This document shows positions 1 through 64,000 of a stretch of DNA of 64,000 nt, one piece after another (position 1 is the first letter of the stretch; every line of letters starts with the position of its first letter). Where the stretch lies: assembly GCA_963708295.1 (NCBI GenBank), contig CAVPSJ010000013.1, forward strand, positions 64,001-128,000, in the 5' to 3' direction. Below the pieces are notes generated by a model. It did not search any database, was not told the DNA's origin, and saw nothing but the letters and a program-made list of their open reading frames with translations. Position numbers and translations under genes: made by a program. The DNA is from an uncultured delta proteobacterium (lineage in GTDB: Bacteria; Desulfobacterota; BSN033; UBA1163).

Positions 1-174
1 AAAGAATGGTATGACAACCCACCCCCAGCCAGGGGGCGGGATATTATCCAAGTGGCTACAAGGGTTCACATCGGACAACTCAAGCGCCAGTTTCCAACCC
101 ACAAGGCCATTCTGAGCCTTTTTTGGGGTACTGTTATATCTCAGGAAGAAAAGTATAACTCTCGAATAGCATAG
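1..174 (+). CDS. Possible 3' end of an upstream gene (unknown product, partial)
   Basis: Frame +1 is open from base 1 to TAG at 172-174 (KEWYDNPPPARG...YNSRIA*); no recognisable motif. Confidence 0.3.
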   Translation, partial: KEWYDNPPPARGRDIIQVATRVHIGQLKRQFPTHKAILSLFWGTVISQEEKYNSRIA

Positions 175-195
175 ATCGGTTGACGTCCGCGTGGG

Positions 196-247
196 GTCAT
201 TGCGAACGAAACAATCTCATGAGGTTGTCGCGTCTTCTCGCTAATGC
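196..247. repeat. Decayed REP-like palindrome (GTCATTGCGA...CAATCTC...GAGRTTG family), copy 1
   Basis: gtcattgcgaacgaaacaatctcatgaggttgtcgcgtcttctcgctaatgc; inner caatctc/gaggttg stem; related copy at 1275-1314. Confidence 0.5.
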
Positions 248-279
248 AGGACGACGCGCAGCTGGCCGGAGAATTTGTT

Positions 280-742
280 ATGCGTACGAAAAAGGGTCAG
301 AAAATTGGAATCATTTGTTCGCATGGAGGCCATTTCACGGAGCTCCTTCAAGTGCAGGAAGCCTTCAGGGGCTATCCTACTTTTTTGTTGACTTATAGGG
401 AAGTGTCTACATCGAATCAAAAAAATACATATTACATTGCGAACATTGGTAAAAGTCCTGTGGGTTTCATTTTCGGACTCTTCAAAATATTTCTCATCTT
501 CTTGAAAGAGAGGCCGACGATCCTCTTTTCGACAGGATCGGAAATTGCCATCCCTCCCTTCTATTTCGGAAAATTCCTTTTTGGCACCAAACTTATCTAT
601 CTCGAATGCAGTGCCCAGGTGTACCGTCCTTCGATGACAGGAAAGGGTTGTATCCCGATTACCGATCTATTTCTTGTCCAGTGGGAACCTTTACTCCAAG
701 AAGTATGGTCCGAAGGCAAAATATGTAGGTGGGCTGATATGA
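280..742 (+). CDS. PssD/Cps14F (Alg14-like) glycosyltransferase accessory subunit, frameshifted near 3' end
   Basis: IICSHGGHFTEL, ERPTILFSTGSEIAIP and DLFLVQW motifs; alternative frame gives the typical ending KYGPKAKYVGGLI* with TGA 740-742 overlapping the next ATG. Confidence 0.8.
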
Positions 743-1231
743 TCTTTGTGACGGTAGGAAATCATTTTCAGGAATTTGATCGTCTTTTAAAGAAAGTGGA
801 TGAAATTGCGCCCAGGATCCCCCATGAAATTGTGATCCAGAAAGGGTTATTCAAAGTATGTTCCACAGAAATACGAAGTATTTTGATTTTGTACCTATGG
901 AGCGGCCATGGAATATATTCAGAAATCTGATTTAGTCATTTCTCACGCAGGGATTGGAACGATTATTCTTTGCAAAGAGAATGGGATACCCCTGATCATC
1001 TTTCCCAGGAGGAAAAAGTATGGAGAGCATGGGACTGACCATCAAATGGAGATCGCACAGGTTTTAGAAGAGCGGGGGGACAAAAATATCTATATTGTCT
1101 ATGAAGAAAATCAGTTGGAAGAAAAAATCATGGAGGTCGTGGGCAAGAAAGAAATGGTTCAGGTGGAGAACAGAGGAAGAGAAAATCTCATCAGAACGAT
1201 TAAAGAGTTCATTGAAACCTGCCGGGAATGA
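739..1231 (+). CDS. PssE/Cps14G (Alg13-like, GT28 C-terminal type) glycosyltransferase, frameshifted
   Basis: MIFVTVGNHFQEFDRLL start at 739; continues in ORF 908-1231 with SDLVISHAGIGTI and PRRKKYGEHGTDHQMEIA. Confidence 0.8.
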
Positions 1232-1274
1232 AAAAAACGTGTCTCTGCAATTCCGAATTCGCGATAGACGGTAG

Positions 1275-1314
1275 CATTGCGAATGAAATGAAGCGATCTC
1301 GCAGTGAGATTGCC
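1275..1314. repeat. Decayed REP-like palindrome, copy 2
   Basis: cattgcgaatgaaatgaagcgatctcgcagtgagattgcc; gcgatctc/gagattgc stem; resembles 196-247. Confidence 0.45.
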
Positions 1315-1495
1315 GGCCCATTCAGGTGCTAGCACAACAGATTTGGAAAGACGGTTTTCCGCAAATCAGAATTTGATTTTTCTCCGAATTATCGAATTTA
1401 AGCCTCTCATTTGCTAAAATCCTTCTCAGTTTTTCGAAAGAATATACTGAGAAAGTGGTTTTTATCGCGCTTATTGTGTTACACAATGTCGATAG

Positions 1496-3488
<1,993 letters not shown>

Positions 3489-3521
3489 AGGGAAAATGCG
3501 AAGAAGTCGTTGGGAGCGAAG

Positions 3522-4379
3522 ATGGCGGAAAATGAAGCCATTCGATTCAAAGTTGAAGCTCTTCCTAAGGTGATCATCAAACCTTCACGAGGCTGGTTTA
3601 CCCTTCGCTTGAATGACCTATGGCAGTATCGTGAGCTATTGTACTTCCTGACCTGGCGGGATATCAAGGTCCGGTATAAGCAGACTGTCCTGGGAGCAGC
3701 CTGGGCGATTATCCAGCCCTTTTTCACCATGGTGGTATTTACCCTGTTCTTTGGGAAGTTGGCAAAGATCCCTTCGGAAGGGGTGCCTTATCCTATCTTC
3801 AGTTACGCCGGACTTCTGCCCTGGACATTCTTTGCCCAGGCGATGAATCAATCGTCCGATAGTTTGGTTGGGAACGCTAATTTAATTACCAAGGTCTATT
3901 TCCCTCGCTTGGTCATTCCTCTTTCCGCGGGTCTTGCTCCTTTGGTAGATTTTTGCATTGCTTTTGTTGTGCTGATCGGGATGATGTTCTATTACCAGAT
4001 ATTTCCGACAGGCACTTTAATCTGGCTGCCGGTCTTTTTATTGCTTGCCTTTGCCACATCTCTTGGCGTTGGGCTATGGCTTTCGGCACTGAATGTGCAA
4101 TATCGAGATGTGCGTTACACCGTACCCTTTCTAACTCAATTATGGCTTTTTGCTACGCCGGTGATTTACCCGAGCAGCGGGGTACATGGTCCCTGGCGGA
4201 TCGTTCTTGGATTGAATCCGATGACCGGAGTGGTGGAGGGGTTTCGTTGGGCGCTTTTGGGAATTGGAGCGGCTCCCGGAGCCATGATCTACACGTCGAT
4301 GGGGGTCGCCCTCCTACTCGTTTTTACAGGGCTAATATACTTTAAACGAATGGAAAAGACGTTCGCGGATATCGTTTAA
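3522..4379 (+). CDS. wzm: Polysaccharide ABC transporter permease
   Basis: LWQYRELLYFLTWRDIKVRYKQTVLGAAWAIIQP, LITKVYFPR, NPMTGVVEGFR; multiple hydrophobic segments. Confidence 0.92.
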   Translation: MAENEAIRFKVEALPKVIIKPSRGWFTLRLNDLWQYRELLYFLTWRDIKVRYKQTVLGAAWAIIQPFFTMVVFTLFFGKLAKIPSEGVPYPIFSYAGLLPWTFFAQAMNQSSDSLVGNANLITKVYFPRLVIPLSAGLAPLVDFCIAFVVLIGMMFYYQIFPTGTLIWLPVFLLLAFATSLGVGLWLSALNVQYRDVRYTVPFLTQLWLFATPVIYPSSGVHGPWRIVLGLNPMTGVVEGFRWALLGIGAAPGAMIYTSMGVALLLVFTGLIYFKRMEKTFADIV

Positions 4380-4381
4380 GA

Positions 4382-4470
4382 AGAGACGGAAGATGGGAGT
4401 CGTCAGACGAGGTGCAATAAGCGGAAGACGCACGAGGGAGGCTTCCGTCCGCGGTCCTCGATCCTCTGTC
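4382..4470. repeat. Inverted heptamer-array hairpin between wzm and wzt
   Basis: Left agagacg-gaagatg-ggagtcg-tcagacg; right cttccgt-ccgcggt-cctcgat-cctctgt (degenerate complement). Confidence 0.5.
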
Positions 4471-4483
4471 AGAGGTATCCTTC

Positions 4484-5771
4484 ATGAGTGATATTACAAT
4501 TCGCGTTGAGAATCTAGGCAAGCGCTATCGCATCGGACAGCGGGAACCCTACAAGACTCTGCGCGATGCCGTGACAGATGCTATTTACCGTGCGTTTCCG
4601 AAAGGGGAGAAAAAAAAATCTTCCAATCCAGCAATCTGATTTCCGAGATCCAAAATCAGATTACATCTGGGCATTAAAGGATGTTTCCTTTGAGATCGAG
4701 CAAGGTGAGGTAGTAGGCGTGATCGGCCGAAACGGAGCAGGCAAAACCACTCTGCTTAAAATCCTTTCTCGTACGACTGAGCCGACCGAAGGCTACGCCG
4801 AGATCAACGGTCGGGTAGGTTCTCTTCTGGAAGTAGGTACTGGTTTCCATCCCGAACTCACCGGCAGGGAAAACATTTACTTGAATGCAGCCATCTTGGG
4901 AATGAAGAGGCGGGAAATCGACCGGAAGTTCGATGAAATTGTGGACTTTGCGGAGGTAGAGAAATTCTTAGACACACCGGTGAAGCATTACTCAAGTGGC
5001 ATGTACGTCCGCCTTGCTTTTGCCGTAGCAGCCCATCTGGAGCCAGAGATATTGATAGTGGACGAGGTCCTGGCAGTGGGTGATACCCAATTTCAGAAAA
5101 AGTGTTTGGGAAAAATGGGGGATGTAGCCAAAGGGGGTCGAACGGTCTTGTTTGTGAGTCATCAAATGGGGGCTATCGCTCAATTGTGTAGCAAGGCCCT
5201 TCTCTTAAGCAAAGGGAATGTTGCGAAGGCAGGAGATGCACAGCGGGTCATTGACTATTATCTAAGCGATACATTATCGGCAAGCAAGAATGAATTTACT
5301 GCGGGTGCAAACTGTGAGAAAGATATGTTTGTTGCTAAGGTGCAAGCGTTAAATTCCGGAGGAGGAGTAACGTCCCATTTTTCTCATCAAGAAAAAATAA
5401 CTATTGCCATCTCTTATAAAATAAATAAATGGATATCTGATGTGAATATTGGTTTTTTTGTAAGGGACACAAGAGGCAGAAGAGTATTTACGACTGAAAA
5501 TAGGGAATGGGATAATGTGAAGGTGGAAGAACAGGAATTATACGTAACCGTTACAATACCCTCTAACTTTTTAGTTCCGGGACAGTATTTGTTCACATTT
5601 TTTGTAAGTGTTCCTAGGATAAGATTTGTTGATTGGGTAGAAGATGTCCTATCGATTACTATCGTTGATACCGGCTCAAGGTTTTTAATGTATGAAGGCG
5701 GTGACTACGGTTGTGTTTTTGCTGATTGTAAGTGGAATGTTGGGATTGGAAAACGCTTGTCTGAAAGCTGA
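4484..5771 (+). CDS. wzt: Polysaccharide ABC transporter ATPase with C-terminal Wzt_C-type domain, frameshift near 4620
   Basis: MSDITIRVENLGKRYRIG at 4484; WALKDVSF, Walker A GRNGAGKTT, YSSGM signature, ILIVDEVLAVGD; extra beta-rich C-terminal domain with LVPGQY. Confidence 0.9.
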
Positions 5772-5900
5772 TGATTGAAACATAGCAACCGAGTACCGGA
5801 AGAACGTTTTAGGGCGGATGAGTTAATGGCTCATAGAATGGAAAATGGCCAGGGCTTAAATTTATTGGGATTATTTTACAAAAGGGTTAGAACAATATTC

Positions 5901-6858
5901 ATGAATATACTTTCGCGGCAGGCGACGTCGTCGTTCAAATGACAAAGACATTTACTCTCTTTACCAACGGTTACTCGAGCGGCAACCTGATCCGGATGAG
6001 TTGCTTCATTGGAAGACTACGGGGGCCAAGATTGATGATATTACGAATGCGCTTTTATTAAGCTACGAATATGAGCAGAAGAGAGTCAATCAACAAAGGG
6101 TTCTGGTTGATATTAAAAAATTCAAAATCTACGCGATGAAAAGTGACTCCGAAGTTGGGCGGGGCATTATTCAGTCACAGGTTTATGAGCCTCATGTCAC
6201 AAATATTTTAGCTGAAATCTTAAATCCAGGGGACGTTTTTCTGGATTTGGGAGCGAATATAGGCTATTTCTCGCTACTGGCAGCAAGCATTGTGCAGGCC
6301 TCTGGAAAAGTAATTTCATTTGAACCAAACACACAAAACCTGCAACTGTTCTATGCAAGTATTCTTGAAAATAAGTTGAAGAATATTATCGTTTATCCTT
6401 TGGCAGCCTCGGACAATGCTCGAATTATGAAACTTACGTCTTTCGGATCGAATGGGTTTCTAGAGATACCGCAGTCTGGTGTGGCAAATGCCCAGTATTT
6501 ACAATCGGTTACAGTTGATGAATTGCTTCGGAATGAAGGAAGGTTTAACGTAGTAAAAATGGACATCGAGGGCTATGAACCTCTTGCACTGAAGGGCATG
6601 GATAAAATCATAAAGAAGCACAAACCTATTATTCTTACGGAATTCAGTCCGTGGCACATTAAACACCGAACTCAAATCGAACCACAAGAGTATCTGAAAC
6701 AACTAACCCGGTATGGTTATGACCTTTATATTATTGAACCATCGGGATGTTCCACATTGGCTTCTGATACTGATTTTGTGATGGACTTCTGGGGAAAATT
6801 GGGCAACGATAAACAACATCTTGACCTGATCGCTCAACCCTTTGGACGGTCGACGTAA
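5901..6858 (+). CDS. FkbM-family methyltransferase (start uncertain)
   Basis: YEPHV, FLDLGANIGYFS, SFEPN, VKMDIEGYE; the same frame upstream of 6001 reads YQRLLERQPDPDE, so the start lies further 5' across a probable frameshift. Confidence 0.8.
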
Positions 6859-7050
6859 TTTCACCAACCGTCAGTTCCTCTAAAGCTGTAAACGAAATCG
6901 TTGTTTCGAATCGATTTTAGGGAAAAACGAAATAAGGTTATGAAGGTTGATCTCATACTCCCCTGAAGGTTGTATGAAGATTCAAAGGTAGTCTATGGCC
7001 TATGTTATTTTATTGTGGCAAACATAAAATGTTATACCTGGGACAAACCG

Positions 7051-7509
7051 ATGGCTGAAACGCTTGGTTCCCTGTGCGATAAGCTGATAATAGTAAAACT
7101 TAAACAATGGCACTCCGAAGATCCAGTTCGTCTTGAGAGCCTGGCTGCCCAGGAAATACAACTCCAGACTGAGATTAGTGAATTCGTTGCTGACGCCATT
7201 TCTGGAAAAATTTGTCTCGATCGCCTGACCTTTGCTGCTAATAAAGTATACGAGGAAGAAAAACATATTGTTCCCGATGTCACGGGAAACATCGGAACGG
7301 TTTTTTCGAAGCTTGCCGATGTCAATTGTGCGTTATGGCACGAACAGGAAAAAGTTTACGAATTTGAAAAGGTGCCCTTGGATGAGAAAGACGAGGTTGT
7401 CAAGAAGCTTGCCCTTCTTAATCTCCAACGTAACAAATGTATCGATCGGATTAATAGGCAGTTTCATTCATATATTGAAAAGATACGAAGAGGTGACGAA
7501 AATGAGTAG
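7051..7509 (+). CDS. Helical protein resembling DUF4254 (apparently permuted)
   Basis: MAETLGSLCDKLIIVKLKQWH and NCALWHEQE...LNLQRNKCIDRIN motifs. Confidence 0.55.
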   Translation: MAETLGSLCDKLIIVKLKQWHSEDPVRLESLAAQEIQLQTEISEFVADAISGKICLDRLTFAANKVYEEEKHIVPDVTGNIGTVFSKLADVNCALWHEQEKVYEFEKVPLDEKDEVVKKLALLNLQRNKCIDRINRQFHSYIEKIRRGDENE

Positions 7510-7521
7510 GGGACAGAAAAA

Positions 7522-8783
7522 ATGCATTTAATCCATAGAAAAACATGTCGTGTTTGTGGCTCGTCGGCACTTACCCGGGTCATTGATCTTGGCGAACAAT
7601 ATTTGCAGGGTTCGTTTGTAAAGCCTGGTAAGGAACTGCCACCCATGCGTAAAATTCCTACTTCATTAGTACGGTGCGATCCGATGAAAGATGAGGAGGC
7701 CTGTGGACTGCTGCAAATGGAGCAGACAGTCCCGCCAGAGGTTCTTTATTCGGCGTATTGGTACCGTTCTGGCACTAACAATACCATGCGGCAGCATCTG
7801 CGCGGCATCGTGGAGGAGGCGGTCGTCATTTTAAACAAGCCCACTGCTCGTGTTCTCGACATCGGCTGCAATGACGGGACGCTCCTTAGTTATTATCCGA
7901 ATAAGTTTGAGAAATACGGCGTGGACCCTTCAGACGTTGCCCAGGAGATAAAGAACGATGTTACGGTCGTGCAGGACATTTTTCCTTCTGATGAATTGAA
8001 CGAGTTGTTTGCAGGGCAAGAAGCTTGATATCATCACTTCCATTGCCATGTTCTACGACCTTGAACATCCGATTGAGTTCACGAAAGCGAATCAAAGACA
8101 GTCTTGCGCCTGAAGGGATCTGGATCTTTGAGATGTCCTACATGCCGACCATGCTCAAGATGACGTCGTATGATACTATTTGTCATGAACATTTGGAATA
8201 TTACAGTCTGGCGGTCATTGAATATATCCTGAAACAGGCGGGCATGAAGATCTTTGACGTTTCGCTTAATGCCATCAACGGTGGTAGTATCCGCTGCTTC
8301 GCTACCCATGCAGACAACTTCGCCTACAAAAGGGATGCGTTTACGCAGCACATCAAGGCGCTGCACCAGGAGGAATTCGACCTGGAATTGGATACGGACA
8401 AACCCTACAAGAATTTCCAGAGGCGTGTCAACAAGCACAAGGTGGAACTCATCTCCCTGCTTAAAAAGCTGAAGAAGAATGGCAAACGGATCCATATTTA
8501 TGGCGCGTCGACGAAGGGCAACACTATTCTACAATGGTGTGGTATTGACAAGAGAATGATTGACGTCGCCGCAGAAAGAAATCCCGACAAATATGGAGCT
8601 CGAACCCTGGGTACGGATATTCCCATCGTCAGTGAGGCTGAATCACGGGCTATGAATCCCGATTATTATCTGGTTTTACCCTGGCACTTCAAAGAAGAAT
8701 TCATTGAGCGAGAAAAAGGGACACTGGAAAGAGGGATTGCTCTGATTTTCCCGTTGCCGACCATCGAAATAATAAAGAAATAG
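7522..8783 (+). CDS. NDP-sugar C-methyltransferase family protein (NovU/TylC3-like), split by frameshift at about 8020-8080
   Basis: N-terminal Zn motif CRVCG, VIDLGEQ, LDIGCNDGTLL, YDTICHEHLEYYS, YGASTKGNTILQ, VLPWHFKEE. Confidence 0.85.
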
Positions 8784-8798
8784 AGGGCGGAACTTAAC

Positions 8799-9674
8799 AT
8801 GGGGTGCGCTTCGAATAACAAATTAACAAATAAGATTAGCACTTTTTTTCATAGTCTCTTGACTTCTAACAAGAAAGTTGATCGGGACCGCGGCGTTTCT
8901 CCTTACAAGAGGAAGTATGATGATCCGGTGCTTGAATATTTTGAAACGCCTCTCGGAAACTACTACTTGCCAAATAATGCTCCCCGAGACATCGTCATCA
9001 ACAGCATGAAATTTGGCGAAATTTTTGAGCCTGAAGTCGTGGATTTAGCGAGTCATTTCATCAAAAGCGGGACAGCCGTTCTGGACGTAGGCGCAAACTT
9101 TGGGCAGATGTCTCTTTTGTTTTCGCGGCGAGTCGGCCCTGGAGGGATTGTTTATGCTTTTGAAGCTGATGATTTCATCTGTGAGGTCCTTAAAAAAAAT
9201 ATCGCTGCCAACAAATGTACAAACATCAAGCCAATCTGCAAGGCCGTCTATAATAAAAATGACGCTGTGATGTTATATCCAGTTCAAGATTTCAAGAGGT
9301 TCGATTCATATGGGTCGTACGGTTTGGATCCTAAGGCTAAAGAAGGCAGGGAAGTCAGAACCATTACAATTGACAGTCTCGATATACAGGAACCCATCAG
9401 TTTTATGAAGGTTGATGTCCAAGGGAGCGACTTATTCGTCTTAGAAGGTGCTGTTGAAACCATCAAAAGGCATAAGATGCCAATTTTATTTGAATATGAG
9501 GAGCAGTTTGGCGATGAGTTCAACGCAAAATGGCCAGATTATAAGGGCTTTATCGAATCCATATCGTACAGAATAGAAAAAACAATCTATAACATTAACT
9601 ATTTAATTGTACCAAAGAAAAGAAATGAGTCACGGCGGTGTTCTGGTGGACTGACATGGTTTACCAGCTTCTAG
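8799..9674 (+). CDS. FkbM-family methyltransferase
   Basis: FEPEV, VLDVGANFG, YAFEAD, MKVDVQGSD, MPILFE. Confidence 0.85.
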   Translation: MGCASNNKLTNKISTFFHSLLTSNKKVDRDRGVSPYKRKYDDPVLEYFETPLGNYYLPNNAPRDIVINSMKFGEIFEPEVVDLASHFIKSGTAVLDVGANFGQMSLLFSRRVGPGGIVYAFEADDFICEVLKKNIAANKCTNIKPICKAVYNKNDAVMLYPVQDFKRFDSYGSYGLDPKAKEGREVRTITIDSLDIQEPISFMKVDVQGSDLFVLEGAVETIKRHKMPILFEYEEQFGDEFNAKWPDYKGFIESISYRIEKTIYNINYLIVPKKRNESRRCSGGLTWFTSF

Positions 9675-9765
9675 CATTTTGAAAAGTCAGGGAGATACCG
9701 GTATTTTATTCTAAACCGCTTTCTCACCCCAAAAAACTGAATATAAATAACAAAGTGCTCTACCT

Positions 9766-11547
9766 ATGCAATCAGCATTAAACACCAGAAATTCAGCCAC
9801 TAAGAGTATCCTGATCATATCGCACAAGGAACAACGCTGTGGTGTGTACCAATATGGGCGGAACATTGCTGACGCGCTTAGAAAATCAAAGAAATATTCT
9901 TTTAGATATGCTGAGTGTTCAGGGGTAAATGAGTTTTCATCAATAGTAGACAGTGTCGGGCCCGCGGCGATCATTTACAATTATTACCCATCGACGCTCC
10001 CGTGGTTAAAAAGGAAAAATATCCGAAAGATTAAGGTTCCGCACATTGGTATTATTCATGAAGTGACGCAACAAGCAGCGGATTCGGCAGATGGGTCTTT
10101 TTTTCAGTATCATATAGCGGCAGACCCGACCTTATTGCTAAAGAACCCCGTGGTTTATAAAACAGGTAGACTTATACCGAAATATTCAAATATTTATGAT
10201 TTGCCCGGAATACCCACGATTGGCAGTTTTGGGTTTGGAACTGCAGGCAAAGGGTTTGAGACGCTGATCTCAACTGTACAAAAAGAATTTGATAAAGCCA
10301 TCATCAGATTGCATATTCCTTTTGCTGCCTTCGGAGATTCGGATGGGAGTGAAGCGCGCGCGATTGCGAAGCGATGTAAAGAACTCATTCTCAAGCCCGG
10401 TATTGAATTATTGCTGAGCCACGATTTTCTTAGTCAGGAGCAATTGTTAGATTTTCTCGCGAAGAATTCGATGAATGCGTTTTTCTACGAAAAAAACAAG
10501 GGACGTGGGATTTCCAGCGTGATAGATTATGCGCTCGCCGTGCAAAGGCCTATCGCAATCACAAAGAGCAATATGTTCCGTCATATCTATTCAACGTTTC
10601 CTTCAATATGTATTGAAGACGCAAGTTTGAAAGAAATAATGAATCACGGGATTGAGCCGCTGCTGAAATATTGTCGGGATTGGAATGAGGAAAACCTTAT
10701 TTGGGATTACGAGAGAATTGTCGGCAAAGTGCTCCTTACAAAGCGGATATCCGCTCCTGTCCAATTTATGAATAGGGTGAAGAAAGCCCTTCGAGGTTTT
10801 GAAACAGAGAGAATGAGGGAGTTTTGGATCCCGGCGATAAACGAGGTAGATGCTGGAATAAGGACAGTTGAGAGCGGTCGATATTCAGTCTCTTCCATTC
10901 CTGATGTCATTTCATTTAACCGTATACTAGACAAGGCTGCACGGGAGCAGTACAAACCCGTCATCGACGACTTGTTTGACGTTCTTCCTGAGATGATGGC
11001 GCACAAGATACCCGAAGCAAATATCCAGCAGGCATTTGTCCTTGATTCAGTGCTTAAGTTTGCCCTCGGCTCTGCATCTCCCAAAATACTATGTGTCGGC
11101 AGCTATGGGGACACTGCCGCCGCGGCCTTAAAAAGACTTGGTCACAAGATGGACGAGGTTGATCCAGTGCTTAATTATGACCTAGGGACGTTTATGCACA
11201 AACCGTCTACGATCAAAGGGAGTTATGATATCATCTTTTCAACCTCCGTCATTGAGCATGTGGAAAAGGATGAATTGTTTATTACCCAGATTGCCTCGCT
11301 GCTCGCTCCAGGTGGAGTTGCAATCCTTACCGTTGACTTCAACGACCAATACAAACCAGGAGCCCCCATTCCTCACGAAGATTTTCGTCTGTATACTCAG
11401 AAAGATTTCAAGGAAAGACTGCTGCCCCTTTTGAAAGATTGTTCGCTTGTCGACGCGCCCCAGTGGGATTGTCCGAACCCTGATTTTACCTATGCTGGGT
11501 GTCGGTATACTTTTGCGACGCTTGTTTTTAGAAAAAATATGGCATGA
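9766..11547 (+). CDS. Two-domain protein: GT-B-like N-terminus plus class I SAM methyltransferase C-terminus
   Basis: CGVYQYG, IGSFGF...KGFE and GISSVIDYALAVQRPI (GT4-like); C-terminal YDIIFSTSVIEHV...LLAPGGVAILTVDF. Confidence 0.65.
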   Translation: MQSALNTRNSATKSILIISHKEQRCGVYQYGRNIADALRKSKKYSFRYAECSGVNEFSSIVDSVGPAAIIYNYYPSTLPWLKRKNIRKIKVPHIGIIHEVTQQAADSADGSFFQYHIAADPTLLLKNPVVYKTGRLIPKYSNIYDLPGIPTIGSFGFGTAGKGFETLISTVQKEFDKAIIRLHIPFAAFGDSDGSEARAIAKRCKELILKPGIELLLSHDFLSQEQLLDFLAKNSMNAFFYEKNKGRGISSVIDYALAVQRPIAITKSNMFRHIYSTFPSICIEDASLKEIMNHGIEPLLKYCRDWNEENLIWDYERIVGKVLLTKRISAPVQFMNRVKKALRGFETERMREFWIPAINEVDAGIRTVESGRYSVSSIPDVISFNRILDKAAREQYKPVIDDLFDVLPEMMAHKIPEANIQQAFVLDSVLKFALGSASPKILCVGSYGDTAAAALKRLGHKMDEVDPVLNYDLGTFMHKPSTIKGSYDIIFSTSVIEHVEKDELFITQIASLLAPGGVAILTVDFNDQYKPGAPIPHEDFRLYTQKDFKERLLPLLKDCSLVDAPQWDCPNPDFTYAGCRYTFATLVFRKNMA

Positions 11548-12416
11548 AAGCGATAATTTTCGGTGCAAACGGCCAGGACGGACATTATTTGAGTGAACTA
11601 TGCAAGCTCAAAACAATAGAGCCGATAGGGGTTTCGCGCTGTGGCAATTGGGTGCGAGGTGATGTATCGAATTATAAGCAGGTTGAACAATTAATCAAAG
11701 AGCATAAACCGACCTATATTTTTCATGTCGCTGCAAAGTCAACAACACGTCATGACGCACTTTTTGAAAATCACGAAACAATTTCCACAGGCACGCTTAA
11801 CATCCTCGAGGCCGTTAGACTTCATAGCCCAACAGCGAAAATATTTATTACAGGGAGCGGCGTTCAGTTTGAAAATAAAGGGGCCCCGATTTCAGAAGTC
11901 GATAAATTTGATGCGAATAGCCCATACGCTGTCGCACGTATTCAGTCGGTATATGCAGCTCGATATTATCGTTCGCTCGGATTAAGGGTGTACGTCGGTT
12001 ATTTATTTCATCATGAAAGTCCGCTTCGTAAAGCCCATCACGTCAGTAAAATAGTTGCGCTTGCCGCCCGTCGAATTGCTGATGGCGGCAAGGAAATCAT
12101 CGAACTCGGTGATATTTCCGTTAAAAAGGAATGGACATTTGCGGGTGATGTAGCCGGGGGCATTTTTACGCTCATTGATCAGGATGATGTGTTTGAAGCC
12201 GTTATCGGCTCTGGTGTTGCATATACGATTGAAAATTGGCTTGAACAATGTTTTGGTATGATAGGGAAAGATTGGCATGATCACGTACGAATCCGAGAAG
12301 GATTTACACCTGAGTACAAATGCCTTGTTTCAAATCCTGGAACCATAAATTCCCTCGGTTGGTTCCCGGCTGTAGGGTTCCAAGAATTGACAAGAATGAT
12401 GATCGCTGCAATATGA
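11544..12416 (+). CDS. Gmd-like NAD-dependent epimerase/dehydratase
   Basis: IFGANGQDGHYL, SPYAVAR (YxxxR rather than YxxxK), LFHHESPLR, LGDISVKKEW. Confidence 0.8.
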   Translation: MKAIIFGANGQDGHYLSELCKLKTIEPIGVSRCGNWVRGDVSNYKQVEQLIKEHKPTYIFHVAAKSTTRHDALFENHETISTGTLNILEAVRLHSPTAKIFITGSGVQFENKGAPISEVDKFDANSPYAVARIQSVYAARYYRSLGLRVYVGYLFHHESPLRKAHHVSKIVALAARRIADGGKEIIELGDISVKKEWTFAGDVAGGIFTLIDQDDVFEAVIGSGVAYTIENWLEQCFGMIGKDWHDHVRIREGFTPEYKCLVSNPGTINSLGWFPAVGFQELTRMMIAAI

Positions 12417-13765
12417 GCAAGACGAGTGATACCATTTTCCTTGGAACGAAGACTAAATCGAAAGTGCGTGATAATAACAAAAAAGAGCATAAGAGAATTC
12501 TATTAGGGCATCTTGGCAGAAGAGGTGATTGTCTGTTTGCGACTGCCATTGCTCGGCAAATCAAGGAAGATTTTCCTGAATGCCATTTGACGTGGGCAAT
12601 CAGTTCGATGTGTCGTTCGGTGATTGAAGGAAATCCTTACGTTGACGGGATTTGGGAACTTCCATTAAGAACGAATGAGGAAATCGTCGGGGCCTGGAAT
12701 GGGTTCGAAAGTGATGCCATAAGAAAGAAAAGCCTGGGGGAATACGATGAAATTTACCTGACACAGGTTCATCCCGGTAATCTTCAAAATTACGACGGCA
12801 CGAGCAGATCCTCAATATTCCGTGGTTATTCAAAGCCAATCACGGTACCTGTTCAACCCATCGTGCGATTATCCGACCAGGAAGTAGAGAATGTTCGCCG
12901 GTTTGCTGATGACCATCAACTTGCTGATCAGGGGAAAGTTATTTTGTTCGAATGTGCTTCTTCGAGCGGTCAATCGTTTGTAACTCCTGATTTCGCCGTT
13001 AAGGTCGCGCAAAATGTGCTCAAGACTATGACGGACGTTTATTTTGTTCTATCGTCGGATATTCCAATTCAATGTGCTGATCGCCATATCATAGATGGAA
13101 GCGTATTGTCGTTTAAGGAAAATGCAGAATTAACAAAATATTGTTGTTTATTGGTAGGATGTTCAAGTGGCATATCGTGGCTTGCGACATCAGACTGGGC
13201 GAAGCCGTTACCTAAAATTCAGCTATTAAGCTCTGATACGGTTATGTATGCATCGATGATTTATGATGCCATGTATTTTGGATTGCCAACTGACCAGATA
13301 CTGGAAACGCAGGACTGCACACCTGATCTTGTTGCATCCTGTATCCAAACGGTATTTGACAATGGGTTTGCAGCGGCAAGGGAAAAGTATCATCGAGACG
13401 TCCCCCTTGATTTAGGGTTTTACTTTGGACAACTCTATTGGGAACTGTTACGGAAAAACGAATTGGGTAAAGCAATGGGGGCACTGTCGGTAACCAGGGA
13501 GAGATTTGGCAATCACCCACAATTGGCCTATTTTTTGGATAATCTTGTTTTCCCCTATGCTGAATTAGCCTGGGCAGATCTTTCAAAAGATGAACGTGAA
13601 CAGTTAGTTAATCTTTTTAGTTACAAGCGGCCTGAGGGTGTCATCCTTTTTGGAAAGAACATGATGAGCTTCTTTAAGCTCATTAAGGCGTTGTTTAGAA
13701 CGGATACTCATAACGTCAGTATAGGGCTGATGACAAATGTACTCACAAGGTGGTTTCATGCATAG
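12413..13765 (+). CDS. GT9 (heptosyltransferase-like) family glycosyltransferase
   Basis: LGRRGDCLFATAIARQIKEDFPECHLTW, VIEGNPYVD, LLVGCSSGISWLA. Confidence 0.65.
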   Translation: MSKTSDTIFLGTKTKSKVRDNNKKEHKRILLGHLGRRGDCLFATAIARQIKEDFPECHLTWAISSMCRSVIEGNPYVDGIWELPLRTNEEIVGAWNGFESDAIRKKSLGEYDEIYLTQVHPGNLQNYDGTSRSSIFRGYSKPITVPVQPIVRLSDQEVENVRRFADDHQLADQGKVILFECASSSGQSFVTPDFAVKVAQNVLKTMTDVYFVLSSDIPIQCADRHIIDGSVLSFKENAELTKYCCLLVGCSSGISWLATSDWAKPLPKIQLLSSDTVMYASMIYDAMYFGLPTDQILETQDCTPDLVASCIQTVFDNGFAAAREKYHRDVPLDLGFYFGQLYWELLRKNELGKAMGALSVTRERFGNHPQLAYFLDNLVFPYAELAWADLSKDEREQLVNLFSYKRPEGVILFGKNMMSFFKLIKALFRTDTHNVSIGLMTNVLTRWFHA

Positions 13766-15029
13766 TACCGCACTTTTTACCACGTCCTCTAATAATTATT
13801 TTGCTTTTGCCAAAACGATGTTGCGGTCTGTTAGAGATTTTCACGATGACATCGACCTGTATTTTCTTCTCGTAGACGAAACAGCCGATGAACAGATACT
13901 AGATCAAAAGGATTTGTTTCATCTATGCTTTGTTAGGGATATAGGGATAGGGGATTACAAAAAAATGGCGTTTGCCTATGATATTGTTGAATTTAATACG
14001 GCGGTAAAGCCTTTTTTTATCAATTATCTTTTTAGGCAGGGATACAAGAAAGTAATTTATCTAGATCCGGACATTCTCGTATGTGATCGCCTGGATGGGG
14101 CGCTGGATAAATTGGAGGACCACTCCATTGTCGTGACCCCCCATCAACTGTCGCCGGTCACCAATGTAGACCACTTTATTCCTTATCTACAATGGGAACA
14201 ATCCGCTCTTCTGACCGGGATATTCAACCTTGGCTTCATTGGTGTTGCGAATTCCGAAGAAGGCAGAGCGTTCGTGGACTGGTGGAGCAACCGGTGTAAA
14301 TATATGTGTTTTGTTGATCCGGGAGCAGGACTTTTTGTAGATCAGAAATGGGTCAATCTGGCAATGTGCTTTTATCCATCAACGTATATTTTGAGACACA
14401 AGGGCTACAATATGTGTGTATGGAACCTTCATGACCGGGTGCTGATTAAGGATCGAGTGAATGGAGCGGAGCCGCTCGTTTTTTATCATTTCAGCGCAAT
14501 CGATATGAATGATCCCGAGATCATTTCCAAGCATGATAAAACATTGAAATTGACGGATCGCCCCGATCTCATCGATTTAGTACGGTCCTATCGTGAAAAG
14601 CTTAAACACAACGGCTACGATCATTTCCATGGGCTACCCTATACGTATGATTATTTTAGCGATGGCCGAAGGATCGACTCGCTTGAAAGGCGATTGTATT
14701 CTGCTGTCTCGGATAATTATCCCGATCCGTTCAGTACTCCAAGTAATGAATTTTATGCAGAACTGAAGAAAGAAAAGACGGTCAGGAACGGTAGCGAATT
14801 GCGTGCGCAATCAGATTCTTATCGAACGGAATAGCAAAACTTGCCATCAAGGCTATTTTCAAGATTATTGGTGCCAGGCGGTATGCCAGAATCATTCAGT
14901 GGTTTAATGTGGCTGGAAGGTTGCGCAGTCATACATTTCTTTTCGATTAGGCGTATATTGCTTCGGCTGACCAGGCGAAGCAGCAGTGCACCTCTTAGGT
15001 TTGCGAGAAGGAATACCGGGGAGCAATGA
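13758..15029 (+). CDS. GT-A fold glycosyltransferase (GT8-like), probable frameshift near 14800
   Basis: [28 protein letters not shown] (DxD), FNLGF, FVDQKW, FYHFS; ORF stops at 14834 and may continue to 15029. Confidence 0.7.
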
Positions 15030-16010
15030 AGAAAGCATTGATAACAGGAGTTACCGGTCAGGACGGCGGCTATCTTTCGAGGGTCCTTTTGGAGAAGGGG
15101 TATAAGGTTTATGGCACGATAAGAGATTCCATCGCTCCTCACTCAAGAAATTTAATGATCCTCGGAATTGAGAAGAGCATCGAGTTGATCCCTGCGTGAC
15201 CTCCTGGATTTATCAAATGTGATCAGGCTTCTCGAGAGAATCAAACCCGACGAGATTTATAACTTGGCCTCTCAAAGCTCTGTAGGCCTTTCATTCGAAC
15301 AACCTATTGGAACGGTTGAATTCAACATCATGAGCACGATGAATTTGCTCGAGGCGATTAGGATCCTACCTATTAAAGCGAAGTTTTACCAGGCGTCTTC
15401 GAGCGAGATGTACGGGAAGGCGAACGAGTTACCTATCACAGAAAAAACAGCGCTGCACCCTGTCAGTCCTTACGCCGTCTCTAAGGCCGCGTCTCACTGG
15501 ATGACCGTCAACTATCGCGAAGCCTACGGCGTTTTTTGCTGTTGCGGAATTCTCTTCAACCATGAGTCTGTTCTGAGAGGAGAACAATTTGTCACCAAAA
15601 AGATCATCTCCACGGCAGTGAGGATAAGTAGAGGATCAAAAGAGAAGCTCAAGTTAGGCAATATAGAGATCAAGAGGGATTGGGGCTTTGCACCCGAATA
15701 CGTCAAGGCCATGTGGCTGATGTTGCAGCAAGATGAGCCGGATGACTATGTCATTGCTACAGGCGAAGCTCACAGTCTCCGGGAGTTCGTCGAACTCGCT
15801 TTCTCCTACGCGGGGTTGGACTGGAAGGAACATGTGGCCATCGATGAGGCCCTCTACAGGCCATCCGAAATTGATGTCATATACGGCAACCCCGCTAAGG
15901 CGAAAGCAAAAATCGGATGGGAATATAACCTTCCTTTTGAGAATTTGATCAAGTGGCTGGTCGAGGAGGAGTTGAAACACGGGGCAGAGGTTAATCCGGC
16001 TGAACGATGA
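15026..16010 (+). CDS. gmd: Second GDP-mannose 4,6-dehydratase, frameshift near 15197
   Basis: [17 protein letters not shown] at 15026; then [39 protein letters not shown]. Confidence 0.85.
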
Positions 16011-17169
16011 GAATAGCATTTGAGATAGCAGGGGGAGATACATGGCAGGCCGGCATTTCCTATTTTAAGACCTTTGTCCACGCCCTGAAACAGACTTATG
16101 GTGAAGACGTGGCCCTCTATTTCATGTTGCCAGGCACTGGTATACCCTGAAGACATAGGTGAGGCAGCAGGAAGTTCTCGAAATGGCCGACTATCGCAAA
16201 TGGACCGCCCTCTGGGTGGTAGAGCAGGCGATGAAATGTTTGTTCACTTGCGACCTGGGAAAAACTCGGGTCCTGAAACGTCACAAAATAGACGTTCTAT
16301 TTGGTTTTCTCCTCTTGGACCGATATGGGCGGATACCCATCTTATCTTGGATACCTGATTTTCAGCATATCCACCTGCCAGAGATGTTTAGCGCTTCGGA
16401 GCGACGCCAGCGAGATCGGATATTTCTCCGCACGACTAAGATATCTCGCCGAGTTATCTTGATGAGCCAATCCGTTAAGAAAGACTTCGAAACTTTTGCT
16501 CCCGCAGTATGCCGGCAAAGCAAGAGTGCTTCGAGCGTGTAAACGAGATTCCTGAATCAATCTATGAAGCTGATTCGAAGTCGGTCTTGAATCTTTACCA
16601 TTTGCCCGAGAAATTTGTCTACATTCCTAATCGGTTCTGGAAGCATAAGAACCATGAGATGGTCTTTCGGGCTCGTCAAGATCCTGAAAGAAAGTGGCGT
16701 GAAAGTCTTCGTTGTCTGCAGCGGTTATCCCGGGGATTATCGTCATCCCGGTTATTTCGCCGATTTGTTACGGAAGATGAGCCAGCTGGGGTATTCGAGA
16801 TCAGGTAGCGTTACTCGGGCATGATTCCTCGAGATCATGTATTCGCTGCTGATGCGACAGGCCATCTGTGTTTTGAACCCTTCTCTGTTTGAGGGGTTCG
16901 GCTTGACGGTGGACGAAGCACGATCTCTGGGAAAGCGGGCTCTTCTTTCGGATATTCCGGCCCATCGAGAGCAGGATCCACCGAAGGCGAACTATTTCGA
17001 TCCTTATAACTCCGAGGATCTTGCGGAAAAGTTAAGAATGATCTGGCGTGATGCTGAACCCGGTCCGGATATCGAACTCGAACTTGAAGCACGTCAGAGC
17101 CTTGTAGGAAGGATTCATGCGTGTGCTGAATCGTTCATGTCAGTTGTCAGCGAAGTTAGCAAAGGGTAA
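16007..17169 (+). CDS. GT4 family glycosyltransferase, broken by several frameshifts
   Basis: [20 protein letters not shown] start; WIPDFQHIHLPEMFS, PNRFWKHKNH, PSLFEGFGLTVDEA and SDIPAHRE spread over several ORF fragments. Confidence 0.8.
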
Positions 17170-17182
17170 AAAGCGACGGGAA

Positions 17183-17206
17183 AATACGGTGAGTATTTAG
17201 GACAGT
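17183..17206 (+). repeat. 24-bp direct repeat, copy 1
   Basis: aatacggtgagtatttaggacagt; 23/24 identical to 19686-19709. Confidence 0.85.
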
Positions 17207-17215
17207 CGAACGACG

Positions 17216-17672
17216 TTGAACACTGGGGTGGTTCGCCGGGACGTTTATCATGCAGGAAGCAACGTTCTGGAGAAGATCCTCTGGGAACGGGCTGGAGGCT
17301 ACGTGGATAGTTCCCTAGGATTTGCAGGTGACTTTGAGCTATGGACGCGATTTTTCCAGCACGCGGACCTGTATGCAGTAGGGGTTCCGCGAGGGAGGTT
17401 CCGACGACACGGAAATCAGAAGACAGAAGAACTATTTGAAAGAGTATCTGGAAGAGGCAGAATATGTTTTTTTGCGTAGATGGCGGAGCGCCCCTACGGA
17501 AAGCCTGAAAGCCTAATGCGTCGAATTCTACATTACGGAATTGGAGATCGTCGCTTTGCATGGCACTCGCTCCCTTGGCTCTGTACTTACGCATTTGCAC
17601 AACCTTTATCCGGTTAAAGTCATCATTTGGACCGAGGGTAAATGGAAAGTCGCTAAGGACGATGTGGTGTGA
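17216..17672 (+). pseudogene. C-terminal remnant of a GT2 glycosyltransferase
   Basis: IMQEATFWRR / LWERAGGYVD...AGDFELWTRFFQHADLY...FRRHGNQKT parallels the C-half of the next gene (FIQQESTVWRR...AGDFYMW); the N-terminal DxD half is absent. Confidence 0.7.
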
Positions 17673-17719
17673 CTTTCTCTAACATTCCTGTGTCTTTTAC
17701 CCATATGAGGAGATCCTGA

Positions 17720-18574
17720 GTGAGAATATCCGTAATCACACCATGTTTTAATTCTGAAATGTATATAGAAGAAACTATCGAAAGCGTTTTGAGTCAGCGT
17801 GGAAGTTTCGAAATCGAGTACATCATTGTCGATGGAGGATCCACGGACAGCACGATATCTATCATAAAGAAATACAAAGAATCGGTGGAATTTGGGAAAT
17901 TGCCCGTTAGATGTAATAAAATGAGTGTTATGTGTCTTTCGGAAAGTGACAATGGTATGTACGATGCTCTAACGAAGGGATTCAAATTAGCAACGGGAGA
18001 TATTGTTGCCTTTATCAACTCCGATGACGTTTACCTGCCGAATGCTTTTTCAATGTTAGTCGATATTTTCGAGAAGTATCCAGAAGTAGATTGGGTTACC
18101 GGGATGCAGATTGAGTATAATGAGATGGGCCAAATCGTAGAATGCATATTACCTTTTAAATATAATAGGAAACTCATTAGCAAAGGCCTGTACGGCTCAA
18201 TTCTACCGTTTATCCAACAGGAATCAACCGTATGGAGAAGAAAGCTGTTCAATGGACTGGATTTTGGCTTGCTTAAGGAATATAAATTGGCCGGTGACTT
18301 TTATATGTGGTGCATGTTTTCGAAACAGGCAGAACTATATATCGTCCAAGGTGGTTTAGGAGGATTTAGGAACCGTGTTGATCAAGCTTCAAAACAGAAG
18401 AATGAATATTACAAAGAATTTTACAGCATTGCCGAAAAAAGAAAATTGAGAGATGTCATTGTGGCCTTCCTGTACGTTGTACCGACTTTCTTTTTTCCGA
18501 ATGGATACAAAAGAAGATTGGACAGTAAAATCATCTATTCCGATCGGGGCCAATGGATAAAAAGGAGTGGCTAA
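17720..18574 (+). CDS. GT2 family glycosyltransferase (WcaE-like)
   Basis: ISVITPCFN, IIVDGGSTD, DNGMYDALTKG, FINSDD. Confidence 0.9.
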   Translation: MRISVITPCFNSEMYIEETIESVLSQRGSFEIEYIIVDGGSTDSTISIIKKYKESVEFGKLPVRCNKMSVMCLSESDNGMYDALTKGFKLATGDIVAFINSDDVYLPNAFSMLVDIFEKYPEVDWVTGMQIEYNEMGQIVECILPFKYNRKLISKGLYGSILPFIQQESTVWRRKLFNGLDFGLLKEYKLAGDFYMWCMFSKQAELYIVQGGLGGFRNRVDQASKQKNEYYKEFYSIAEKRKLRDVIVAFLYVVPTFFFPNGYKRRLDSKIIYSDRGQWIKRSG

Positions 18575-18638
18575 TTTGTAACCAAAACTATTTCGACAAA
18601 GGACTTAAGTAGAAGTGGTTTGGAAGAATAGGTAGATT

Positions 18639-19537
18639 ATGCTTACTCTTTTTTCTTGTCCGAAACGCTTTCAGGGGATAGTAGCTCTTATCCAGAGGAA
18701 TGCTATTCAAAGCTGGATAAATCTGGATCAAAATATAGAGATCATCCTTATGGGCGATGATGAAGGAATTCGGGAGGCGGCTTCTTTTTTTGGTGTGCGT
18801 CATATTCCGCAAGTGGCACGAAATGAATATGGAACCCCACTGTTGGACGACGTATTTTCAAAGGCGGAAACAGCTGCGAGCTATGATATCATGGGCTATA
18901 TCAACGCCGACATTATTTTGTTGTCTGACATCATCAAAGCAGTGGAGTTTGTTGAAAGAAAGAGAAAAGCTTTCTTAATGGTCGGCAGACGATGGAACAT
19001 TGACTTGGAACAGCAATTGGATTTTTCGGGGTCTGACTGGGAGGAACAGCTCCGTCTCATGTGCTCCGATCGGGAAACCCAACTCCGCCGGAGTGGATTG
19101 ATTACTTCGTATTTCCCCGGGGTTTCTATCGTGGTCTTCTTCCGTTTGCTTTAGGGAGGGCTGCCTTTGATAATTGGCTTCTCTGGAAAGCCCGTTCCCT
19201 GGGCGCTCCGATCATAGATGCTTCTGAAGTTGTTACGGTTATTCATCAGAATCACGATTACTCACATCACCCCCAAGGGAAGAAAGGCGTGTGGTTAGGA
19301 CTAGAAGCGGAGCGCAATCGTGAGCTGATGGGGGGAGGGCACCATTGCTTCACTTTGGCCGATGCCACCCATAGGCTGACGCCGGTCGGTTTGAAGCCAA
19401 ATCTAAGTGCTGAACGCATGATCCGGATAATATGGACGCGCGGAAAGGCTCGATTCTTGCATTGGGTGTTGGCGAAAACATTTCCGCTCTGGCGTCGATT
19501 GGGATTGTATAAATCGAGAAATGCTCTCGGGGAATGA
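18639..19537 (+). CDS. GT-A-like putative glycosyltransferase, frameshift near 19080; paralog of 22598-23491
   Basis: MLTLFSCPK...QRNAIQSW, GTPLL, YINADII, VGRRW, then IDYFVFPRG, GRAAFDNW, HQNHDYSH. Confidence 0.75.
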
Positions 19538-19685
19538 TGCGAGGATCAGAAGAGGGGTTAATGAGTCACTTGTATTTCATGGTACAGAAGGATCGGTGTG
19601 TTCTTACCCTCCTCGCATTGCAAAACAGATGCGGAGGGAAAACCTGTGGGTTACACCCATTGAATCCATTAGAGGATGGCGACAG

Positions 19686-19709
19686 AATACGGTGAGTGTT
19701 TAGGACAGT
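19686..19709 (+). repeat. 24-bp direct repeat, copy 2
   Basis: aatacggtgagtgtttaggacagt. Confidence 0.85.
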
Positions 19710-19721
19710 TGGGGTCAATAG

Positions 19722-20632
19722 TTGAAAACTCCGGTAGCCTTCATTATTTTTAACCGGCCGGAGACAACGCAGCGCGTATTCGAGGAAATCCGGAAGGCCC
19801 GACCTCCTCTGCTTTTGTTGGTTGCCGATGGCCCACGGCCTGGCCATTCGAGTGATGTAGAGCAAGTGTGCACGAAACAAGGGCCATTGTCGATCAGGTA
19901 GACTGGGACTGTGAAATTCGGAAGAATTACTCAGACGTCAATCTCGGTTGAGGAAAGAGGGTGTCGAGCGGTCTCGACTGGGTTTTCAGCGAGGTGGAGG
20001 AAGCCATTATTCTCGAAGACGACTGCCTGCCCCATCCCACTTTTTTCCAATTCTGCGAGGAGTTGTTGGAAAAATATAGAGACAACGACCGGATCGGGCA
20101 TATCGGTGGAGTCGATTTCCAGTTTGGAAGAAAGAGGGGGCCTTACAGTTATTATTTTTCTCGATATACCCACATCTGGGGGTGGGCCTCCTGGCGGCGC
20201 GCCTGGAAGGGATATGACCCGAACCTGGCGTTATGGCCGAAACTTAAGAAAGAGAAGTGGCTGCGACACTTTCTGGGCCATCTCTCTCTCGTCGGCTATT
20301 GGACGAACATCTTTGATAGGGTCTATCAGCGCGGCATCGATACGTGGGATTATCAGTGGACGTTTCACTGTTGGACTCAGAACCGGTTAGCCATTATCCC
20401 TAATGTCAATTTGATATCAAACATAGGTTTTGATACGAATGCCACTCATACGATGGGCCAGAGTAAGTTTAACAGCATGGAGACAGAGGCTATGGAGTTT
20501 CCTCTATCCCATCCTCTGGTCATTATGCGAGATCCCGCAGCAGATGAGTACACGGAAAAACATCACTACTTTATCAGGTTTTCCGCGTATCAACTATTGC
20601 ATCGACTGATGAGATCCTTTCATGGAATGTAA
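19722..20632 (+). CDS. GT-A nucleotide-diphospho-sugar transferase (HlpA-like), frameshifted
   Basis: TTG start [34 protein letters not shown]; then [36 protein letters not shown]. Confidence 0.8.
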
Positions 20633-21443
20633 GATCTGTTCGTCCAAGACATCGCTTTTCGGATCTGCGGTCTTGTTGAATAAACACAGGGTGCAGTACT
20701 TTCGGTGCGACGCGTGTGGATTCCTTCAGACGGAAGAACCTTACTGGTTTCAAGAGGCATATTGCGAGGTGATCGCACGTACCGATGTGGGCTTAGTTTC
20801 GAGAAACCTCGCCTTTTCACAGGTTACCCAGACCCTTATCTCTGTCTTCTTTGATTCGGACGGGAAGTTTCTGGATTACGGGGGAGGATATGGTCTACTC
20901 GTTCGAATGATGAGAGATCAGGGGTTTGATTTTTATTGGCATGACAAATGGTGCGACAACCTTTTCGCAAAGGCCTTTGAAGCCTCCGAGGCTGGCGCGG
21001 AGACCTTTGAATTACTCACCGCATTTGAAGTGTTCGAGCACCTGAGTGATCCCTTGGATGAGCTGACGGAGATGTTACGATTCTCGAAGAACATTCTCTT
21101 CAGTACGGAATTGCTTCCAGTGCATGCTCCGCCACTGGGGCAGTGGCCCTACTATTGCCTCGAACATGGGCAGCACGTTTCTTTTTACACGGTTTCTTCT
21201 CTATCGGCTCTGGCAAAGAGATTGGATGTCAATCTGTACTCGAACGGAAGGTCGCTTCATCTCTTTACGGAGAAGAAGCTCTCCTCACTTTTCTTCAGAC
21301 TCCTCGCGCTCTATCCGATGGCACGGTTTCTCAACTGCTTCCAGTGGAGGAAAAGCTTGCTCAAACGAGATTATGAGGAAGCGATTAAGTCGTTGACTGT
21401 GAGGTCCGATGCAGTGGAGGAGAGGGGCCACCAGCGAGTCTAA
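20622..21443 (+). CDS. Class I SAM-dependent methyltransferase with N-terminal Zn-ribbon
   Basis: CKIC...CDACGFLQTEEPYW, FLDYGGGYG, TAFEVFEHL. Confidence 0.85.
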   Translation: MECKICSSKTSLFGSAVLLNKHRVQYFRCDACGFLQTEEPYWFQEAYCEVIARTDVGLVSRNLAFSQVTQTLISVFFDSDGKFLDYGGGYGLLVRMMRDQGFDFYWHDKWCDNLFAKAFEASEAGAETFELLTAFEVFEHLSDPLDELTEMLRFSKNILFSTELLPVHAPPLGQWPYYCLEHGQHVSFYTVSSLSALAKRLDVNLYSNGRSLHLFTEKKLSSLFFRLLALYPMARFLNCFQWRKSLLKRDYEEAIKSLTVRSDAVEERGHQRV

Positions 21444-21463
21444 GGCCATCAGAGGGCGACGGC

Positions 21464-22576
21464 GTGAGAATCGTTTACAGTCATGATATCTTTTCGTTTC
21501 AGTCCTATGGCGGGATATCGAGATACTTCGTTGAAATTGCTAAACGGATCCCGACCAACGAGGCCCAGGTCCAGGTCTTTGCGGGACTTCACATTAACGA
21601 ATATTTGAAGGGGGTTCCGGGACTGATTGGTTTTAAGCTCCCTGCCCTTAAGAATAGAGGAGTGGCCGCGAGAATCATCAATGCCTCGATGTACATTGTG
21701 CGCAAGAGCATTAATAATTTGGTGCAGCGAGCCCTTATCAGGTCGGATCCTCAGACGATTTTGCATCTCAGTTACTACACTCGCCCACCTGCTAAAAGGA
21801 AGCTGAAACTCGTTGTGACTGTTTACGATATGATCCCGGAACTCTTTGGCCAATACTTCCCCCGTCATGATCGAACCACCCATCTCAAGAGGCTCTGCTG
21901 TGAGCAGGCCGACAAGATTATCGCAATTTCGAACTGTACCAAGAAAGATTTGACGGACTTGTTCGGCGTGACCGATGAAAAGATCGCCGTGATTCATCTC
22001 GGAAATCCTCTCGAAAAAGTTGTGCCGGGAGAATGGAAGGAGGCCATTCAGGCCCCCTACGTCTTCTACGTAGGAGCAAGAGGAGGCTATAAGAACTTCG
22101 ATCGTCTTCTCCAGACATTTGCTCAGTCATCGTTGCTCCGCAAAAATTTCGCCTTGATCTGTTTCGGAGATCGATTCAGTCGGGCTGAGCAGGAAAGGTT
22201 GAAAGACTTAGGACTTGACCATCGGGTCCATCAGATCAGCGGAAGCGATTCCCTTCTGGCGAGCTATTACAAACATGCACGGGCTTTTGTGTTCCCGTCG
22301 CTGTATGAAGGGTTTGGTATTCCCCTGCTTGAGGCCATGGGCTTGGGATGTCCTGTCCTCTGTTCAAACCGAGGGCCCTTCCCGGAGATCGTAGCAGATG
22401 CGGGAATCTATTTTGATCCGGATGATGTGAATCATATGCAGTATATTCTTGAAAAAAAGCTATTTGATGACGCCTTATTGGAAGAGATGGTCAAACGGGG
22501 CTTTCAAAGGTCATCCGCGTTCAGTTGGGATCGGACAGCTCGTCAGACCCTTGCACTCTATCAGTCATTGTTATAA
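21464..22576 (+). CDS. GT4 family glycosyltransferase
   Basis: YGGISRYF, VTVYDMIPE, YVGARGGYKNF, FPSLYEGFGIPLLEAM. Confidence 0.9.
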   Translation: MRIVYSHDIFSFQSYGGISRYFVEIAKRIPTNEAQVQVFAGLHINEYLKGVPGLIGFKLPALKNRGVAARIINASMYIVRKSINNLVQRALIRSDPQTILHLSYYTRPPAKRKLKLVVTVYDMIPELFGQYFPRHDRTTHLKRLCCEQADKIIAISNCTKKDLTDLFGVTDEKIAVIHLGNPLEKVVPGEWKEAIQAPYVFYVGARGGYKNFDRLLQTFAQSSLLRKNFALICFGDRFSRAEQERLKDLGLDHRVHQISGSDSLLASYYKHARAFVFPSLYEGFGIPLLEAMGLGCPVLCSNRGPFPEIVADAGIYFDPDDVNHMQYILEKKLFDDALLEEMVKRGFQRSSAFSWDRTARQTLALYQSLL

Positions 22577-22597
22577 GTTGAGAATAAGGAACGGTTG

Positions 22598-23491
22598 ATG
22601 CTCACCATCTTTTCTTGTCCGAAGCCTTTTCTGGGGCTCTTTAATATCATACAAAGGAATGCTGTCCAAAGTTGGCGAAGGCTTCGGCCAGAGGTAGAAG
22701 TTATTCTTATGGGTGACGACGAAGGCACGTCACAAGTGGCAAAGGAATTCGGCGTTCACCACATTTCCGATGTGGCACGGAATGCCTCCGGCACGCCATT
22801 GATTAGCTCACTCTTTGAGAAAGCCCAGGAAGAAGCGACGTGCGAAAGAATGTGTTATGTAAACGCGGATATTATATTGATGAGTGATTTCTTACAAGCA
22901 ATAAAACGAGTAGCTGCGGAGATGCCCCGATCTCTCATGGTGGGTCGAAGATGGAATTTGGATTTAAAGGAACCTGTAGATTTCAACGCGAATTGGGAAG
23001 AATGGCTTCTCACCCAAGTCGCACATCGGGGGAAACTTTATTACCATTTCGCAATCGATTACTTTGTGTTCCCTAAGGGAATGTTGGGTGAAATTCCTCC
23101 TTTCGCCGTAGGTCGTCCTGCTTGGGATAACTGGGTACTTTATCGGGCTTGCAGTGAGAATATTCCTGTTGTTGAATTGACCAGAGCGGTCACGGTGGTT
23201 CATCAGAGCCACGATTACTCTCATCATCCGAGTGGATGGGCCGGGGCAATGAAAGGGGAGGAGTCAAAACAGAATATTAAGCTTGCCGGTCAAGTTGGAC
23301 ATGCGTACAGTCTTCTGGATGCCCAGTATTGTCTCACGCAGAAGGGGGTGAAACTGAAAGCCACCCCCTTTTATTCGCCGTACTATTTTTATCAGCTCTT
23401 TGTGAGGTTTTCAGAGTCCCATCGGTTCTTGAAACCGTTGGTACAGTTTATCAAGATGATCGGAGACCGTTTCTCGTCCCGTCCCTGCTAA
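22598..23491 (+). CDS. GT-A-like putative glycosyltransferase; paralog of 18639-19537
   Basis: MLTIFSCPKPF...QRNAVQSW, YVNADII, IDYFVFP, GRPAWDNW, HQSHDYSH. Confidence 0.78.
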   Translation: MLTIFSCPKPFLGLFNIIQRNAVQSWRRLRPEVEVILMGDDEGTSQVAKEFGVHHISDVARNASGTPLISSLFEKAQEEATCERMCYVNADIILMSDFLQAIKRVAAEMPRSLMVGRRWNLDLKEPVDFNANWEEWLLTQVAHRGKLYYHFAIDYFVFPKGMLGEIPPFAVGRPAWDNWVLYRACSENIPVVELTRAVTVVHQSHDYSHHPSGWAGAMKGEESKQNIKLAGQVGHAYSLLDAQYCLTQKGVKLKATPFYSPYYFYQLFVRFSESHRFLKPLVQFIKMIGDRFSSRPC

Positions 23492-23553
23492 TTTTCAGTG
23501 AGTGGCTTGATCGGTGGAAGTAACCGTGATAAAGATAGGCCAGGCCGACCCGT

Positions 23554-24265
23554 ATGGAATCTGAGAAAAAAACATTGGTGGTCATTCCCGCGTTTAATGA
23601 AGAAGCTTCTATAAAGAGGGTGATCGAGGGGGTGAGGAGCACTCTTCCACAATCGACGATCCTTGTCGTGAATGATGGGTCCAAGGATCTCACATCAAAA
23701 AAGGCCAGAGGCTATGAGGCAACTGTTCTGGATCTCCCCTTCAACCTCGGAATCGGTGGAGCCATGCAAGCCGGATATAAATATGCCAATGAGAAAGGTT
23801 ACGACATCGCGATTCAGGTGGATGCAGATGGACAGCACGATCCAAGAGAAATACCAAAGCTTCTTCACGCATTAAGTGAGAAAAAGGTGGATATGGTGAT
23901 TGGTTCACGTTTCCTCGGCGATTCGGAATTTAAGTCATCCCTGATGAGGAGGATAGGAATTTCCATCTTCTCCCGGGTGATTTCAACGATTGCCAAGCAG
24001 AAGATTACAGACCCCACCTCCGGATTTAGAGCGGCGAATCGAAAGGCGATTCAATTATTTGCCTCGAATTATCCGCAGGATTATCCGGAGCCGGAAGCCG
24101 TGGTCTTACTCCATCAATGTCGTCTTAAGATGGGAGAAGTCCCGGTTGGGATGAGTCAGAGATATTCCGGGGAGTCTTCGATCACGAAGATCAGGTCTGT
24201 CTATTATGTGGTAAAGGTTCTGCTGGCGATTATTGTAGATTGTTTTAAAAAGCCGCCTTTTTTAG
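23554..24265 (+). CDS. GT2 polyprenol-phosphate glycosyltransferase (DPM1-like)
   Basis: VVIPAFNEE, VVNDGSKD, NLGIGGAMQAG, VDADGQHD, TDPTSGFRA; ORF track runs on into the next gene, probably through a T-run indel before TAG 24263-24265. Confidence 0.82.
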
Positions 24266-24279
24266 AGGGAGGAGGAGCG

Positions 24280-24660
24280 ATGTTGATCAAGGTTCAGATC
24301 GTTGTCGGATTGCTCAGTATTTTTCTGCTCTGGACTACCTTTGAACTGGTCCGGAAGAATCGGTTACGGGAGGAGTATGCGATCCTCTGGCTTTTTACGG
24401 GGATCGTGGTTTTAGTCTTGAGTCTATGGCCTGAGTTTCTTCTCTCGCAGTTTTTTGCAAGAATTACTGGCATTTTCTATTTGTCTGCAGTCGTAGTTAT
24501 CGCCTTTCTCTTCCTTCTCCTCATCGTCCTCCATTTCTCAGTGGTGATTTCTAGGTTAACTAATCAAAATAAAGAACTGGCCCAACGCCATGCCCTTCTT
24601 GAATTGGAGTTCAAAGAGCTCAGAAGGCATTACCTCCCACTGGATAAGCCTTCTTCATGA
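24280..24660 (+). CDS. DUF2304-like small membrane protein
   Basis: SD ggagga before ATG 24280; VRKNRLREEYAILW, three hydrophobic segments, KELAQ coiled tail; usual neighbour of DPM1-like GT2. Confidence 0.75.
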   Translation: MLIKVQIVVGLLSIFLLWTTFELVRKNRLREEYAILWLFTGIVVLVLSLWPEFLLSQFFARITGIFYLSAVVVIAFLFLLLIVLHFSVVISRLTNQNKELAQRHALLELEFKELRRHYLPLDKPSS

Positions 24661-24735
24661 AAGGATGGAGTCTTTACAACAATCAAAAACAGGAAGAAAG
24701 ATCTCATTCCGTTTAGCTCTATGGCCTTTTTGATA

Positions 24736-24830
24736 CTTCGACGGCGCCAAACCCCATCCTTTGGGACGGGGTCAAAAGCGCCGCTCAGTATCAACCCAAA
24801 CGCCTGGCTTTAGACCGGGGAAAGTCGAAG
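24736..24830. repeat. REP-like composite palindrome (CTTCGAC...GTCGAAG)
   Basis: cttcgac 24736 / gtcgaag 24824 enclosing cggcg/cgccg and acccc/ggggt stems. Confidence 0.5.
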
Positions 24831-25317
24831 GGCTGATTTTTCTACGGTCGTGTGTGTTGGTTACTTCGCCATCCCACACCATTTCAGAAGAGGGGACACC
24901 GCGTGGAAAGGCTTTCAGCCGAGCCCACTTTTGTGAGATAGATGGTCTGTGATGGAATGATCTTGGGGATTCTCCTATTGAGGCAATTTAATTCAGAACG
25001 ATTTATTTCTTTTCAATTTTAACCGAGAGAACAGTTAGGCGTTGAGGTCGTGTGCACCCAGGCGGCCTTTGATAAGGCCTTTGAAAAAAAATCCATCCTG
25101 CTTTATCAAAAAGATGACACCCATTGGAATGCAACTGCGGTTAGAATTGCTGTAGATTGGCTTACAAAAGTGATTCAGAACAAAGATGAAGCTGTCCCCC
25201 ATTCTTAAAAAGACTCGTAGATGGAGGCCGAGACACCCATTGGGACGGAGATGGCGTCCGATGGATGGCGGATTTGATTGTGAAGGCCATTGAGGAGAGG
25301 GAATAACCGTTATTCCG

Positions 25318-25612
25318 CTGCGGAATGATTCCGCCGGCCACGGGTCTTCCATCCTTTCCTAATACAAACCTTCCCATCTCAGGGATTTCATTAAGAAGAT
25401 CTACCACCGTCTTTCCATCAAGCTGAATCAGGACGTCTGCCACCTCTGCGTTCTGGATGGATAAAGCATCTTCCTCCGTTAATTTGATAGAGGTAGGGTC
25501 AAATTTCTCATAAATCTTTTCAATTCAGCAAGGGATCTCCTACGTCACGCATTTGAAAAGAAGCGGGTCTCCCTTCTGATGGACGGCCTGCCTCCTCCAA
25601 AAGATGTTTTCC
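25318..25612 (-). pseudogene. Remnant of CysN/EF-1alpha-like GTPase C-terminal domain
   Basis: Minus frame reads NIFW...GDPLLFKCVT*EIPC*IEKIYEKFDPTSI...NAEVADVLIQLD..VVD..NEIPEMGRFVLGKDGRPVAGGII, with in-frame stops at 25540-42 and 25525-27. Confidence 0.65.
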
Positions 25613-25676
25613 CTTGATAAAGGGAAATGGTTTTGTTAAAAAAAGAGTTAAAAAAGAAGGGATGGAGAGAAAGAAG

Positions 25677-26624
25677 ATGTCAAAGGTATTAGTCACCGGA
25701 GGTGCGGGGTTTATCGGGTCAAACCTGACGGAGGCCGTGCTCCAGAGAGGCCATTCCGTTCGAGTTCTAGACGATTTTTCGACGGGCAAAAGAGAGAACC
25801 TGATTTTTGAGAAAGCCTATCCTTCTCTCGAGATCATCGAAGGAGACCTCCGGGACCTCAGCTCCTGCCGGAAGGCGGTCCAAGGAATGGAATATGTATT
25901 CCATCAAGGTGCCCTGCCGTCGGTTCAACGTTCCGTCGAGGATCCGGAAACCTCCCATGCAGTCAATGTGGGAGGGACCTTGAATATCCTCCTTGCCGCC
26001 AGGGAAAAAGGGGTGAAAAGAGTCATGTATGCCGCCTCTTCCTCCGTCTACGGAGATACCCCCACGTTGCCGAAGCATGAAGAAATGCCCCCCAATCCTC
26101 TCTCACCCTATGCCCTACAAAAATATATTGGCGAGCAATATTGCCGGCTTTTTTACCAACTCTACGGCCTCGAAACCGTTTCTCTCAGGTATTTCAATAT
26201 CTTTGGCCCAAAACAGGATCCGAACTCGCTTTACTCTGCCGTCATCCCCAAATTCATCGATGCCCTGCTTCAGGGGAGTCCCCCGACCATTTACGGAGAC
26301 GGAGAGCAGTCTCGAGATTTTACATTTATTGAAAATGTGGTCCAGGCCAATCTTCTCGCCATGTCTGCGGCCCGCCTCCACGGAGAAGCCATTAATATTG
26401 CCTGTGGAAAAAGAATCTCGCTGAACCAATTATTGAGTGTCCTGAAAGAGATCCTTGGATCGAAGCAATCCCCGCGTTATCAAGAGATGCGGAAAGGAGA
26501 CGTAAAGCACTCTCTGGCAGATATCCGCAGGGGGAAGGAAATTATAAATTATGAACCAACCGTGGGGATTGAGGCCGGATTGAGAAAGACGGTCGATTTT
26601 TTCAAGGGCCAGAAGAAATCTTGA
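25677..26624 (+). CDS. Extended SDR UDP-hexose/HexNAc 4-epimerase (WbpP/TviC-like)
   Basis: VLVTGGAGFIGS, HQGALPSVQRS, ASSSVYG, SPYALQK, LRYFNIFGPKQDP. Confidence 0.88.
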   Translation: MSKVLVTGGAGFIGSNLTEAVLQRGHSVRVLDDFSTGKRENLIFEKAYPSLEIIEGDLRDLSSCRKAVQGMEYVFHQGALPSVQRSVEDPETSHAVNVGGTLNILLAAREKGVKRVMYAASSSVYGDTPTLPKHEEMPPNPLSPYALQKYIGEQYCRLFYQLYGLETVSLRYFNIFGPKQDPNSLYSAVIPKFIDALLQGSPPTIYGDGEQSRDFTFIENVVQANLLAMSAARLHGEAINIACGKRISLNQLLSVLKEILGSKQSPRYQEMRKGDVKHSLADIRRGKEIINYEPTVGIEAGLRKTVDFFKGQKKS

Positions 26625-26637
26625 AGGAATAGAACAA

Positions 26638-27648
26638 ATGATCAGGATGAAAGAACGAAAAAAACTGGAATCGATATTGAAAAGTTTTCCTAGAGTCAAA
26701 CTCTTGGTGGTCGGCGACATTATGATGGATCGTTCCATCCTGGGCAAGGTGTCTCGGATATCGCCGGAAGCCCCTGTTCCGGTCATCATTGCAGAGACAG
26801 AGGATTTCAATCTCGGAGGGGCTGCCAATGTCGCTCATAATATTCGCTCCCTCGGGGGAACCGTGTCGCTCTGCGGAATTATCGGGGATGACGAAAACGG
26901 GCGAAAGCTATATCGAAGGATCGTTGAAAGGGGAATCCAAGGGCAGGGGATATTTTTCGAGCAAGGGAGACAGACGACGGTCAAGACAAGAATTATTGCT
27001 CACCACCCTCATTATCAGCAGTTGGTTCGGGTCGATCGGGAGACGACCGACCGTCCCAAGGGGGCGACTTTCAGAAATCTATCAAGGTTTCTGACGGAAA
27101 AAATGGAGGAATTCGACGGGATCGTTATTTCCGATTACGGGAAAGGTTTATTGACGAGAAAACTCATTCAAACCGTGATTAAGAAAGCGAAGAAGTCGAA
27201 GAAGTTGATCATGGTTGACCCCAAATTGAAGAATTTCTTCGCTTATAAGGGAATTACCGTCATTACGCCAAATACCAATGAAGCCAGCGAAGCATCCAGA
27301 ATCCCTGTCACCGATCAATTCTCCGTCGATAAAATGGGAAGGACTCTGTTGAGGAGGTTGAAATGCAGTGCCTTGGTCATCACCCAGGGAGAAAAGGGGA
27401 TGACCATTTTTGAGCCCAATCAGAAACCCTATCGTGTCCCCACGGTCGCGAAAGAGGTTTACGATGTGACGGGTGCGGGAGACACAGTGATCGGAACGAT
27501 GGCCCTTGCCCTAGGAACAGGACCCGCAGTAAGCTATAAAGATGCAGCAAGCTTAGCGAACTATGCAGCGGGGATTGTGGTCGGAAAGGTGGGAACCGCG
27601 ATTGTAAACAAAGAAGAATTGTTGAACGTGATCCAGGAGAAAAACTGA
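26638..27648 (+). CDS. rfaE1: D-glycero-beta-D-manno-heptose-7-phosphate kinase (stand-alone HldE domain I)
   Basis: VVGDIMMD, RISPEAPVPV, GGAANVA, SDYGKG, TPNTNEA, DVTGAGDTV. Confidence 0.9.
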   Translation: MIRMKERKKLESILKSFPRVKLLVVGDIMMDRSILGKVSRISPEAPVPVIIAETEDFNLGGAANVAHNIRSLGGTVSLCGIIGDDENGRKLYRRIVERGIQGQGIFFEQGRQTTVKTRIIAHHPHYQQLVRVDRETTDRPKGATFRNLSRFLTEKMEEFDGIVISDYGKGLLTRKLIQTVIKKAKKSKKLIMVDPKLKNFFAYKGITVITPNTNEASEASRIPVTDQFSVDKMGRTLLRRLKCSALVITQGEKGMTIFEPNQKPYRVPTVAKEVYDVTGAGDTVIGTMALALGTGPAVSYKDAASLANYAAGIVVGKVGTAIVNKEELLNVIQEKN

Positions 27649-27671
27649 GCCTTGGTGGCTCCGGGTTTTTC
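27647..27671 (+). terminator. Possible intrinsic terminator
   Basis: gagcc-ttggt-ggctc stem followed by cgggtttttt. Confidence 0.35.
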
Positions 27672-27803
27672 TTACCATCCGCCGGAGAAAAGCGACTGAA
27701 AACAGAAAGACCCTGCCTCAGCACCGAGGATAGGGTCTTTCATTTTTGTCCCTTTTGGTCGCGGCCGAGCCTGCCTGCCGACAGGCTGGTTTGTCAATAA
27801 AAG

Positions 27804-27855
27804 TGACCGGCAAGTGCCCCGCAGGCCCTGCCTTGTAGGCGGGGTTAAGGGGCAC
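27804..27855. repeat. TGACCGG..GTGCCCC...AAGGGGCAC palindromic element, copy 1
   Basis: gtgcccc/ggggcac stem; related copy at 38817-38868; a cctgcctgccgacaggctgg palindrome lies just upstream (about 27770). Confidence 0.6.
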
Positions 27856-27910
27856 AATCAAAAAGATATTTCTTTTCCGGGAAGCCCCGGCCTGTGGCCG
27901 AGGAGCTTCA

Positions 27911-28123
27911 TTATGTTTCGAGAACGAAAATGATTTCCAACCTCACCCTGTATTCAATGATCTTTGAGTTTTCCACTGCCACCCGCATTTCAGCAACACG
28001 CATTCCGGTGATACCTCTTAAGGTTTTTGTCGCTCTTGCGAAGCCAACCTTGATGGCATCCTCAAAATTCTTTGAGGACCCTGCGATGATTTCAGTCACC
28101 CTCGCGATCCTTGGTTCTCCCAT
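27911..28123 (-). CDS. Dodecin family protein
   Basis: IARVTEIIAGSSKNFEDAI..G..RATKTLRGI...IIEYRVRLEIIFVLE; SD aggaggt upstream of the ATG. Confidence 0.88.
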   Translation of the reverse strand: MGEPRIARVTEIIAGSSKNFEDAIKVGFARATKTLRGITGMRVAEMRVAVENSKIIEYRVRLEIIFVLET

Positions 28124-28163
28124 GCCGATCACCTCCTTTTGTTAAAATGGGTGTCAATACCGA

Positions 28164-28193
28164 AGTCTATACAGAAAACCTGAAGGATGTCAA
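28164..28193 (-). promoter_or_regulatory. Sigma70-type promoter for dodecin
   Basis: Minus strand TTGACA-N18-TAGACT. Confidence 0.5.
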
Positions 28194-28258
28194 TGAGAAA
28201 AATTGCCCACCTTGAGTTTATTTTTCTACGAATAGTTGTCGACACCAGGAGGCGAGTT

Positions 28259-28470
28259 ATGAAGCTCCCCGCCGCAGGATGGCGCTCCTACCCGGGGGCA
28301 ACGTACTATGATTTGTAGGGTGCCCCTTGGCTCCGACCCGAGCTTTTAAGGTGCGAGCGAGATCGGATGTTGCGGAGAACCTCATCGGTATCAAAGACCA
28401 AAGCTTGATAAGGGTCCGGGACTCAATCCCTAAGGGTTTACCCTGGTCGTGGATAAGGAAAAACTGGAGG
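28259..28470 (+). other. GC-rich multi-hairpin non-coding segment (candidate structured RNA or mobile-element end)
   Basis: No ORF in the track; stems ggggca/tgcccc, tccga/tcgga, tatcaa/ttgata, ggga/tccc; ends in an orphan ggagg. Confidence 0.35.
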
Positions 28471-28499
28471 TGTGTAAGAGAAAATTGTTGAGAAAGATA

Positions 28500-28529
28500 T
28501 TGATAAATTTTAAGATTGTGTTATAAAAT
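28500..28529 (+). promoter_or_regulatory. Putative sigma70 promoter for xerC-hslVU
   Basis: TTGATA followed after 16-18 nt by TATAAA/TAAAAT in an AT-rich tract. Confidence 0.45.
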
Positions 28530-28590
28530 GAAATTTCAATAATATTTAATAACTTACACGTTGTCTGAAGAATGATAGATGAGGGAATGA

Positions 28591-29571
28591 ATGGTTTCTC
28601 GGTCTTTTGAGAAGCTCGGCCTCATTCAGCAGTTTATCCGTTATCTTTCTTTAGAGAAGAATGCTTCTCCTCATACCTGCCGGTGCTATAGGAAGGATTT
28701 GGAGGGGTTTGAGGATTTCTTAAGGAGTTCAGGGATGTATCTCAACCCTGCGGGAGATGTTGAGATAGAAAAAGTGGATCGGATGGCGATTCGAAAATAC
28801 ATGAGCTTCCTTCACCGGAAGAATAAGAAGAGTTCTATTGCCAGGAAGATTTCAACGCTGCGGTCTTTTTTTAGATATTTGATCCGAGAGCAGGTGATTC
28901 CTTCTAACCCGGCCAAGAGTGTTTCATCTCCGAAGGTGGAAAAGGCCCTTCCCACCGCTCTGACGGTCGATGAGGCCTTCCGGCTGATGGAATCACCCAA
29001 GAATATTCCCGAGAAGTCTTCAGAAGTGTCAAAGGAGGGTCGCTCAAGAGATCGAGCCATTCTGGAACTTCTTTATTCAAGCGGATTACGGGTGAGTGAA
29101 TTGGTCGGGCTGAATTTGGACCAGTTGAACCCAGATTTGGGCATTGTGAGAGTGATGGGAAAGGGGAGGAAGGAGCGCATTGTTCCTGTTGGGGGGAAGG
29201 CGCTGGAGGCACTGAAGGTTTATTTGGAAGAAAGAGGTGGATCGAGGGGAGAAGACCCCATTTTTAGGAACTCCTTGGGTGGAAGGTTAACGACACGTTC
29301 CGTGGGAAGGTTGATTAAGAAGTACACGAGGCATTCTGGCATTTCCCGGAGAGTCAGCCCCCATAGTCTCCGGCACACGTTTGCAACGCATCTCTTGGAT
29401 GCGGGAGCGGATATTCGAGAGATTCAAGAGATGTTAGGGCACTCGAGTCTCTCGACGACCCAAAGATACACCCACGTAAGCGTGGGAAGATTGATGGAGG
29501 TCTACGACAAAGCTCATCCCCGCAGTTTCAAAAACCAACACCGGCAAGGTAAGGGGGGAGAGGGTGGATGA
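28591..29571 (+). CDS. xerC: Tyrosine recombinase XerC
   Basis: RDRAILELLYSSGLRVSEL, GKGRKER, HSLRHTFATHLL, LGHSSLSTTQRYTHV; upstream of hslVU. Confidence 0.9.
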   Translation: MVSRSFEKLGLIQQFIRYLSLEKNASPHTCRCYRKDLEGFEDFLRSSGMYLNPAGDVEIEKVDRMAIRKYMSFLHRKNKKSSIARKISTLRSFFRYLIREQVIPSNPAKSVSSPKVEKALPTALTVDEAFRLMESPKNIPEKSSEVSKEGRSRDRAILELLYSSGLRVSELVGLNLDQLNPDLGIVRVMGKGRKERIVPVGGKALEALKVYLEERGGSRGEDPIFRNSLGGRLTTRSVGRLIKKYTRHSGISRRVSPHSLRHTFATHLLDAGADIREIQEMLGHSSLSTTQRYTHVSVGRLMEVYDKAHPRSFKNQHRQGKGGEGG

Positions 29572-29766
29572 GCACCTTCTGGAATTGGGGTAGTCCAGAA
29601 AACAAGAACTTCATCTTACGGCAAGGGTTAAGATGCCCGTTTCGTCACTCGGTTACGTCTTTGGTCTTAAGAATTTCACGTAACCTTTCAACATTAGACC
29701 AAACAGGCTTCGTCGCCGTAACCTTAACCTAAAGAACAGATGATTTTCATGGTTCACGGAGAGAGT

Positions 29767-30303
29767 ATGATGCATCAGATGCATGCCACTACGGTTTTGG
29801 GAGTTCGGCACAAGGGGAAGGTGGTCATGGCGGGAGATGGCCAGGTGTCTCTTGAACATACCATCATGAAACATACCGCCCGGAAGGTTCGAAGGATTTA
29901 CCATGATAAGGTTCTGGCCGGTTTTGCGGGGGCCACGGCGGATGCCTTCACTCTTTTTGCAAAGTTTGAAGAAAAATTGGATCAATTCAGCGGGAATCTA
30001 CTCAGGGCAGCCGTCGAGTTGGCCAAGGATTGGAGGACCGACCGGATCCTCCGGAGGCTGGAAGCTTTGCTCATCGTCGCTGACTTTGAGCACACGCTCG
30101 TGATCTCTGGAAATGGAGATGTCATTGAACCCGACGATGGGGTGACCGCCATTGGAAGTGGTGGGCCTTATGCCCATGCGGCTGCCAAGGCACTGACGGA
30201 ATTTTCAAACCTTGACGCCAAGGCCATTGCGGTAGAGGCGATGAAGATTGCCGCCTCCATCTGCATTTATACCAACGATCAAATTATCGTAGAGGAATTG
30301 TGA
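29767..30303 (+). CDS. hslV: ATP-dependent protease peptidase subunit
   Basis: [34 protein letters not shown]. Confidence 0.96.
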
Positions 30304-31631
30304 TGAAGACCTTCACTCCCCGCGAGATTGTTTCTGAACTGGATAAGTACATTGTCGGCCAAAGGGATGCGAAGCGGGCGGTTGCGATTGCATTGAGAAA
30401 CCGTTGGAGACGTCAACAGGTTCCCGAACCTCTTCGGGATGAAATTGCCCCCAAGAACATCATCATGATTGGTCCCACAGGGGTGGGCAAGACGGAAATC
30501 GCTCGAAGGCTGGCGAAATTGGCCCAAGCTCCTTTCCTGAAGATTGAGGCCTCCAAATTTACGGAGGTCGGCTACGTCGGCAGGGATGTGGAGTCGATGA
30601 TCCGCGACCTCACAGAGCTGGCGGTCAATATGATGAAATCTGAGGAGTCACGTAAAGTCCAACAGAGAGCGGACGAGGTGGCTGAAGAGAGGCTCCTGGA
30701 TTTGCTCCTTCCCTCCCCGGGGAAAGGGGCGCCGAAGGAAGGCGAAGATCAGCGGCCCACCCGTGAAAAGCTTCGAAAGTTGCTGAAGGCCGGAAAATTG
30801 AATGATAAGTTTGTGGAAGTGGAGATTGTCGACCGAAACCTTCCCGTCGTGGAGATCTTTTCTGCTTCTGGATTGGAAGAAATGGATATCAACATTAAAG
30901 ACATGTTTGGAAGCCTCTTTCCGAAGAAGAAAAAGCAGAGAAAGGTCAAGGTCCCGGAGGCCCTCACGATTCTCTCCCAGGAAGAGGCGTATAAGCTGAT
31001 CGATATGGATTCGGTGATCAAACAAGCCGTTGAGCGGGTCGAACAATCAGGGATTATTTTTCTCGATGAAATCGACAAGATCGCCGGGAGAGAAAGCACG
31101 TTGGGTCCGGACGTGTCCCGGGAGGGCGTCCAAAGAGACATCCTCCCCATCGTGGAAGGGACCACCGTGACGACGAAATATGGGATGGTCAAGACAGACC
31201 ATATTCTATTTATCGCTGCCGGAGCCTTCCATGTTTCCAAGCCCTCGGATCTCATTCCTGAACTCCAAGGCCGTTTCCCGATCCGGGTGGAATTGGATTC
31301 TTTGGGGAAGACGGATCTCGTACGAATCCTCACCGAACCGGAAAACGCCTTGATCAAACAGTACAGCGCTCTGTTGGACACCGAGTCGGTCAAGGTGAAG
31401 TTTACGGAAAATGGTATCGCAGAGATCGCCGAAATGGCGGCTTTGATTAATGAAAGGACGGAGAACATTGGAGCCAGGCGGCTTTACACGATGATGGAGA
31501 AATTACTGGATGAGATTTCATTCGACGCCCCTGAGATGTCGGGAAAAGACATAGTGATCGATGTCCAGTATGTTCAAACGAAGCTAAGGGATTTCGTACA
31601 GGACGAAGACCTGAGCCGGTATATCTTATAA
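30303..31631 (+). CDS. hslU: ATP-dependent protease ATPase subunit
   Basis: [49 protein letters not shown]. Confidence 0.97.
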
Positions 31632-31736
31632 TGAGTTCGGAGTCGTGGGTAGCTCAAAGCTTAATGTTGAAGGCCGGATCTTGCCTTGAGCCTTGAACTT
31701 TCAGCCTTCAGCAGAAATGACCCCGAACGCTGAACT
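31632..31736. repeat. Inverted heptamer-array hairpin (nested) between hslU and argB
   Basis: Outer tgagttc-ggagtc / gaccccgaacgctgaact; inner gctcaaa-gcttaat-gttgaag / cttgagc-cttgaac-tttcagc-cttcagc. Confidence 0.7.
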
Positions 31737-31755
31737 AAGGCGAGGAATCATCGCT

Positions 31756-32640
31756 ATGGAAAATCCCATTGACAAGGCCAAGGTGCTGGTGGAAGCCCTG
31801 CCTTATATTCGGCGATTCTACGGCAAGACCATCGTGATCAAATACGGGGGAAGCACGATGGAGGAAGAGAGGATGAAGCGGAGCTTTGCGCTCGACGTCG
31901 TCCTCTTGAAATATATCGGCCTCAACCCCGTGGTCGTCCACGGCGGAGGGCCTCAGATCGGTCAAATGCTGACCAAAATAGGAAAGAAATCCCAATTTGT
32001 GGAGGGGATGAGGGTTACGGATCGAGAAACGATGGACGTCGTAGAAATGGTTCTGGTCGGAAAGGTGAATAAGGAGATTGTTTCGCTGATTAACCAGCAG
32101 GGAGGGAAGGCCGTCGGACTGAGCGGAAAAGACGGACGTCTTATCACCGCCAAGAAGTTGAAATTAACGAAGAGCGGCGGTAAGGGTAAAAGGCCAGAAG
32201 TCATCGATATTGGGATGGTGGGGGAAGTAAAGACAATCAACCCGGGGGTGGTCGAAGCCCTGGAGAAAGAGAATTTCATCCCTGTCATTGCGCCCGTGGG
32301 TGTCGGGGAGGAGGGGGAGACGTATAATATCAACGCCGACCTGGTGGCTGGAAAGATTGCCGCTGCCTTGAAAGCAGAGAAGCTGATTTTGCTTACCGAT
32401 GTGGAAGGCGTGATGGATGGGAAACATCGGCTGATTCCTACGCTTGATGTTAAACAAGTCAAAAGGCTCATCTCCCAAAAAATCATCTCCTCCGGGATGA
32501 TCCCAAAGGTAAATTGCTGTCTGGGCGCGTTAGAAGGGGGGGTGGCGAAAACGCATATTATCGACGGAAGACTGGAACATGCCATCCTGTTAGAAATTTT
32601 TACCGACGTAGGGATTGGAACGCAGATCACGAAACAATAG
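31756..32640 (+). CDS. argB: Acetylglutamate kinase
   Basis: [37 protein letters not shown]. Confidence 0.96.
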
Positions 32641-32650
32641 AATAACAAAG

Positions 32651-32796
32651 TCGAAGCACGAAATCCCTGCCATCGCGCAGGCAGGCGAAATTCGAAACAA
32701 GCACGAATTTTTGAAATAAAAATTTCCAAAACGGAGAGTTTAAAGATTTGAACAGTTGAATTTGTTTCGGGATTCGATATTCGGATTTCGGATTTT
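32651..32796. repeat. Inverted heptamer-array hairpin between argB and argD with nested CCTGCC..GGCAGG palindrome
   Basis: cgaagca-cgaaatc-[cctgccatcgcgcaggcagg]-cgaaatt-cgaaaca / tgtttcg-ggattcg-atattcg-gatttcg. Confidence 0.8.
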
Positions 32797-32813
32797 TCTG
32801 TAAGGGAGTGACC

Positions 32814-34010
32814 ATGGATTCTCAAACCTTGATGATGTTATCTGAACAGGTTGTGGCCAATACCTATGCCCGCTATCCCGTTGTTCTTGTCAGAGGGAAG
32901 GGAACTCGGGTCTGGGATTTGGAAGGAGAAGAATACCTTGATTTTTTGTCAGGCCTGGCGGTCTGCAATTTAGGGCACTGCCATCCAAGAGTGGTCAAGA
33001 CCATTCAAGAACAAGCAGAGAAGTTGATTCATGTTTCAAACTTCTATTATATCGAACCGCAGATCCAACTCGCTTCGCTTCTATGTAAGCATTCCTTTGC
33101 GGATAAAGTCTTCTTCTGCAATAGCGGGGCCGAAGCCAACGAGGGAGCGATCAAATTGGCCCGGAAATATGCAAAAGAGAAGGTCGGGAAAGACCGGTAT
33201 GAAATCATCACCATGGAGCGTTCCTTTCACGGAAGAACTCTGGCGACCCTGACGGCAACGGGCCAAGAGAAGTTCCACAAAGGTTATGACCCTCTGATGC
33301 CCGGGTTTAGGTATGTTCCCTTCAACGACATCGGGGCAGTGAAACATGCCATCGGACCCGGAACGTGCGCTGTCATGGTGGAACCCATCCAGGGAGAGGG
33401 AGGGGTGAATTGCCCATCCGAAGGTTACCTGAAAGCCCTTCGGGAGATCTGTGACGAAAAGAAGCTCCTCCTCATCTTTGATGAAGTCCAGGTGGGAATG
33501 GGCCGGACCGGGAAGCTTTTCGCTTATGAGCACGAAAGGGTTGAACCGGATGTCCTTACGCTTGCAAAATCATTGGCAGGAGGAGTTCCTATCGGAGCTT
33601 TGTTGATCAAAAAGGGAGTTGCAGATAGTTTCAAGCCTGGGGATCATGCCTCCACCTTTGGGGGAAACCCCCTGGCCAGCGCAGCAGGTGTGGCCGCCTT
33701 GACGGCGATATTGGAAGAGGGGATGTTGGAAAATTGCCAAAAGATGGGAGACTACTTCTTCGCTGAGCTTGACAAGACGAAGAATAAGTTTCCTTTCATA
33801 AAAGAGGTTCGGGGGAAAGGTTTGATCTTGGGCATGGAACTGAAGATAGAGGGGGGGGCTATCGTTAAGGAGATGTTGAAGAAAAGAATTCTCATCAACT
33901 GCACAATGGGAAATGTTCTCCGGTTCCTCCCCCCTCTGATTGTCACCCAGGAAGAAGTCGACCGGGTCGTCACAGCATTGGAAGAAGTCTTAGAAGGGTT
34001 GAAGTTATGA
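32814..34010 (+). CDS. argD: Acetylornithine aminotransferase
   Basis: CNSGAEANE, FHGRT, EPIQGEGG, FDEVQ.G.GRTG, AKSLAGG, STFGGNP. Confidence 0.95.
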   Translation: MDSQTLMMLSEQVVANTYARYPVVLVRGKGTRVWDLEGEEYLDFLSGLAVCNLGHCHPRVVKTIQEQAEKLIHVSNFYYIEPQIQLASLLCKHSFADKVFFCNSGAEANEGAIKLARKYAKEKVGKDRYEIITMERSFHGRTLATLTATGQEKFHKGYDPLMPGFRYVPFNDIGAVKHAIGPGTCAVMVEPIQGEGGVNCPSEGYLKALREICDEKKLLLIFDEVQVGMGRTGKLFAYEHERVEPDVLTLAKSLAGGVPIGALLIKKGVADSFKPGDHASTFGGNPLASAAGVAALTAILEEGMLENCQKMGDYFFAELDKTKNKFPFIKEVRGKGLILGMELKIEGGAIVKEMLKKRILINCTMGNVLRFLPPLIVTQEEVDRVVTALEEVLEGLKL

Positions 34011-34072
34011 GTTCGGAGTTGAGAGTTCGGAGAAGAGAATTGACTCCGAACCCCGAGCTAATGACTCCGAAC
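34008..34072. repeat. Inverted heptamer-array hairpin between argD and argG
   Basis: gagttcg-gagttga-gagttcg-gag / ctccgaa-ccccgag-ctaatga-ctccgaa-ct; overlaps the argD stop codon. Confidence 0.8.
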
Positions 34073-34100
34073 TGAATTACCTTTCAACAAAGGAGGCAAC

Positions 34101-35306
34101 ATGAAAGGCGGGGTTAAGAAGGTCGTCCTGGCTTACTCCGGGGGTTTGGACACCTCGATCATTTTGAAATGGTTGAAAAATGAGTTCGGGTGTGAGGTCA
34201 TTGCTTTTACTGCCGACGTCGGACAGGCGGAAGAGATTGATCATTTAGAAGAAAAGGCGATTGCCACGGGTGCCAGTAAAGTCTACATCGAAGATCTGAG
34301 AGAGGAGTTCGTCCGGGATTACGTTTTTACAGCGATCAAGGCGAACGCCGTGTATGAAGGAACTTATCTCCTCGGCACGTCGATCGCCCGGCCTTTGATT
34401 GCCAAAAGGCAAGTGGAGATCGCCCAGTTAGAGGGGGCCGATGCGGTGTCCCATGGGTCCACGGGGAAGGGGAATGACCAAGTCCGGTTTGAATTGACAT
34501 ACTATGCCCTGAATCCTTACATCCGGGTGATCTCTCCCTGGAGGGAGTGGCAATATAAGTCGAGAGAGGATTTAATCGCCTATGCCCGAGAGAACGGGAT
34601 CCCCGTTCCTGTGACAAAGGAGAAACCCTATTCGTCCGACCGAAATCTCCTGCACATCAGCTTTGAAGGAGGGATTCTGGAGGACCCCTGGTCCGAACCC
34701 TCAGAGGATATGTTTATCCTCTCCGTTTCTCCGGAAAAGGCCCCGGACCGTCCCACCTATATTGAAATTGATTTCAAGAACGGGGTTCCGGAACGGATTG
34801 ACGGCAAGGCCCTTTCTCCGGCGGCCCTCCTGTCCCGTTTGAATGAACTGGGAGGTCGAAACGGAATCGGCCGGGTGGATATGGTGGAGAACCGCTATGT
34901 TGGAATGAAATCAAGAGGAGTCTATGAGACTCCGGGGGGGACTATCCTTCACGTCGCCCACCGAGCGATCGAATCGATCACGATGGACAGAGAGGTCATG
35001 CATCTCCGAGATAGCTGGATTCCGAAGATAGCGGAGATGATCTATTATGGGTACTGGTTTTCACCCGAGATGGAGATTTTGAAGAATGCAATCGATGAAA
35101 CGCAGAGGGACGTGACCGGGACGGTTCGCCTGAAGCTCTACAAAGGGAACTGTACGGTGGTCGGGAGGAAGTCTGAAAAATCGCTCTATCATGGGGCCTT
35201 TGCCACCTTTGAAAAAGATACCGTTTATAATCAGAAGGATGCCGAGGGATTTATCCGGCTTAATGCCTTAAGACTTCGAATCCGAAGGATGATGAGAGAT
35301 AAGTAA
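34101..35306 (+). CDS. argG: Argininosuccinate synthase
   Basis: [35 protein letters not shown]. Confidence 0.97.
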
Positions 35307-35402
35307 GTTCGGAGTTGGGAGTAAAGAATAAGAAATGATCATTAGGAGATGAGAACTGGGAAGGTAGAGTTTCTCCGAGCTAAGACCGCCGAGTTTTGAG
35401 CT
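35305..35402. repeat. Degenerate heptamer-array hairpin between argG and leuS
   Basis: aagttcg-gagttgg-gagtaaa / ctccgag-ctaagac-cgccgag-ttttgag-ct. Confidence 0.55.
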
Positions 35403-35426
35403 TCAAATTTAAGAAAGAGGAAAGGT

Positions 35427-38024
35427 ATGAAGGAACGTTATCAACCCAAAGAGATTGAAGAAAAGTGGCAAAAGATCTGGGAGAGCCAGAATCTCTTCAA
35501 AGTGACGGAAGATCCGAAAAAAGAAAAGTACTACCTACTTGAGATGTTTCCCTATCCCTCTGGCAAAATCCACATGGGCCATGTTCGTAATTATTCCATC
35601 GGCGATGTGGTCGCCCGGTATAAGAAGATGAAGGGTTTTAATGTCCTTCACCCGATGGGATGGGATGCCTTTGGCATGCCCGCTGAAAACGCGGCCATTG
35701 AACGCGGCGTTCATCCTGCAAAATGGACGTATGAAAATATCGATACCATGCGGAAACAGTTGAAGCGGATGGGCTTCAGCTATGATTGGGAACGGGAATT
35801 TGCCACTTGCGATGTTTCCTACTACAAGTGGGAACAACTCTTTTTCCTAAAGATGTTCGAAAAAGGTTTGGCTTACAAGAGGAGGTCCTTTGTCAATTGG
35901 TGCGAGATCTGCCAGACCGTTTTAGCCAATGAGCAGGTGATGAGCGACGGGACCTGCTGGCGCGGCCATGCCGATGATCCGGGTGTCACACAGAAAGAAT
36001 TGGATCAATGGTTCTTCAAAATCACAGGATACGCAGAAGAACTTCTGGCGGGGTGCGATCAACTGAGCGGATGGCCCGAACGGGTTCTGACCATGCAGCG
36101 CAACTGGATTGGAAAGTCGATCGGCGCTGAGATTCATTTTCCTTTGATGAATTCGAAAGAATTCATCAAGATTTTCACCACGCGGCAGGATACTGTTTTT
36201 GGCGCAACCTTCATGAGCCTGGCACCCGAACATCCCCTCGCGCTGAGCCTGTCAAAGGGGACTCCACAGGAGCAGGCCGTGGGAGAATTCGTCGAGCGGA
36301 TGCGACGGCAGGATAAAATAAAGAGAACGGCTGAGACGACGGAGAAAGAGGGTGTTTTTACGGGGGCTTATTGCCTGAATCCTATGACCAAAGCCAGAAT
36401 GCCCATCTTCGTTGCCAATTTTGTCTTGATGGAATATGGGACAGGGGCGGTGATGGCGGTGCCAACCCACGACCAGAGGGACTTTGAGTTTGCAAAAAAA
36501 TTTGGACTGTCCTTGATCGTTGTGGTTCAACCGGAGGATCGGAAATTAGATGCGGATAAGATGACGGAAGCCTATGAAGGAGAGGGTTCGCTGGTCAACT
36601 CCGGCCAATTCAATGGCGTGTACAGTGTCAAAGCAAGGGAGATGATCGCCCAGTATCTTGACGAAAAGGGGCTGGGCGGGAAAAGAATCACTTACCGGTT
36701 GAGGGATTGGGGGATATCGAGACAGCGATATTGGGGAGCACCCATTCCCATTATTTACTGCAACCGATGCGGAACCGTGCCCGTTCCTGAAAAAGACCTT
36801 CCGGTCGTCCTCCCTTTCAATGTGGAGATCACGGGGTTGGGCAAGTCGCCTCTTTCCGGGTTAAAAGAGTTTGTGGAGGCCCGATGTCCTCAATGTGGTG
36901 AACCCGGGAAAAGAGAGACAGACACCATGGACACCTTCGTCGAATCCTCATGGTATTTTGATCGGTTTGCATGCCCCGACTACGACAAAGGTCCTTTGGA
37001 CAAGAAGCGGGTGGATTACTGGATGCCTGTGGATCAATACATCGGGGGGATTGAGCATGCGATCCTTCATCTCCTCTATTCCCGATTTTTTACTCGAGTT
37101 TTAAGGGAGATGGGATGGGTCGGCGTGGATGAACCCTTCACAAACCTTCTGACCCAAGGGATGGTTTGCAAGGAGGTCTACGAATGCCCGAAGGACGGCT
37201 ACCTCTATCCGGAAGAGGTGGAAGAGCCGGGCGAGACGATTCGCTGCCGGAAGTGCGGCAGTCCGGTTTCTATCGGAAGGATCGAGAAGATGTCCAAGTC
37301 GAAGAAGAACGTGGTGGACCCCGAATACTTGATCGAGAAATACGGCGCGGATACGGCCAGAATGTTTTGCCTCTTCGCCTCCCCGCCGGAGAAGGATCTG
37401 GATTGGAGCGACCAAGGGGTGGAGGGATCCGCCCGTTTCCTCAATCGGGTGTGGAGGCTCTTCGACGAGCAACATCTTCGCCTTCAAAAGGTAAGACCCT
37501 TTCCTTTCGGAGCAGCCCTTGAAGGAGAGCATAAGTCTTTGCGACAAAGGATCCACAAGACGATCAAAAAGGTGACCGAAGATATAGAGCGATTCCATTT
37601 CAACACCGCCATCAGTGCCGTCATGGAATTGGTGAACGAGGTCTATGTCTCAGAGGTGAAAGACCGGACGGACGAGATTTCGGAGAGGGTGATACGCGAG
37701 TCGCTTGAGGCAGTGGTCGTTTTACTGTCTCCCTTTGTTCCTCACTTTGCAGAAGAACTCTGGGAGGCTTTAGGGAACCGGGAATCGATCATCAAAACCC
37801 GATGGCCCGAATACGACCCGGAAGGGGTCTTGGAAGAGGAAATATTGATCGTCATTCAGGTCAACGGGAAATTGAGGGATCGGATGACCATCCCTGTGTC
37901 GTACGGAGAGGAGGAAGTAAAAGCCTGGGCATTGAAGAGTGAGAGAATTCGGAAATTGGTTGAAGGCAAGGAGATCAAACGGGTGATCCTCGTACCCAAG
38001 AAACTCGTCAATATCGTGTGTTGA
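35427..38024 (+). CDS. leuS: Leucine--tRNA ligase
   Basis: [13 protein letters not shown] (HIGH-type), [29 protein letters not shown]. Confidence 0.98.
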
Positions 38025-38036
38025 TCGGAAAACAAA

Positions 38037-38315
38037 ATGCGGAATGTGGAATTCGGAATTCGGAATTTAAATTCGCAATCATCCAGCACTGATAGATTGA
38101 AAAGAAATGTCCCTTCAATGTCACTCCTGCGAAAGCGGGAGTCCAGAAGTTCAAGGGACGAGGTTCTCCACATCAAGTGCGGAGTGTACCTGGCGAAGTT
38201 TATCCCGTTGAAGAAGGGCGTAGAAATGACATCCCGGAGTCCGAGGGGGGATTTCCAGTGGCCAGCGAATCTCATTGTAAAAAGACCCCGTATTCCGCGC
38301 TCCGCATTCCGAAAT
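38037..38315. repeat. Inverted heptamer-array element with nested REP-like palindrome
   Basis: atgcgga-atgtgga-attcgga-attcgga / accccgt-attccgc-gctccgc-attccga; interior tgtcactcctgcgaaagcgggagtccag...gaaatgaca. Confidence 0.8.
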
Positions 38316-38819
38316 TACGCTAACGTACTATTCATCCTATGCATGCTGCTCCTCACAGCCTGTGGCTACCAGATGGTGGGGAAGGAGACACATGTCCCCC
38401 CTGGGCTGAGTTCCGTCGCCATCCCCACCTTCAAGAATCGCACCTATGAACCTGGAATCGAGGTTCCTTTTACCCAGGCCTTTTTGAGGGAGTTCATCCT
38501 GGATCGAAGAGTCAACGTCGTGGACCGGGCGCAGGCGGACTCCCTGTTGGAAGGGGTCATAAAGGATTTTAGGTTCTACTCGGTTTCCTACGACCAATCT
38601 GGCTTCGTCTTGGAATATCAAACCATTGTCGTGCTCGACGTGACTCTGAAGGACCGGGAAGGGAAGGTTCTCTGGGAGCAGAGAAATTTTTCAGAAACCC
38701 AATGGTTTCGGGCTTCTTCGGGCGTTCTGACCAACGAAGCGAACAAGGCCGCTGCGGTTCAACGGATCGGAAAGCTTGTAGCAGGACGGCTTCGAAATCG
38801 TTTCTTTTATAATTTTTGA
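38037..38819 (+). CDS. lptE: LPS assembly lipoprotein LptE with a repeat-derived in-frame insertion at the N-terminus
   Basis: Lipobox LLTAC-GY, VAIPTFKNRTYEPGIE; position directly after leuS; residues 4-93 translate the repeat element. Confidence 0.85.
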   Translation: MRNVEFGIRNLNSQSSSTDRLKRNVPSMSLLRKRESRSSRDEVLHIKCGVYLAKFIPLKKGVEMTSRSPRGDFQWPANLIVKRPRIPRSAFRNYANVLFILCMLLLTACGYQMVGKETHVPPGLSSVAIPTFKNRTYEPGIEVPFTQAFLREFILDRRVNVVDRAQADSLLEGVIKDFRFYSVSYDQSGFVLEYQTIVVLDVTLKDREGKVLWEQRNFSETQWFRASSGVLTNEANKAAAVQRIGKLVAGRLRNRFFYNF

Positions 38820-39030
38820 CCGGAGAGTGCCCCCCGGTCAAAACAGTATACCATAGGGTAAGGGGCACCGTTAAGAGGGTATTTCCTCTCCATGAGACCC
38901 CGGCGTGCCTGCCCCGTGCTGATGGGGTGACCGTGGAGCTTCACAAAATAAAACGTTTTCCTCCGCCCCTGCCTGCAGCAGGCAGGCCCGCCTTCCCTTG
39001 GAGGGAAGCAAAGGAGGAGGAAGGGAAAAT
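38817..39030. repeat. Cluster of palindromic elements upstream of efp
   Basis: Copy 2 of tgaccgg..gtgcccc...aaggggcac (38817-38868); cctgcctgcagcaggcagg and cttccct/agggaag stems inside a C-rich/G-rich hairpin. Confidence 0.6.
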
Positions 39031-39035
39031 CATCT

Positions 39036-39599
39036 ATGTACTCCGCTTCAGATTTAAGAAAGGGATTGAAAGTCATCATTGATGGGGAACCCTACGTGGT
39101 GACGGTATTTGATTTTTCGAAGCCCGGAAAGGGTCAAGCCCTCTATCGGACGAAACTGAAGAATATGATCACGGGCCTGAGCATTGATCGAACGTATCGT
39201 GAGGGAGAAACCTTCGAACCCGCTTCTCTTGAAGAACGAGCCATGCAGTTTCTTTACAGGGAGGGCGAGCACTTTCACTTCATGGATAACGAAACCTACG
39301 AACAGATCATCGTCAGCGAGGAATCACTGGAGGATGCCAAGAATTTTCTTATTGACAATTTAAATGTGAAAGTCCTGTTATTCGGAGACAGAGCGATCGG
39401 CGTCGAGCTGCCGAACTTCGTCAATCTCAGGGTGGTGAAGACGGATCCCTGGATGAGAGGGGATACCTCGAAGGCGGATTTTAAGCCGGCTACGTTGGAA
39501 ACCGGCTATGAACTTCGCGTCCCTCCGTTTATCGAAGAAGGTGAACTGATCACTATTGATACCCGAACCGGTGAATTTTCGAAAAGAGTCAAGGAATAA
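39036..39599 (+). CDS. efp: Elongation factor P
   Basis: KPGKGQA loop, KPATLETG, VPPFIEEGE, IDTRTGE. Confidence 0.97.
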   Translation: MYSASDLRKGLKVIIDGEPYVVTVFDFSKPGKGQALYRTKLKNMITGLSIDRTYREGETFEPASLEERAMQFLYREGEHFHFMDNETYEQIIVSEESLEDAKNFLIDNLNVKVLLFGDRAIGVELPNFVNLRVVKTDPWMRGDTSKADFKPATLETGYELRVPPFIEEGELITIDTRTGEFSKRVKE

Positions 39600-39625
39600 T
39601 TAAACCCTGTTCGAATTGTTCAAAA

Positions 39626-39651
39626 TGGAATCCCGCTGTAGCGGGATTCCA
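39626..39651. repeat. Perfect hairpin downstream of efp
   Basis: tggaatcccgc-tgta-gcgggattcca; no U-tract, so REP-like or stabilising stem rather than a clear terminator. Confidence 0.6.
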
Positions 39652-39700
39652 AGAAGTTATTTCTGGCGGGTAAACGGCGGTTGGGAGCATATTTCGCGGA

Positions 39701-40657
39701 ATGGGCGGGTCGAACCTGGGGCAGGGACACAGACACGATAGTCCTCCGATCCTGGCAAGACGTAAAAAGGCTCTTGAACAAAGGGCACACATCCTGCAGG
39801 GGATCAGGCAGTTCTTTGTTAAAAGAGGTTACCTGGAAGTAGAGACTCCGCACCGAATACCGACCCCCGCACCCGAATCTCATATTGATGCGGTTCCCTC
39901 CCTGACGTGGTTCCTTCATACCTCTCCAGAACTTTGCATGAAGCGAATGATGGCGGCGGGATATGACAAGATTTTTCAAATCTGCCGGTGCTGGAGAGAA
40001 CGGGAGCGAGGGAGTCTGCACCTTCCGGAGTTTACCCTTGTAGAATGGTACAGGGCAGGGGGGGATTACCGCTCGTTGATGGATGAATGTGAAGAGATGA
40101 TCTGCTTTATGGCTCAGGTTACCGGCATGGGGAGGACCCTTCATTTCCGGGACGGTGAGATCGACCTATCACCTCCATGGGATCGGATTTCTGTCTTTGA
40201 AGCGTTTCAGCATGATGCTCGCGCGACGTTAGCCGAGGCACTGGAGAAAGATCTTTTTGATGAAATCATGGTTCAGGAGATTGAGCCGAAATTGGGTCTG
40301 AGAAAACCGACGTTTCTGTATGATTACCCCGCGGAACGCGGAGCGCTGGCCCGGTTGAAGAATGAAGATCCGGCGGTTGCTGAACGTTTTGAGCTCTATA
40401 TGGGGGGGGTGGAATTGGCCAACGGCTTCTCGGAATTGGTTGATTCTGAAGAGCAGCGAAGACGCTTCACCGTAGAAAACGAAAACCGTCAAGCCCGCGG
40501 CAAACCCATCTATTCCATGCCCGATCGATTTTTGGCCGAATTGCAGGGTATGCCTCCGGCGGCCGGCATCGCGTTAGGCGTGGACCGGCTGGTGATGGTT
40601 TTTTCGGATGCCAGGACCATTGATGAGGTAGTGGCGTTTACGCCTGAGGAACTTTAG
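39701..40657 (+). CDS. epmA: EF-P lysine aminoacylase (GenX/PoxA)
   Basis: LysRS catalytic-domain paralog lacking the anticodon domain: LHTSPELCMKR, HLPEFTLVEWY, AERFELY, ELANGFSEL, GIALGVDRL; adjacent to efp. Confidence 0.93.
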   Translation: MGGSNLGQGHRHDSPPILARRKKALEQRAHILQGIRQFFVKRGYLEVETPHRIPTPAPESHIDAVPSLTWFLHTSPELCMKRMMAAGYDKIFQICRCWRERERGSLHLPEFTLVEWYRAGGDYRSLMDECEEMICFMAQVTGMGRTLHFRDGEIDLSPPWDRISVFEAFQHDARATLAEALEKDLFDEIMVQEIEPKLGLRKPTFLYDYPAERGALARLKNEDPAVAERFELYMGGVELANGFSELVDSEEQRRRFTVENENRQARGKPIYSMPDRFLAELQGMPPAAGIALGVDRLVMVFSDARTIDEVVAFTPEEL

Positions 40658-40860
40658 TGGGCTGCTGAAAAACCCCATCTGCGGTGTGGCCCCTGCCTAT
40701 TGGTTGACAGGCAGGTCCTTCGTCATTGCGGCGTACGTACAAGTACGCCTCAGGCCGACTCACCAACTCGTCGGCGTGGCAAGAAGTCGCTCCTTATTCG
40801 TCGCGACGCCACTCTCAGGATCTCGGGCGCCTTGCATCTGGGCATTTTTTAGCAGCCCGC
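40657..40860. mobile_element. MITE-like element with terminal inverted repeats
   Basis: gtgggctgctgaaaaa ... ttttttagcagcccgc; internal ggcgtac/gtacgcc, gccgac/gtcggc and a nested cctgcct...aggcagg; no convincing coding capacity. Confidence 0.65.
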
Positions 40861-40927
40861 GTAAGATGATTTTTTCAGCAAACCACAGGAAACTGCACCC
40901 TCACTGTTAGGGAGAGCAAGAGGGTTT

Positions 40928-42100
40928 ATGTCTTTTTGGACAGAAAAAAGTAAAATTGTCGTTACCTGCGCGAAAGGCGTGACGCCTTTCTTAAAACAGG
41001 AGGTCCTTTCCTTAGGATTCTCAGTCCTCTCGGAGGGAAGGGCGGAGGTTGAGACAGAGGGGACGATGACGGACACGCTGAGGCTCAACCTGTCGATTCG
41101 AACGGGGCAGCGGGTTCTTTTCCTAGTTGATTCTTTCAATGTGAAGACTCCGGACGAACTATACCGAAGGATCTCGCGAATCAAATGGGAAGATTATATT
41201 CCAGAGGAGAGCTATTTCTCTGTGACATCTTCCGTCCATAATCCGACCATCAAAGATTCAAGATATCCGAATGTGAAATGCAAGGATGCGGTGGTGGACA
41301 GGATTAAAGATAAGCGGGGACGCAGGCCGGATACCGGTCCGGAAAGAGACAGGGCCGTAATTCATCTTTACTGGAGGGGAAATCTCGGCCAGGTATATCT
41401 GGATACCTCCGGGGAACCCCTTTCGAAGCGCGGATATCGAATGATTCCTCTGAAGGCACCGATGCAGGAGACCCTTGCAGCGGCAGTGGTTTTGGCAACC
41501 GGCTGGACGGGAAGCGGGAATTTTATCAATCCGATGTGCGGGAGCGGGACGCTTGCCATAGAGGCAGCATTGATCGGTCTCGGCAGGGCTCCGGGTTTAT
41601 TAAGAAGCAATTTTGGTTTCATGCATCTGAAAGGTTTTGACGAATCCTCCTGGAAAGCCCTTCGAAGGAAGGCAAGGGCAGAGGCCAAGGATAGGCTAGA
41701 CGGAAGAATGATTGCTACGGATATCAGCCAGCAGGCGGTTGAGGCGGCCAAGAAGAATGCCATGACAGCAGGGGTCGAACGATTCGTCGAGTTTGGTGTT
41801 TGTGATTTTTCGGAAACCCCCGTCCCGGATCAAGGAGGAGTGGTCGTCCTGAATCCCGAATACGGAGACCGGATGGGTGAAATCGGAGGGCTGGCAGGGA
41901 CCTACCGGGGGATTGGGGATTTTCTCAAAAAGAAATGTCATGACTATCGGGGGTATGTATTTACCGGTAATCTCGACCTGGCCAAAAAAGTGGGGTTGAG
42001 GACAAAAAGAAGAATTCTTTTTTACAACGGCCCCATTGAGTGTCGACTGTTGGAGTACGATTTGTATGAAGGGAGTCGAAAAGGAGTATTGCAAACTTAG
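40928..42100 (+). CDS. THUMP-domain RNA methyltransferase (RlmL/UPF0020-like)
   Basis: LDTSGEPLSKRGYR, APMQETLAAA, NPMCGSGTLAIEAA, LNPEYG. Confidence 0.88.
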   Translation: MSFWTEKSKIVVTCAKGVTPFLKQEVLSLGFSVLSEGRAEVETEGTMTDTLRLNLSIRTGQRVLFLVDSFNVKTPDELYRRISRIKWEDYIPEESYFSVTSSVHNPTIKDSRYPNVKCKDAVVDRIKDKRGRRPDTGPERDRAVIHLYWRGNLGQVYLDTSGEPLSKRGYRMIPLKAPMQETLAAAVVLATGWTGSGNFINPMCGSGTLAIEAALIGLGRAPGLLRSNFGFMHLKGFDESSWKALRRKARAEAKDRLDGRMIATDISQQAVEAAKKNAMTAGVERFVEFGVCDFSETPVPDQGGVVVLNPEYGDRMGEIGGLAGTYRGIGDFLKKKCHDYRGYVFTGNLDLAKKVGLRTKRRILFYNGPIECRLLEYDLYEGSRKGVLQT

Positions 42101-42236
42101 CATTGCAAAGTTAGCATTGTGCCTGAACCCGAACACTGTCTGGGAGTTTCTGGTTTCCTGCCTTCTCAGGAATGACACCGTAAGAAATGAATGATTTCAA
42201 TTTAAAGTGCTAAATGCTAATTCTCCAATTTGCAGT
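42088..42236. repeat. Inverted heptamer-array hairpin upstream of holA
   Basis: attgcaa-acttagc-attgcaa-agttagc / gtgctaa-atgctaa-ttctcca-atttgca; left arm supplies the upstream stop; half-REP ...caggaatgac inside. Confidence 0.7.
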
Positions 42237-42251
42237 GGTTTTTGAGGGAAG

Positions 42252-43298
42252 ATGAAGGTTCGGTCGGATATCTATCCTGTCTATTTTCTTTACGGGCCTG
42301 AAGATTACCTCATTGAAGAGGAGATCCAGAAGCTGTTGAACCAGACTCTTTCCCTAAAGGAGAGAGGATTAAACTTCCACCTCTTCGGCGGAGAAGAACA
42401 CAGCGACCAGGAGATCGTCCAGGCCGCTCAAACGCTGCCGATGTTTTCTCAACACCGGTTTGTTCTCGTCCGGGAAGCGGATCGTATGGAAGAGGAGAAA
42501 GTGGAAGGGTTGACGGAATATATCACCAACCCCTCCCCGAGTACCTGTCTCGTCCTTTATGGTCAAACAATGGGCTCCTGGAAGAAACACAGGAAAGAGA
42601 TCGAAAAGGTAGGGAAAGTGGAGGAATACTCCCGGTTGAAAGGTAGAGCATTAGTTTCCTGGATGAAGAATCGGATGAAGGAAAAGGGAAAGGCCCTTTC
42701 GGATGAGCCTGCGGACTATTTGGCCGAGGTCGTGGGGGACCATCTCTACGATCTCGACAATGTTCTGGAAAAAGTTTTTTTGAGTGTTGGGGAGAAAGGA
42801 ACGGTCGGGCTTTCCGATTTAGAAGAGATGACTTCAGAGGTCAAAGTCAGCACAGTCTTCGATTTAACAGATGCGATCGGTCGCCAAAATCTGGACAAAG
42901 CCCTCGAAATCTTGGGAAGAACCATGGAGTCAAAGGCCGTCGTGTTCAGGAAAGAAGAACAAGGGTCGAAGTCTGGTGACCCGACCCCTGTCCTCTTGAG
43001 CATGATGGCGAAGCAATACTGGAGTATGTTGACCGTCAAAGAGATGAGTTCTCACCATAAGGATACGGGGGAGATAGCTAAAGAACTGGGAACGCCACCG
43101 TGGACTATAAAGAAATTGATGGATCAGGGGAAGAATTTTTCTGAGGCTTCACTCCGGGAAGGAATTTTAAAGTGTCATCAAACCGATTTAGCCGTCAAGA
43201 GGAGCCAGGGCCCCAAGGACCTTCTGATGGAGAAATTGGTGATCGACCTTTGCCGGCCGGAAGCCCCTAAAAATCCGCTGCCACTCGGGCAAAGGTGA
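42252..43298 (+). CDS. holA: DNA polymerase III delta subunit
   Basis: PVYFLYGPEDYL, QTLPMFSQHRFVLV, VFDLTDAI, TDLAVK; convergent with rpsT. Confidence 0.9.
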   Translation: MKVRSDIYPVYFLYGPEDYLIEEEIQKLLNQTLSLKERGLNFHLFGGEEHSDQEIVQAAQTLPMFSQHRFVLVREADRMEEEKVEGLTEYITNPSPSTCLVLYGQTMGSWKKHRKEIEKVGKVEEYSRLKGRALVSWMKNRMKEKGKALSDEPADYLAEVVGDHLYDLDNVLEKVFLSVGEKGTVGLSDLEEMTSEVKVSTVFDLTDAIGRQNLDKALEILGRTMESKAVVFRKEEQGSKSGDPTPVLLSMMAKQYWSMLTVKEMSSHHKDTGEIAKELGTPPWTIKKLMDQGKNFSEASLREGILKCHQTDLAVKRSQGPKDLLMEKLVIDLCRPEAPKNPLPLGQR

Positions 43299-43333
43299 CC
43301 GATGACAGGGGGACGTATACTCTCGACAAGAAG

Positions 43334-43609
43334 TTACTTGGAAACGACCGTGAGAGCATTCACCTCCCGGGTCAGCCGAGAGATTTTTCTGGCAGAGGCA
43401 TTCTTATGAAGAACACTCTTCGATCGAGCCTTCTGGATGAGGGGGATTGCGGTGAGCAAGGCCTTTTTGGCCCCTTCCACATCCTTCCCCTCAATGGCTA
43501 CTCTTACTTTTTTTACCGAGGACTTCACTGTAGATCTGATTTGGAGATTCCGAAGTCTCCTTTTTTCATTCTGCCTTGCCCGTTTAATGGCCGATAAATG
43601 AGTCGCCAA
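43334..43609 (-). CDS. rpsT: 30S ribosomal protein S20
   Basis: SAIKRARQNEKRRLRN, LHKNASARKISRL; TTG start. Confidence 0.96.
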   Translation of the reverse strand: MATHLSAIKRARQNEKRRLRNLQIRSTVKSSVKKVRVAIEGKDVEGAKKALLTAIPLIQKARSKSVLHKNASARKISRLTREVNALTVVSK

Positions 43610-43775
43610 AATTAAGCCTCCTTCTCTTAATAAATCAAGGAAATCAGTAACATCGAGGGATTGTGAATCTCAAAAATCCTAAATTCCCAAGTCATTCGAC
43701 CTGCCATTGATCTTATTGATTTTTTTAACATTCTAGGATAGCGTGTGTCAAGGCCTTTTGAAATAACAAATTACA

Positions 43776-43840
43776 CGAATGATAACGAATTTGCCGAATT
43801 TGGGTTTATTCGCTGCATTCGCTGCACTTCGCCTTATTCG
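43776..43840. repeat. Inverted roughly 9-mer array hairpin in the murJ leader
   Basis: cgaatgataa-cgaatttgc-cgaat / attcgctgc-attcgctgc-acttcgcctt-attcg; ends 4 nt before the murJ ATG. Confidence 0.65.
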
Positions 43841-43844
43841 AAGT

Positions 43845-45410
43845 ATGTCTGAAAACCATCAGATCGCCAGGGCAGCTACCACCATCGGAATGGCAACTTT
43901 CCTCAGCCGTATCCTGGGCTTTTTCCGGGACATGGTGATCGCCAATTTCTTCGGAGCTGGAATGGCAGCGGATGCCTTTTTCGTGGCTTTTCGGATTCCC
44001 AATCTATGGCGGCGGTTGGTCGGAGAGGGTTCCTTAACCATTTCATTCATCCCTGTGTATACGGAATATCTTACCCGGCAATCGGAAGAAGAGACTCGAA
44101 AGGTCACTCATGTCGCATTCACCCTGGGTGGAGTCATTTTATTGATTCTGACAGTCCTTGGAATTATCTTCTCGCCGATTTTGATCAGGATCGTTGCGCC
44201 GGGATTTATTCAAATACCGGAGAAATTTGAGCTAACGGTTACACTCAATAAGATCATTTTCCCCTATCTTTTTTTCATGGGGCTCTTTGCCCTCTGCATG
44301 GGAATCCTGAATTCCTACAGACATTTCTTTGCTTCCGCCGTTGCTCCGATTTTTCTCAATATCGCCATCATCGTATCCGTCTTTCTCTTTTATCATTCTT
44401 TTAAAGTACCGGTGATGACCCTTGCCCTGGGGGTTCTGGCCGGAGGGGTGATCCAATTTCTCTTTCAGATTCCTTTCCTATGGAAGAGGGGAATTACTTT
44501 CCGATTCAATTTTGATTTCCGAAACCCGGCGATCAAGCGGATCGGCCTTTTGATGGTTCCGGGCCTCATCGGGACCGGTCTTTATCAGATGAATACCTTC
44601 ATCGACATGATTTTCGCCTCCTTTCTCCCGGGTGGAAGCGTTTCCTACCTTTTCTTTGCAGATCGACTCATGGAATTTCCTTTGGGGATTTTCGCTATTG
44701 CCATTGGAATGGCATCGCTTCCAAGCTTTTCAGGACTGGCTTCTCAGGGAAAGATTAAGGAATTGAAAGAGACGCTTTCTTTTACCTTTCGTCTGGTTTC
44801 CTTCATCAGTGTTCCCGCAATGGTGGGACTGATCGCACTCAAAACCCCTATCGTTAACCTCCTCTTTCAAAGAGGACAGTTTGACTATTCTGCGACGGAG
44901 AAAACAGCTTTCGCTCTTCTGTTCTATTCCGTGGGCCTGTGGGCCATTGCAGGGTCAAGGATCATTGCTCCCGCTTTCTATTCCCTCCAGGACACCTGGA
45001 CGCCGATGAAAATTGCCTTAATTTGTTTGGGAGCTAATATTCTTTTTCGAGCGGTTCTGATTTTTCCTTTAATGCATGGAGGTTTGGCTTTGGCCACCAG
45101 TCTTTCTTCCACACTCAACCTTATCCTCCTCTTTAGAAAGTTGGGCCCAAGGTTGGGAGGAATGGATATAAGAAAGAATATTCAATCACTCTTACGAATG
45201 TTGTTGTGTAGTCTCCCAATGGGTTTGGCCGCCTATTCGATCTGTTCAATCGGACATTGGTCCACAACAGGTAACGTTGGGGAAAAGATTTTGATTCTTT
45301 TTTCAGGAATTGCGATTGGCCTCGGAATCTATTTGGCTTGTTCCTATTGGGTGAAGAATGAGGAAATGCTCTTCTTGGTGAATATTGTTAAAAGAAAGAT
45401 GAAACGCTAA
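43845..45410 (+). CDS. murJ: Lipid II flippase
   Basis: SRILGFFRD, ADAFFVAFRIPN..RRL.GEG, DRLMEFPLG, HGGLALATS. Confidence 0.95.
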   Translation: MSENHQIARAATTIGMATFLSRILGFFRDMVIANFFGAGMAADAFFVAFRIPNLWRRLVGEGSLTISFIPVYTEYLTRQSEEETRKVTHVAFTLGGVILLILTVLGIIFSPILIRIVAPGFIQIPEKFELTVTLNKIIFPYLFFMGLFALCMGILNSYRHFFASAVAPIFLNIAIIVSVFLFYHSFKVPVMTLALGVLAGGVIQFLFQIPFLWKRGITFRFNFDFRNPAIKRIGLLMVPGLIGTGLYQMNTFIDMIFASFLPGGSVSYLFFADRLMEFPLGIFAIAIGMASLPSFSGLASQGKIKELKETLSFTFRLVSFISVPAMVGLIALKTPIVNLLFQRGQFDYSATEKTAFALLFYSVGLWAIAGSRIIAPAFYSLQDTWTPMKIALICLGANILFRAVLIFPLMHGGLALATSLSSTLNLILLFRKLGPRLGGMDIRKNIQSLLRMLLCSLPMGLAAYSICSIGHWSTTGNVGEKILILFSGIAIGLGIYLACSYWVKNEEMLFLVNIVKRKMKR

Positions 45411-45470
45411 GAAGGAATACCGAATCAGTTCAAGCCGATTCCCTTTTTTCTATCATCGCGTAAGACTGCA

Positions 45471-46625
45471 ATGGAAAAAACGGCAGATGTGGTCATCATT
45501 GGAGGAGGTGTTGTGGGCCTGAGTGTTGCCTACTCTCTTGCCCTGAAGAAGACAGGAAAGGTTGTCCTTTTCGAGAGGGGGCAGCTGGGAGAAGGCTCGA
45601 CGAGTCGTTGTGTGGGAGGGATCCGAACCCAATTTTCGACAGCGATTAACATCCGTTTCTCCCTCGAATCATTGAAGACTTTTGAGCATTTCAAAGAGGA
45701 ATTCGGGGTTGACCCGGAATTTAAGAGAATCGGGTATCTCTTTCTGGGGACTTCGGAGCAGGAGATGGGAGTCTTCAGGGAGAATATCAAACTCCAGAGG
45801 AGTTTCGGCATTCCTGTTGAATTCTTAGATTCTAGCGAAATCGGGTCGAGGTGGCCCTATTTGAGAGTGGATGATGTTCTTGGAGGGACATTTTGTTCCT
45901 GGGACGGGTATGCAGGCCCCAATGAAATCCTCGCAGGCTTTGCCAGTGGTGCGAGGAGGGAAGGGGTGAGAATCCACGAAGGAGTGGAAGTTGTAGGAAT
46001 CTCACTGGAGAGAGGAAAGGTCCAGGGTGTGGAGACAAAAAGCGGAGATATTTCCGCCCCTGTGGTTGTCAACGCTGGAGGACCTTATGCCGCATCTGTA
46101 GGAGGAATGATAGGTGTTCCTATTCCTGTCAAGCCCCTGAGAAGGCAGATTTTTATCACGACTCCTTTCCATCTAACCGACCATTCGATTCCACTGACCA
46201 TCGACTTTCACAGAGGGTGGTATTTCCGCCAGGAAGGGGACGGGTTGCTTCTCTCGGGCCCCATGGACCTGGAGCCGAGTTTTAATCTAAATACGGACTA
46301 TGAGGCCATGGCCGAAGCTTCGGAGAATGCGACATACCGCATTCCGGTTTTGGAAAAGGCCCGTATTGCCCGGGGATGGGCAGGGCTCTATGAAATTTCT
46401 CCGGATCACCATGCTATCCTGGGAAGGGTTCCCGGAGTGGAAGGGTTTATTCTGGCCAACGGCTTGAGTGGACATGGGTTTCAGCACAGTCCTGCAGTGG
46501 GAAAAGTAATCTCCGAATTGATCGTAGACGGAGACGCCGACACCATCGACATTTCCTCCCTTTCGATCGAGCGTTTTGAAAAGGGAGAGTTAGTACGAGA
46601 GTCCATGACTGCCTTTAAGGAGTAA
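45471..46625 (+). CDS. FAD-dependent oxidoreductase (DAO/sarcosine oxidase beta-like)
   Basis: VVIIGGGVVG, GSTSRCVGGIR, WAGLYEISPDH, GHGFQHSPAVG. Confidence 0.85.
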   Translation: MEKTADVVIIGGGVVGLSVAYSLALKKTGKVVLFERGQLGEGSTSRCVGGIRTQFSTAINIRFSLESLKTFEHFKEEFGVDPEFKRIGYLFLGTSEQEMGVFRENIKLQRSFGIPVEFLDSSEIGSRWPYLRVDDVLGGTFCSWDGYAGPNEILAGFASGARREGVRIHEGVEVVGISLERGKVQGVETKSGDISAPVVVNAGGPYAASVGGMIGVPIPVKPLRRQIFITTPFHLTDHSIPLTIDFHRGWYFRQEGDGLLLSGPMDLEPSFNLNTDYEAMAEASENATYRIPVLEKARIARGWAGLYEISPDHHAILGRVPGVEGFILANGLSGHGFQHSPAVGKVISELIVDGDADTIDISSLSIERFEKGELVRESMTAFKE

Positions 46626-46764
46626 GTCTGCGGTAAATATTCCCTCATATTTTTCAAATGTTAAGTAGCAACAATTAACGCAAAATGGTGTCAAAAGATA
46701 TCAAGACGCTTCATGAAAAGAACAGAAATATTGAGAGCTTATCACCTCAACGATATTTTCGAAA

Positions 46765-46793
46765 TTGAGTTTCTAGCAAATTCTGTCTATAAT
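46765..46793 (+). promoter_or_regulatory. Sigma70-type promoter
   Basis: TTGAGT-N17-TATAAT upstream of ORF 46848. Confidence 0.6.
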
Positions 46794-46847
46794 GATTAGA
46801 GATTCAGGGATTGAATTCCATTGGAAAGGCATGGTGATTAGAACGAA

Positions 46848-47633
46848 ATGGAATCTATCGAACGTAAAATGGATTTTCTCGCACATGAGCGGGATGCTTC
46901 TTTCTCAAATCCATTTTTTATTGAATTGATTCAACAGATTGAGAGTAAACTCGACTCCATCAAAAATTACACTCAAATCTCCAGGGGGAAGTTTAGCGAT
47001 AAGGAATTCGGTGAATATTATTATCGGGTGATAACAGAGGGCATTGAGAAGATGGAGATCGTATTGAATGGCCTGATCGATTATACGAAGCTTCGCACAC
47101 CGATCAGGAAAATGGACACGGTTCACAAAATCATTGGGGAAGTCCTGAAGAAACATCAGGTCAAACTGGAAGAGAAGGGAATCAAGTTGTTAAAAAGATT
47201 TGAAAAGGATCTTCCCGAAACCATCGTTCCTGATGAGCAGCTCAGGTACGTTTTAAGTTCCGTTCTTCTATATGCGATGATCGCGACGCCTCCCAATTGG
47301 AATGTTGCCGTTTCGACGAAATCTCTCTTGATTGAGAAGGTTACCGGGGAGGCTGAGGGTTTGTTTAAGAAGGATGGAAAATATATCGAGATCTCAGTGA
47401 TTTTTGAGGTTCATCGGAGGCGAAGCGAGCTGGCATCGGGAACGGACACCATCCAAAAAGAAGAGGGCCCGGATATCCTCCTTCGTTTTGTCAAGGAGGT
47501 AGTGCTGCGCAATCGCGGGATAATGAAGATGGTGACCAAAGGAACAAGAACTCTTATCTCCTTACGATTCCCCGTTGAACAACGAAAAGTGGTCTACGAT
47601 CAGTCTTTGAACCAGATGAAAAAAAGGTTTTGA
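46848..47633 (+). CDS. Degenerate histidine-kinase-like protein (HisKA/HATPase fold, catalytic motifs lost)
   Basis: ELIQQIESKLDSIKNY (H-box without His), DLPETIVPDEQLRYVLSSVLLYA (N-box without Asn), no DxGxG, GPDILLRFVKEVV in place of GxGLGL. Confidence 0.6.
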   Translation: MESIERKMDFLAHERDASFSNPFFIELIQQIESKLDSIKNYTQISRGKFSDKEFGEYYYRVITEGIEKMEIVLNGLIDYTKLRTPIRKMDTVHKIIGEVLKKHQVKLEEKGIKLLKRFEKDLPETIVPDEQLRYVLSSVLLYAMIATPPNWNVAVSTKSLLIEKVTGEAEGLFKKDGKYIEISVIFEVHRRRSELASGTDTIQKEEGPDILLRFVKEVVLRNRGIMKMVTKGTRTLISLRFPVEQRKVVYDQSLNQMKKRF

Positions 47634-47641
47634 AAAACTCC

Positions 47642-47670
47642 TTGCAGTTTCCAACAAATTGGGTTAATCT
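47642..47670 (+). promoter_or_regulatory. Putative rpmB promoter
   Basis: TTGCAG-N17-TAATCT. Confidence 0.5.
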
Positions 47671-47698
47671 AATAAAATCAAATTTTTGAGGTTCGATT

Positions 47699-47890
47699 AT
47701 GGCCAGGGTTTGCGAGATCTGCGGAAAAGGACCGGTTTTTGGGCATAACGTAAGTCATGCCAACAACAAGACGCGAAGAGTCTGGTACCCCAACTTGCAT
47801 AAGATAAAGGCTTCGGTAAAGGGAAAGACCACTCGAATGAGAATTTGTTCGAGATGCCTTCGAACGGGATTGGTCACCAAGGCCGCCTAG
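47699..47890 (+). CDS. rpmB: 50S ribosomal protein L28 (Cys-containing type)
   Basis: [37 protein letters not shown]. Confidence 0.96.
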
Positions 47891-47900
47891 CAAAGATGTA

Positions 47901-47993
47901 AGTCATGGTGTCTCATCGTCGCGTCGTCTTATCGTCCGACAGTTCTTGGAGCAGATGACTACAAGTCCCGACGACTACGGGACGACGTGACTA
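47901..47993. repeat. Inverted 8-mer array hairpin between convergent rpmB and rel
   Basis: gtcatggt-gtctcatc-gtcgcgtc-gtcttatc-gtc / gacgacta-cgggacga-cgtgacta. Confidence 0.6.
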
Positions 47994-47999
47994 TTCGAG

Positions 48000-50171
48000 T
48001 TAGGATTCTGCCTGCACATCCACCTTCACTCTTTCAACCCCATAGACCCCCTTAATTTTCCCGATGCCACGAATGACCTTATTCAGGTGGTTTAGATCCC
48101 GTATCTCTACCTCAAAGGTGCTGATAGCCTTTTTATCCTCCGTCGTATCTACCCTGGCATTCTTGATGTTGGCTCCATTCGAGGAGATGGAATTACTGAT
48201 CTCGCCCAGCAGGCCTTTCTTGTCGTCAGAGTGGATTCGGACGCGTACGGGATAGCTGTATTCCTTCGTAGAATCCCATTCGACTTCGACCTTCCGATTT
48301 GGATCATCATCCTTTGCATTTTGACAGTCGGCAGCATGAATCGTCACCCCTCGCCCCCGGGTGATGAACCCGATCACCCTGTCCCCCGGCAGGGGGTTGC
48401 AGCATCCCGCGTAGCGGACCATCACGTTATCGATCCCTTTGATCAAGAGAGCATCCTGGGGGCCACGAGTAATCTTTCTAAAAAGGGTCCTTAAACGTCC
48501 TTCTTCTTGCTCCTCCCTTTGCTGCTCCAACCGCTCCTGAGGGAGGATCTTCCCAATGATCTGGTTGGCGGTTATCTTCCCGTAACCTACGGCAGCGATG
48601 AGATCATCGACGCCTTGGTAGCTGAATTCATTGGCGACCTTTGCGAGATCTCCACTCTTGATCAATTTTGCCTGCTGGAGGTCGTATTTCCGGAGTTCCT
48701 TCTCCAGGATTTCTTTTCCAAGATTGATTGATTTTTCCCTTTCCTCATTCGTAAACCATTGGCGAATCTTCGTTTTTGCCCGTGCCGTCTTGACAAACTT
48801 AAGCCAGTCTTTGCTGGGCTTCTGGTTGGGCGAGGTCATGATCTCGATCGTATCCCCGCTCCGGAGTTCATATCTCAGGGGGACGATCTTGCCGTTCACT
48901 TTTGCTCCGGAACAGTGGTCCCCGACATCGGAATGGATGCTATAGGCGAAATCGACAGGAGTCGCCCCGAAGGGGAACTGCTTCACCGCCCCTTTGGGAG
49001 TAAAGACATAGACCTCGTGAGGAAAGAGGTCCACCTTGACGCTCTCGATAAATTCTGCGTCATCTTTCAGATCCCGTTGCCATTCCAGCAGTTGCCTCAG
49101 CCAGGTGAAGCGTTTATCCTCGGCTTCTTCGACGACTTTCCCCTCTTTGTATTTCCAATGGGCGGCAATGCCTTCCTCGGCAATTTTATGCATTTCATGG
49201 GTTCGAATTTGGATCTCGATCCGCTCCCCGTAAGGTCCGATCACTGTGGTATGAAGGGATTGATACATATTCTCTTTCGGAAGGCCGACGTAGTCTTTGA
49301 ATTTCCCGGGAATGGGTTTCCAAAGGGAATGAATGATTCCTAAGACATCGTAGCATTCTTTAATGGAACTGACGATGACCCGGAAAGCGGTGATATCATA
49401 AACCTGAGCAAAGTCGAGGTTCTGTTCCTTCATCTTCAAGTAAATGCTATAAATCTGTTTTAATCGACCGGTGACCTCGGAGTCAATGTGATTTTCATAG
49501 AGTTTCTTCACCAAGGTGCGTTTGACCTCTTCGATGTAACGGGTTCTCTCCTTTTCTTTCTTCGCGATCTTGCGCTGGATCTCATCATAGATTTCGGGAT
49601 GAAGGTACTGAAAAGCCAGGTCTTCGAGTTCCGATTTGATCCAGTCAATCCCGAGCCGATGGGCCAGGGGAGCGTAGATGTCGAGGGTTTCCTGAGCGAT
49701 TTCGACCTGTTTCTGAGGGTGGTGATATTTAAGTGTCCGCATGTTGTGGAGGCGGTCGGCCAGTTTAATCAGGATGACCCGAATATCCTTTACCATGGCC
49801 AGGATCATCTTGCGGAAGTTCTCCGCCTGGTGTTCTTCGGAAGATCGCAGAGAGATCATGCTGATCTTGGTCAGTCCGTTCACCATCTGTGCGATCTCTT
49901 CCCCGAAGTTCTCTTGAATTTCTTTGAGCGTGGTCAGCGTGTCTTCCACGGTATCGTGAAGCAATCCGGTAGCCACACTGGCCACGTCCAGTCTCAATTG
50001 GGTCAGGATTCCGGCAACCTCCAAGGGATGATTGAGGTACGGTTCTCCGGAGAGGCGGACCTGCCCTAAATGAACTTTGGCAGAAAAGACATAAGCCTTT
50101 CTGAGGAGTTCAATGTCCGCATTGGGATTATAGGAGATTAATCTTTCCAGGATGTCGTTGAATCTTAACAT
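48000..50171 (-). CDS. spoT: Bifunctional (p)ppGpp synthetase/hydrolase (RelA/SpoT)
   Basis: RLSGEPY..HP, intact HD motif LLHDTVEDT, KLADRLHNMRT, YQSLHT, EIQIRT, TGS (VFTPKG, TPVDFAY) and ACT domains. Confidence 0.95.
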   Translation of the reverse strand: MLRFNDILERLISYNPNADIELLRKAYVFSAKVHLGQVRLSGEPYLNHPLEVAGILTQLRLDVASVATGLLHDTVEDTLTTLKEIQENFGEEIAQMVNGLTKISMISLRSSEEHQAENFRKMILAMVKDIRVILIKLADRLHNMRTLKYHHPQKQVEIAQETLDIYAPLAHRLGIDWIKSELEDLAFQYLHPEIYDEIQRKIAKKEKERTRYIEEVKRTLVKKLYENHIDSEVTGRLKQIYSIYLKMKEQNLDFAQVYDITAFRVIVSSIKECYDVLGIIHSLWKPIPGKFKDYVGLPKENMYQSLHTTVIGPYGERIEIQIRTHEMHKIAEEGIAAHWKYKEGKVVEEAEDKRFTWLRQLLEWQRDLKDDAEFIESVKVDLFPHEVYVFTPKGAVKQFPFGATPVDFAYSIHSDVGDHCSGAKVNGKIVPLRYELRSGDTIEIMTSPNQKPSKDWLKFVKTARAKTKIRQWFTNEEREKSINLGKEILEKELRKYDLQQAKLIKSGDLAKVANEFSYQGVDDLIAAVGYGKITANQIIGKILPQERLEQQREEQEEGRLRTLFRKITRGPQDALLIKGIDNVMVRYAGCCNPLPGDRVIGFITRGRGVTIHAADCQNAKDDDPNRKVEVEWDSTKEYSYPVRVRIHSDDKKGLLGEISNSISSNGANIKNARVDTTEDKKAISTFEVEIRDLNHLNKVIRGIGKIKGVYGVERVKVDVQAES

Positions 50172-50242
50172 TGGATAAACCCATCTTACTCGTAACTATT
50201 AGAAAATTCAAGGGGGTTGTTCCCTCGGTCTCAGAAAAACCT

Positions 50243-50271
50243 TTGACAGTGACTAAAATAGAATCTATAAT
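50243..50271 (+). promoter_or_regulatory. Consensus sigma70 promoter for the ABC exporter operon
   Basis: Exact TTGACA-N17-TATAAT. Confidence 0.85.
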
Positions 50272-50304
50272 AATTTCCTTTATGTGTGAGATTAAGAGGG
50301 CAGA

Positions 50305-51310
50305 ATGAAGCGGATTTTACTGATCGTCATCGCAGCCATGGCTGTCGCCGGCTTTATCTATTATCTTCTGACGAGAAGTAAGGAGGAAGAAGCGGCTTTT
50401 ATCAAGGTTTCAGGAAATATCGAGGCCACGGAGGTGGATGTAGGGTTCAAGGTCTCAGGGAGGATTGTCAGCCGTTTCTACGAAGAGGGGGATTGGGTCG
50501 AACAAGGGAAGGTTCTGGCCAAGCTGGACGACGAGGATCTTCGCAACCGGCTTGAAGTGGCACGGGCCACCCTGATGTCGGCGCAGGCTCGACTAAGGAA
50601 GCTGCTTGCGGGGTCAAGGCCGGAGGAAATAAAGCAAGCTGAAGCCAGTCTCCACCAGACTCAGTCTGATCTTAAGAATAAGCAGGTTCAGTACGAACGG
50701 ATGAAGGGTCTCTATGAGAGGGGGGTGATTGCTAAGGAGGCCTTTGACAATGCGGAGACGAGCTATCAGATCGCCCAGGCTGCCGTGCAAGTGGGCGCGG
50801 AGAATTACCAACTCGTGAAGGAAGGACCGAGAAAAGAGGATATCGAAGATGCAAGAGCTCAAGTGGAACAGGCCCGGGCCTCTGTGAAACTGAACGAGAC
50901 ACAGCTCAGTTATGCCACCCTCTATTCTCCCATCTCCGGAGTGGTGCTGGTCAAATCGGGGGAAATCGGCGAGGTGGTCAACCCGGGGACTTCCATCCTT
51001 ACCATCGCTGACGTTGAAAATGTTTGGTTGAAGGCCTACATCCCCGAGACCGATCTCGGCAAAGTGAAGTGGGGTCAGGACGTCATCGTGACCACTGACC
51101 TTCGGCCCCAGGAAAGAGTACAGGGGAAGAATTTCCTTCATCTCTTCTCAGGCCGAATTTACACCCAAACAGATTCAGACGGAAAAGGAGAGAGTGACGC
51201 TGGTCTATCGGATTAAGGTGGATATCTCCAATAAGGACCATGAGCTCAAGCCCGGCATGCCAGCCGATGGACGGATTCTCCTGGAATCGTCTTCTCTGAG
51301 AAAACCATAA
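50305..51310 (+). CDS. HlyD/YbhG-family membrane fusion protein, frameshift near 51110
   Basis: N-terminal TM, SGNIEATEV, GSRPEEI; shifted frame continues ISSQAEFTPKQIQT...LVYRIKV...LKPGMPA to TAA 51308-51310. Confidence 0.88.
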
Positions 51311-51346
51311 TGCCAATGGTTTCATGAAAATAATAATTGTATCCTT

Positions 51347-51540
51347 AAATTCCAAATCACAAATTCCTGAGTCCGAATCTCGAATGGCCTCCTCACCCCA
51401 CCCTCTCCCCTCAGGGGAGAGGGAAGGGGGAGGGGTTTTGAAATTTTGAATTTTGGACACTGGAATTTATTTGGTATTTGGCCTGCCTGCGCGAAGCCCC
51501 CGCCCTGCGGGGCGGAGGCAGGTGCTTGGAATTTGGTGCT
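51347..51540. repeat. Inverted heptamer-array element with two nested palindromes
   Basis: aaattcc-aaatcac-aaattcc / ggtattt-gg[insert]tgctt-ggaattt-ggtgctt; nested ccctctcccctcaggggagaggg and cctgcct...ccgccctgcggggcgg..aggcagg. Confidence 0.75.
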
Positions 51541-51547
51541 TGCTCCT

Positions 51548-52486
51548 ATGCTCTCCATTCAAACCACCCATCTGACCAAGTCTTTCGAATCATTGACCGC
51601 TGTCAAAGATTTGAGCCTGGAAGTTAAAACAGGCGAGATTTTTGGCCTGGTCGGTCCGGACGCCTCCGGGAAAACGACGACACTCCGGATGTTATGCGGG
51701 ATTCTTCCTCCGGACGGAGGAGAGGCAACGGTAGCAGGATGTGACATTCGGAAAGAGACAGAGTCTCTGAAAGAAAAGGTCGGTTATCTTCCCCAGCGCT
51801 TTGGACTCTACGGGGATCTCACCGTTCTTGAAAACATCCATTTCTACGGAGACCTCTATCAAGTCCCGAAGGAGAGAAGAAAGGAACGTATCGAAAGGCT
51901 CCTTCAATTTGCCAACCTGAAACCCTTCGGGAAACGGAAGGCCCAGGATCTTTCGGGTGGGATGAAACAGAAACTGGGACTGATCTGTGCGTTGATCCAT
52001 ACGCCTGAAATCCTTTTCCTCGATGAACCCACCACGGGAGTCGATCCTCTGTCCCGGAGGGATTTCTGGATCTTCCTTTACGATCTACTGAAAGAAGGGG
52101 TGACGATCCTTTTCTCAACTTCCTATCTGGATGAAGCCGAGCGTTGCAGTCGTGTCGGCCTGATTTATCAGGGAGACCTGTTGATCGCGGATACACCTTC
52201 TTCGATAAAGGCCCGAATCGGAGGGACGATCCTTGAACTGCGGGTCGAGAACCACCAGAGAGGGATGAAAGTCCTTGAAGGGATCGAGTTCATTCGGAGT
52301 CTGGTCTTATCCGGGGACAAGATCCATATCCTTGTCGATGATTCGGAAAAAGCCGAAAACGTGGTCCGAGAGGTGCTTAAAGAGCAAAGGATGGAGATCC
52401 TCGATCTCGTGGTGGTCCGTCCTTCGCTGGAAGACGCTTTTGTCTCCATTGTCCAAAAAAGGCAAAGGAATAATGCTGAGTTGTGA
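51548..52486 (+). CDS. ABC transporter ATP-binding protein (YbhF N-half-like)
   Basis: GPDASGKTT, LSGGMKQKL, LFLDEPTTGVDP. Confidence 0.9.
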   Translation: MLSIQTTHLTKSFESLTAVKDLSLEVKTGEIFGLVGPDASGKTTTLRMLCGILPPDGGEATVAGCDIRKETESLKEKVGYLPQRFGLYGDLTVLENIHFYGDLYQVPKERRKERIERLLQFANLKPFGKRKAQDLSGGMKQKLGLICALIHTPEILFLDEPTTGVDPLSRRDFWIFLYDLLKEGVTILFSTSYLDEAERCSRVGLIYQGDLLIADTPSSIKARIGGTILELRVENHQRGMKVLEGIEFIRSLVLSGDKIHILVDDSEKAENVVREVLKEQRMEILDLVVVRPSLEDAFVSIVQKRQRNNAEL

Positions 52487-52558
52487 GTTAAGAATGATGA
52501 ATTATTTTATAACTCATCATTCTTACTTAACTCATCGCTCTGAACTGAGAACTCAGTA
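52474..52558. repeat. Inverted heptamer-array hairpin between the two ABC ATPase genes
   Basis: tgctgag-ttgtgag-ttaagaa-tgatgaa / ctcatca-ttcttac...ctctgaa-ctgagaa-ctcagta. Confidence 0.8.
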
Positions 52559-52560
52559 CC

Positions 52561-53496
52561 ATGTCGACTTTCGTCGTCGAGGTGGAAGACCTCGTTAGAA
52601 CATTTGGTAGCTTTGTCGCCGTGGATCATATCCATTTTCGGGTTGAAAAGGGAGAAATCTTCGGATTTCTGGGCCCGAACGGCGCCGGTAAATCCACGAC
52701 CATTCGAATGCTGTGCGGACTCTTGCTGCCTACCTCCGGAAAGGGGAAGGTGGCGGGACTCGATATCATGAAGGAGCCGGAGAAGATAAAGCAGGCGATC
52801 GGGTATGTGTCGCAGAGGTTTTCGCTCTACGATGACCTGACGGCTGCTGAAAATCTCCATTTTTTCGGGGGAATTTACGGCCTCTCCGGTCCATTCCAGA
52901 GGAAGAGGGAAAGTGAGGTTTTAGAGATGATTGGCCTCCAGGGTTTCCAAGAGCGATCCACTCGAACACTGCCTGTCGGATGGAAACAGCGTCTTGCCCT
53001 GGGCTGTGCCATCCTCCATGCACCTTCAGTCCTTTTTCTGGATGAGCCCACGTCAGGGGTGGATCCAATCTCACGAAGAAATTTCTGGAGTCTTATTCAG
53101 GAGATGGGAGAAAAGGGCGTGACGACATTCGTCACAACCCACTATATGGATGAGGCGGAGTATTGCGGCCGGTTGGCCCTCATCTATCAAGGAAGGATCG
53201 TTGCCCTGGGGACTCCTTCTGAATTGAAATTGAAGACGCTCTCACAAGGGGTGCTGGAAGTAGAGTGCGATCCTCTCGTTCCAGCTTTGGACCTCTTGAA
53301 GAAAGAACCTTGGGTTTCAGAATCCGCCGTTTTCGGAGACGGTCTGCATGTGATCGGGAGGGAAGGAGCCGATTTGGAGCGAGAGATCCATGTCCTATTC
53401 CAGAAGCATGGAATTCTTCTTAAAAGGATGGGGAGAATCAGACCTTCTCTGGAAGATGTTTTTGTCTCTCTGATCGAAAAAGAGGATAAGCGATGA
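52561..53496 (+). CDS. ABC transporter ATP-binding protein (YbhF C-half-like)
   Basis: GPNGAGKST, LPVGWKQRL, LFLDEPTSGVDP, TTHYMDEAE. Confidence 0.9.
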   Translation: MSTFVVEVEDLVRTFGSFVAVDHIHFRVEKGEIFGFLGPNGAGKSTTIRMLCGLLLPTSGKGKVAGLDIMKEPEKIKQAIGYVSQRFSLYDDLTAAENLHFFGGIYGLSGPFQRKRESEVLEMIGLQGFQERSTRTLPVGWKQRLALGCAILHAPSVLFLDEPTSGVDPISRRNFWSLIQEMGEKGVTTFVTTHYMDEAEYCGRLALIYQGRIVALGTPSELKLKTLSQGVLEVECDPLVPALDLLKKEPWVSESAVFGDGLHVIGREGADLEREIHVLFQKHGILLKRMGRIRPSLEDVFVSLIEKEDKR

Positions 53497-54626
53497 AGGT
53501 CTCTCGTACCTGGGCCATTGCGAAAAAAGAGTTTGTTCATATCTACCGGGATCCGAGAAGCCTGGCGCTGGTGATTCTGATGCCAGCCCTCTTGATGCTC
53601 CTCTTTGGATACGCCGTCACCCTCGACGTTAAGAAAGTCTCAATGGCCGTCCTCGACCGCGACCGGAGCCAAGAGAGTCTCAATTTCATCCAGCGGTTCA
53701 GCGCCTCACCCTATTTCCGTCTCCGCCTTTGGGTTCAGGATGAAAAGACGATGCTGCGACTCATCGACCAGGGAGAGGTGAAGATGGGGTTGATCCTTCC
53801 CTGGGATTTTTCAAAAACGATCAAGGCAGAGAAGATGGCTTCTGTCCAGGCTTTGATCGATGGCGCCGATGCCAACACAGCCAGTCTTATTCTCAGTTAT
53901 GCCCAGGCGATCGCCCGACAATACACGCAGGAGAAGACCATTCTCAAGGTCACACGGCTGGGGATGCAGAATCTGAGTTTCCCCGTCGATGCGCGGCCGA
54001 GGGTCTGGTTCAACGAAGATCTGGAATCGAAGAACTATTTCGTCCCGGGACTGGTTGCAGTGATCATATCGATCATCGGCGTCCTCCTGACCGGGCAGGT
54101 CATTGTTCGTGAATGGGAGAAGGGGACGATGGAACTCCTCATCTCGACTCCCGTCCGAAAAGGTGAGTTGATGGTGGGGAAGTTATTCCCTTATTTTTTC
54201 ATCGGCCTCCTGGATCTGTCGCTTTCCGTTCTGATGGGCAAATGGGTTTTTCAGGTGCCGTTAAGAGGAAGTGTTGTACTGCTTTTTGCCCTGTCCTGTA
54301 TCTATATCCTCGTGGCCTTGGCCCTCGGACTGACCATCTCCACCTTCGCCAGGACACAGCTCCTGGCCAATCAAATGGCGATGGTCATCGGATTTCTGCC
54401 CACATTCCTTCTCTCCGGGTTTACCTTCGTGATCTCCAACATGCCCCCATGGCTTCAGATCATTACTTACGGGATTGCGCCTCGGTATTATGTGACGATC
54501 GTGAAGGAGATCTTCCTAAAAGGGGCGGGTTTCTCTTCTCTCTGGCGTGAAACCCTGGTGTTGATGGGGATGGCGCTGGCGGGGCTCTGGGTGGCCACCC
54601 GGAGTTTTAAGAAGGAGTTAAGGTAA
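53493..54626 (+). CDS. ABC-2 type permease (YbhS-like)
   Basis: KKEFVHIYRDPR, VWFNEDLES, VREWEKGTME. Confidence 0.88.
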   Translation: MKVSRTWAIAKKEFVHIYRDPRSLALVILMPALLMLLFGYAVTLDVKKVSMAVLDRDRSQESLNFIQRFSASPYFRLRLWVQDEKTMLRLIDQGEVKMGLILPWDFSKTIKAEKMASVQALIDGADANTASLILSYAQAIARQYTQEKTILKVTRLGMQNLSFPVDARPRVWFNEDLESKNYFVPGLVAVIISIIGVLLTGQVIVREWEKGTMELLISTPVRKGELMVGKLFPYFFIGLLDLSLSVLMGKWVFQVPLRGSVVLLFALSCIYILVALALGLTISTFARTQLLANQMAMVIGFLPTFLLSGFTFVISNMPPWLQIITYGIAPRYYVTIVKEIFLKGAGFSSLWRETLVLMGMALAGLWVATRSFKKELR

Positions 54627-54642
54627 GAAGAGAGAAAAGGCA

Positions 54643-55785
54643 ATGATCTTTCCTATGTTCAACAAGATTCGATATCTCTTTGTCAAGGAATTGATCCAAA
54701 CCCTGAGGGATAAGCGGATGCGGATGACCTTGATCGTCCCGCCCATCCTCCAATTGATTATCTTCGGGTATGCCGCCAACCTGGATGTGAAACATATCCG
54801 TACGGCCATTCGGGATCTGGATCAGAGTGTGGAGTCAAGGGATCTTATCGGAAGATTCGGAAGTTCAAAATATTTTGACATGGTGTCTTTCCCCAATACC
54901 CCGAAGGAGGTCAGAGACCTCGTCAACCGGGGGGAGGTTGCGATCAGCATCGAGATTCCAACCGATTTTTCGAGAAAGCTGAAAAAGGGGGATACGGCCA
55001 CGGTTCAGATCGTCCTCGACGGAACCGAATCCAATACGGCGTTGATCGCCCTGGGCTATGCGAACCAGATCCTTTCCGAATTCTCGACGCAAGTTCTCGT
55101 AAAAAAGTTGAATCGAGCCGGCATGATCGGGTTTGAGGAAGCGGGGGTCGAGCTGCAACACCGGATTTGGTTCAACCCTAATCTGGAGAGCAGACTCTAT
55201 TACATCCCGGGCGTGATCGCCTCCATCGCCTTTCTTATCCCAATCATTTTGACCGCTCAAGCCATTGTCAGGGAGAGGGAGATCGGGACGCTTGAACAAA
55301 TCATGGTGACTCCGATCCGTTCCTGGGAATTGATCATAGGGAAAACCCTTCCGTTTGCCTTGCTGGGGCTTTTTGATGTCATCATGATTGCACTGATTGG
55401 CGTCTACTGGTTTGAAGTCCCCCTTCAGGGGAATCCCCTCGTTCTTCTGTTAGGGGCCGTGCTTTTTCTGATGAGTTCAGTGGCGATCGGGCTCTTTATT
55501 TCCACCATCTGCGCCACTCAACAACAGGCCCAGATTTCAACTTTCTTTTTTGGGATGCCAGCCTTTATTCTATCCGGTTTTGCCTTTCCGATAGAGAATA
55601 TGCCGGAGTGGATCCAATACTTGACTTATGCCAACCCGCTCCGTTACTTCCTGGTCATCATCCGAGGTGTCTTTTTGAAGGCGATTGGTTTGGATATTCT
55701 TTGGCCCCAGATGTTAGCACTGGGTATCTTAGGCGCCTTCATGATTCTTCTCAGTTCGTTGAGATTCCAGAAGAGACTGAAATAG
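54643..55785 (+). CDS. ABC-2 type permease (YbhR-like)
   Basis: KELIQTLRD, WFNPNLES, VREREIGTLEQ, LSGFAFPIENMP. Confidence 0.88.
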   Translation: MIFPMFNKIRYLFVKELIQTLRDKRMRMTLIVPPILQLIIFGYAANLDVKHIRTAIRDLDQSVESRDLIGRFGSSKYFDMVSFPNTPKEVRDLVNRGEVAISIEIPTDFSRKLKKGDTATVQIVLDGTESNTALIALGYANQILSEFSTQVLVKKLNRAGMIGFEEAGVELQHRIWFNPNLESRLYYIPGVIASIAFLIPIILTAQAIVREREIGTLEQIMVTPIRSWELIIGKTLPFALLGLFDVIMIALIGVYWFEVPLQGNPLVLLLGAVLFLMSSVAIGLFISTICATQQQAQISTFFFGMPAFILSGFAFPIENMPEWIQYLTYANPLRYFLVIIRGVFLKAIGLDILWPQMLALGILGAFMILLSSLRFQKRLK

Positions 55786-55801
55786 GAACCATAAATTTAT
55801 A

Positions 55802-55828
55802 CGCTATGCTCTATGCGCTTGGCGCTAT
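55802..55828 (+). repeat. Single-arm heptamer array upstream of the TtcA-family gene
   Basis: cgctatg-ctctatg-cgcttgg-cgctata. Confidence 0.5.
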
Positions 55829-55840
55829 ACGGCTTAAAAG

Positions 55841-56569
55841 ATGGCTTACTGGGAAAAAGAAATTCGGAGTTTGATGGGGAAGGCGATTCACCGTTACGGT
55901 TTGATCCAGGAGGGGGACCGCATTTTGGTCGGGGTCTCCGGAGGGAAAGATAGCTTAACCCTTATGACACTTCTGTCTGAGCGTGCCAAACGGGTTCCGA
56001 TTCGCTATGAGCTGCTAGCGGTCCATGTCGATCTTGGATTCGAGTCGGGCGGGGCGGACATGCTCAAAGAGTTCTTTGAAGCGAAGAGGATAGCCTATCA
56101 CATTGAGCCCACCCGGATTGCAGAACTGGCCAATGGTCCTGAAAACCGGGAAAATCCGTGTTTTCTCTGCTCGTGGGAGAGAAGAAAGAGGATCTTTTCT
56201 CTGGCGCAACGGTTCGGATGCAACAAGGTGGCCTTTGGGCATCACAAAGACGATATCATTGAGACTCTCCTTCTCAATATCTTCTACAGCGCGGAAATCA
56301 GCACAATGCTGCCCGTTCAATCCCTGTTCAATGGAAAGATCACCCTCATACGACCCTTGGCCTTGTTGGAAGAAAGGAAAATCGAGCGGTTTGCGAAGGA
56401 GATGGGACTTCCTTACTTTCCGTGTGGATGTCCCGCCTCTCGAAGATCAAAGAGAAGAAAGGTAAAGGAATTGATCGGTGCCCTGGAGAAGGAGAATCCC
56501 CGGGTCAAGGGAAACATTTTCCGATCCCTTTCCAATATTAAGCTGGATTATTTGTTGGGGAAAAAATGA
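55841..56569 (+). CDS. ttcA: tRNA 2-thiocytidine biosynthesis TtcA-family PP-loop ATPase
   Basis: GVSGGKDS, PCFLC, GHHKDDIIET, LIRPL. Confidence 0.78.
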   Translation: MAYWEKEIRSLMGKAIHRYGLIQEGDRILVGVSGGKDSLTLMTLLSERAKRVPIRYELLAVHVDLGFESGGADMLKEFFEAKRIAYHIEPTRIAELANGPENRENPCFLCSWERRKRIFSLAQRFGCNKVAFGHHKDDIIETLLLNIFYSAEISTMLPVQSLFNGKITLIRPLALLEERKIERFAKEMGLPYFPCGCPASRRSKRRKVKELIGALEKENPRVKGNIFRSLSNIKLDYLLGKK

Positions 56570-56676
56570 AAAGGTAGGCATCGGTTAACCCCAAAGGTTT
56601 TTGCTTGACAGTTTTCATGAGATTAAGTATTTGTTAACTGAATTAAATAGATTCTAAGTATGAAGGGAGGGTCAAC

Positions 56677-57396
56677 ATGAATCATAGGGGAGTGAAAACA
56701 GTGGCAGGGGCCTTGTTTTTCATGCTGGTATGGGGGGGAATGGCGGTCGCAAAGGAGACGACAATGGGTGTCATCGTGGTCGATGTCCAGGGAGATTTTA
56801 CAAAATTTAAGAATGGATCCTTGGCGGTAGAGGGAACCGATGAGGCCTACGTGAAGGAGGTAGGGGACCAGACGAAGAAACTGAAGGCGGCAGGTTTTCC
56901 CATCTTCGCAACTCAAGATTGGCATCCTGCCAAACACCTCTCTTTTTTCAGCAATCATCCAGGGAAAAAGGCCTTTGACGTCGTCAAACTTCACGGAAAG
57001 GATCAGGTGCTGTGGCCACCCCACTGCGTTCAAAACACTCCCGGAGCGGAGATCTTGCTGGATAAGAAACTATTCACAGCCACCGTGAAAAAGGGGATGG
57101 ACCCTCAATTTGATAGCTATTCCGGTTTCCAGGACGACGGTGGGAAGAAGACAGATATGGATAAACTCCTCAAGGGCAAGAAGATCAAGACAGTCGTCGT
57201 CTACGGCATAGCTACGGACTATTGTGTAAAGGCGACCGCACTCGATGCAGCTGCCGCAGGATACAAGGTCATTTTCATCAAGAACCTGAGCAGAGGGGTT
57301 GCACCCGATACATCCCAAAAGTCGATTGAGGAGATGAAAGCCAAGGGTGTCGTTGTCTTCGATGACCTCAATCTAGAAAAAATAAAAGCCCTCTAG
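56677..57396 (+). CDS. pncA: Nicotinamidase/pyrazinamidase (isochorismatase family) with N-terminal signal peptide
   Basis: VVDVQGDF, GSLAV, TQDWHP..H.SF, WPPHCVQ, KG...DSYSGF, GIATDYCV; N-terminal basic-hydrophobic-AVA segment. Confidence 0.85.
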   Translation: MNHRGVKTVAGALFFMLVWGGMAVAKETTMGVIVVDVQGDFTKFKNGSLAVEGTDEAYVKEVGDQTKKLKAAGFPIFATQDWHPAKHLSFFSNHPGKKAFDVVKLHGKDQVLWPPHCVQNTPGAEILLDKKLFTATVKKGMDPQFDSYSGFQDDGGKKTDMDKLLKGKKIKTVVVYGIATDYCVKATALDAAAAGYKVIFIKNLSRGVAPDTSQKSIEEMKAKGVVVFDDLNLEKIKAL

Positions 57397-57404
57397 CAAA
57401 AGCA

Positions 57405-57953
57405 ATGATAGAGATCGCCGAAAAACTGAAGGCGTTCCGATTGGCAAATCGCATGACGCTCAAGCAGTTGGCGTCTAAGGCGGGATGTACGGACGCTTAT
57501 CTCTCCCAACTGGAAAGAGGCCGCGCCAACCCTTCCATCATGATCTTGAAGAAGATTGCTTCCGCCCTTCAAGTGAAGGTCGTTGATTTCTTCCTTGAGT
57601 CAGAGATCGATGAGAACGATGTGGTCTGTCAAGAAGGGGAGAGGGTCAATATTCGGTTCAAACAAGGGGATGCAAAGATTCAGATGCTTGTCCGGAATAT
57701 CCAAAATAAACGGATGCAACCTTTTTATACGACCATTGAGGCCGGGGGTGGCTCAAAAGGGCCTTACTCCCATATCGGGGAGGAATTTGGGATTGTTCTC
57801 CAGGGGGAACTTAAGGTCAATCTGAATGGGAAACCCTATCGAGTGAAGAAGAACGAAAGTTTTTATTTTTCGTCGCAAGAATCTCACAGCTGGTCCAACC
57901 CGGGTAAAAGAAAGACCGTCGTGATATGGGTCGTCAGTCCTCCCACCTTTTGA
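57405..57953 (+). CDS. XRE-family HTH regulator with C-terminal cupin domain
   Basis: TLKQLA..AG...YLSQLERGRANPS; SHIGEEFGIVLQG, H.WSNPG, WVVSPPTF. Confidence 0.9.
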   Translation: MIEIAEKLKAFRLANRMTLKQLASKAGCTDAYLSQLERGRANPSIMILKKIASALQVKVVDFFLESEIDENDVVCQEGERVNIRFKQGDAKIQMLVRNIQNKRMQPFYTTIEAGGGSKGPYSHIGEEFGIVLQGELKVNLNGKPYRVKKNESFYFSSQESHSWSNPGKRKTVVIWVVSPPTF

Positions 57954-58142
57954 TGGAAGATTAAGGAACAGGGAGGTGGATCCAGCTTTTGGAGGCTTCC
58001 CGACTCTCAATGGGTAAGGGTGACGGTAGTCGCTCGGAAAAACCATAAGAAGCGGAGGAGAGTGAGATTTCTAAATTCATATTCATGGCTGCACCGTTTA
58101 CTGCTGAGCGGTGAGCGATTCAACTCAGAAAGGAGGAGTAAA

Positions 58143-59220
58143 ATGTCTAAGAGAATCACAAAAAAGGAATTCCTGGGAGTTTCGATTATTTGTGTTGTCT
58201 TGTTTCTCGTATTAGGGACAGGCTTGAGTACGCCCCAGGTGGCTTATGGACAGACCACCAATTTGAGATTTAGCACCTGGCACGTTCCCGTGGGTTATGA
58301 GGTCAAAACGGTCTGGGAGCCCATGCTTGAGCAACTGAAGAAGAAGAGCAATGGAAAGATCACATCCACGCATGTTTGCCGGAGGGGCTCTGGGCAAAGG
58401 CCCGGAACATTATGACATTGTGGCGAAAGGTCTCTCGGATATGGGTTACTTTACGGCCACCTGGACGCCCGGCCGCTTTCCTCTCACCGATGTTCTTTCT
58501 CTTGCGGCCTGGGTGGATGGCAAGGACGTTGCCACCGAAATCGGGAATGCGATGTACAAACGGGTCCTCAATCAGGAATTTCCAGGTGTGAAAATGGTGG
58601 AGTTAAACGGATGTATCCAGGCTTTTATGTGGACCAAGAAACCTGTAAAGACCCTTGAGGATGTGAAGGGACTGAAGATTAGGACGCCGGGAGGTCATCA
58701 GACCAATTACATCAAGGCCCTTGGGGCGGAGCCAATCTTCATGCCTCTTGGCGACGTCTATATGGCGATGGAGACGGGGACGATCGATGGGATCGTTACC
58801 TGTCCACCCTTGATCCTGTCTTTTAAACTTCATGAAGTGGCCAAACACGCAGTGGTGACGACCTTCGGTTGTGTTTCCGAAGGGGTCATCATGAACCAGG
58901 AGAGCTGGAAGAAGACCCCTGATGATCTCAAACCGGTGGTCGACGAGGTGTGTCACAATCCTTTCCACACCACAGGAGGATTGACCCGAGACGTCTACAA
59001 AAAGATGATGAAGGAGGTTACGGACAAGAAGGTGGAACTCTATAACCTGCCTGCCAAGGAAGCGGAACGATGGTATGATCGGTTTAGAGATGTGACAAGA
59101 AAATGGGTGGCGGACTTGGAAGGGAAAGGGCTTAAGGCCAAAGAAGTCGTCAGCATGTATAACGAGGAATGCGAGAAGAGAGGCGTAAAAGTGGTTGCCT
59201 TCCCGACAGAGTGGAAATAG
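58143..59220 (+). CDS. TRAP transporter substrate-binding protein DctP, frameshift near 58365
   Basis: SD aggagg, signal peptide, GGALGK, PGRFP, KPVKTLEDVKGLKIR, DVYMAMETGTIDG. Confidence 0.85.
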
Positions 59221-59305
59221 ACTTCATCTCCTCCAGCTCCTTTTAGCAAAGTGAGGTCGGGAGGGATGAGCAATGGTGAGGATCATAGATTGAGGAGTGA
59301 AGGCC

Positions 59306-59801
59306 ATGGGGTGGATCAAAGCCCAGAAGATAATACATCGTTTAAACTTTTCCGTTGCAGTTGTTGGGATGTCCTTTACTCATTCCGCTGATGTTGCTCA
59401 CCACAGGGGATATCATCGGCAGAAAATTTTTTAGCTAAAACCATCCCCGGGACCTTCGAGATATCCGAATATATCTTGGCAGTCTTCATCCTGCTGGGTG
59501 CCGCCTACACCCAGCAGGTGAAGGGACATGTGGGAGTTGACTTTCTTACCTCCCGGCTATCTCCCCGTGTTCAAATCTGCCTGCGAGATTATTACCACCT
59601 TGCTCAGTTTATTCATTATCGGTATTGTGGTATGGCAGGGCTGGGTAGAGGGGATCGGAGAAAGAGCTGTTTCAGACATGCTGAGAATTCCCCAATATCC
59701 ATTCCGACTCCTCGTTGCAGTCGGAGGTTTTCTTCTATGGCTGGAGCTTCTGATTGACCTCTTGATCTCAATAGGAAAACTCAAAGGGAGGGAAAGTGTG
59801 A
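59306..59801 (+). CDS. TRAP transporter small permease DctQ, frameshifted
   Basis: ATG 59306 after gaggag; IPGTFEISEY, LGAAYTQQVKGHVGVDFL, LRIPQYPF. Confidence 0.75.
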
Positions 59802-61110
59802 ATCCCGTCACCGTTGGGATATTGGGCAGTGTCCTGCTCGTTTTCCTTTTATTTCTTGGTATGCCCATCGCTTTTGTTATGATGTTTGTAGGATTTCTGG
59901 GCATTAGTTATTTGGCTTCCGCCAACGCGGCATTGCCCGTTGTGGCTAAAACGGTCTATGAGACTGCTGCCCATTACCCCTACACCATCATCCCTCTCTT
60001 TATCCTGATGGGAGGATTTGCTGGAAACGCAGGGATTACCAGGGAACTTTACCAATCTTTTGATAAATGGTTTAGGAAGACTACCGGGGGGATTGGGTAT
60101 TGCAACCATTGCTGCCTGTGCCTGTTTTGCCGCTTTAAGCGGGTCTTCGGTGGCCGCTGCAGCGGCCATGGGGACAGTTGCTATTCCGGAGATGAGACGC
60201 TTCAATTATGCGCCGAAATTGGCTGTCGGGAATGGTGGCTGCGGGCGGCACCCTCAGCTTTCTCATTCCGCCGAGTCTTGGGTTTCGTCGTCTATGGGAT
60301 GCTCACCGAACAATCGATCGGAAAACTTCTGATTTCCGGCATCTTTCCCGGCCTCCTTCTATCCTTGGCCTTCATGGCATCATCGTCGTTGAGGTAAAAA
60401 TGGATCCGAGTTTGGCCCCAGCGACTCCTGGTGAGGTGAGTCTGGAAGGAGAAGCTCCTGGCCTTTTCAGGAGTGTGGGAGACATTGCTCGTATTTTTCA
60501 TCGTCATGGGCGGAATCTACCTCGGTTTTATCAATCCGACGGAGGCCGGGGCGATCGGCGCGACCGCCCTCTTTCTCATCGCTCTTTTGAAAAGGAAATT
60601 AAGTTTTCGCAATCTTTCTGCCTCGTTACTGGAAGCGGTTCGGATTTCAGTATTAGTTCTTTTTCTTGTGGCAGGGGCAAACGTTTTCAGCTATTTTCTT
60701 GCCCTCTCGACCATCCCGATGGCAGTATCTTCCTGGATGGCAGGGCTTGCGGTCTCCCGATATGTCATCCTCTCTATCATTATCATTATTTATTTGATCC
60801 TGGGCTGTTTCCTGGATGCGATTTCCATGATGGTGTCTGACCATGCCCGTCATCTTTCCTGTCGTTAAGGCATTGGGTTTTGATCCAATCTGGTTCGGGG
60901 TCATCTGCGTGATCATGATGGAGGCAGGGCTCATTACGCCGCCGGTGGGACTCAATGTGTACACCCTTGCCGGAGTCGTCAAAGACGTCCCCATGCAAAC
61001 GATCTTCCGCGGAGCGATGCCTTTTCTGATTGCCATGGTGGTCGTTCGTTTTGATCATCACGATTTTCCCAGAAATTGCCCTTTTCCTTCCCTCCATGAT
61101 GGGAAGGTAG
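59798..61110 (+). CDS. TRAP transporter large permease DctM, several frameshifts
   Basis: GMPIAF, IPLFILMG, SGSSVA, LIPPS, NPTEAGAIG, FDPIWFG, ITPPVGLN across several frames. Confidence 0.82.
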
Positions 61111-61117
61111 TTTATGA

Positions 61118-61255
61118 AAATCCGAAATCCTAAGTTCGTATTTTGAAGCAGCATCAAAATCCAGATTCACAATTTCAAAACATTTGTGGTTGGGTCATTT
61201 GTATTTTGAACATTCGAACGTGGGTTCGAATTTCATGCTTCGTAATTCGAATTTA
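61118..61255. repeat. Degenerate heptamer-array hairpin between dctM and mmsA
   Basis: aaatccg-aaatcct-aagttcg / tcgaatt-tcatgct-tcgtaat-tcgaatt. Confidence 0.65.
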
Positions 61256-61299
61256 TGACTTGAGTGGGATCAAATCATATGGATTGGAAAGGATCTGAG

Positions 61300-62815
61300 A
61301 TGGAAGTGAAGAAACTGAAGAATTACATCAATGGACAGTGGGTGGAATCGAAAACGAAGAAGTGGTTGGAAGTGCAAAAATCCGGCTAAGGACGAGGTCA
61401 TCGCTCTTATCCCGGATACGCCCAAGGAGGAAATCGACCAGACGGTCAAAGCGGCGGAAGATGCGTTCTGGCGTTGGAGAACAACTCCGCCTCCACGGCG
61501 TGCTAAACTTCTTTTCGATTTTCATGAAAAACTCGATAAACATATCGACGAAATCGCTGAGCTGATCGTGAATGAAAATGGGAAAACCTTTGCCGATGGG
61601 AAGGGCGAAATGACGCGGGCCTTGGAGTACGTGGAACACGCCTGTGCCGGGCCGGAGCTGATGAAGGGAAGTCACGCTGAGGACGTTGGAACGGGGGTGG
61701 ATACCCTGTATATCCGCGAACCCCTCGGACCTTTTGTCTTCCTTCCTCCATTTAATTTTCCCGCCATGATCGCTCTCTATTTCGTATGGGCCACTGCTGC
61801 AGGAAATACAGCCATCGTCAAATCAAGTCGTCTCTGTCCGATGACCATCACCCGGATCATCGAGATTGCAGAGGAATGTGGTTTTCCGAAAGGGGTGATC
61901 AACCTTCTGCACGGGTCTGGGAGCGGGGTGGGAGATGCCTTGATTACGCATCCTGGAACAGTGGGGGTCACTTTTGTGGGCTCTTCTAAGGTGGGAGAGC
62001 ATGTTTATAAGGAGGCGATCAATCATGACAAGAGGGCCCAGTGTCAGGGAGGTGCAAAAAACCACGTCCTGATTGCTGAGGACGCAGTGATTGATGAAGT
62101 GATGCAGAACGTCGTCGACTCCTGCTTCGGTCATGTAGGGGAGCGTTGTTTTGCCGTTTCGAACGTATTGGCGGTGGAAAGAATTTATGACAAAGTGAAA
62201 GAGAAATTCATTGAGCTGTCGAAGAGACTGGTACTGGGTTATGGCATGGATAAGGGTGTGACCTTGGGCCCCGTGGTCTCAAGGGATGCTCTGGATAAGA
62301 TTCTGAAAGAAGTGGATCGGGGGATCAAGGATGGAGCAAAACTGATTCTCGACGGAAGAAATCCAAAAGTCGAAAAGTATCCCAAGGGTTACTTTATCGG
62401 GCCAACAGTTTTGGAAGCAGAGCCCGAGATGCGGATCTTTCAGGAAGAGGTCTTTGGTCCTGTTCGGTGCCTTAAGAAAGTGAAGGACCTTGCTGAAGGT
62501 GTCGAGGTCATCAACCGGAGTCCTTACGGTCACACCGCAAATCTTTATACAGAGAACGGCGGTTGGGCCCGAGAGTTTGCCCGTCTGGTTCATGTGGGCC
62601 AGGTGGGGATCAATATTGGGACCCCTGCTCCGATCGCCTACTTTCCCGTGGGAGGGAAGAAGATATCGATGTTTGGAGACATCCGGGGGCGGGCCAATGA
62701 GGCCATTGATTTCTATACGGACAAGAAGGTCGTCATCAGCAGGTGGCATTCGTCCTTTCATGGAGTCGCCAAAAGCCTGGATGATGGGTTTGCAATGAAG
62801 TATGCCAAGAAATAG
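61300..62815 (+). CDS. mmsA: CoA-acylating (methyl)malonate-semialdehyde dehydrogenase family, frameshift near 61378
   Basis: MEVKKLKNYINGQW at 61300; PFNFPAMI, FVGSSKVG, QCQGGAKNH, catalytic GERCFA, EEVFGPV. Confidence 0.8.
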
Positions 62816-62819
62816 TTAA

Positions 62820-62983
62820 TTCGAAGTACAAAATCCGAAATTCGAAACAATATCAAATGACAAAAATTCAAAACTCAGAACAGTTTTATCTGCTTAGTCG
62901 AATTTCTAAGAAGTCGTTTTAGAGCGTTTGGTCATTTGAAAATTAGTGTTTGTTTCGGATTTCGATATTCGGATTTCGGATTT
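62820..62983. repeat. Inverted heptamer-array hairpin upstream of the 2Fe-2S subunit gene
   Basis: cgaagta-caaaatc-cgaaatt-cgaaaca / tgtttcg-gatttcg-atattcg-gatttcg; arms nearly the same as 32651-32796. Confidence 0.82.
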
Positions 62984-63010
62984 GGCGGTGCGACAACTAC
63001 AGTGGGATTG

Positions 63011-63463
63011 ATGGAGATCAAATTTACGCTCAATGGGAAAGTGATTGCGGTGGAGGTTCCCCCGCACTGGACGCTTCTGCGGCTCCTTCGGGAGAAGATC
63101 GGTCTCACCGGCACCAAAGAGGGGTGCGGGATCGGCGAGTGTGGAGCGTGCACCGTATTATTGGATGGAACTCCCGTAAATGCCTGTCTGGTCTTGGCTC
63201 CCAAGGTAGAGGGAAGAGAGGTTGAAACCATAGAAGGTCTTGGAAATCGAGAATCACTTCATCCACTACAGAAATCGTTTATCGACCATGGGGCGATCCA
63301 ATGCGGTTTCTGCACCCCCGGGGTATTGATATCGGCAAAGGCCCTGTTGGAGAAAAATCCAAGCCCTACGAGAGAGGACATCAACGAGGCGATCTCGGGC
63401 CATCTCTGCCGATGTACGGGTTACCATCAGATCATTGAAGCCATAGAAGCACTAAAAGAATAA
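63011..63463 (+). CDS. Xanthine dehydrogenase/CO dehydrogenase family small (2Fe-2S) subunit
   Basis: GTKEGCGIGECGACTV, QCGFCTPG, HLCRCTGY. Confidence 0.93.
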   Translation: MEIKFTLNGKVIAVEVPPHWTLLRLLREKIGLTGTKEGCGIGECGACTVLLDGTPVNACLVLAPKVEGREVETIEGLGNRESLHPLQKSFIDHGAIQCGFCTPGVLISAKALLEKNPSPTREDINEAISGHLCRCTGYHQIIEAIEALKE

Positions 63464-63465
63464 GT

Positions 63466-63629
63466 AGAAATGTCAAAGCTCAATATTCAAATGTCAAAGG
63501 AATGTCAAAGTTCAAAATCTTGTAAGTCAACCCTATCAGGGTTAATCGTCGTCGAGGCTGAAATCTCAAATCGCATGATTTGAACTTTGGAATTGATTTG
63601 AACTTTGAAGTTTTGTCACGTGGCATTCT
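63466..63629. repeat. Inverted heptamer-array hairpin between 2Fe-2S and FAD subunit genes
   Basis: aatgtca-aagctca-atattca-aatgtca / tgaactt-tgaagtt-ttgtcac-gtggcatt. Confidence 0.72.
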
Positions 63630-63631
63630 TT

Positions 63632-64000
63632 ATGGTGATTCCTCCCCTTGACTACAAAACTCCAACTACCATTCAAGAAGCGATCGAGCTTCTATCGAAG
63701 GCTGGCGGGAAGGCTAAAATTATTGCGGGAGGAACGGACCTCGTAATCGGGCTTCGGAATGGGGATCAGAAGGCGCAGTGCCTGATCGATATCACAAAGA
63801 TACCTGAGCTTCGGGGAGTTGACGAAAAAAATGGAACGGTTTTTCTCGGAGCTGCAGTCACCCACTCTGAAATTGCTTCTTCTTCCCTGGTGAAAAAATA
63901 CGGGGGAATACTATCCGATGCGGCATCCGAGATCGGTTCTCCACAGATCAGGAACCTCGGGACGATCGGAGGGAATATCGTCAATGCCTCTCCTGCGGCG
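63632..64000 (+). CDS. Xanthine dehydrogenase family FAD-binding subunit (partial, runs off window)
   Basis: MVIPPLDYKTPTTIQEA, IAGGTDL, IGSPQIRNLGTIGGNIVNASPAA. Confidence 0.9.
   Translation, partial: MVIPPLDYKTPTTIQEAIELLSKAGGKAKIIAGGTDLVIGLRNGDQKAQCLIDITKIPELRGVDEKNGTVFLGAAVTHSEIASSSLVKKYGGILSDAASEIGSPQIRNLGTIGGNIVNASPAA

Follow-up and report, generated by a model that had tools for sequence, protein, structure and literature searches.

Loci in the window

The window, a 64,000-nt stretch of DNA from an uncultured delta proteobacterium, holds 15 named loci at which short tandem units stand between protein-coding genes, none of them inserted in an rRNA gene. A sequence-only reading had described these as one class of hairpin, in which a left array of 7-, 8- or 9-nt units, a spacer and a complementary right array recur with different units. 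The loci are listed below with their self-match scores (out of 21), tandem repeats reported by TRF, and minimum free energy z scores against 100 dinucleotide shuffles.

4380..4484, no strand: Wzm>Wzt spacer; weak period 7 (lag 7 best, 14/21); z -0.1
31629..31716, +: hslU>argB spacer; lag 7, 16/21; TRF period 7 at 31683-31712; z -0.6
32646..32797, + (transcription orientation): argB>argD spacer, family-1 copy (nhmmer, C13:96646-96797); z -1.6
34008..34075, +: argD>argG spacer, GAGTTCG / CGAACTC hairpin; TRF period 7/14 at 34009; z -4.5
35304..35400, +: argG>leuS spacer, decayed GAGTTCG-type hairpin; lag 7, 14/21; z 0.0
38036..38075, +: AATKCGG array, 4.6 copies; TRF period 7, 88% matches; lag 7, 18/21; z -1.4
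42085..42251, +: rlmL-like>holA spacer, period-14 array ATTGCAAACTTAGC; TRF period 14, 94% matches; z -0.7
43776..43835, +: 9-mer array ATTCGCTGC and AATTTGC-like units, 5' of murJ; TRF period 9; lag 9 best, 15/21; z -0.7
47890..47999, no strand: convergent junction of an HK-like gene and relA/spoT, GTCNNNTC-type period-8 arms; lag 8 best, 14/21; z -0.6
51340..51560, +: HlyD>ABC ATPase spacer, AAATTCC / GGAATTT-type hairpin; z -4.9
52470..52560, +: ABC ATPase>ABC ATPase spacer, GAGTTRW-type hairpin, 34 pairs; z -6.2
55786..55840, +: solo GCGCTAT / AGCGCAT array between an ABC permease gene and ttcA; lag 7, 16/21; z -0.3
61117..61256, - (inverted relative to transcription): dctM>MMSDH spacer, family-1-related element (nhmmer, C13:125117-125256); z -3.0
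62817..62987, + (transcription orientation): MMSDH>xdhC-like spacer, full family-1 element (nhmmer); z -3.5
63461..63625, +: xdhC-like>xdhB-like spacer, AAATGTC / GACATTT-type hairpin; z -2.8

The periodicities were as described: among lags 5-11 the claimed lag scored best at all 15 loci (lag 7 at 13, lag 9 at 43776 and lag 8 at 47901; 13-18 of 21 matches), and the array at 42088 was reported by TRF with period 14. The common hairpin held for only some of them. Six loci fold clearly beyond shuffles (in order of z, those starting at 52474, 51347, 34008, 62820, 61118 and 63466), two do so weakly (32651 and 38037), and seven, with z between 0 and -0.7, do not (4382, 31632, 35305, 42088, 43776, 47901 and 55802); at 4382, 38037, 43776 and 55802 an array is present but a convincing complementary arm is absent.

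Among the stronger hairpins, the first unit of 34008..34075 overlaps the argD stop codon TGA, the upstream stop codon lies within the array of 52470..52560 (inverted pair detected as C13:116477-116534), and the inverted repeat of 51340..51560 scores 65, where shuffles reach 38 at most; two GC-rich palindromes nested in this hairpin give nine and five genome BLAST hits, own locus included. At 63461..63625, TRF reports periods 7 and 11 (63468-63510), and the same unit type also flanks an IVP gene at C13:219452. The GCGCTAT / AGCGCAT unit of the solo array, found in 21 arrays genome-wide, likewise flanks the IVP gene at C14:16572.

The remaining loci are less regular. Hairpin 35304..35400 begins immediately 3' of a TAA stop, while the AATKCGG array lies 12 nt past the leuS stop with no complementary arm nearby, pairing only locally in a fold of 38025-38260. 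The ATTGCAAACTTAGC array supplies the upstream stop codon and is predicted to pair over a long distance with a complementary arm on the right, though its z is only -0.7; the interior is unrelated sequence, and in the relative L004 these arms surround another interior. A stem of 30 pairs is predicted at 47890..47999, not beyond shuffles, and the hairpin at 43776..43835 is unsupported. Locus 31629..31716, where the stop codon is followed by a GAGTTCG-type unit and then by GCCTTGA-type units that pair with an upstream segment, is decayed or composite, and the membership of 4380..4484 in the class, with no convincing hairpin, is doubtful. In the 64-kb window there were no Rfam matches at gathering score, and no TIGR02436 or TIGR04256 matches, in agreement with the earlier statement that none of these loci carries a gene.

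Arrays across the genome

Self-matches in 21-nt windows were counted over 0.81 Mb of non-coding DNA (crude ORF map). Lag 7 yields 218 windows that reach 16 or more, lag 14 yields 131 and lag 8 yields 86, while each remaining lag within 4-15 accounts for 6-46; period-7 arrays are about 20 times as frequent as those of neighbouring periods. Units differ between loci, as had been claimed, with 164 distinct consensus units in 479 lag-7 arrays. Pairing is also a genome-wide property: an inverted partner (Smith-Waterman score of at least 24 within 1.5 kb) was found for 185 of the 479 arrays; a displaced control gave 26, and matches in direct orientation numbered 93. Spacers of 110 inverted pairs are bimodal, below 150 nt in 80 and at least 400 nt in 23, and the purine-rich arm is the first arm in 72 hairpins and the second in 8.

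Regular unit spacing would suit repeated binding, and heptamer arrays of Geobacter and Xanthomonas have been proposed, in the parts of the papers cited, to be DNA sites for regulators or G-quadruplex-type motifs (PMC2700814, PMC4692102). We consider it very unlikely that the arrays here are primarily protein- or structure-forming DNA sites, as 164 consensus units argue against a few regulators, the A/T-rich composition of most units makes G4 formation impossible there, and the biases of sense strand and ORF orientation given below point to the transcript.

Several window loci belong to families of conserved sequence, so the proposal that period and fold rather than sequence are conserved is only partly right, and in place of one class defined by fold there are several sequence families. 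Family 1, the largest, is a CGAAAT-type element of about 140 nt that includes non-repeat parts. It was found by nhmmer at 120 loci in this genome, and of 31 genomes from the class, 28 contain matches. It runs along transcription at 61 loci, against it at 18 and ambiguously at 12 (47 versus 14 for near-full-length copies). Its window members are those at 32651, 61118 and 62820, whose bit scores on the + and - strands are 88.9 and 34.2, 20.6 and 57.0, and 99.4 and 50.0, respectively. The copy at 32646..32797, for which an orthologous copy is present in L009, has a sense-strand minimum free energy of -42.3 against -30.8 for the antisense strand, 14 G-U pairs against 1, and a small GC-rich palindrome (~32664-32686) nested in its left arm. 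That at 62817..62987 starts 2 nt past the stop codon, and no gene remnant was found in its loop. Family-1 arms are the arms of an IVP cassette at C14:209986, to which the arms of 32646..32797 align, as do both nested arm pairs of 62817..62987 (cassette C14:209986-210302).

Many family-1 copies end in TAAAT...ATTTA, where a TA duplication is indistinguishable from the palindromic ends. Because no target-site duplication was recognisable and no transposase-like partner was found, we use the word mobile on the strength of comparative patterns only. Movement by a Y1 transposase (RAYT or IS200-like), as for REP/REPIN-type elements, appears highly improbable. The hairpins are, like REPINs, intergenic inverted doublets, and the genome has nine Y1_Tnp matches, but the eight of these genes that were inspected have their own, different inverted repeats and no heptamer arrays; the arrays flank IVP and GxxExxY genes instead.

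Placement and strand bias

On a crude longest-ORF map of the genome, which makes junction classes and stop distances approximate, 64 of 81 hairpins stand at co-directional, 14 at convergent and 3 at divergent junctions, compared with 1368, 286 and 260 of 1914 baseline junctions. The expected enrichment at same-strand junctions was therefore only slight, and placement reflects mainly depletion from divergent spacers. That arms begin at or supply the upstream stop codon is true of a part of the set: by the same approximate gene calls, 20 of the 64 co-directional hairpins have a left array that begins no more than 5 nt from the stop or ahead of it. A strand bias was seen in folding, the sense-strand RNA being the more stable in 41 of these 64 (Wilcoxon p=0.007) and in 50 of 70 family-1 copies (p=8e-6), although a direct count of G-U-type and A-C-type mismatches was not significant (362 versus 325, p=0.17).

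Stems that are more stable in the sense RNA, that sit right past stop codons within operons, and that are few in divergent, promoter-bearing spacers (3/81 versus 260/1914) could be host-serving elements, REP/BIME-like intercistronic structures selected for mRNA stability, processing or attenuation, with the link to IVP genes secondary. They are not classical intrinsic terminators with a short GC-rich stem and a U run, to judge by a terminator scan of 31000-50900 (~20 kb), which gave 37 sites, against 25.7 +/- 5.7 in shuffles; the only one at a junction hairpin was a local piece of the right arm of 32651. Many window copies are also decayed, and the comparison with relatives, to which we now turn, makes a host-serving role on the whole unlikely.

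Turnover at orthologous junctions

Presence/absence variation among relatives is abundant, as had been anticipated, and with it all three checks proposed in the sequence-only reading (strand bias, junction placement and variation among relatives) turned out in favour of that reading. In congeners the same site may be bare, hairpin-only, filled with an IVP or a GxxExxY gene, or occupied by a truncated IVP. At argB>argD, 17 relatives' loci show five or more distinct unit types, with some loci lacking any, and in L012 and L013 spacers of 15-38 nt stand where relatives carry hairpins. Such unrelated units, or nothing at all, at one junction in close relatives are a misfit with conserved regulation. 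Other arrays occur at hslU>argB in congeners; the GAGTTCG-type unit at argD>argG recurs in L006, L009 and L016, with different types in other congeners; and at argG>leuS, clean GAGTTCG-type hairpins are found in L001, L004, L005 and L009, while that of L016 is interrupted by a second hairpin.

Junctions elsewhere in the genome extend this picture. At C7:54098 a hairpin alone is present here, and IVP cassettes of two unrelated types are present in three congeners; C11:140396, which is bare here (21-37 nt), is occupied in two congeners; and at C11:124354 a GxxExxY gene in this genome has an IVP gene as its counterpart in G003. At C4:69590 only the last 55 codons of the IVP of G003 remain (E 1e-21), an orthologous truncated remnant that marks the way from a filled to an empty junction. 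Together with the arms common to family 1 and an IVP-bearing cassette, it speaks for the suggestion that the hairpins are empty cassettes. The arrays had also been viewed as possible insertion platforms; the observations here are nested GC-rich palindromes in arms and different cassettes at one junction.

Cassettes with IVP and GxxExxY genes

The sequence-only reading had linked similar arrays to TIGR02436-type and GxxExxY genes in other bacteria, and this link was borne out. All 15 TIGR02436 and GxxExxY places in this genome are flanked by inverted arrays (read by eye), and the arm score is at least 26 in 34 of 40 cassettes from three congeners. Across many phyla, 61 of 79 IVP loci reach an inverted-flank score of at least 28, a level that the maximum of 20 shuffles attains in 6 of the 79; arrays on both flanks of these loci have lag 7 in 17 cases, lag 8 in 33 and other lags in 0-3. 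The purine-rich arm precedes in 56 of 61 IVP cassettes, and the cargo ORF follows the direction of the flanking genes in 52 of 52 cases.

In the cassettes of this genome, TIGR02436 corresponds to Pfam 23S_rRNA_IVP (PF05635) and GxxExxY to PDDEXK_3, with PF05635 in 9 of 9 and PF13366 in 2 of 2 of the small cassette ORFs. Weaker bAvd matches occur in 4 of the 9 IVP ORFs, one of which reaches the curated cut-off, and the nearest solved structure to an IVP ORF is XCC0516 (PDB 2gsc, E 2e-20). Ten pairs from different sites with common arm 6-mers have a mean protein identity of 0.66, against 0.29 for the remaining 682 pairs (0 of 2000 permutations as extreme), a pattern which indicates, on sequence comparison, that cassette gene and arms are inherited jointly.

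Simple-sequence repeats that arise in place by polymerase slippage, with arms formed by local fold-back copying and nothing moving, would be compatible with the 164 different units, with a 14-nt (two-unit) insertion at 35305 in one metagenome contig, and with the over-representation of bacterial heptamer repeats described in the cited part of the literature (PMC4692102). That origin is nevertheless improbable: a ~140-nt sequence with non-repeat parts stands at 120 loci, gene and arms co-vary between different junctions, and the same units turn up at different junctions and in different species without deriving from the local flanking sequence.

A model for the gene-less hairpins

We favour the view, at a probability of roughly 0.6, that the window hairpins belong to a class of small selfish IVS-type cassettes, either as MITE-like members that have no cargo or as decayed remnants, and that they are co-transcribed with their hosts. 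IVS-type cassettes are small mobile elements first known from ribosomal RNA genes. A complete one measures here ~430-800 nt and consists of one short ORF with an array of 7- or 8-nt units on either side, the two arrays being inverted to each other and the purine-rich one coming first. The ORF encodes a GxxExxY PD-(D/E)XK protein or a four-helix-bundle protein of the 23S-rRNA-IVS type (TIGR02436 / PF05635, Avd-like). Cassettes occupy spacers of host operons, very often right past a stop codon; given this location and an ORF that always runs along host transcription, they would therefore be transcribed within the host mRNA, where the two arrays would pair into a long imperfect stem and loop the insert out.

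Different parts of this model have different footings. The arrays pair, gene-less hairpins and IVP cassettes have arms in common, cargo is co-oriented with host genes, and RNA of the sense strand folds more stably; orthologous junctions document gains, losses and replacements as well as internal deletion of the ORF. By analogy with ribosomal IVS, the hairpins are probably RNase III substrates (an rnc gene is present in this genome), and cleavage of the stem would excise the insert or separate the flanking cistrons. Gene-less copies might persist since a looped-out stem would be almost harmless in an operon, and the tandem build would let arm length shift by whole units with pairing kept.

How cassettes might spread is a more speculative matter. 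The IVP (pentameric, Avd-like) or the GxxExxY nuclease could specifically recognise its own heptamer or octamer array, at about one unit per subunit, use the hairpin or the array to copy the cassette to other junctions and mobilise gene-less hairpins with like units in trans, although we regard this as rather unlikely. The IVP genes with arms of two abundant unit types appear broken in this genome: the coding sequence at C14:209986 (family-1 arms) is divided between two frames, and that at C14:16572 (GCGCATA-type arms) is interrupted by an in-frame TGA. Hairpin spread therefore need not depend on a resident cognate protein.

Relation to known elements

The closest likeness is to the 23S rRNA IVS of Leptospira, Coxiella and others, which carry an S23p / 23S_rRNA_IVP ORF of the same PF05635 family in the sense of the host transcript and bracketed, as are the inserts here, by stem-forming terminal inverted repeats. 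The cited portion of a study of the Coxiella 23S IVS describes tandem heptamers 5' of the S23p ORF and RNase III cutting of the inverted-repeat stem, and cites an early proposal in which the IVS was regarded as mobile (PMC4990558). The elements here differ in that their hosts are protein-coding operons and not rRNA helices, most copies are without an ORF (PF05635 occurs only in related full cassettes, none of them in the window), the arms are whole 7/8-mer arrays of many unit types, a PD-(D/E)XK GxxExxY gene is the cargo of some cassettes, and RNase III cutting, reported for Coxiella, is here a prediction.

MITEs and other small palindromic intergenic repeats include the Correia, ERIC and Nezha types. 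Like them, family 1 is short, non-coding and present in about a hundred copies with terminal inverted repeats, and the hairpins are intergenic, co-transcribed and polymorphic in insertion between relatives, with longer gene-bearing relatives. Unlike in MITEs, those longer relatives encode IVP or PD-(D/E)XK proteins and no DDE or other known transposase, and the arms are internally periodic; a target duplication, if present, would merge with the palindromic ends. REP/REPIN-RAYT systems also consist of dispersed palindromic doublets with copies flanking a small associated gene, but here that gene is IVP or GxxExxY and not a Y1 transposase flanked by the same repeats. A homologous four-helix-bundle fold is also that of bAvd, which serves diversity-generating retroelements as an accessory protein, yet the cassettes are too short for a reverse transcriptase or template/variable repeats.

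Intergenic tandem heptamers have been described in Xanthomonas (GGGAATC, with 70-75 inverted pairs), Nostoc (GGGGAYT), Beggiatoaceae (TAACTGA) and Geobacter (heptanucleotide elements) (PMC4692102, PMC4679880, PMC2700814). As here, their length varies between close relatives, and those of Xanthomonas are often convergent inverted pairs; in the cited sections of these papers, however, there is one unit per genome, read as a G4, translational or regulator site, and no link to IVP genes or mobile cassettes is drawn.

If our reading is correct, it would unite the rRNA-gene IVS with its puzzling S23p ORF, the intergenic heptamer excess of many bacteria, and the large sets of TIGR02436 and GxxExxY paralogues as the work of one widespread selfish cassette, resident in transcripts, whose traces are hairpins without a gene. 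The 30-year-old proposal of the IVS as a mobile element would gain a testable comparative footing, candidate RNase III sites inside operons would be provided, and annotators may have to reckon with these insertions as the source of many a stop codon and short spacer in genomes of this kind. Should recognition of the own array also prove true, these would be a class of mobile elements without a transposase, in which protein lineages and repeat units co-diversify, and the bacterial heptamer-repeat excess would be the footprint of such elements.

Arrays in the window and across the genome

The assembly comprises 4.95 Mb in 20 contigs (C1 to C20; about 50% G+C, completeness 91%, contamination 5.6%), and the window is C13:64001-128000. 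Genes of the window lie nearly all on the plus strand, beginning with an O-antigen-type cluster, xerC, hslVU, argB, argD, argG, leuS, efp, and epmA, continuing with an rlmL-like gene, holA, murJ, relA/spoT (minus strand), and an HlyD/ABC exporter, and ending with ttcA, TRAP transporter genes, an MMSDH gene, and xdh-like genes. The array loci, named here by start position, are the spacers between these genes, and no Rfam family matched the window at the gathering score.

The sequence-only reading had proposed that these junctions share a fold made of inverted arrays of 7-, 8-, or 9-nt units. The proposed period was the best lag (5 to 11 tested) at 15 of 15 window loci, and the hairpin itself stood at only part of them: six are clear, two (32651 and 38037) are marginal, and seven (4382, 31632, 35305, 42088, 43776, 47901, and 55802) fold no better than dinucleotide shuffles.

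Clear hairpins in the window (fold z against dinucleotide shuffles)
52474: z -6.2
51347: z -4.9
34008: z -4.5
62820 (62817..62987): z -3.5
61118 (61117..61256, minus strand): z -3.0
63466: z -2.8

At 4382, 38037, 43776, and 55802 a convincing partner arm is absent, leaving an array only. The weak locus 35305 is a decayed form of a hairpin that is still clean at that junction in relatives, and the weak locus 42088 is a long-range stem round a foreign insert. Public runs were compared as contigs, the single RNA run containing 0.05 of the words; one metagenome contig carries a 14-nt (two-unit) insertion in the 35305 array, and short-sided joints in such contigs (for example, from 32636 to 34001) were set aside as probable repeat artefacts.

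Genome-wide, we scored non-coding DNA (0.81 Mb, split from 4.14 Mb of coding DNA by a crude longest-ORF map) in 21-nt windows and counted those matching themselves at 16 or more positions. Lag 7 gave 218 windows, lag 14 gave 131, lag 8 gave 86, and lag 6 gave 46, with 6 to 19 at each of the other lags (4, 5, 9 to 13, and 15). Among 479 lag-7 arrays, 185 could be paired with a reverse complement lying no more than 1.5 kb away (score of at least 24), against 26 in a displaced control and 93 for direct matches. The 110 non-redundant inverted pairs have bimodal spacer lengths, with 80 below 150 nt, 7 at 150 to 400 nt, and 23 at 400 to 1500 nt. Single-linkage clustering of the units merged them all into one cluster, and consensus-unit counts were used instead. 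Repeat-array hairpins are thus real as a class, unevenly so from locus to locus.

Several other features were seen in the same DNA. Small GC-rich palindromes (CCTGCC...GGCAGG and CCCCTC...GAGGGG types) are nested in heptamer-hairpin arms or loops at 32664-32686, 51385-51440, and 51480-51520, likewise in relatives' loci L002 to L005, L007, L009, L011, and L017, and elsewhere in the genome (5 and 9 matches, the query's own locus counted). The spacer between epmA and rlmL (40658-40927) holds another dispersed repeat that lacks the heptamer build, with 61 BLAST matches in the genome at about 90 to 97% identity over 37 to 190 nt; word depth at 40767-41293 is very high in two metagenome contig sets (2520 in X1, 494 in X6). 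A Wzt/TagH-like ABC ATPase gene looks split at 4484-4640: a frame opened by an ATG at about 4484 passes through nine A residues (A9) around 4612 and, by eye, ends near 4636. The long ORF uses a different frame, begins at 4578, and aligns to the family profile from position 28 onward only. A frameshift, slippage at the A9 tract, and an assembly error are all possible causes. A single 605-aa ORF (1517-3334) fuses GDP-mannose 4,6-dehydratase to GDP-fucose synthase; two more ORFs (11544-12416 and 15219-16010) each cover the gmd profile only in part, suggesting that the polysaccharide cluster contains duplicate or truncated copies. TRAP dctM (59528-61133) is divided into three or more ORF pieces and may be a pseudogene; a family-1 element comes directly after it.

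Gene-bearing cassettes and their gene-less relatives

The earlier suggestion that no array locus of the window carries a gene was borne out, as neither TIGR02436 nor TIGR04256 matches inside it. Elsewhere the genome has 15 TIGR02436 matches, representing about 12 or 13 genes for the 23S rRNA intervening-sequence protein (IVP; S23p, PF05635), some of them broken, and two GxxExxY (TIGR04256) genes. The link between arrays and these two gene types, suggested in the sequence-only reading, holds here: by eye, inverted arrays surround all 15 places. Each place has its own unit (AGGTTRA, GGAGACN, GATCAGT, GTGTCCG, GGACTGA, GCGCAKA, GTAGTCA, CAAAGGT, and others). Pfam assigned 23S_rRNA_IVP to 9 of 9 and PDDEXK_3 to 2 of 2 cassette ORFs. 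The solved structure nearest to the IVP is that of XCC0516, a pentameric four-helix-bundle protein. One IVP homologue, with 92% identity, occurs in a Thermodesulfobacteriota MAG record. ORFs for RNase HII, acyl-CoA dehydrogenase, SAM hydroxide adenosyltransferase, an oxidoreductase, and a TIM-barrel protein also lie between like arrays and were rejected as cargo; these larger ORFs are host genes of the ordinary kind, with a junction hairpin on either side. At C15:197600-208700 there are at least five IVP matches in 11 kb, two of them pieces of one split gene, among very long and complex arrays of TTCATTG/GGGTTAC type, a possible hotspot of cassette accumulation.

The hairpins of the window are relatives of these cassettes. 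Family 1, a conserved, MITE-like hairpin of about 140 nt with CGAAAT-type units, includes 32651, 62820, and, inverted, 61118; nhmmer placed it at 120 loci in the genome, and when 31 genomes of the class were searched, this one among them, 28 gave matches. Each of the two nested arm pairs of 62820 can be aligned to arms of the IVP cassette C14:209986-210302, and the 62820 loop contains no gene remnant. The unit type of 55802 (GCGCTAT) forms the arms of the IVP gene C14:16572, that of 63466 (AAATGTC) forms those of the IVP gene C13:219452, and GAGTTCG arrays flank an IVP gene in the congener G003. Hairpins and cassettes have in common that the purine-rich arm leads: it does so in 72 hairpins versus 8 (80 untied of 83 short-spacer pairs), and purines make up more than 60% of the upstream arm in 56 of the 61 cross-phylum cassettes. 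Two IVP genes with abundant-type arms, C14:209986 (family 1) and C14:16572 (GCGCATA type), look broken, so that the hairpins may spread without a cognate protein resident in the genome. At C4:1013858-1014651, a family-1 hairpin directly adjoins the RNase III gene.

Turnover at orthologous junctions

Synteny from hslV to murJ extends to 17 loci of relatives (L001 to L017, of which L001 lies in G003), but the spacers within this block are not conserved. The presence/absence variation that was to be looked for among relatives exists, with bare, hairpin-only, and filled junctions all found.

Arrays at the argB-argD junction
Window, L009: family 1
L001: GAGTTCG
L002, L003, L017: CAAGGGGT
L004, L005, L008, L010, L016: 8-mer GGAATAGT
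L007, L011: other units
L012, L013: no array (spacers of 38 and 15 nt, respectively)

TIGR02436 genes occur in 15 of 15 genomes of the genus, with 3 to 18 matches each. From three congeners we took 40 IVP cassettes and placed 24 on syntenic junctions of the genome under study, which has an intact IVP at three of the junctions filled in congeners.

State of other such junctions in the genome under study
C11:124354-124913: GxxExxY gene (IVP in G003)
C4:69590-69898: orthologous IVP reduced to its last 55 codons, between GAGTTCG arms (64% identity, E 1e-21)
C7:54098-54198, C18:24463-24565, C7:65003-65156, C8:311128-311280: arrays or hairpin without an ORF
C11:140396-140433: bare spacer of 21 to 37 nt

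The ORF can therefore be lost through internal deletion. At C7:54098, the IVPs of the three congeners fall into two unrelated types (23 to 28% identity) with different arms, and one of these IVPs is 93% identical to an IVP at another junction of the genome under study, with GTGTCCG arms on both. Across different-site pairs, mean protein identity is 0.66 where arm 6-mers are shared (n = 10) and 0.29 otherwise (n = 682), a gap reached by 0 of 2000 permutations. Gene and arms thus co-vary across sites, indicating that they travel as one unit.

Longer inserts at relatives' junctions, namely a 288-aa ORF in L006, a 348-aa ORF in L011, and an opposite-strand two-ORF insert (150 plus 64 to 97 aa) in L001, L004, and L010, have no visible array flanks and were not counted as cargo. 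Likewise left out of the cargo count, L001 also has a 3251-nt insert between rlmL and holA, absent from the window and other congeners, whose 1037-aa ORF resembles, by the look of its sequence, a fused restriction-modification enzyme. The 1008-nt gap between argD and argG in L014, read by eye, looks like argF.

Transcript or DNA

Where a cassette's two neighbouring genes are co-directional, its cargo ORF always points the same way as they do (52 of 52: 14 from this genome, 38 from congeners), and three more cassettes sit between genes that are not co-directional. Arm-composition polarity was rejected as a way to tell how an element is oriented to transcription, because a palindrome reads alike on either strand and agreement within a family is automatic; purine-first order was kept only as an intrinsic trait, and orientation was measured with a strand-specific profile. 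By this measure family 1 lies with transcription at 61 loci (10 of them profile seeds), against it at 18, and ambiguously at 12. Sense RNA is the more stable strand in 50 of 70 family-1 copies (mean -41.7 versus -38.0 kcal/mol, p = 8e-6), in 41 of 64 when hairpins of every type are counted (p = 0.007), and at 13 of 15 window loci. The predicted strand bias is thus seen in stability, while the count of G-U (wobble-type) mismatches leans the same way without significance (362 versus 325). Hairpins are scarce in divergent spacers (3 of 81, against a baseline of 260 of 1914) and often abut a stop codon, lying within 5 nt of it in 20 of 64. Judged by a terminator scan of 31000-50900, which flagged only a local piece of the 32651 right arm among the hairpins, they are probably not classical terminators. 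Orientation and sense-strand stability together point to the transcript level.

The genome encodes RNase III, which may process the array stems, as we infer by analogy with the Coxiella 23S intervening sequence (IVS). In the account of Warrier et al. (PMC4990558), tandem heptamers lie upstream of the S23p ORF, their number differs between strains, and the inverted-repeat stem is cut by RNase III.

Relation to known systems

A REP-RAYT system is very unlikely, since the eight Y1 transposase genes inspected (of nine Y1_Tnp matches in this genome) are flanked by other sequences. No target duplication was recognisable at the element ends; many copies end in TAAAT...ATTTA, where a TA duplication would merge with the palindrome. 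Accounts already in print describe IVS elements with S23p ORFs, an excess of heptamers in intergenic DNA, heptamers in inverted pairs in Xanthomonas, and heptamer arrays in Beggiatoaceae, cyanobacteria, and Geobacter. In the literature searched (few subscription journals, and the cited papers without supplementary tables), nothing joined IVP or GxxExxY genes with repeat arrays, and we found no description of array-armed cassettes of these genes in operons, of gene-less derivatives, of gene-arm co-variation, or of strict co-orientation.

Related IVP loci were sought with a three-sequence alignment, an eight-sequence alignment being too diverse; 80 were fetched, and the 79 with both flanks were examined. 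They come from Bacteroidota, Planctomycetota, Acidobacteriota, Cyanobacteria, Chloroflexota, Verrucomicrobiota, Clostridia, and others. Both flanks carry arrays at lag 8 in 33 loci and at lag 7 in 17, with 0 to 3 loci at each of the other lags, and inverted-complement flanks (score of at least 28) are present at 61 of 79 loci, compared with 6 of 79 when the highest of 20 shuffle scores is used. The array-flanked IVP architecture is therefore not a quirk of this organism's lineage.

Follow-up and report, generated by a model that had tools for sequence, protein, structure and literature searches.

The window is the whole stretch of 64,000 nucleotides that was analysed, and its source is a Syntrophaceae-like MAG (91% complete, 5.6% contamination). 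On the + strand, the leucyl-tRNA synthetase gene leuS is followed by an open reading frame (ORF) for the outer-membrane LPS-assembly lipoprotein LptE. The leuS stop codon TGA occupies 38022-38024, which leaves 12 nt to the ATG of lptE. A location of lptE directly 3' of leuS is the typical proteobacterial arrangement, and the leuS end lies upstream of lptE in 130 of 138 loci that were examined. A scan of the + strand between the two genes for sigma-70-like promoters was negative. The following features are present.

35427..38024, + strand: leuS, leucyl-tRNA synthetase; ORF with the Pfam editing, catalytic and anticodon-binding domains
38037-38819, + strand: lptE ORF, 260 aa, beginning ATG CGG AAT (MRN)
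38037..38039, + strand: proposed lptE start ATG, within the first AATGCGG heptamer; pairs with the 3' arm
38036..38067, + strand: 5' arm, heptamer array AATGCGG AATGTGG AATTCGG AATTCGG AATTT (TRF period 7, 4.6 copies)
38046..38315, + strand: in-frame stop-free insert, 270 nt, codons 4-93; nucleotide homologues in 17 loci including the window
38092..38173, + strand: inner REP-like module, hairpin CTCCTGCGAAAGCGGGAG plus flanks, nested in the outer hairpin; its helix 5 is conserved
38226..38228, + strand: internal ATG (M64), with AAGGG 7 nt upstream; 45-residue leader
38288..38316, + strand: 3' arm GTATTCC GCGCTCC GCATTCC GAAATT, complementary to the 5' arm
38316..38363, + strand: h-region and lipobox YANVLFILCMLLLTA-C, with the Cys109 codon TGT at 38361-38363
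38361..38819, + strand: mature LptE coding part and stop codon; Pfam PF04390, dN/dS 0.10-0.45

LptE is needed for LPS export and for the assembly of LptD in the model organisms studied. In the window, the Pfam LptE family PF04390 matches residues 125-255 (E = 1.4e-14, 55.2 bits versus a cut-off of 23). The h-region has a mean Kyte-Doolittle hydropathy of 1.84, and the lipobox reads LLTA-C109. Across 30 aligned homologues 52 columns are invariant; C109, G110 and Y111 do not vary. A protein search of the own genome with mature LptE returned one match, and the dN/dS of the mature part between the window and its relatives is 0.10-0.15, indicating strong purifying selection. The gene model is unusual and the MAG is incomplete and partly contaminated, from which one might suspect that lptE is decaying or non-functional here, or that the insert is an assembly artefact. 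The single match, the invariant columns and the low dN/dS all speak against this, as does an independent metagenome contig (L037) with the same 336-nt junction and 90% identity over the insert. Decay or artefact is thus hardly credible.

The hairpin insert and related hairpins in the genome

After the first three codons (MRN), the lptE frame continues through 90 stop-free codons (codons 4-93, 38046-38315, 270 nt) and resumes with TAC GCT AAC from 38316. The core observation of the original prediction, an in-frame hairpin repeat at the 5' end of lptE, is confirmed by the ORFs and the sequence. Its deletion product could be reproduced as written: removal of 38046-38315 gives MRNYANVLFILCMLLLTAC, with a 19-residue lipoprotein signal. 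Between the ATG and the Cys codon no stop occurs in the lptE frame, versus 6 and 3 stops in the other + frames. Only 0.44% of 5000 mononucleotide shuffles of this segment stay open, so the open frame exceeds chance. The encoded N-terminal extension is basic (K+R 21, D+E 7).

From outside to inside, the element consists of the heptamer-array arms, a second stem, the REP-like module and another piece of 45 nt. Each arm (38035-38063 and 38288-38316) comprises 29 nt, and the two are 76% complementary. The minimum free energy of the hairpin is -100.7 kcal/mol versus -83.1 +/- 5.1 for shuffled sequences (z = -3.45), and none of 100 shuffles is as stable. The motif CG(G/A)AAT, which had been pointed out at both ends, is indeed found there (CGGAAT at 38040-38045, CGAAAT at 38310-38315). 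A target-site duplication was considered for these motifs and rejected, as both belong to the inverted heptamer arms; they match because the arms are inverted arrays of a near-palindromic heptamer.

The insert resembles RPE- and MITE-like elements in its terminal inverted repeats, its stable stem-loop and its open frame fused to the host ORF. Such elements are multi-copy, whereas the whole 294 nt are single-copy in the own genome. Only a piece of about 35 nt (38117-38152) has 4 further partial matches there, and with up to 5 mismatches allowed, the modules have no second copy apart from heptamer arrays that resemble the arms (C4:246260-246337, C4:657193 and C13:43243). As a class, the heptamer-armed hairpins are multi-copy (48 inverted pairs), and period-7 arrays are over-represented (549 of 2341 TRF arrays in the own genome). 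The summed contig depth of the inner REP-like module exceeds 1000 in DNA run X1. Modules of the relatives' inserts are dispersed, with 20 matches in genome G010 and 9 in G006.

REP/BIME elements have RAYT (Y1 transposase) partners and REPs are by definition extragenic. The inner modules are similar to them as GC-rich imperfect palindromes of about 30-45 nt that are dispersed in related genomes and inserted into one another, but the lptE element is intragenic and translated. The Y1_Tnp domain (PF01797) has 9 matches in the own genome. The STRR sequences of heterocystous cyanobacteria are short tandemly repeated heptamers. They share the genome-wide over-representation of tandem heptanucleotide arrays; unlike them, the arrays described here are paired as inverted hairpin arms, and the unit sequences are unrelated and from a different phylum.

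Elsewhere in the own genome, 26 of 41 other heptamer-armed hairpins lack an open frame in any of the six frames, and none of the 14 hairpins of at least 160 nt has one. No other in-frame hairpin was found in a real gene of the own genome. The only long-flanked candidate, ORF C4:792121-792921, was discarded as a hairpin-spanning gene, since its translation is of low complexity and not gene-like. The idea that heptamer arrays serve as general gene starts was likewise rejected: an internal ATG opens an ORF of at least 100 codons in only 14 of the 549 arrays.

The insert in related loci

For an unbiased sampling, the mature LptE part alone served as the query to collect 138 loci, which were subsequently searched at the nucleotide level with the insert. 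The insert (at least 102 of 270 nt) was found in 17 of them, the window included. The lptE frame is open to the leuS-proximal ATG in 16 of these 17, a count that overstates independence, as the loci are kin and some are near-duplicates (L059, L061 and L063); they also include metagenome contigs, which can be chimeric. Among the 16 aligned cassettes, 15 have no stop in the lptE frame, and the two stops of the remaining one (L143) follow a frameshift. The other frames hold 9 (+1) and 13 (+2) distinct stop columns, each in only some sequences. Within the ORF, these type I cassettes differ in length by 3, 45 and 81 nt, and those of type II by 9 and 138 nt. In L051, where 14 nt (two heptamers) are lost, the following ATG of the AATGCGG array compensates for the loss. 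The 8 distinct loci of a second cassette family (type II/Ib) are likewise open in the lptE frame alone; each of their other frames contains 1-5 stops. As a control, hairpins that lie upstream of the proximal ATG, in loci with 18-23-residue signals of the MIIIKKFLP... type, are open in only 13 of 28 loci.

An alternative to translation is that the insert is removed or skipped. It could be excised like an intron, or ribosomes could hop from AAT 38043-38045 to AAT 38313-38315; the protein would then start MRNYANV... The identical AAT codons, the CG(G/A)AAT at both junctions with a strong hairpin between them, and the textbook 19-residue lipoprotein signal that would result are all in line with this idea, which the original prediction had put forward. 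Rfam 15 (E threshold 1, 37800-38600), however, returned no intron; the only hit was snR76 at E = 0.6, below the gathering score and a chance snoRNA match. Two RNA-library contigs cross the 3' junction 38315/38316 unbroken, namely X18 record 13 (38138-38520, 25 differences) and X19 record 15 (38293-38452, 2 differences); such contigs may stem from contaminating DNA and are compatible with a minor processed form. None of the 4 joints found in contigs matches the removal of 38046-38315 (38045->38316). The sequencing runs that were searched hold the stretch only in part (best share 0.46), and none of their contigs spans all of it.

Two joints in the DNA runs were considered as short or empty alleles and set aside: 38061->38286 (X1, side 21) has too short a side to be assigned to the locus, and 38071->38292 (X2, 18 other letters, side 24, depth 2) is too short-sided as well. 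The X2 joint would imply a form that differs in length by 202 nt and would not keep the frame. Two joints in X18, which skip 349 and 335 nt and have 129 and 160 other letters in between, were examined as excision products and turned out to be relatives with another junction cassette.

The bypass of T4 gene 60 involves matched take-off and landing codons, a stop directly after take-off and a gap of about 50 nt without coding constraint. In lptE the AAT codons match, but the next codon is GTG rather than a stop, the gap measures 270 nt, and selection keeps it open and in frame. An open frame and indels in multiples of three would be needed neither for removal nor for skipping, and their retention therefore disfavours both. 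Together with the unbroken RNA-library contigs and the lack of an Rfam intron, this makes excision or bypass very improbable.

Judged by the same sequence comparisons, the extension is kept open by selection, and its amino-acid sequence is nearly free, that is, near-neutral. In 15 pairs its dN/dS is 0.53-1.37, versus 0.10-0.45 for mature LptE. The dS of the extension (0.10-0.45) is lower than that of mature lptE (0.08-0.76) in 14 of the 15 pairs. The structure is conserved too: the arms (helices 1-4) are 87.5-95% paired in 6 relatives, and the outer helices are kept in 15. For the nested structure of the 6 full-length relatives, 91.7% of cells are paired, and 9 cells have changes on both sides; none of 500 shuffles attains this value.

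Low dS and conserved structure raise the question whether the cassette is kept mainly for a function at the level of the nucleic acid (tuning of lptE versus leuS, mRNA processing or stability, or a recombination hot spot), with translation as a side requirement. The stem base sequesters the start codon, and in a tree of the mature gene (FastTree, DNA) loci with three different 5' cassettes are interspersed, as might be expected in that case. The covariation is modest, however (6 pairs with double changes versus 3.3 expected, reached by 23 of 500 shuffles), and it was measured in only 6 related sequences with a structure derived from the same alignment. The lower divergence could equally result from a recent spread of the cassette by recombination, and short-form relatives do without it. 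As the main reason for its presence, such a function is quite unlikely; it is compatible with the explanation preferred below and adds to it rather than replacing it.

The short forms also bear on the reconstructed ancestor MRN|YANV of the original prediction. Relatives without a cassette have only 49-89 nt from the leuS stop to the Cys codon, and short forms start 8-16 nt after the leuS stop, those beginning MRYALC... at a distance of 13-16 nt, which makes this ancestor plausible. It is unproven, because no precise empty site for the window's cassette was found among the relatives examined, the close ones of which carry other 5' cassettes. Elsewhere, a 138-nt insert distinguishes L021 from L022, with GCAATCC on both sides.

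Translation start and leader

The in-frame ATGs are M1, M28, M64 (38226) and M103. They leave 108 residues before the Cys from 38037, 45 from M64 and 6 from M103, in agreement with the earlier statement that M64 gives a 45-residue leader and that M103 is too short. A lipoprotein signal usually has about 15-35 residues with a short positive n-region, and a leader of about 108 residues greatly exceeds this range. From none of 38037, M64 and M103 does the signal have the usual length for Sec/SPase II, while its charge is as expected.

In the explanation that we consider probable on the basis of the sequence comparisons, selfish nested REP/MITE-like hairpins have settled in the permissive n-region that is cleaved off, and they are translated from ATG 38037, probably coupled to the termination of leuS. 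The nested stack would occupy the 5' end of lptE downstream of this ATG. Initiation would most likely occur by termination-reinitiation: the ribosome that finishes leuS would open the stem base in which ATG 38037 is paired, unwind the hairpin and translate the 90 additional codons into a basic N-terminal extension. The extension would act as a very long n-region of almost unconstrained sequence. Subsequently, the normal h-region and lipobox would direct Sec export, lipidation and cleavage by LspA before Cys109. As the leader would be cut off there, mature LptE would be unchanged. Only in-frame, stop-free versions of the cassette would survive, because ATG 38037 is the proposed functional start. 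The tolerance of a very long n-region was one of the options of the original prediction, and it is the one favoured by the data on relatives.

An ATG is found at the leuS-proximal place (offset 11-18 nt, or -7) in type I and type II relatives. In 12 of 16 type I loci, a Shine-Dalgarno-like GGGGA or GGAGA lies before the upstream ATG; the window and L037 have a weaker version (CGGAAAAC). This weak motif counts against the use of ATG 38037 as start in the window, as does the burial of this ATG in the hairpin of -100 kcal/mol. Read in frame, the n-regions of the type I loci have net charges from +5 to +15. The nearest usable ATG, GTG or TTG in frame before the Cys lies 82 residues away in L056, 79-93 in L021, 81-92 in L024 and 47 in L015. 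Without a closer start codon in several relatives, long leaders are unavoidable there.

Alternatively, the functional start could be the M64 ATG at 38226, as had also been proposed. The leader would then have 45 residues, which is less extreme than 108, its basic n-region (..KRPRIPRSAFRN) would be derived from the repeat, and 38037-38225 would be untranslated or incidentally translated. The AAGGG 7 nt before this ATG is in its favour. An equivalent ATG occurs in the 10 aligned type I loci that retain the inner module and in L089, and it is the annotated start of one database protein (P0004, 197 aa, 93% identical). L143, a MAG contig, has a 43-nt gap instead of 45 nt that closes the upstream frame, so that the M64 equivalent is its only usable ATG; if the frameshift is real, the upstream start is dispensable. 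This is, however, a single contig with a 2-nt difference. Six of the 17 cassette loci (L038, L056, L059, L061, L063 and L069) lack the M64 equivalent owing to an 81-nt deletion, yet their frame is still open as far as the upstream ATG. In the part before M64, 15 of 16 loci have no stop in the lptE frame, versus 10 of the 22 distinct stop columns of the other two frames. The M64 ATG also belongs to the REP-like consensus (GGAATGAC), and selection is not required to explain why it is there. The use of M64 alone is therefore rather unlikely.

A further reading, which we regard as doubtful, combines translation with function: the leuS-lptE junction would be a recombining site, and the translated cassettes would be functional devices instead of mere passengers. 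At least three leader architectures would then exist among close relatives, namely a 5' UTR hairpin with a normal 18-23-residue signal, a translated hairpin of about 48 residues and a translated nested hairpin of 83-110 residues. The stem would hide the start codon, so that lptE would be made only when a ribosome terminates leuS. The ATG-containing heptamer arrays would keep a start available in every frame despite slippage, and the product would have the longest lipoprotein leader known in bacteria.

In-frame repeats and long leaders in other systems

In-frame palindromic elements are already known from Rickettsia, and one difference lies in the location within the n-region of the lptE signal peptide. 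According to the partial accounts in PMC10969869 and PMC2229807 (after Ogata et al. 2000), Rickettsia palindromic elements (RPEs) are inserted in frame in protein-coding genes. As far as these accounts go, RPEs and the lptE insert are alike as small hairpin-forming palindromes, in frame and stop-free in a housekeeping ORF and translated with the host protein, and both appear neutral or selfish and tolerated at a permissive site. Unlike the RPEs as portrayed there, the lptE insert lies in the cleaved n-region and leaves the mature protein unaltered, it consists of nested repeat layers with heptamer-array arms in a cassette that is single-copy as a whole, and its host is a free-living Syntrophaceae-like anaerobe.

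A comparable fusion was described for the enterobacterial and Yersinia MITEs ERIC/IRU and YPAL/RU-2, which are fused in frame to ORFs; in the excerpted account, the signal peptide of YPO1552 is partly MITE-derived (Delihas, PMC2229807). In both cases, within the limits of this excerpt, part of an N-terminal export signal comes from the repeat, and the ORF runs through the stem-loop (PMC2229807). In YPO1552, however, the MITE is portrayed as supplying the hydrophobic signal of a putative new protein (PMC2229807), whereas lptE has retained its ancestral h-region and lipobox, and only its n-region is lengthened by the repeat.

The lptE extension has 90 residues, is repeat-derived and nearly unconstrained, and precedes a lipoprotein (SPase II) signal. 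In T5SS autotransporters and TPS proteins, by contrast, the extension is a conserved protein motif of roughly 25 residues. These proteins, as the available part of PMC3223724 presents them, have extended signal peptides with a cleavable Sec signal after the additional N-terminal extension, and they share with lptE an unusually long leader that results from such an extension (PMC3223724). A limited full-text literature search, which is not proof of absence, did not reveal any description of a repeat in the signal peptide of lptE; nor did the same search, which did not target the family as such, reveal one of heptamer-armed hairpins.

The lptE case can be seen as a natural experiment on the extent of N-terminal extension that is tolerated by the Sec/lipoprotein pathway. 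The cleaved n-region may be a refuge in which repeats can become part of coding DNA with the mature protein untouched. The loci also offer a comparative test that such hairpins are read by ribosomes and not removed, and they expose a family of heptamer-armed hairpins in uncultured Syntrophaceae-like bacteria. For annotation, they serve as a warning: the gene caller of the protein collection started the window's lptE at M103 (P0017, 158 aa), which leaves a signal of 6 residues.

An in-frame nested hairpin in the lptE leader

The genome that contains the window (a MAG of 4.95 Mb in 20 contigs) yields a single match to the mature LptE protein in a protein search. The Pfam LptE match covers residues 125-255 of the ORF (E = 1.4e-14), and C109, G110 and Y111 are invariant in an alignment of 30 homologues. 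The original prediction had described a 270-nt repeat hairpin inserted in frame in the leader of this gene, an observation that was confirmed: deleting codons 4-93 yields MRNYANVLFILCMLLLTAC, which matches the proposed reconstruction exactly.

Features of the leuS-lptE-efp region (window positions)
35427-38024, + strand: leuS, Pfam-confirmed; TGA stop at 38022-38024
38037-38819, + strand: lptE ORF, 260 codons; ATG 12 bases past the leuS stop
38036-38067: 5' arm of the hairpin, period-7 array AATGCGG AATGTGG AATTCGG AATTCGG AATTT
38046-38315, + strand: insert, lptE codons 4-93
38288-38316: 3' arm, 29 nt, imperfect complement of the 5' arm (76%)
38361-38363, + strand: TGT, lipobox Cys (residue 109)
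39036-39599: efp, downstream of lptE

The hairpin RNA is predicted to fold at -100.7 kcal/mol (z = -3.45 vs shuffles), with the lptE start codon paired at the foot of the stem. Protein and DNA alignments of the relatives resolve nested layers which are, from the outside inwards, the heptamer arms, a second stem, a REP-like module (peptide ...SLPRKRESRK..WIP..AGMT...) and a further 45-nt piece. The called proteins of 201, 220, 224, 233-235, 239, 241, 254, 260, 261 and 267 residues correspond to differing subsets of these layers. The inner piece 38092-38173 is very common in one wetland metagenome (summed contig depth >1000). In its own genome the cassette is single-copy, save for a piece of about 35 nt with four partial matches.

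Period-7 arrays are over-represented in this genome (549 of 2341 TRF arrays), and 48 neighbouring pairs are inverted and form hairpin arms of assorted unit sequences. The cassette is thus one example of a wide class of hairpins with heptamer arms. Rfam recognised none of this. Another heptamer-armed hairpin lies at 62818-62983 (AATTCGA x4.3 opposite TTTCGGA x4.4); it contains stops in all six frames and is thus a typical non-coding member. Further period-7 tandem arrays in the window are found at 31683-31712 (GCCTTCA), 32780-32795 (TTCGGAT) and 34009-34038 (GAGTTCG). A GC-rich palindrome (..CCTGCCTGCAGCAGGCAGG..), spotted by eye, lies between lptE and efp at 38950-39000.

The reading frame of the insert among relatives

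Related loci (80 from metagenomes, 28 from genomes and 30 from the relatives' genomes) were retrieved with the mature part of LptE alone (152 aa), so that the leader is free of ascertainment. A nucleotide search of all fetched loci found the 270-nt insert in 17 of them, the window included, and only a 33-nt module in an 18th. Sixteen of the 17 keep the lptE frame open as far back as the leuS-adjacent ATG. The exception is L143 (897-1209), where a gap of 43 nt (45 nt in L040 and L070) and a 6-nt duplication close the upstream frame; L143 may be a true allele or may reflect an indel error.

Across 16 aligned cassettes, the lptE frame is stop-free in 15, while frame +1 has 9 distinct stop columns and frame +2 has 13. 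Each of these occurs in some sequences only, and stops therefore come and go freely in the other frames. Ten of the 22 columns lie upstream of the internal in-frame ATG at 38226 (M64), so that stretch is protected as well. Indels within the type I ORF (the ORF with the window's kind of cassette) measure 3, 45 and 81 nt. L051 (874-1209) has lost two heptamers (14 nt), and the next ATG of its AATGCGG array restores the lptE frame. Such arrays supply an ATG in all three frames; L070 (119-423) has four in a row.

Other hairpins and shuffled sequences served as controls. In close relatives with a proximal ATG and a normal signal of 18-23 residues (MIIIKKFLPIICMVLITGC and similar), the leuS-lptE hairpins lie upstream of the start; of 28 such loci (at least 78% identity, spacing >90 nt), just 13 have an open frame through the hairpin. 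Of 41 heptamer-armed hairpins elsewhere in the window's own genome, 26 are closed in all six frames, as are all 14 of those that measure at least 160 nt. The stretch from ATG to Cys in the window was open in 0.44% of 5000 shuffles.

A second family of cassettes (type II/Ib) shows the same behaviour; it reads MNTEDRIQN..., or MRNAELGIRKL... with a GC-rich insert. Its 8 distinct loci have no in-frame stop and 1-5 stops in each other frame, and differ in length by 9 and 138 nt. The 138-nt insert is made of dispersed modules of 30-70 nt, with 20 matches in one relative's genome (G010) and 9 in another (G006). The same GC-rich modular insert follows a GCAATCC heptamer in L021:1350-1487 (G010) and in L024 (G006), on two different arm backgrounds.

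For 15 pairs among six full-length loci, dN/dS is 0.53-1.37 in the extension vs 0.10-0.45 in mature LptE. Judged by these ratios, the peptide sequence of the extension is almost free and openness alone is kept. The window's extension is basic (K+R 21, D+E 7), and type I loci as a group have net charges of +5 to +15 there, consistent with a cytoplasmic n-region.

In 14 of the 15 pairs, dS is lower for the extension than for mature lptE, which could reflect a constraint on the hairpin. Among the relatives the structure is retained, with 91.7% of cells paired; double changes affect 6 pairs vs 3.3 in shuffles (matched by 23 of 500 shuffles) and 9 cells (matched by 0 of 500). The low dS could equally stem from spread of the cassette via recombination. 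A FastTree tree of 86 mature-part lptE DNA rows does not sort by cassette: the three kinds found at the leuS-lptE junction are scattered among one another. Type I requires 11 changes on this tree, and well-supported branches force at least 5 of these; L046, of type II, pairs as sister with L143, of type I, at 99% support. Such mixing points to recombination or fast turnover of the junction, or to contigs that are chimeric.

Fate of the insert in RNA and choice of start codon

Three options had been proposed for the insert: excision or bypass at the RNA level, a very long translated leader, or a start at M64. The data bear out this interpretation in part. The first is unlikely, because contigs from RNA libraries are unbroken, the frame through the insert is under selection to stay open, and no intron signature was found with Rfam. 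The 3' junction is crossed unbroken by X18 record 13 (38138-38520, 25 differences) and X19 record 15 (38293-38452, 2 differences), contigs of RNA libraries from two studies that possibly include DNA and in which a minor form could escape detection. Four joints were found, none of which matches removal of the insert.

The long translated leader is the favoured reading. Several relatives cannot avoid a long leader if they use standard start codons: counted back from the Cys, the nearest in-frame ATG, GTG or TTG able to give a signal is 82 residues away in L056, 79-93 in L021, 81-92 in L024 and 47 in L015. Of 16 type I loci, 12 have GGGGA or GGAGA ahead of the upstream ATG; in the window and L037 the motif is the weaker CGGAAAAC. 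This ATG lies 11-18 nt past the leuS stop, or overlaps it. Since this placement is common to the short-form relatives without the insert (MRYALC..., MRVVFL...) and no promoter-like site was found between leuS and lptE on the + strand, lptE would start by termination-reinitiation coupling with leuS. Such coupling would also solve the burial of the start codon in the stem.

In the window, M64 may act as a further start or replace the upstream one. AAGGG lies 7 nt upstream of it, the resulting leader would have 45 residues, and L143 retains the equivalent ATG as its sole start; however, this ATG is missing from 6 of the 17 cassette loci.

In the short forms L009, L014 and L081, lptE starts within another heptamer array, (CGCTATG)x3, read MRYALC...; heptamer arrays at the lptE start are therefore recurrent across genera. 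Contig C4 of the window's own genome has two long ORFs, of 347 and 378 codons, whose first ATG falls within an AATGCGG array (66865-66895 and 472807-472831, both on the - strand). They begin MRNVE... and MRSAEFG..., resembling the MRNVEFG of lptE, and may be further genes with 5' ends built on heptamer arrays.

Relation to known in-frame repeats

Known in-frame palindromic elements include the RPEs of Rickettsia, intragenic ERIC and a MITE of Yersinia that supplies part of a signal peptide (PMC10969869, PMC2229807); long leaders are known for T5SS proteins (PMC3223724). Like an RPE, the lptE insert is probably tolerated and translated. Unlike RPEs, it occupies the n-region, predicted to be cleaved off, of the lipoprotein signal in an essential gene, is a multi-layer nest with heptamer arrays as arms, and has several alternatives at the same junction in close relatives. 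As the whole element is not multi-copy in its own genome and no empty site for the window's cassette was found among the relatives' loci compared, it is called RPE/MITE-like and not a member of a named family. Full-text literature searches returned no description of such an insert, which is not proof of absence. The insert offers a clean natural test both of repeat translation and of signal-peptide tolerance.

Nine places in the window's own genome match the Y1 transposase domain PF01797 (IS200/IS605 or RAYT-like), and at seven the match lies within an open frame of 316-338 aa. These are candidates for the enzymes that move REP-like modules.
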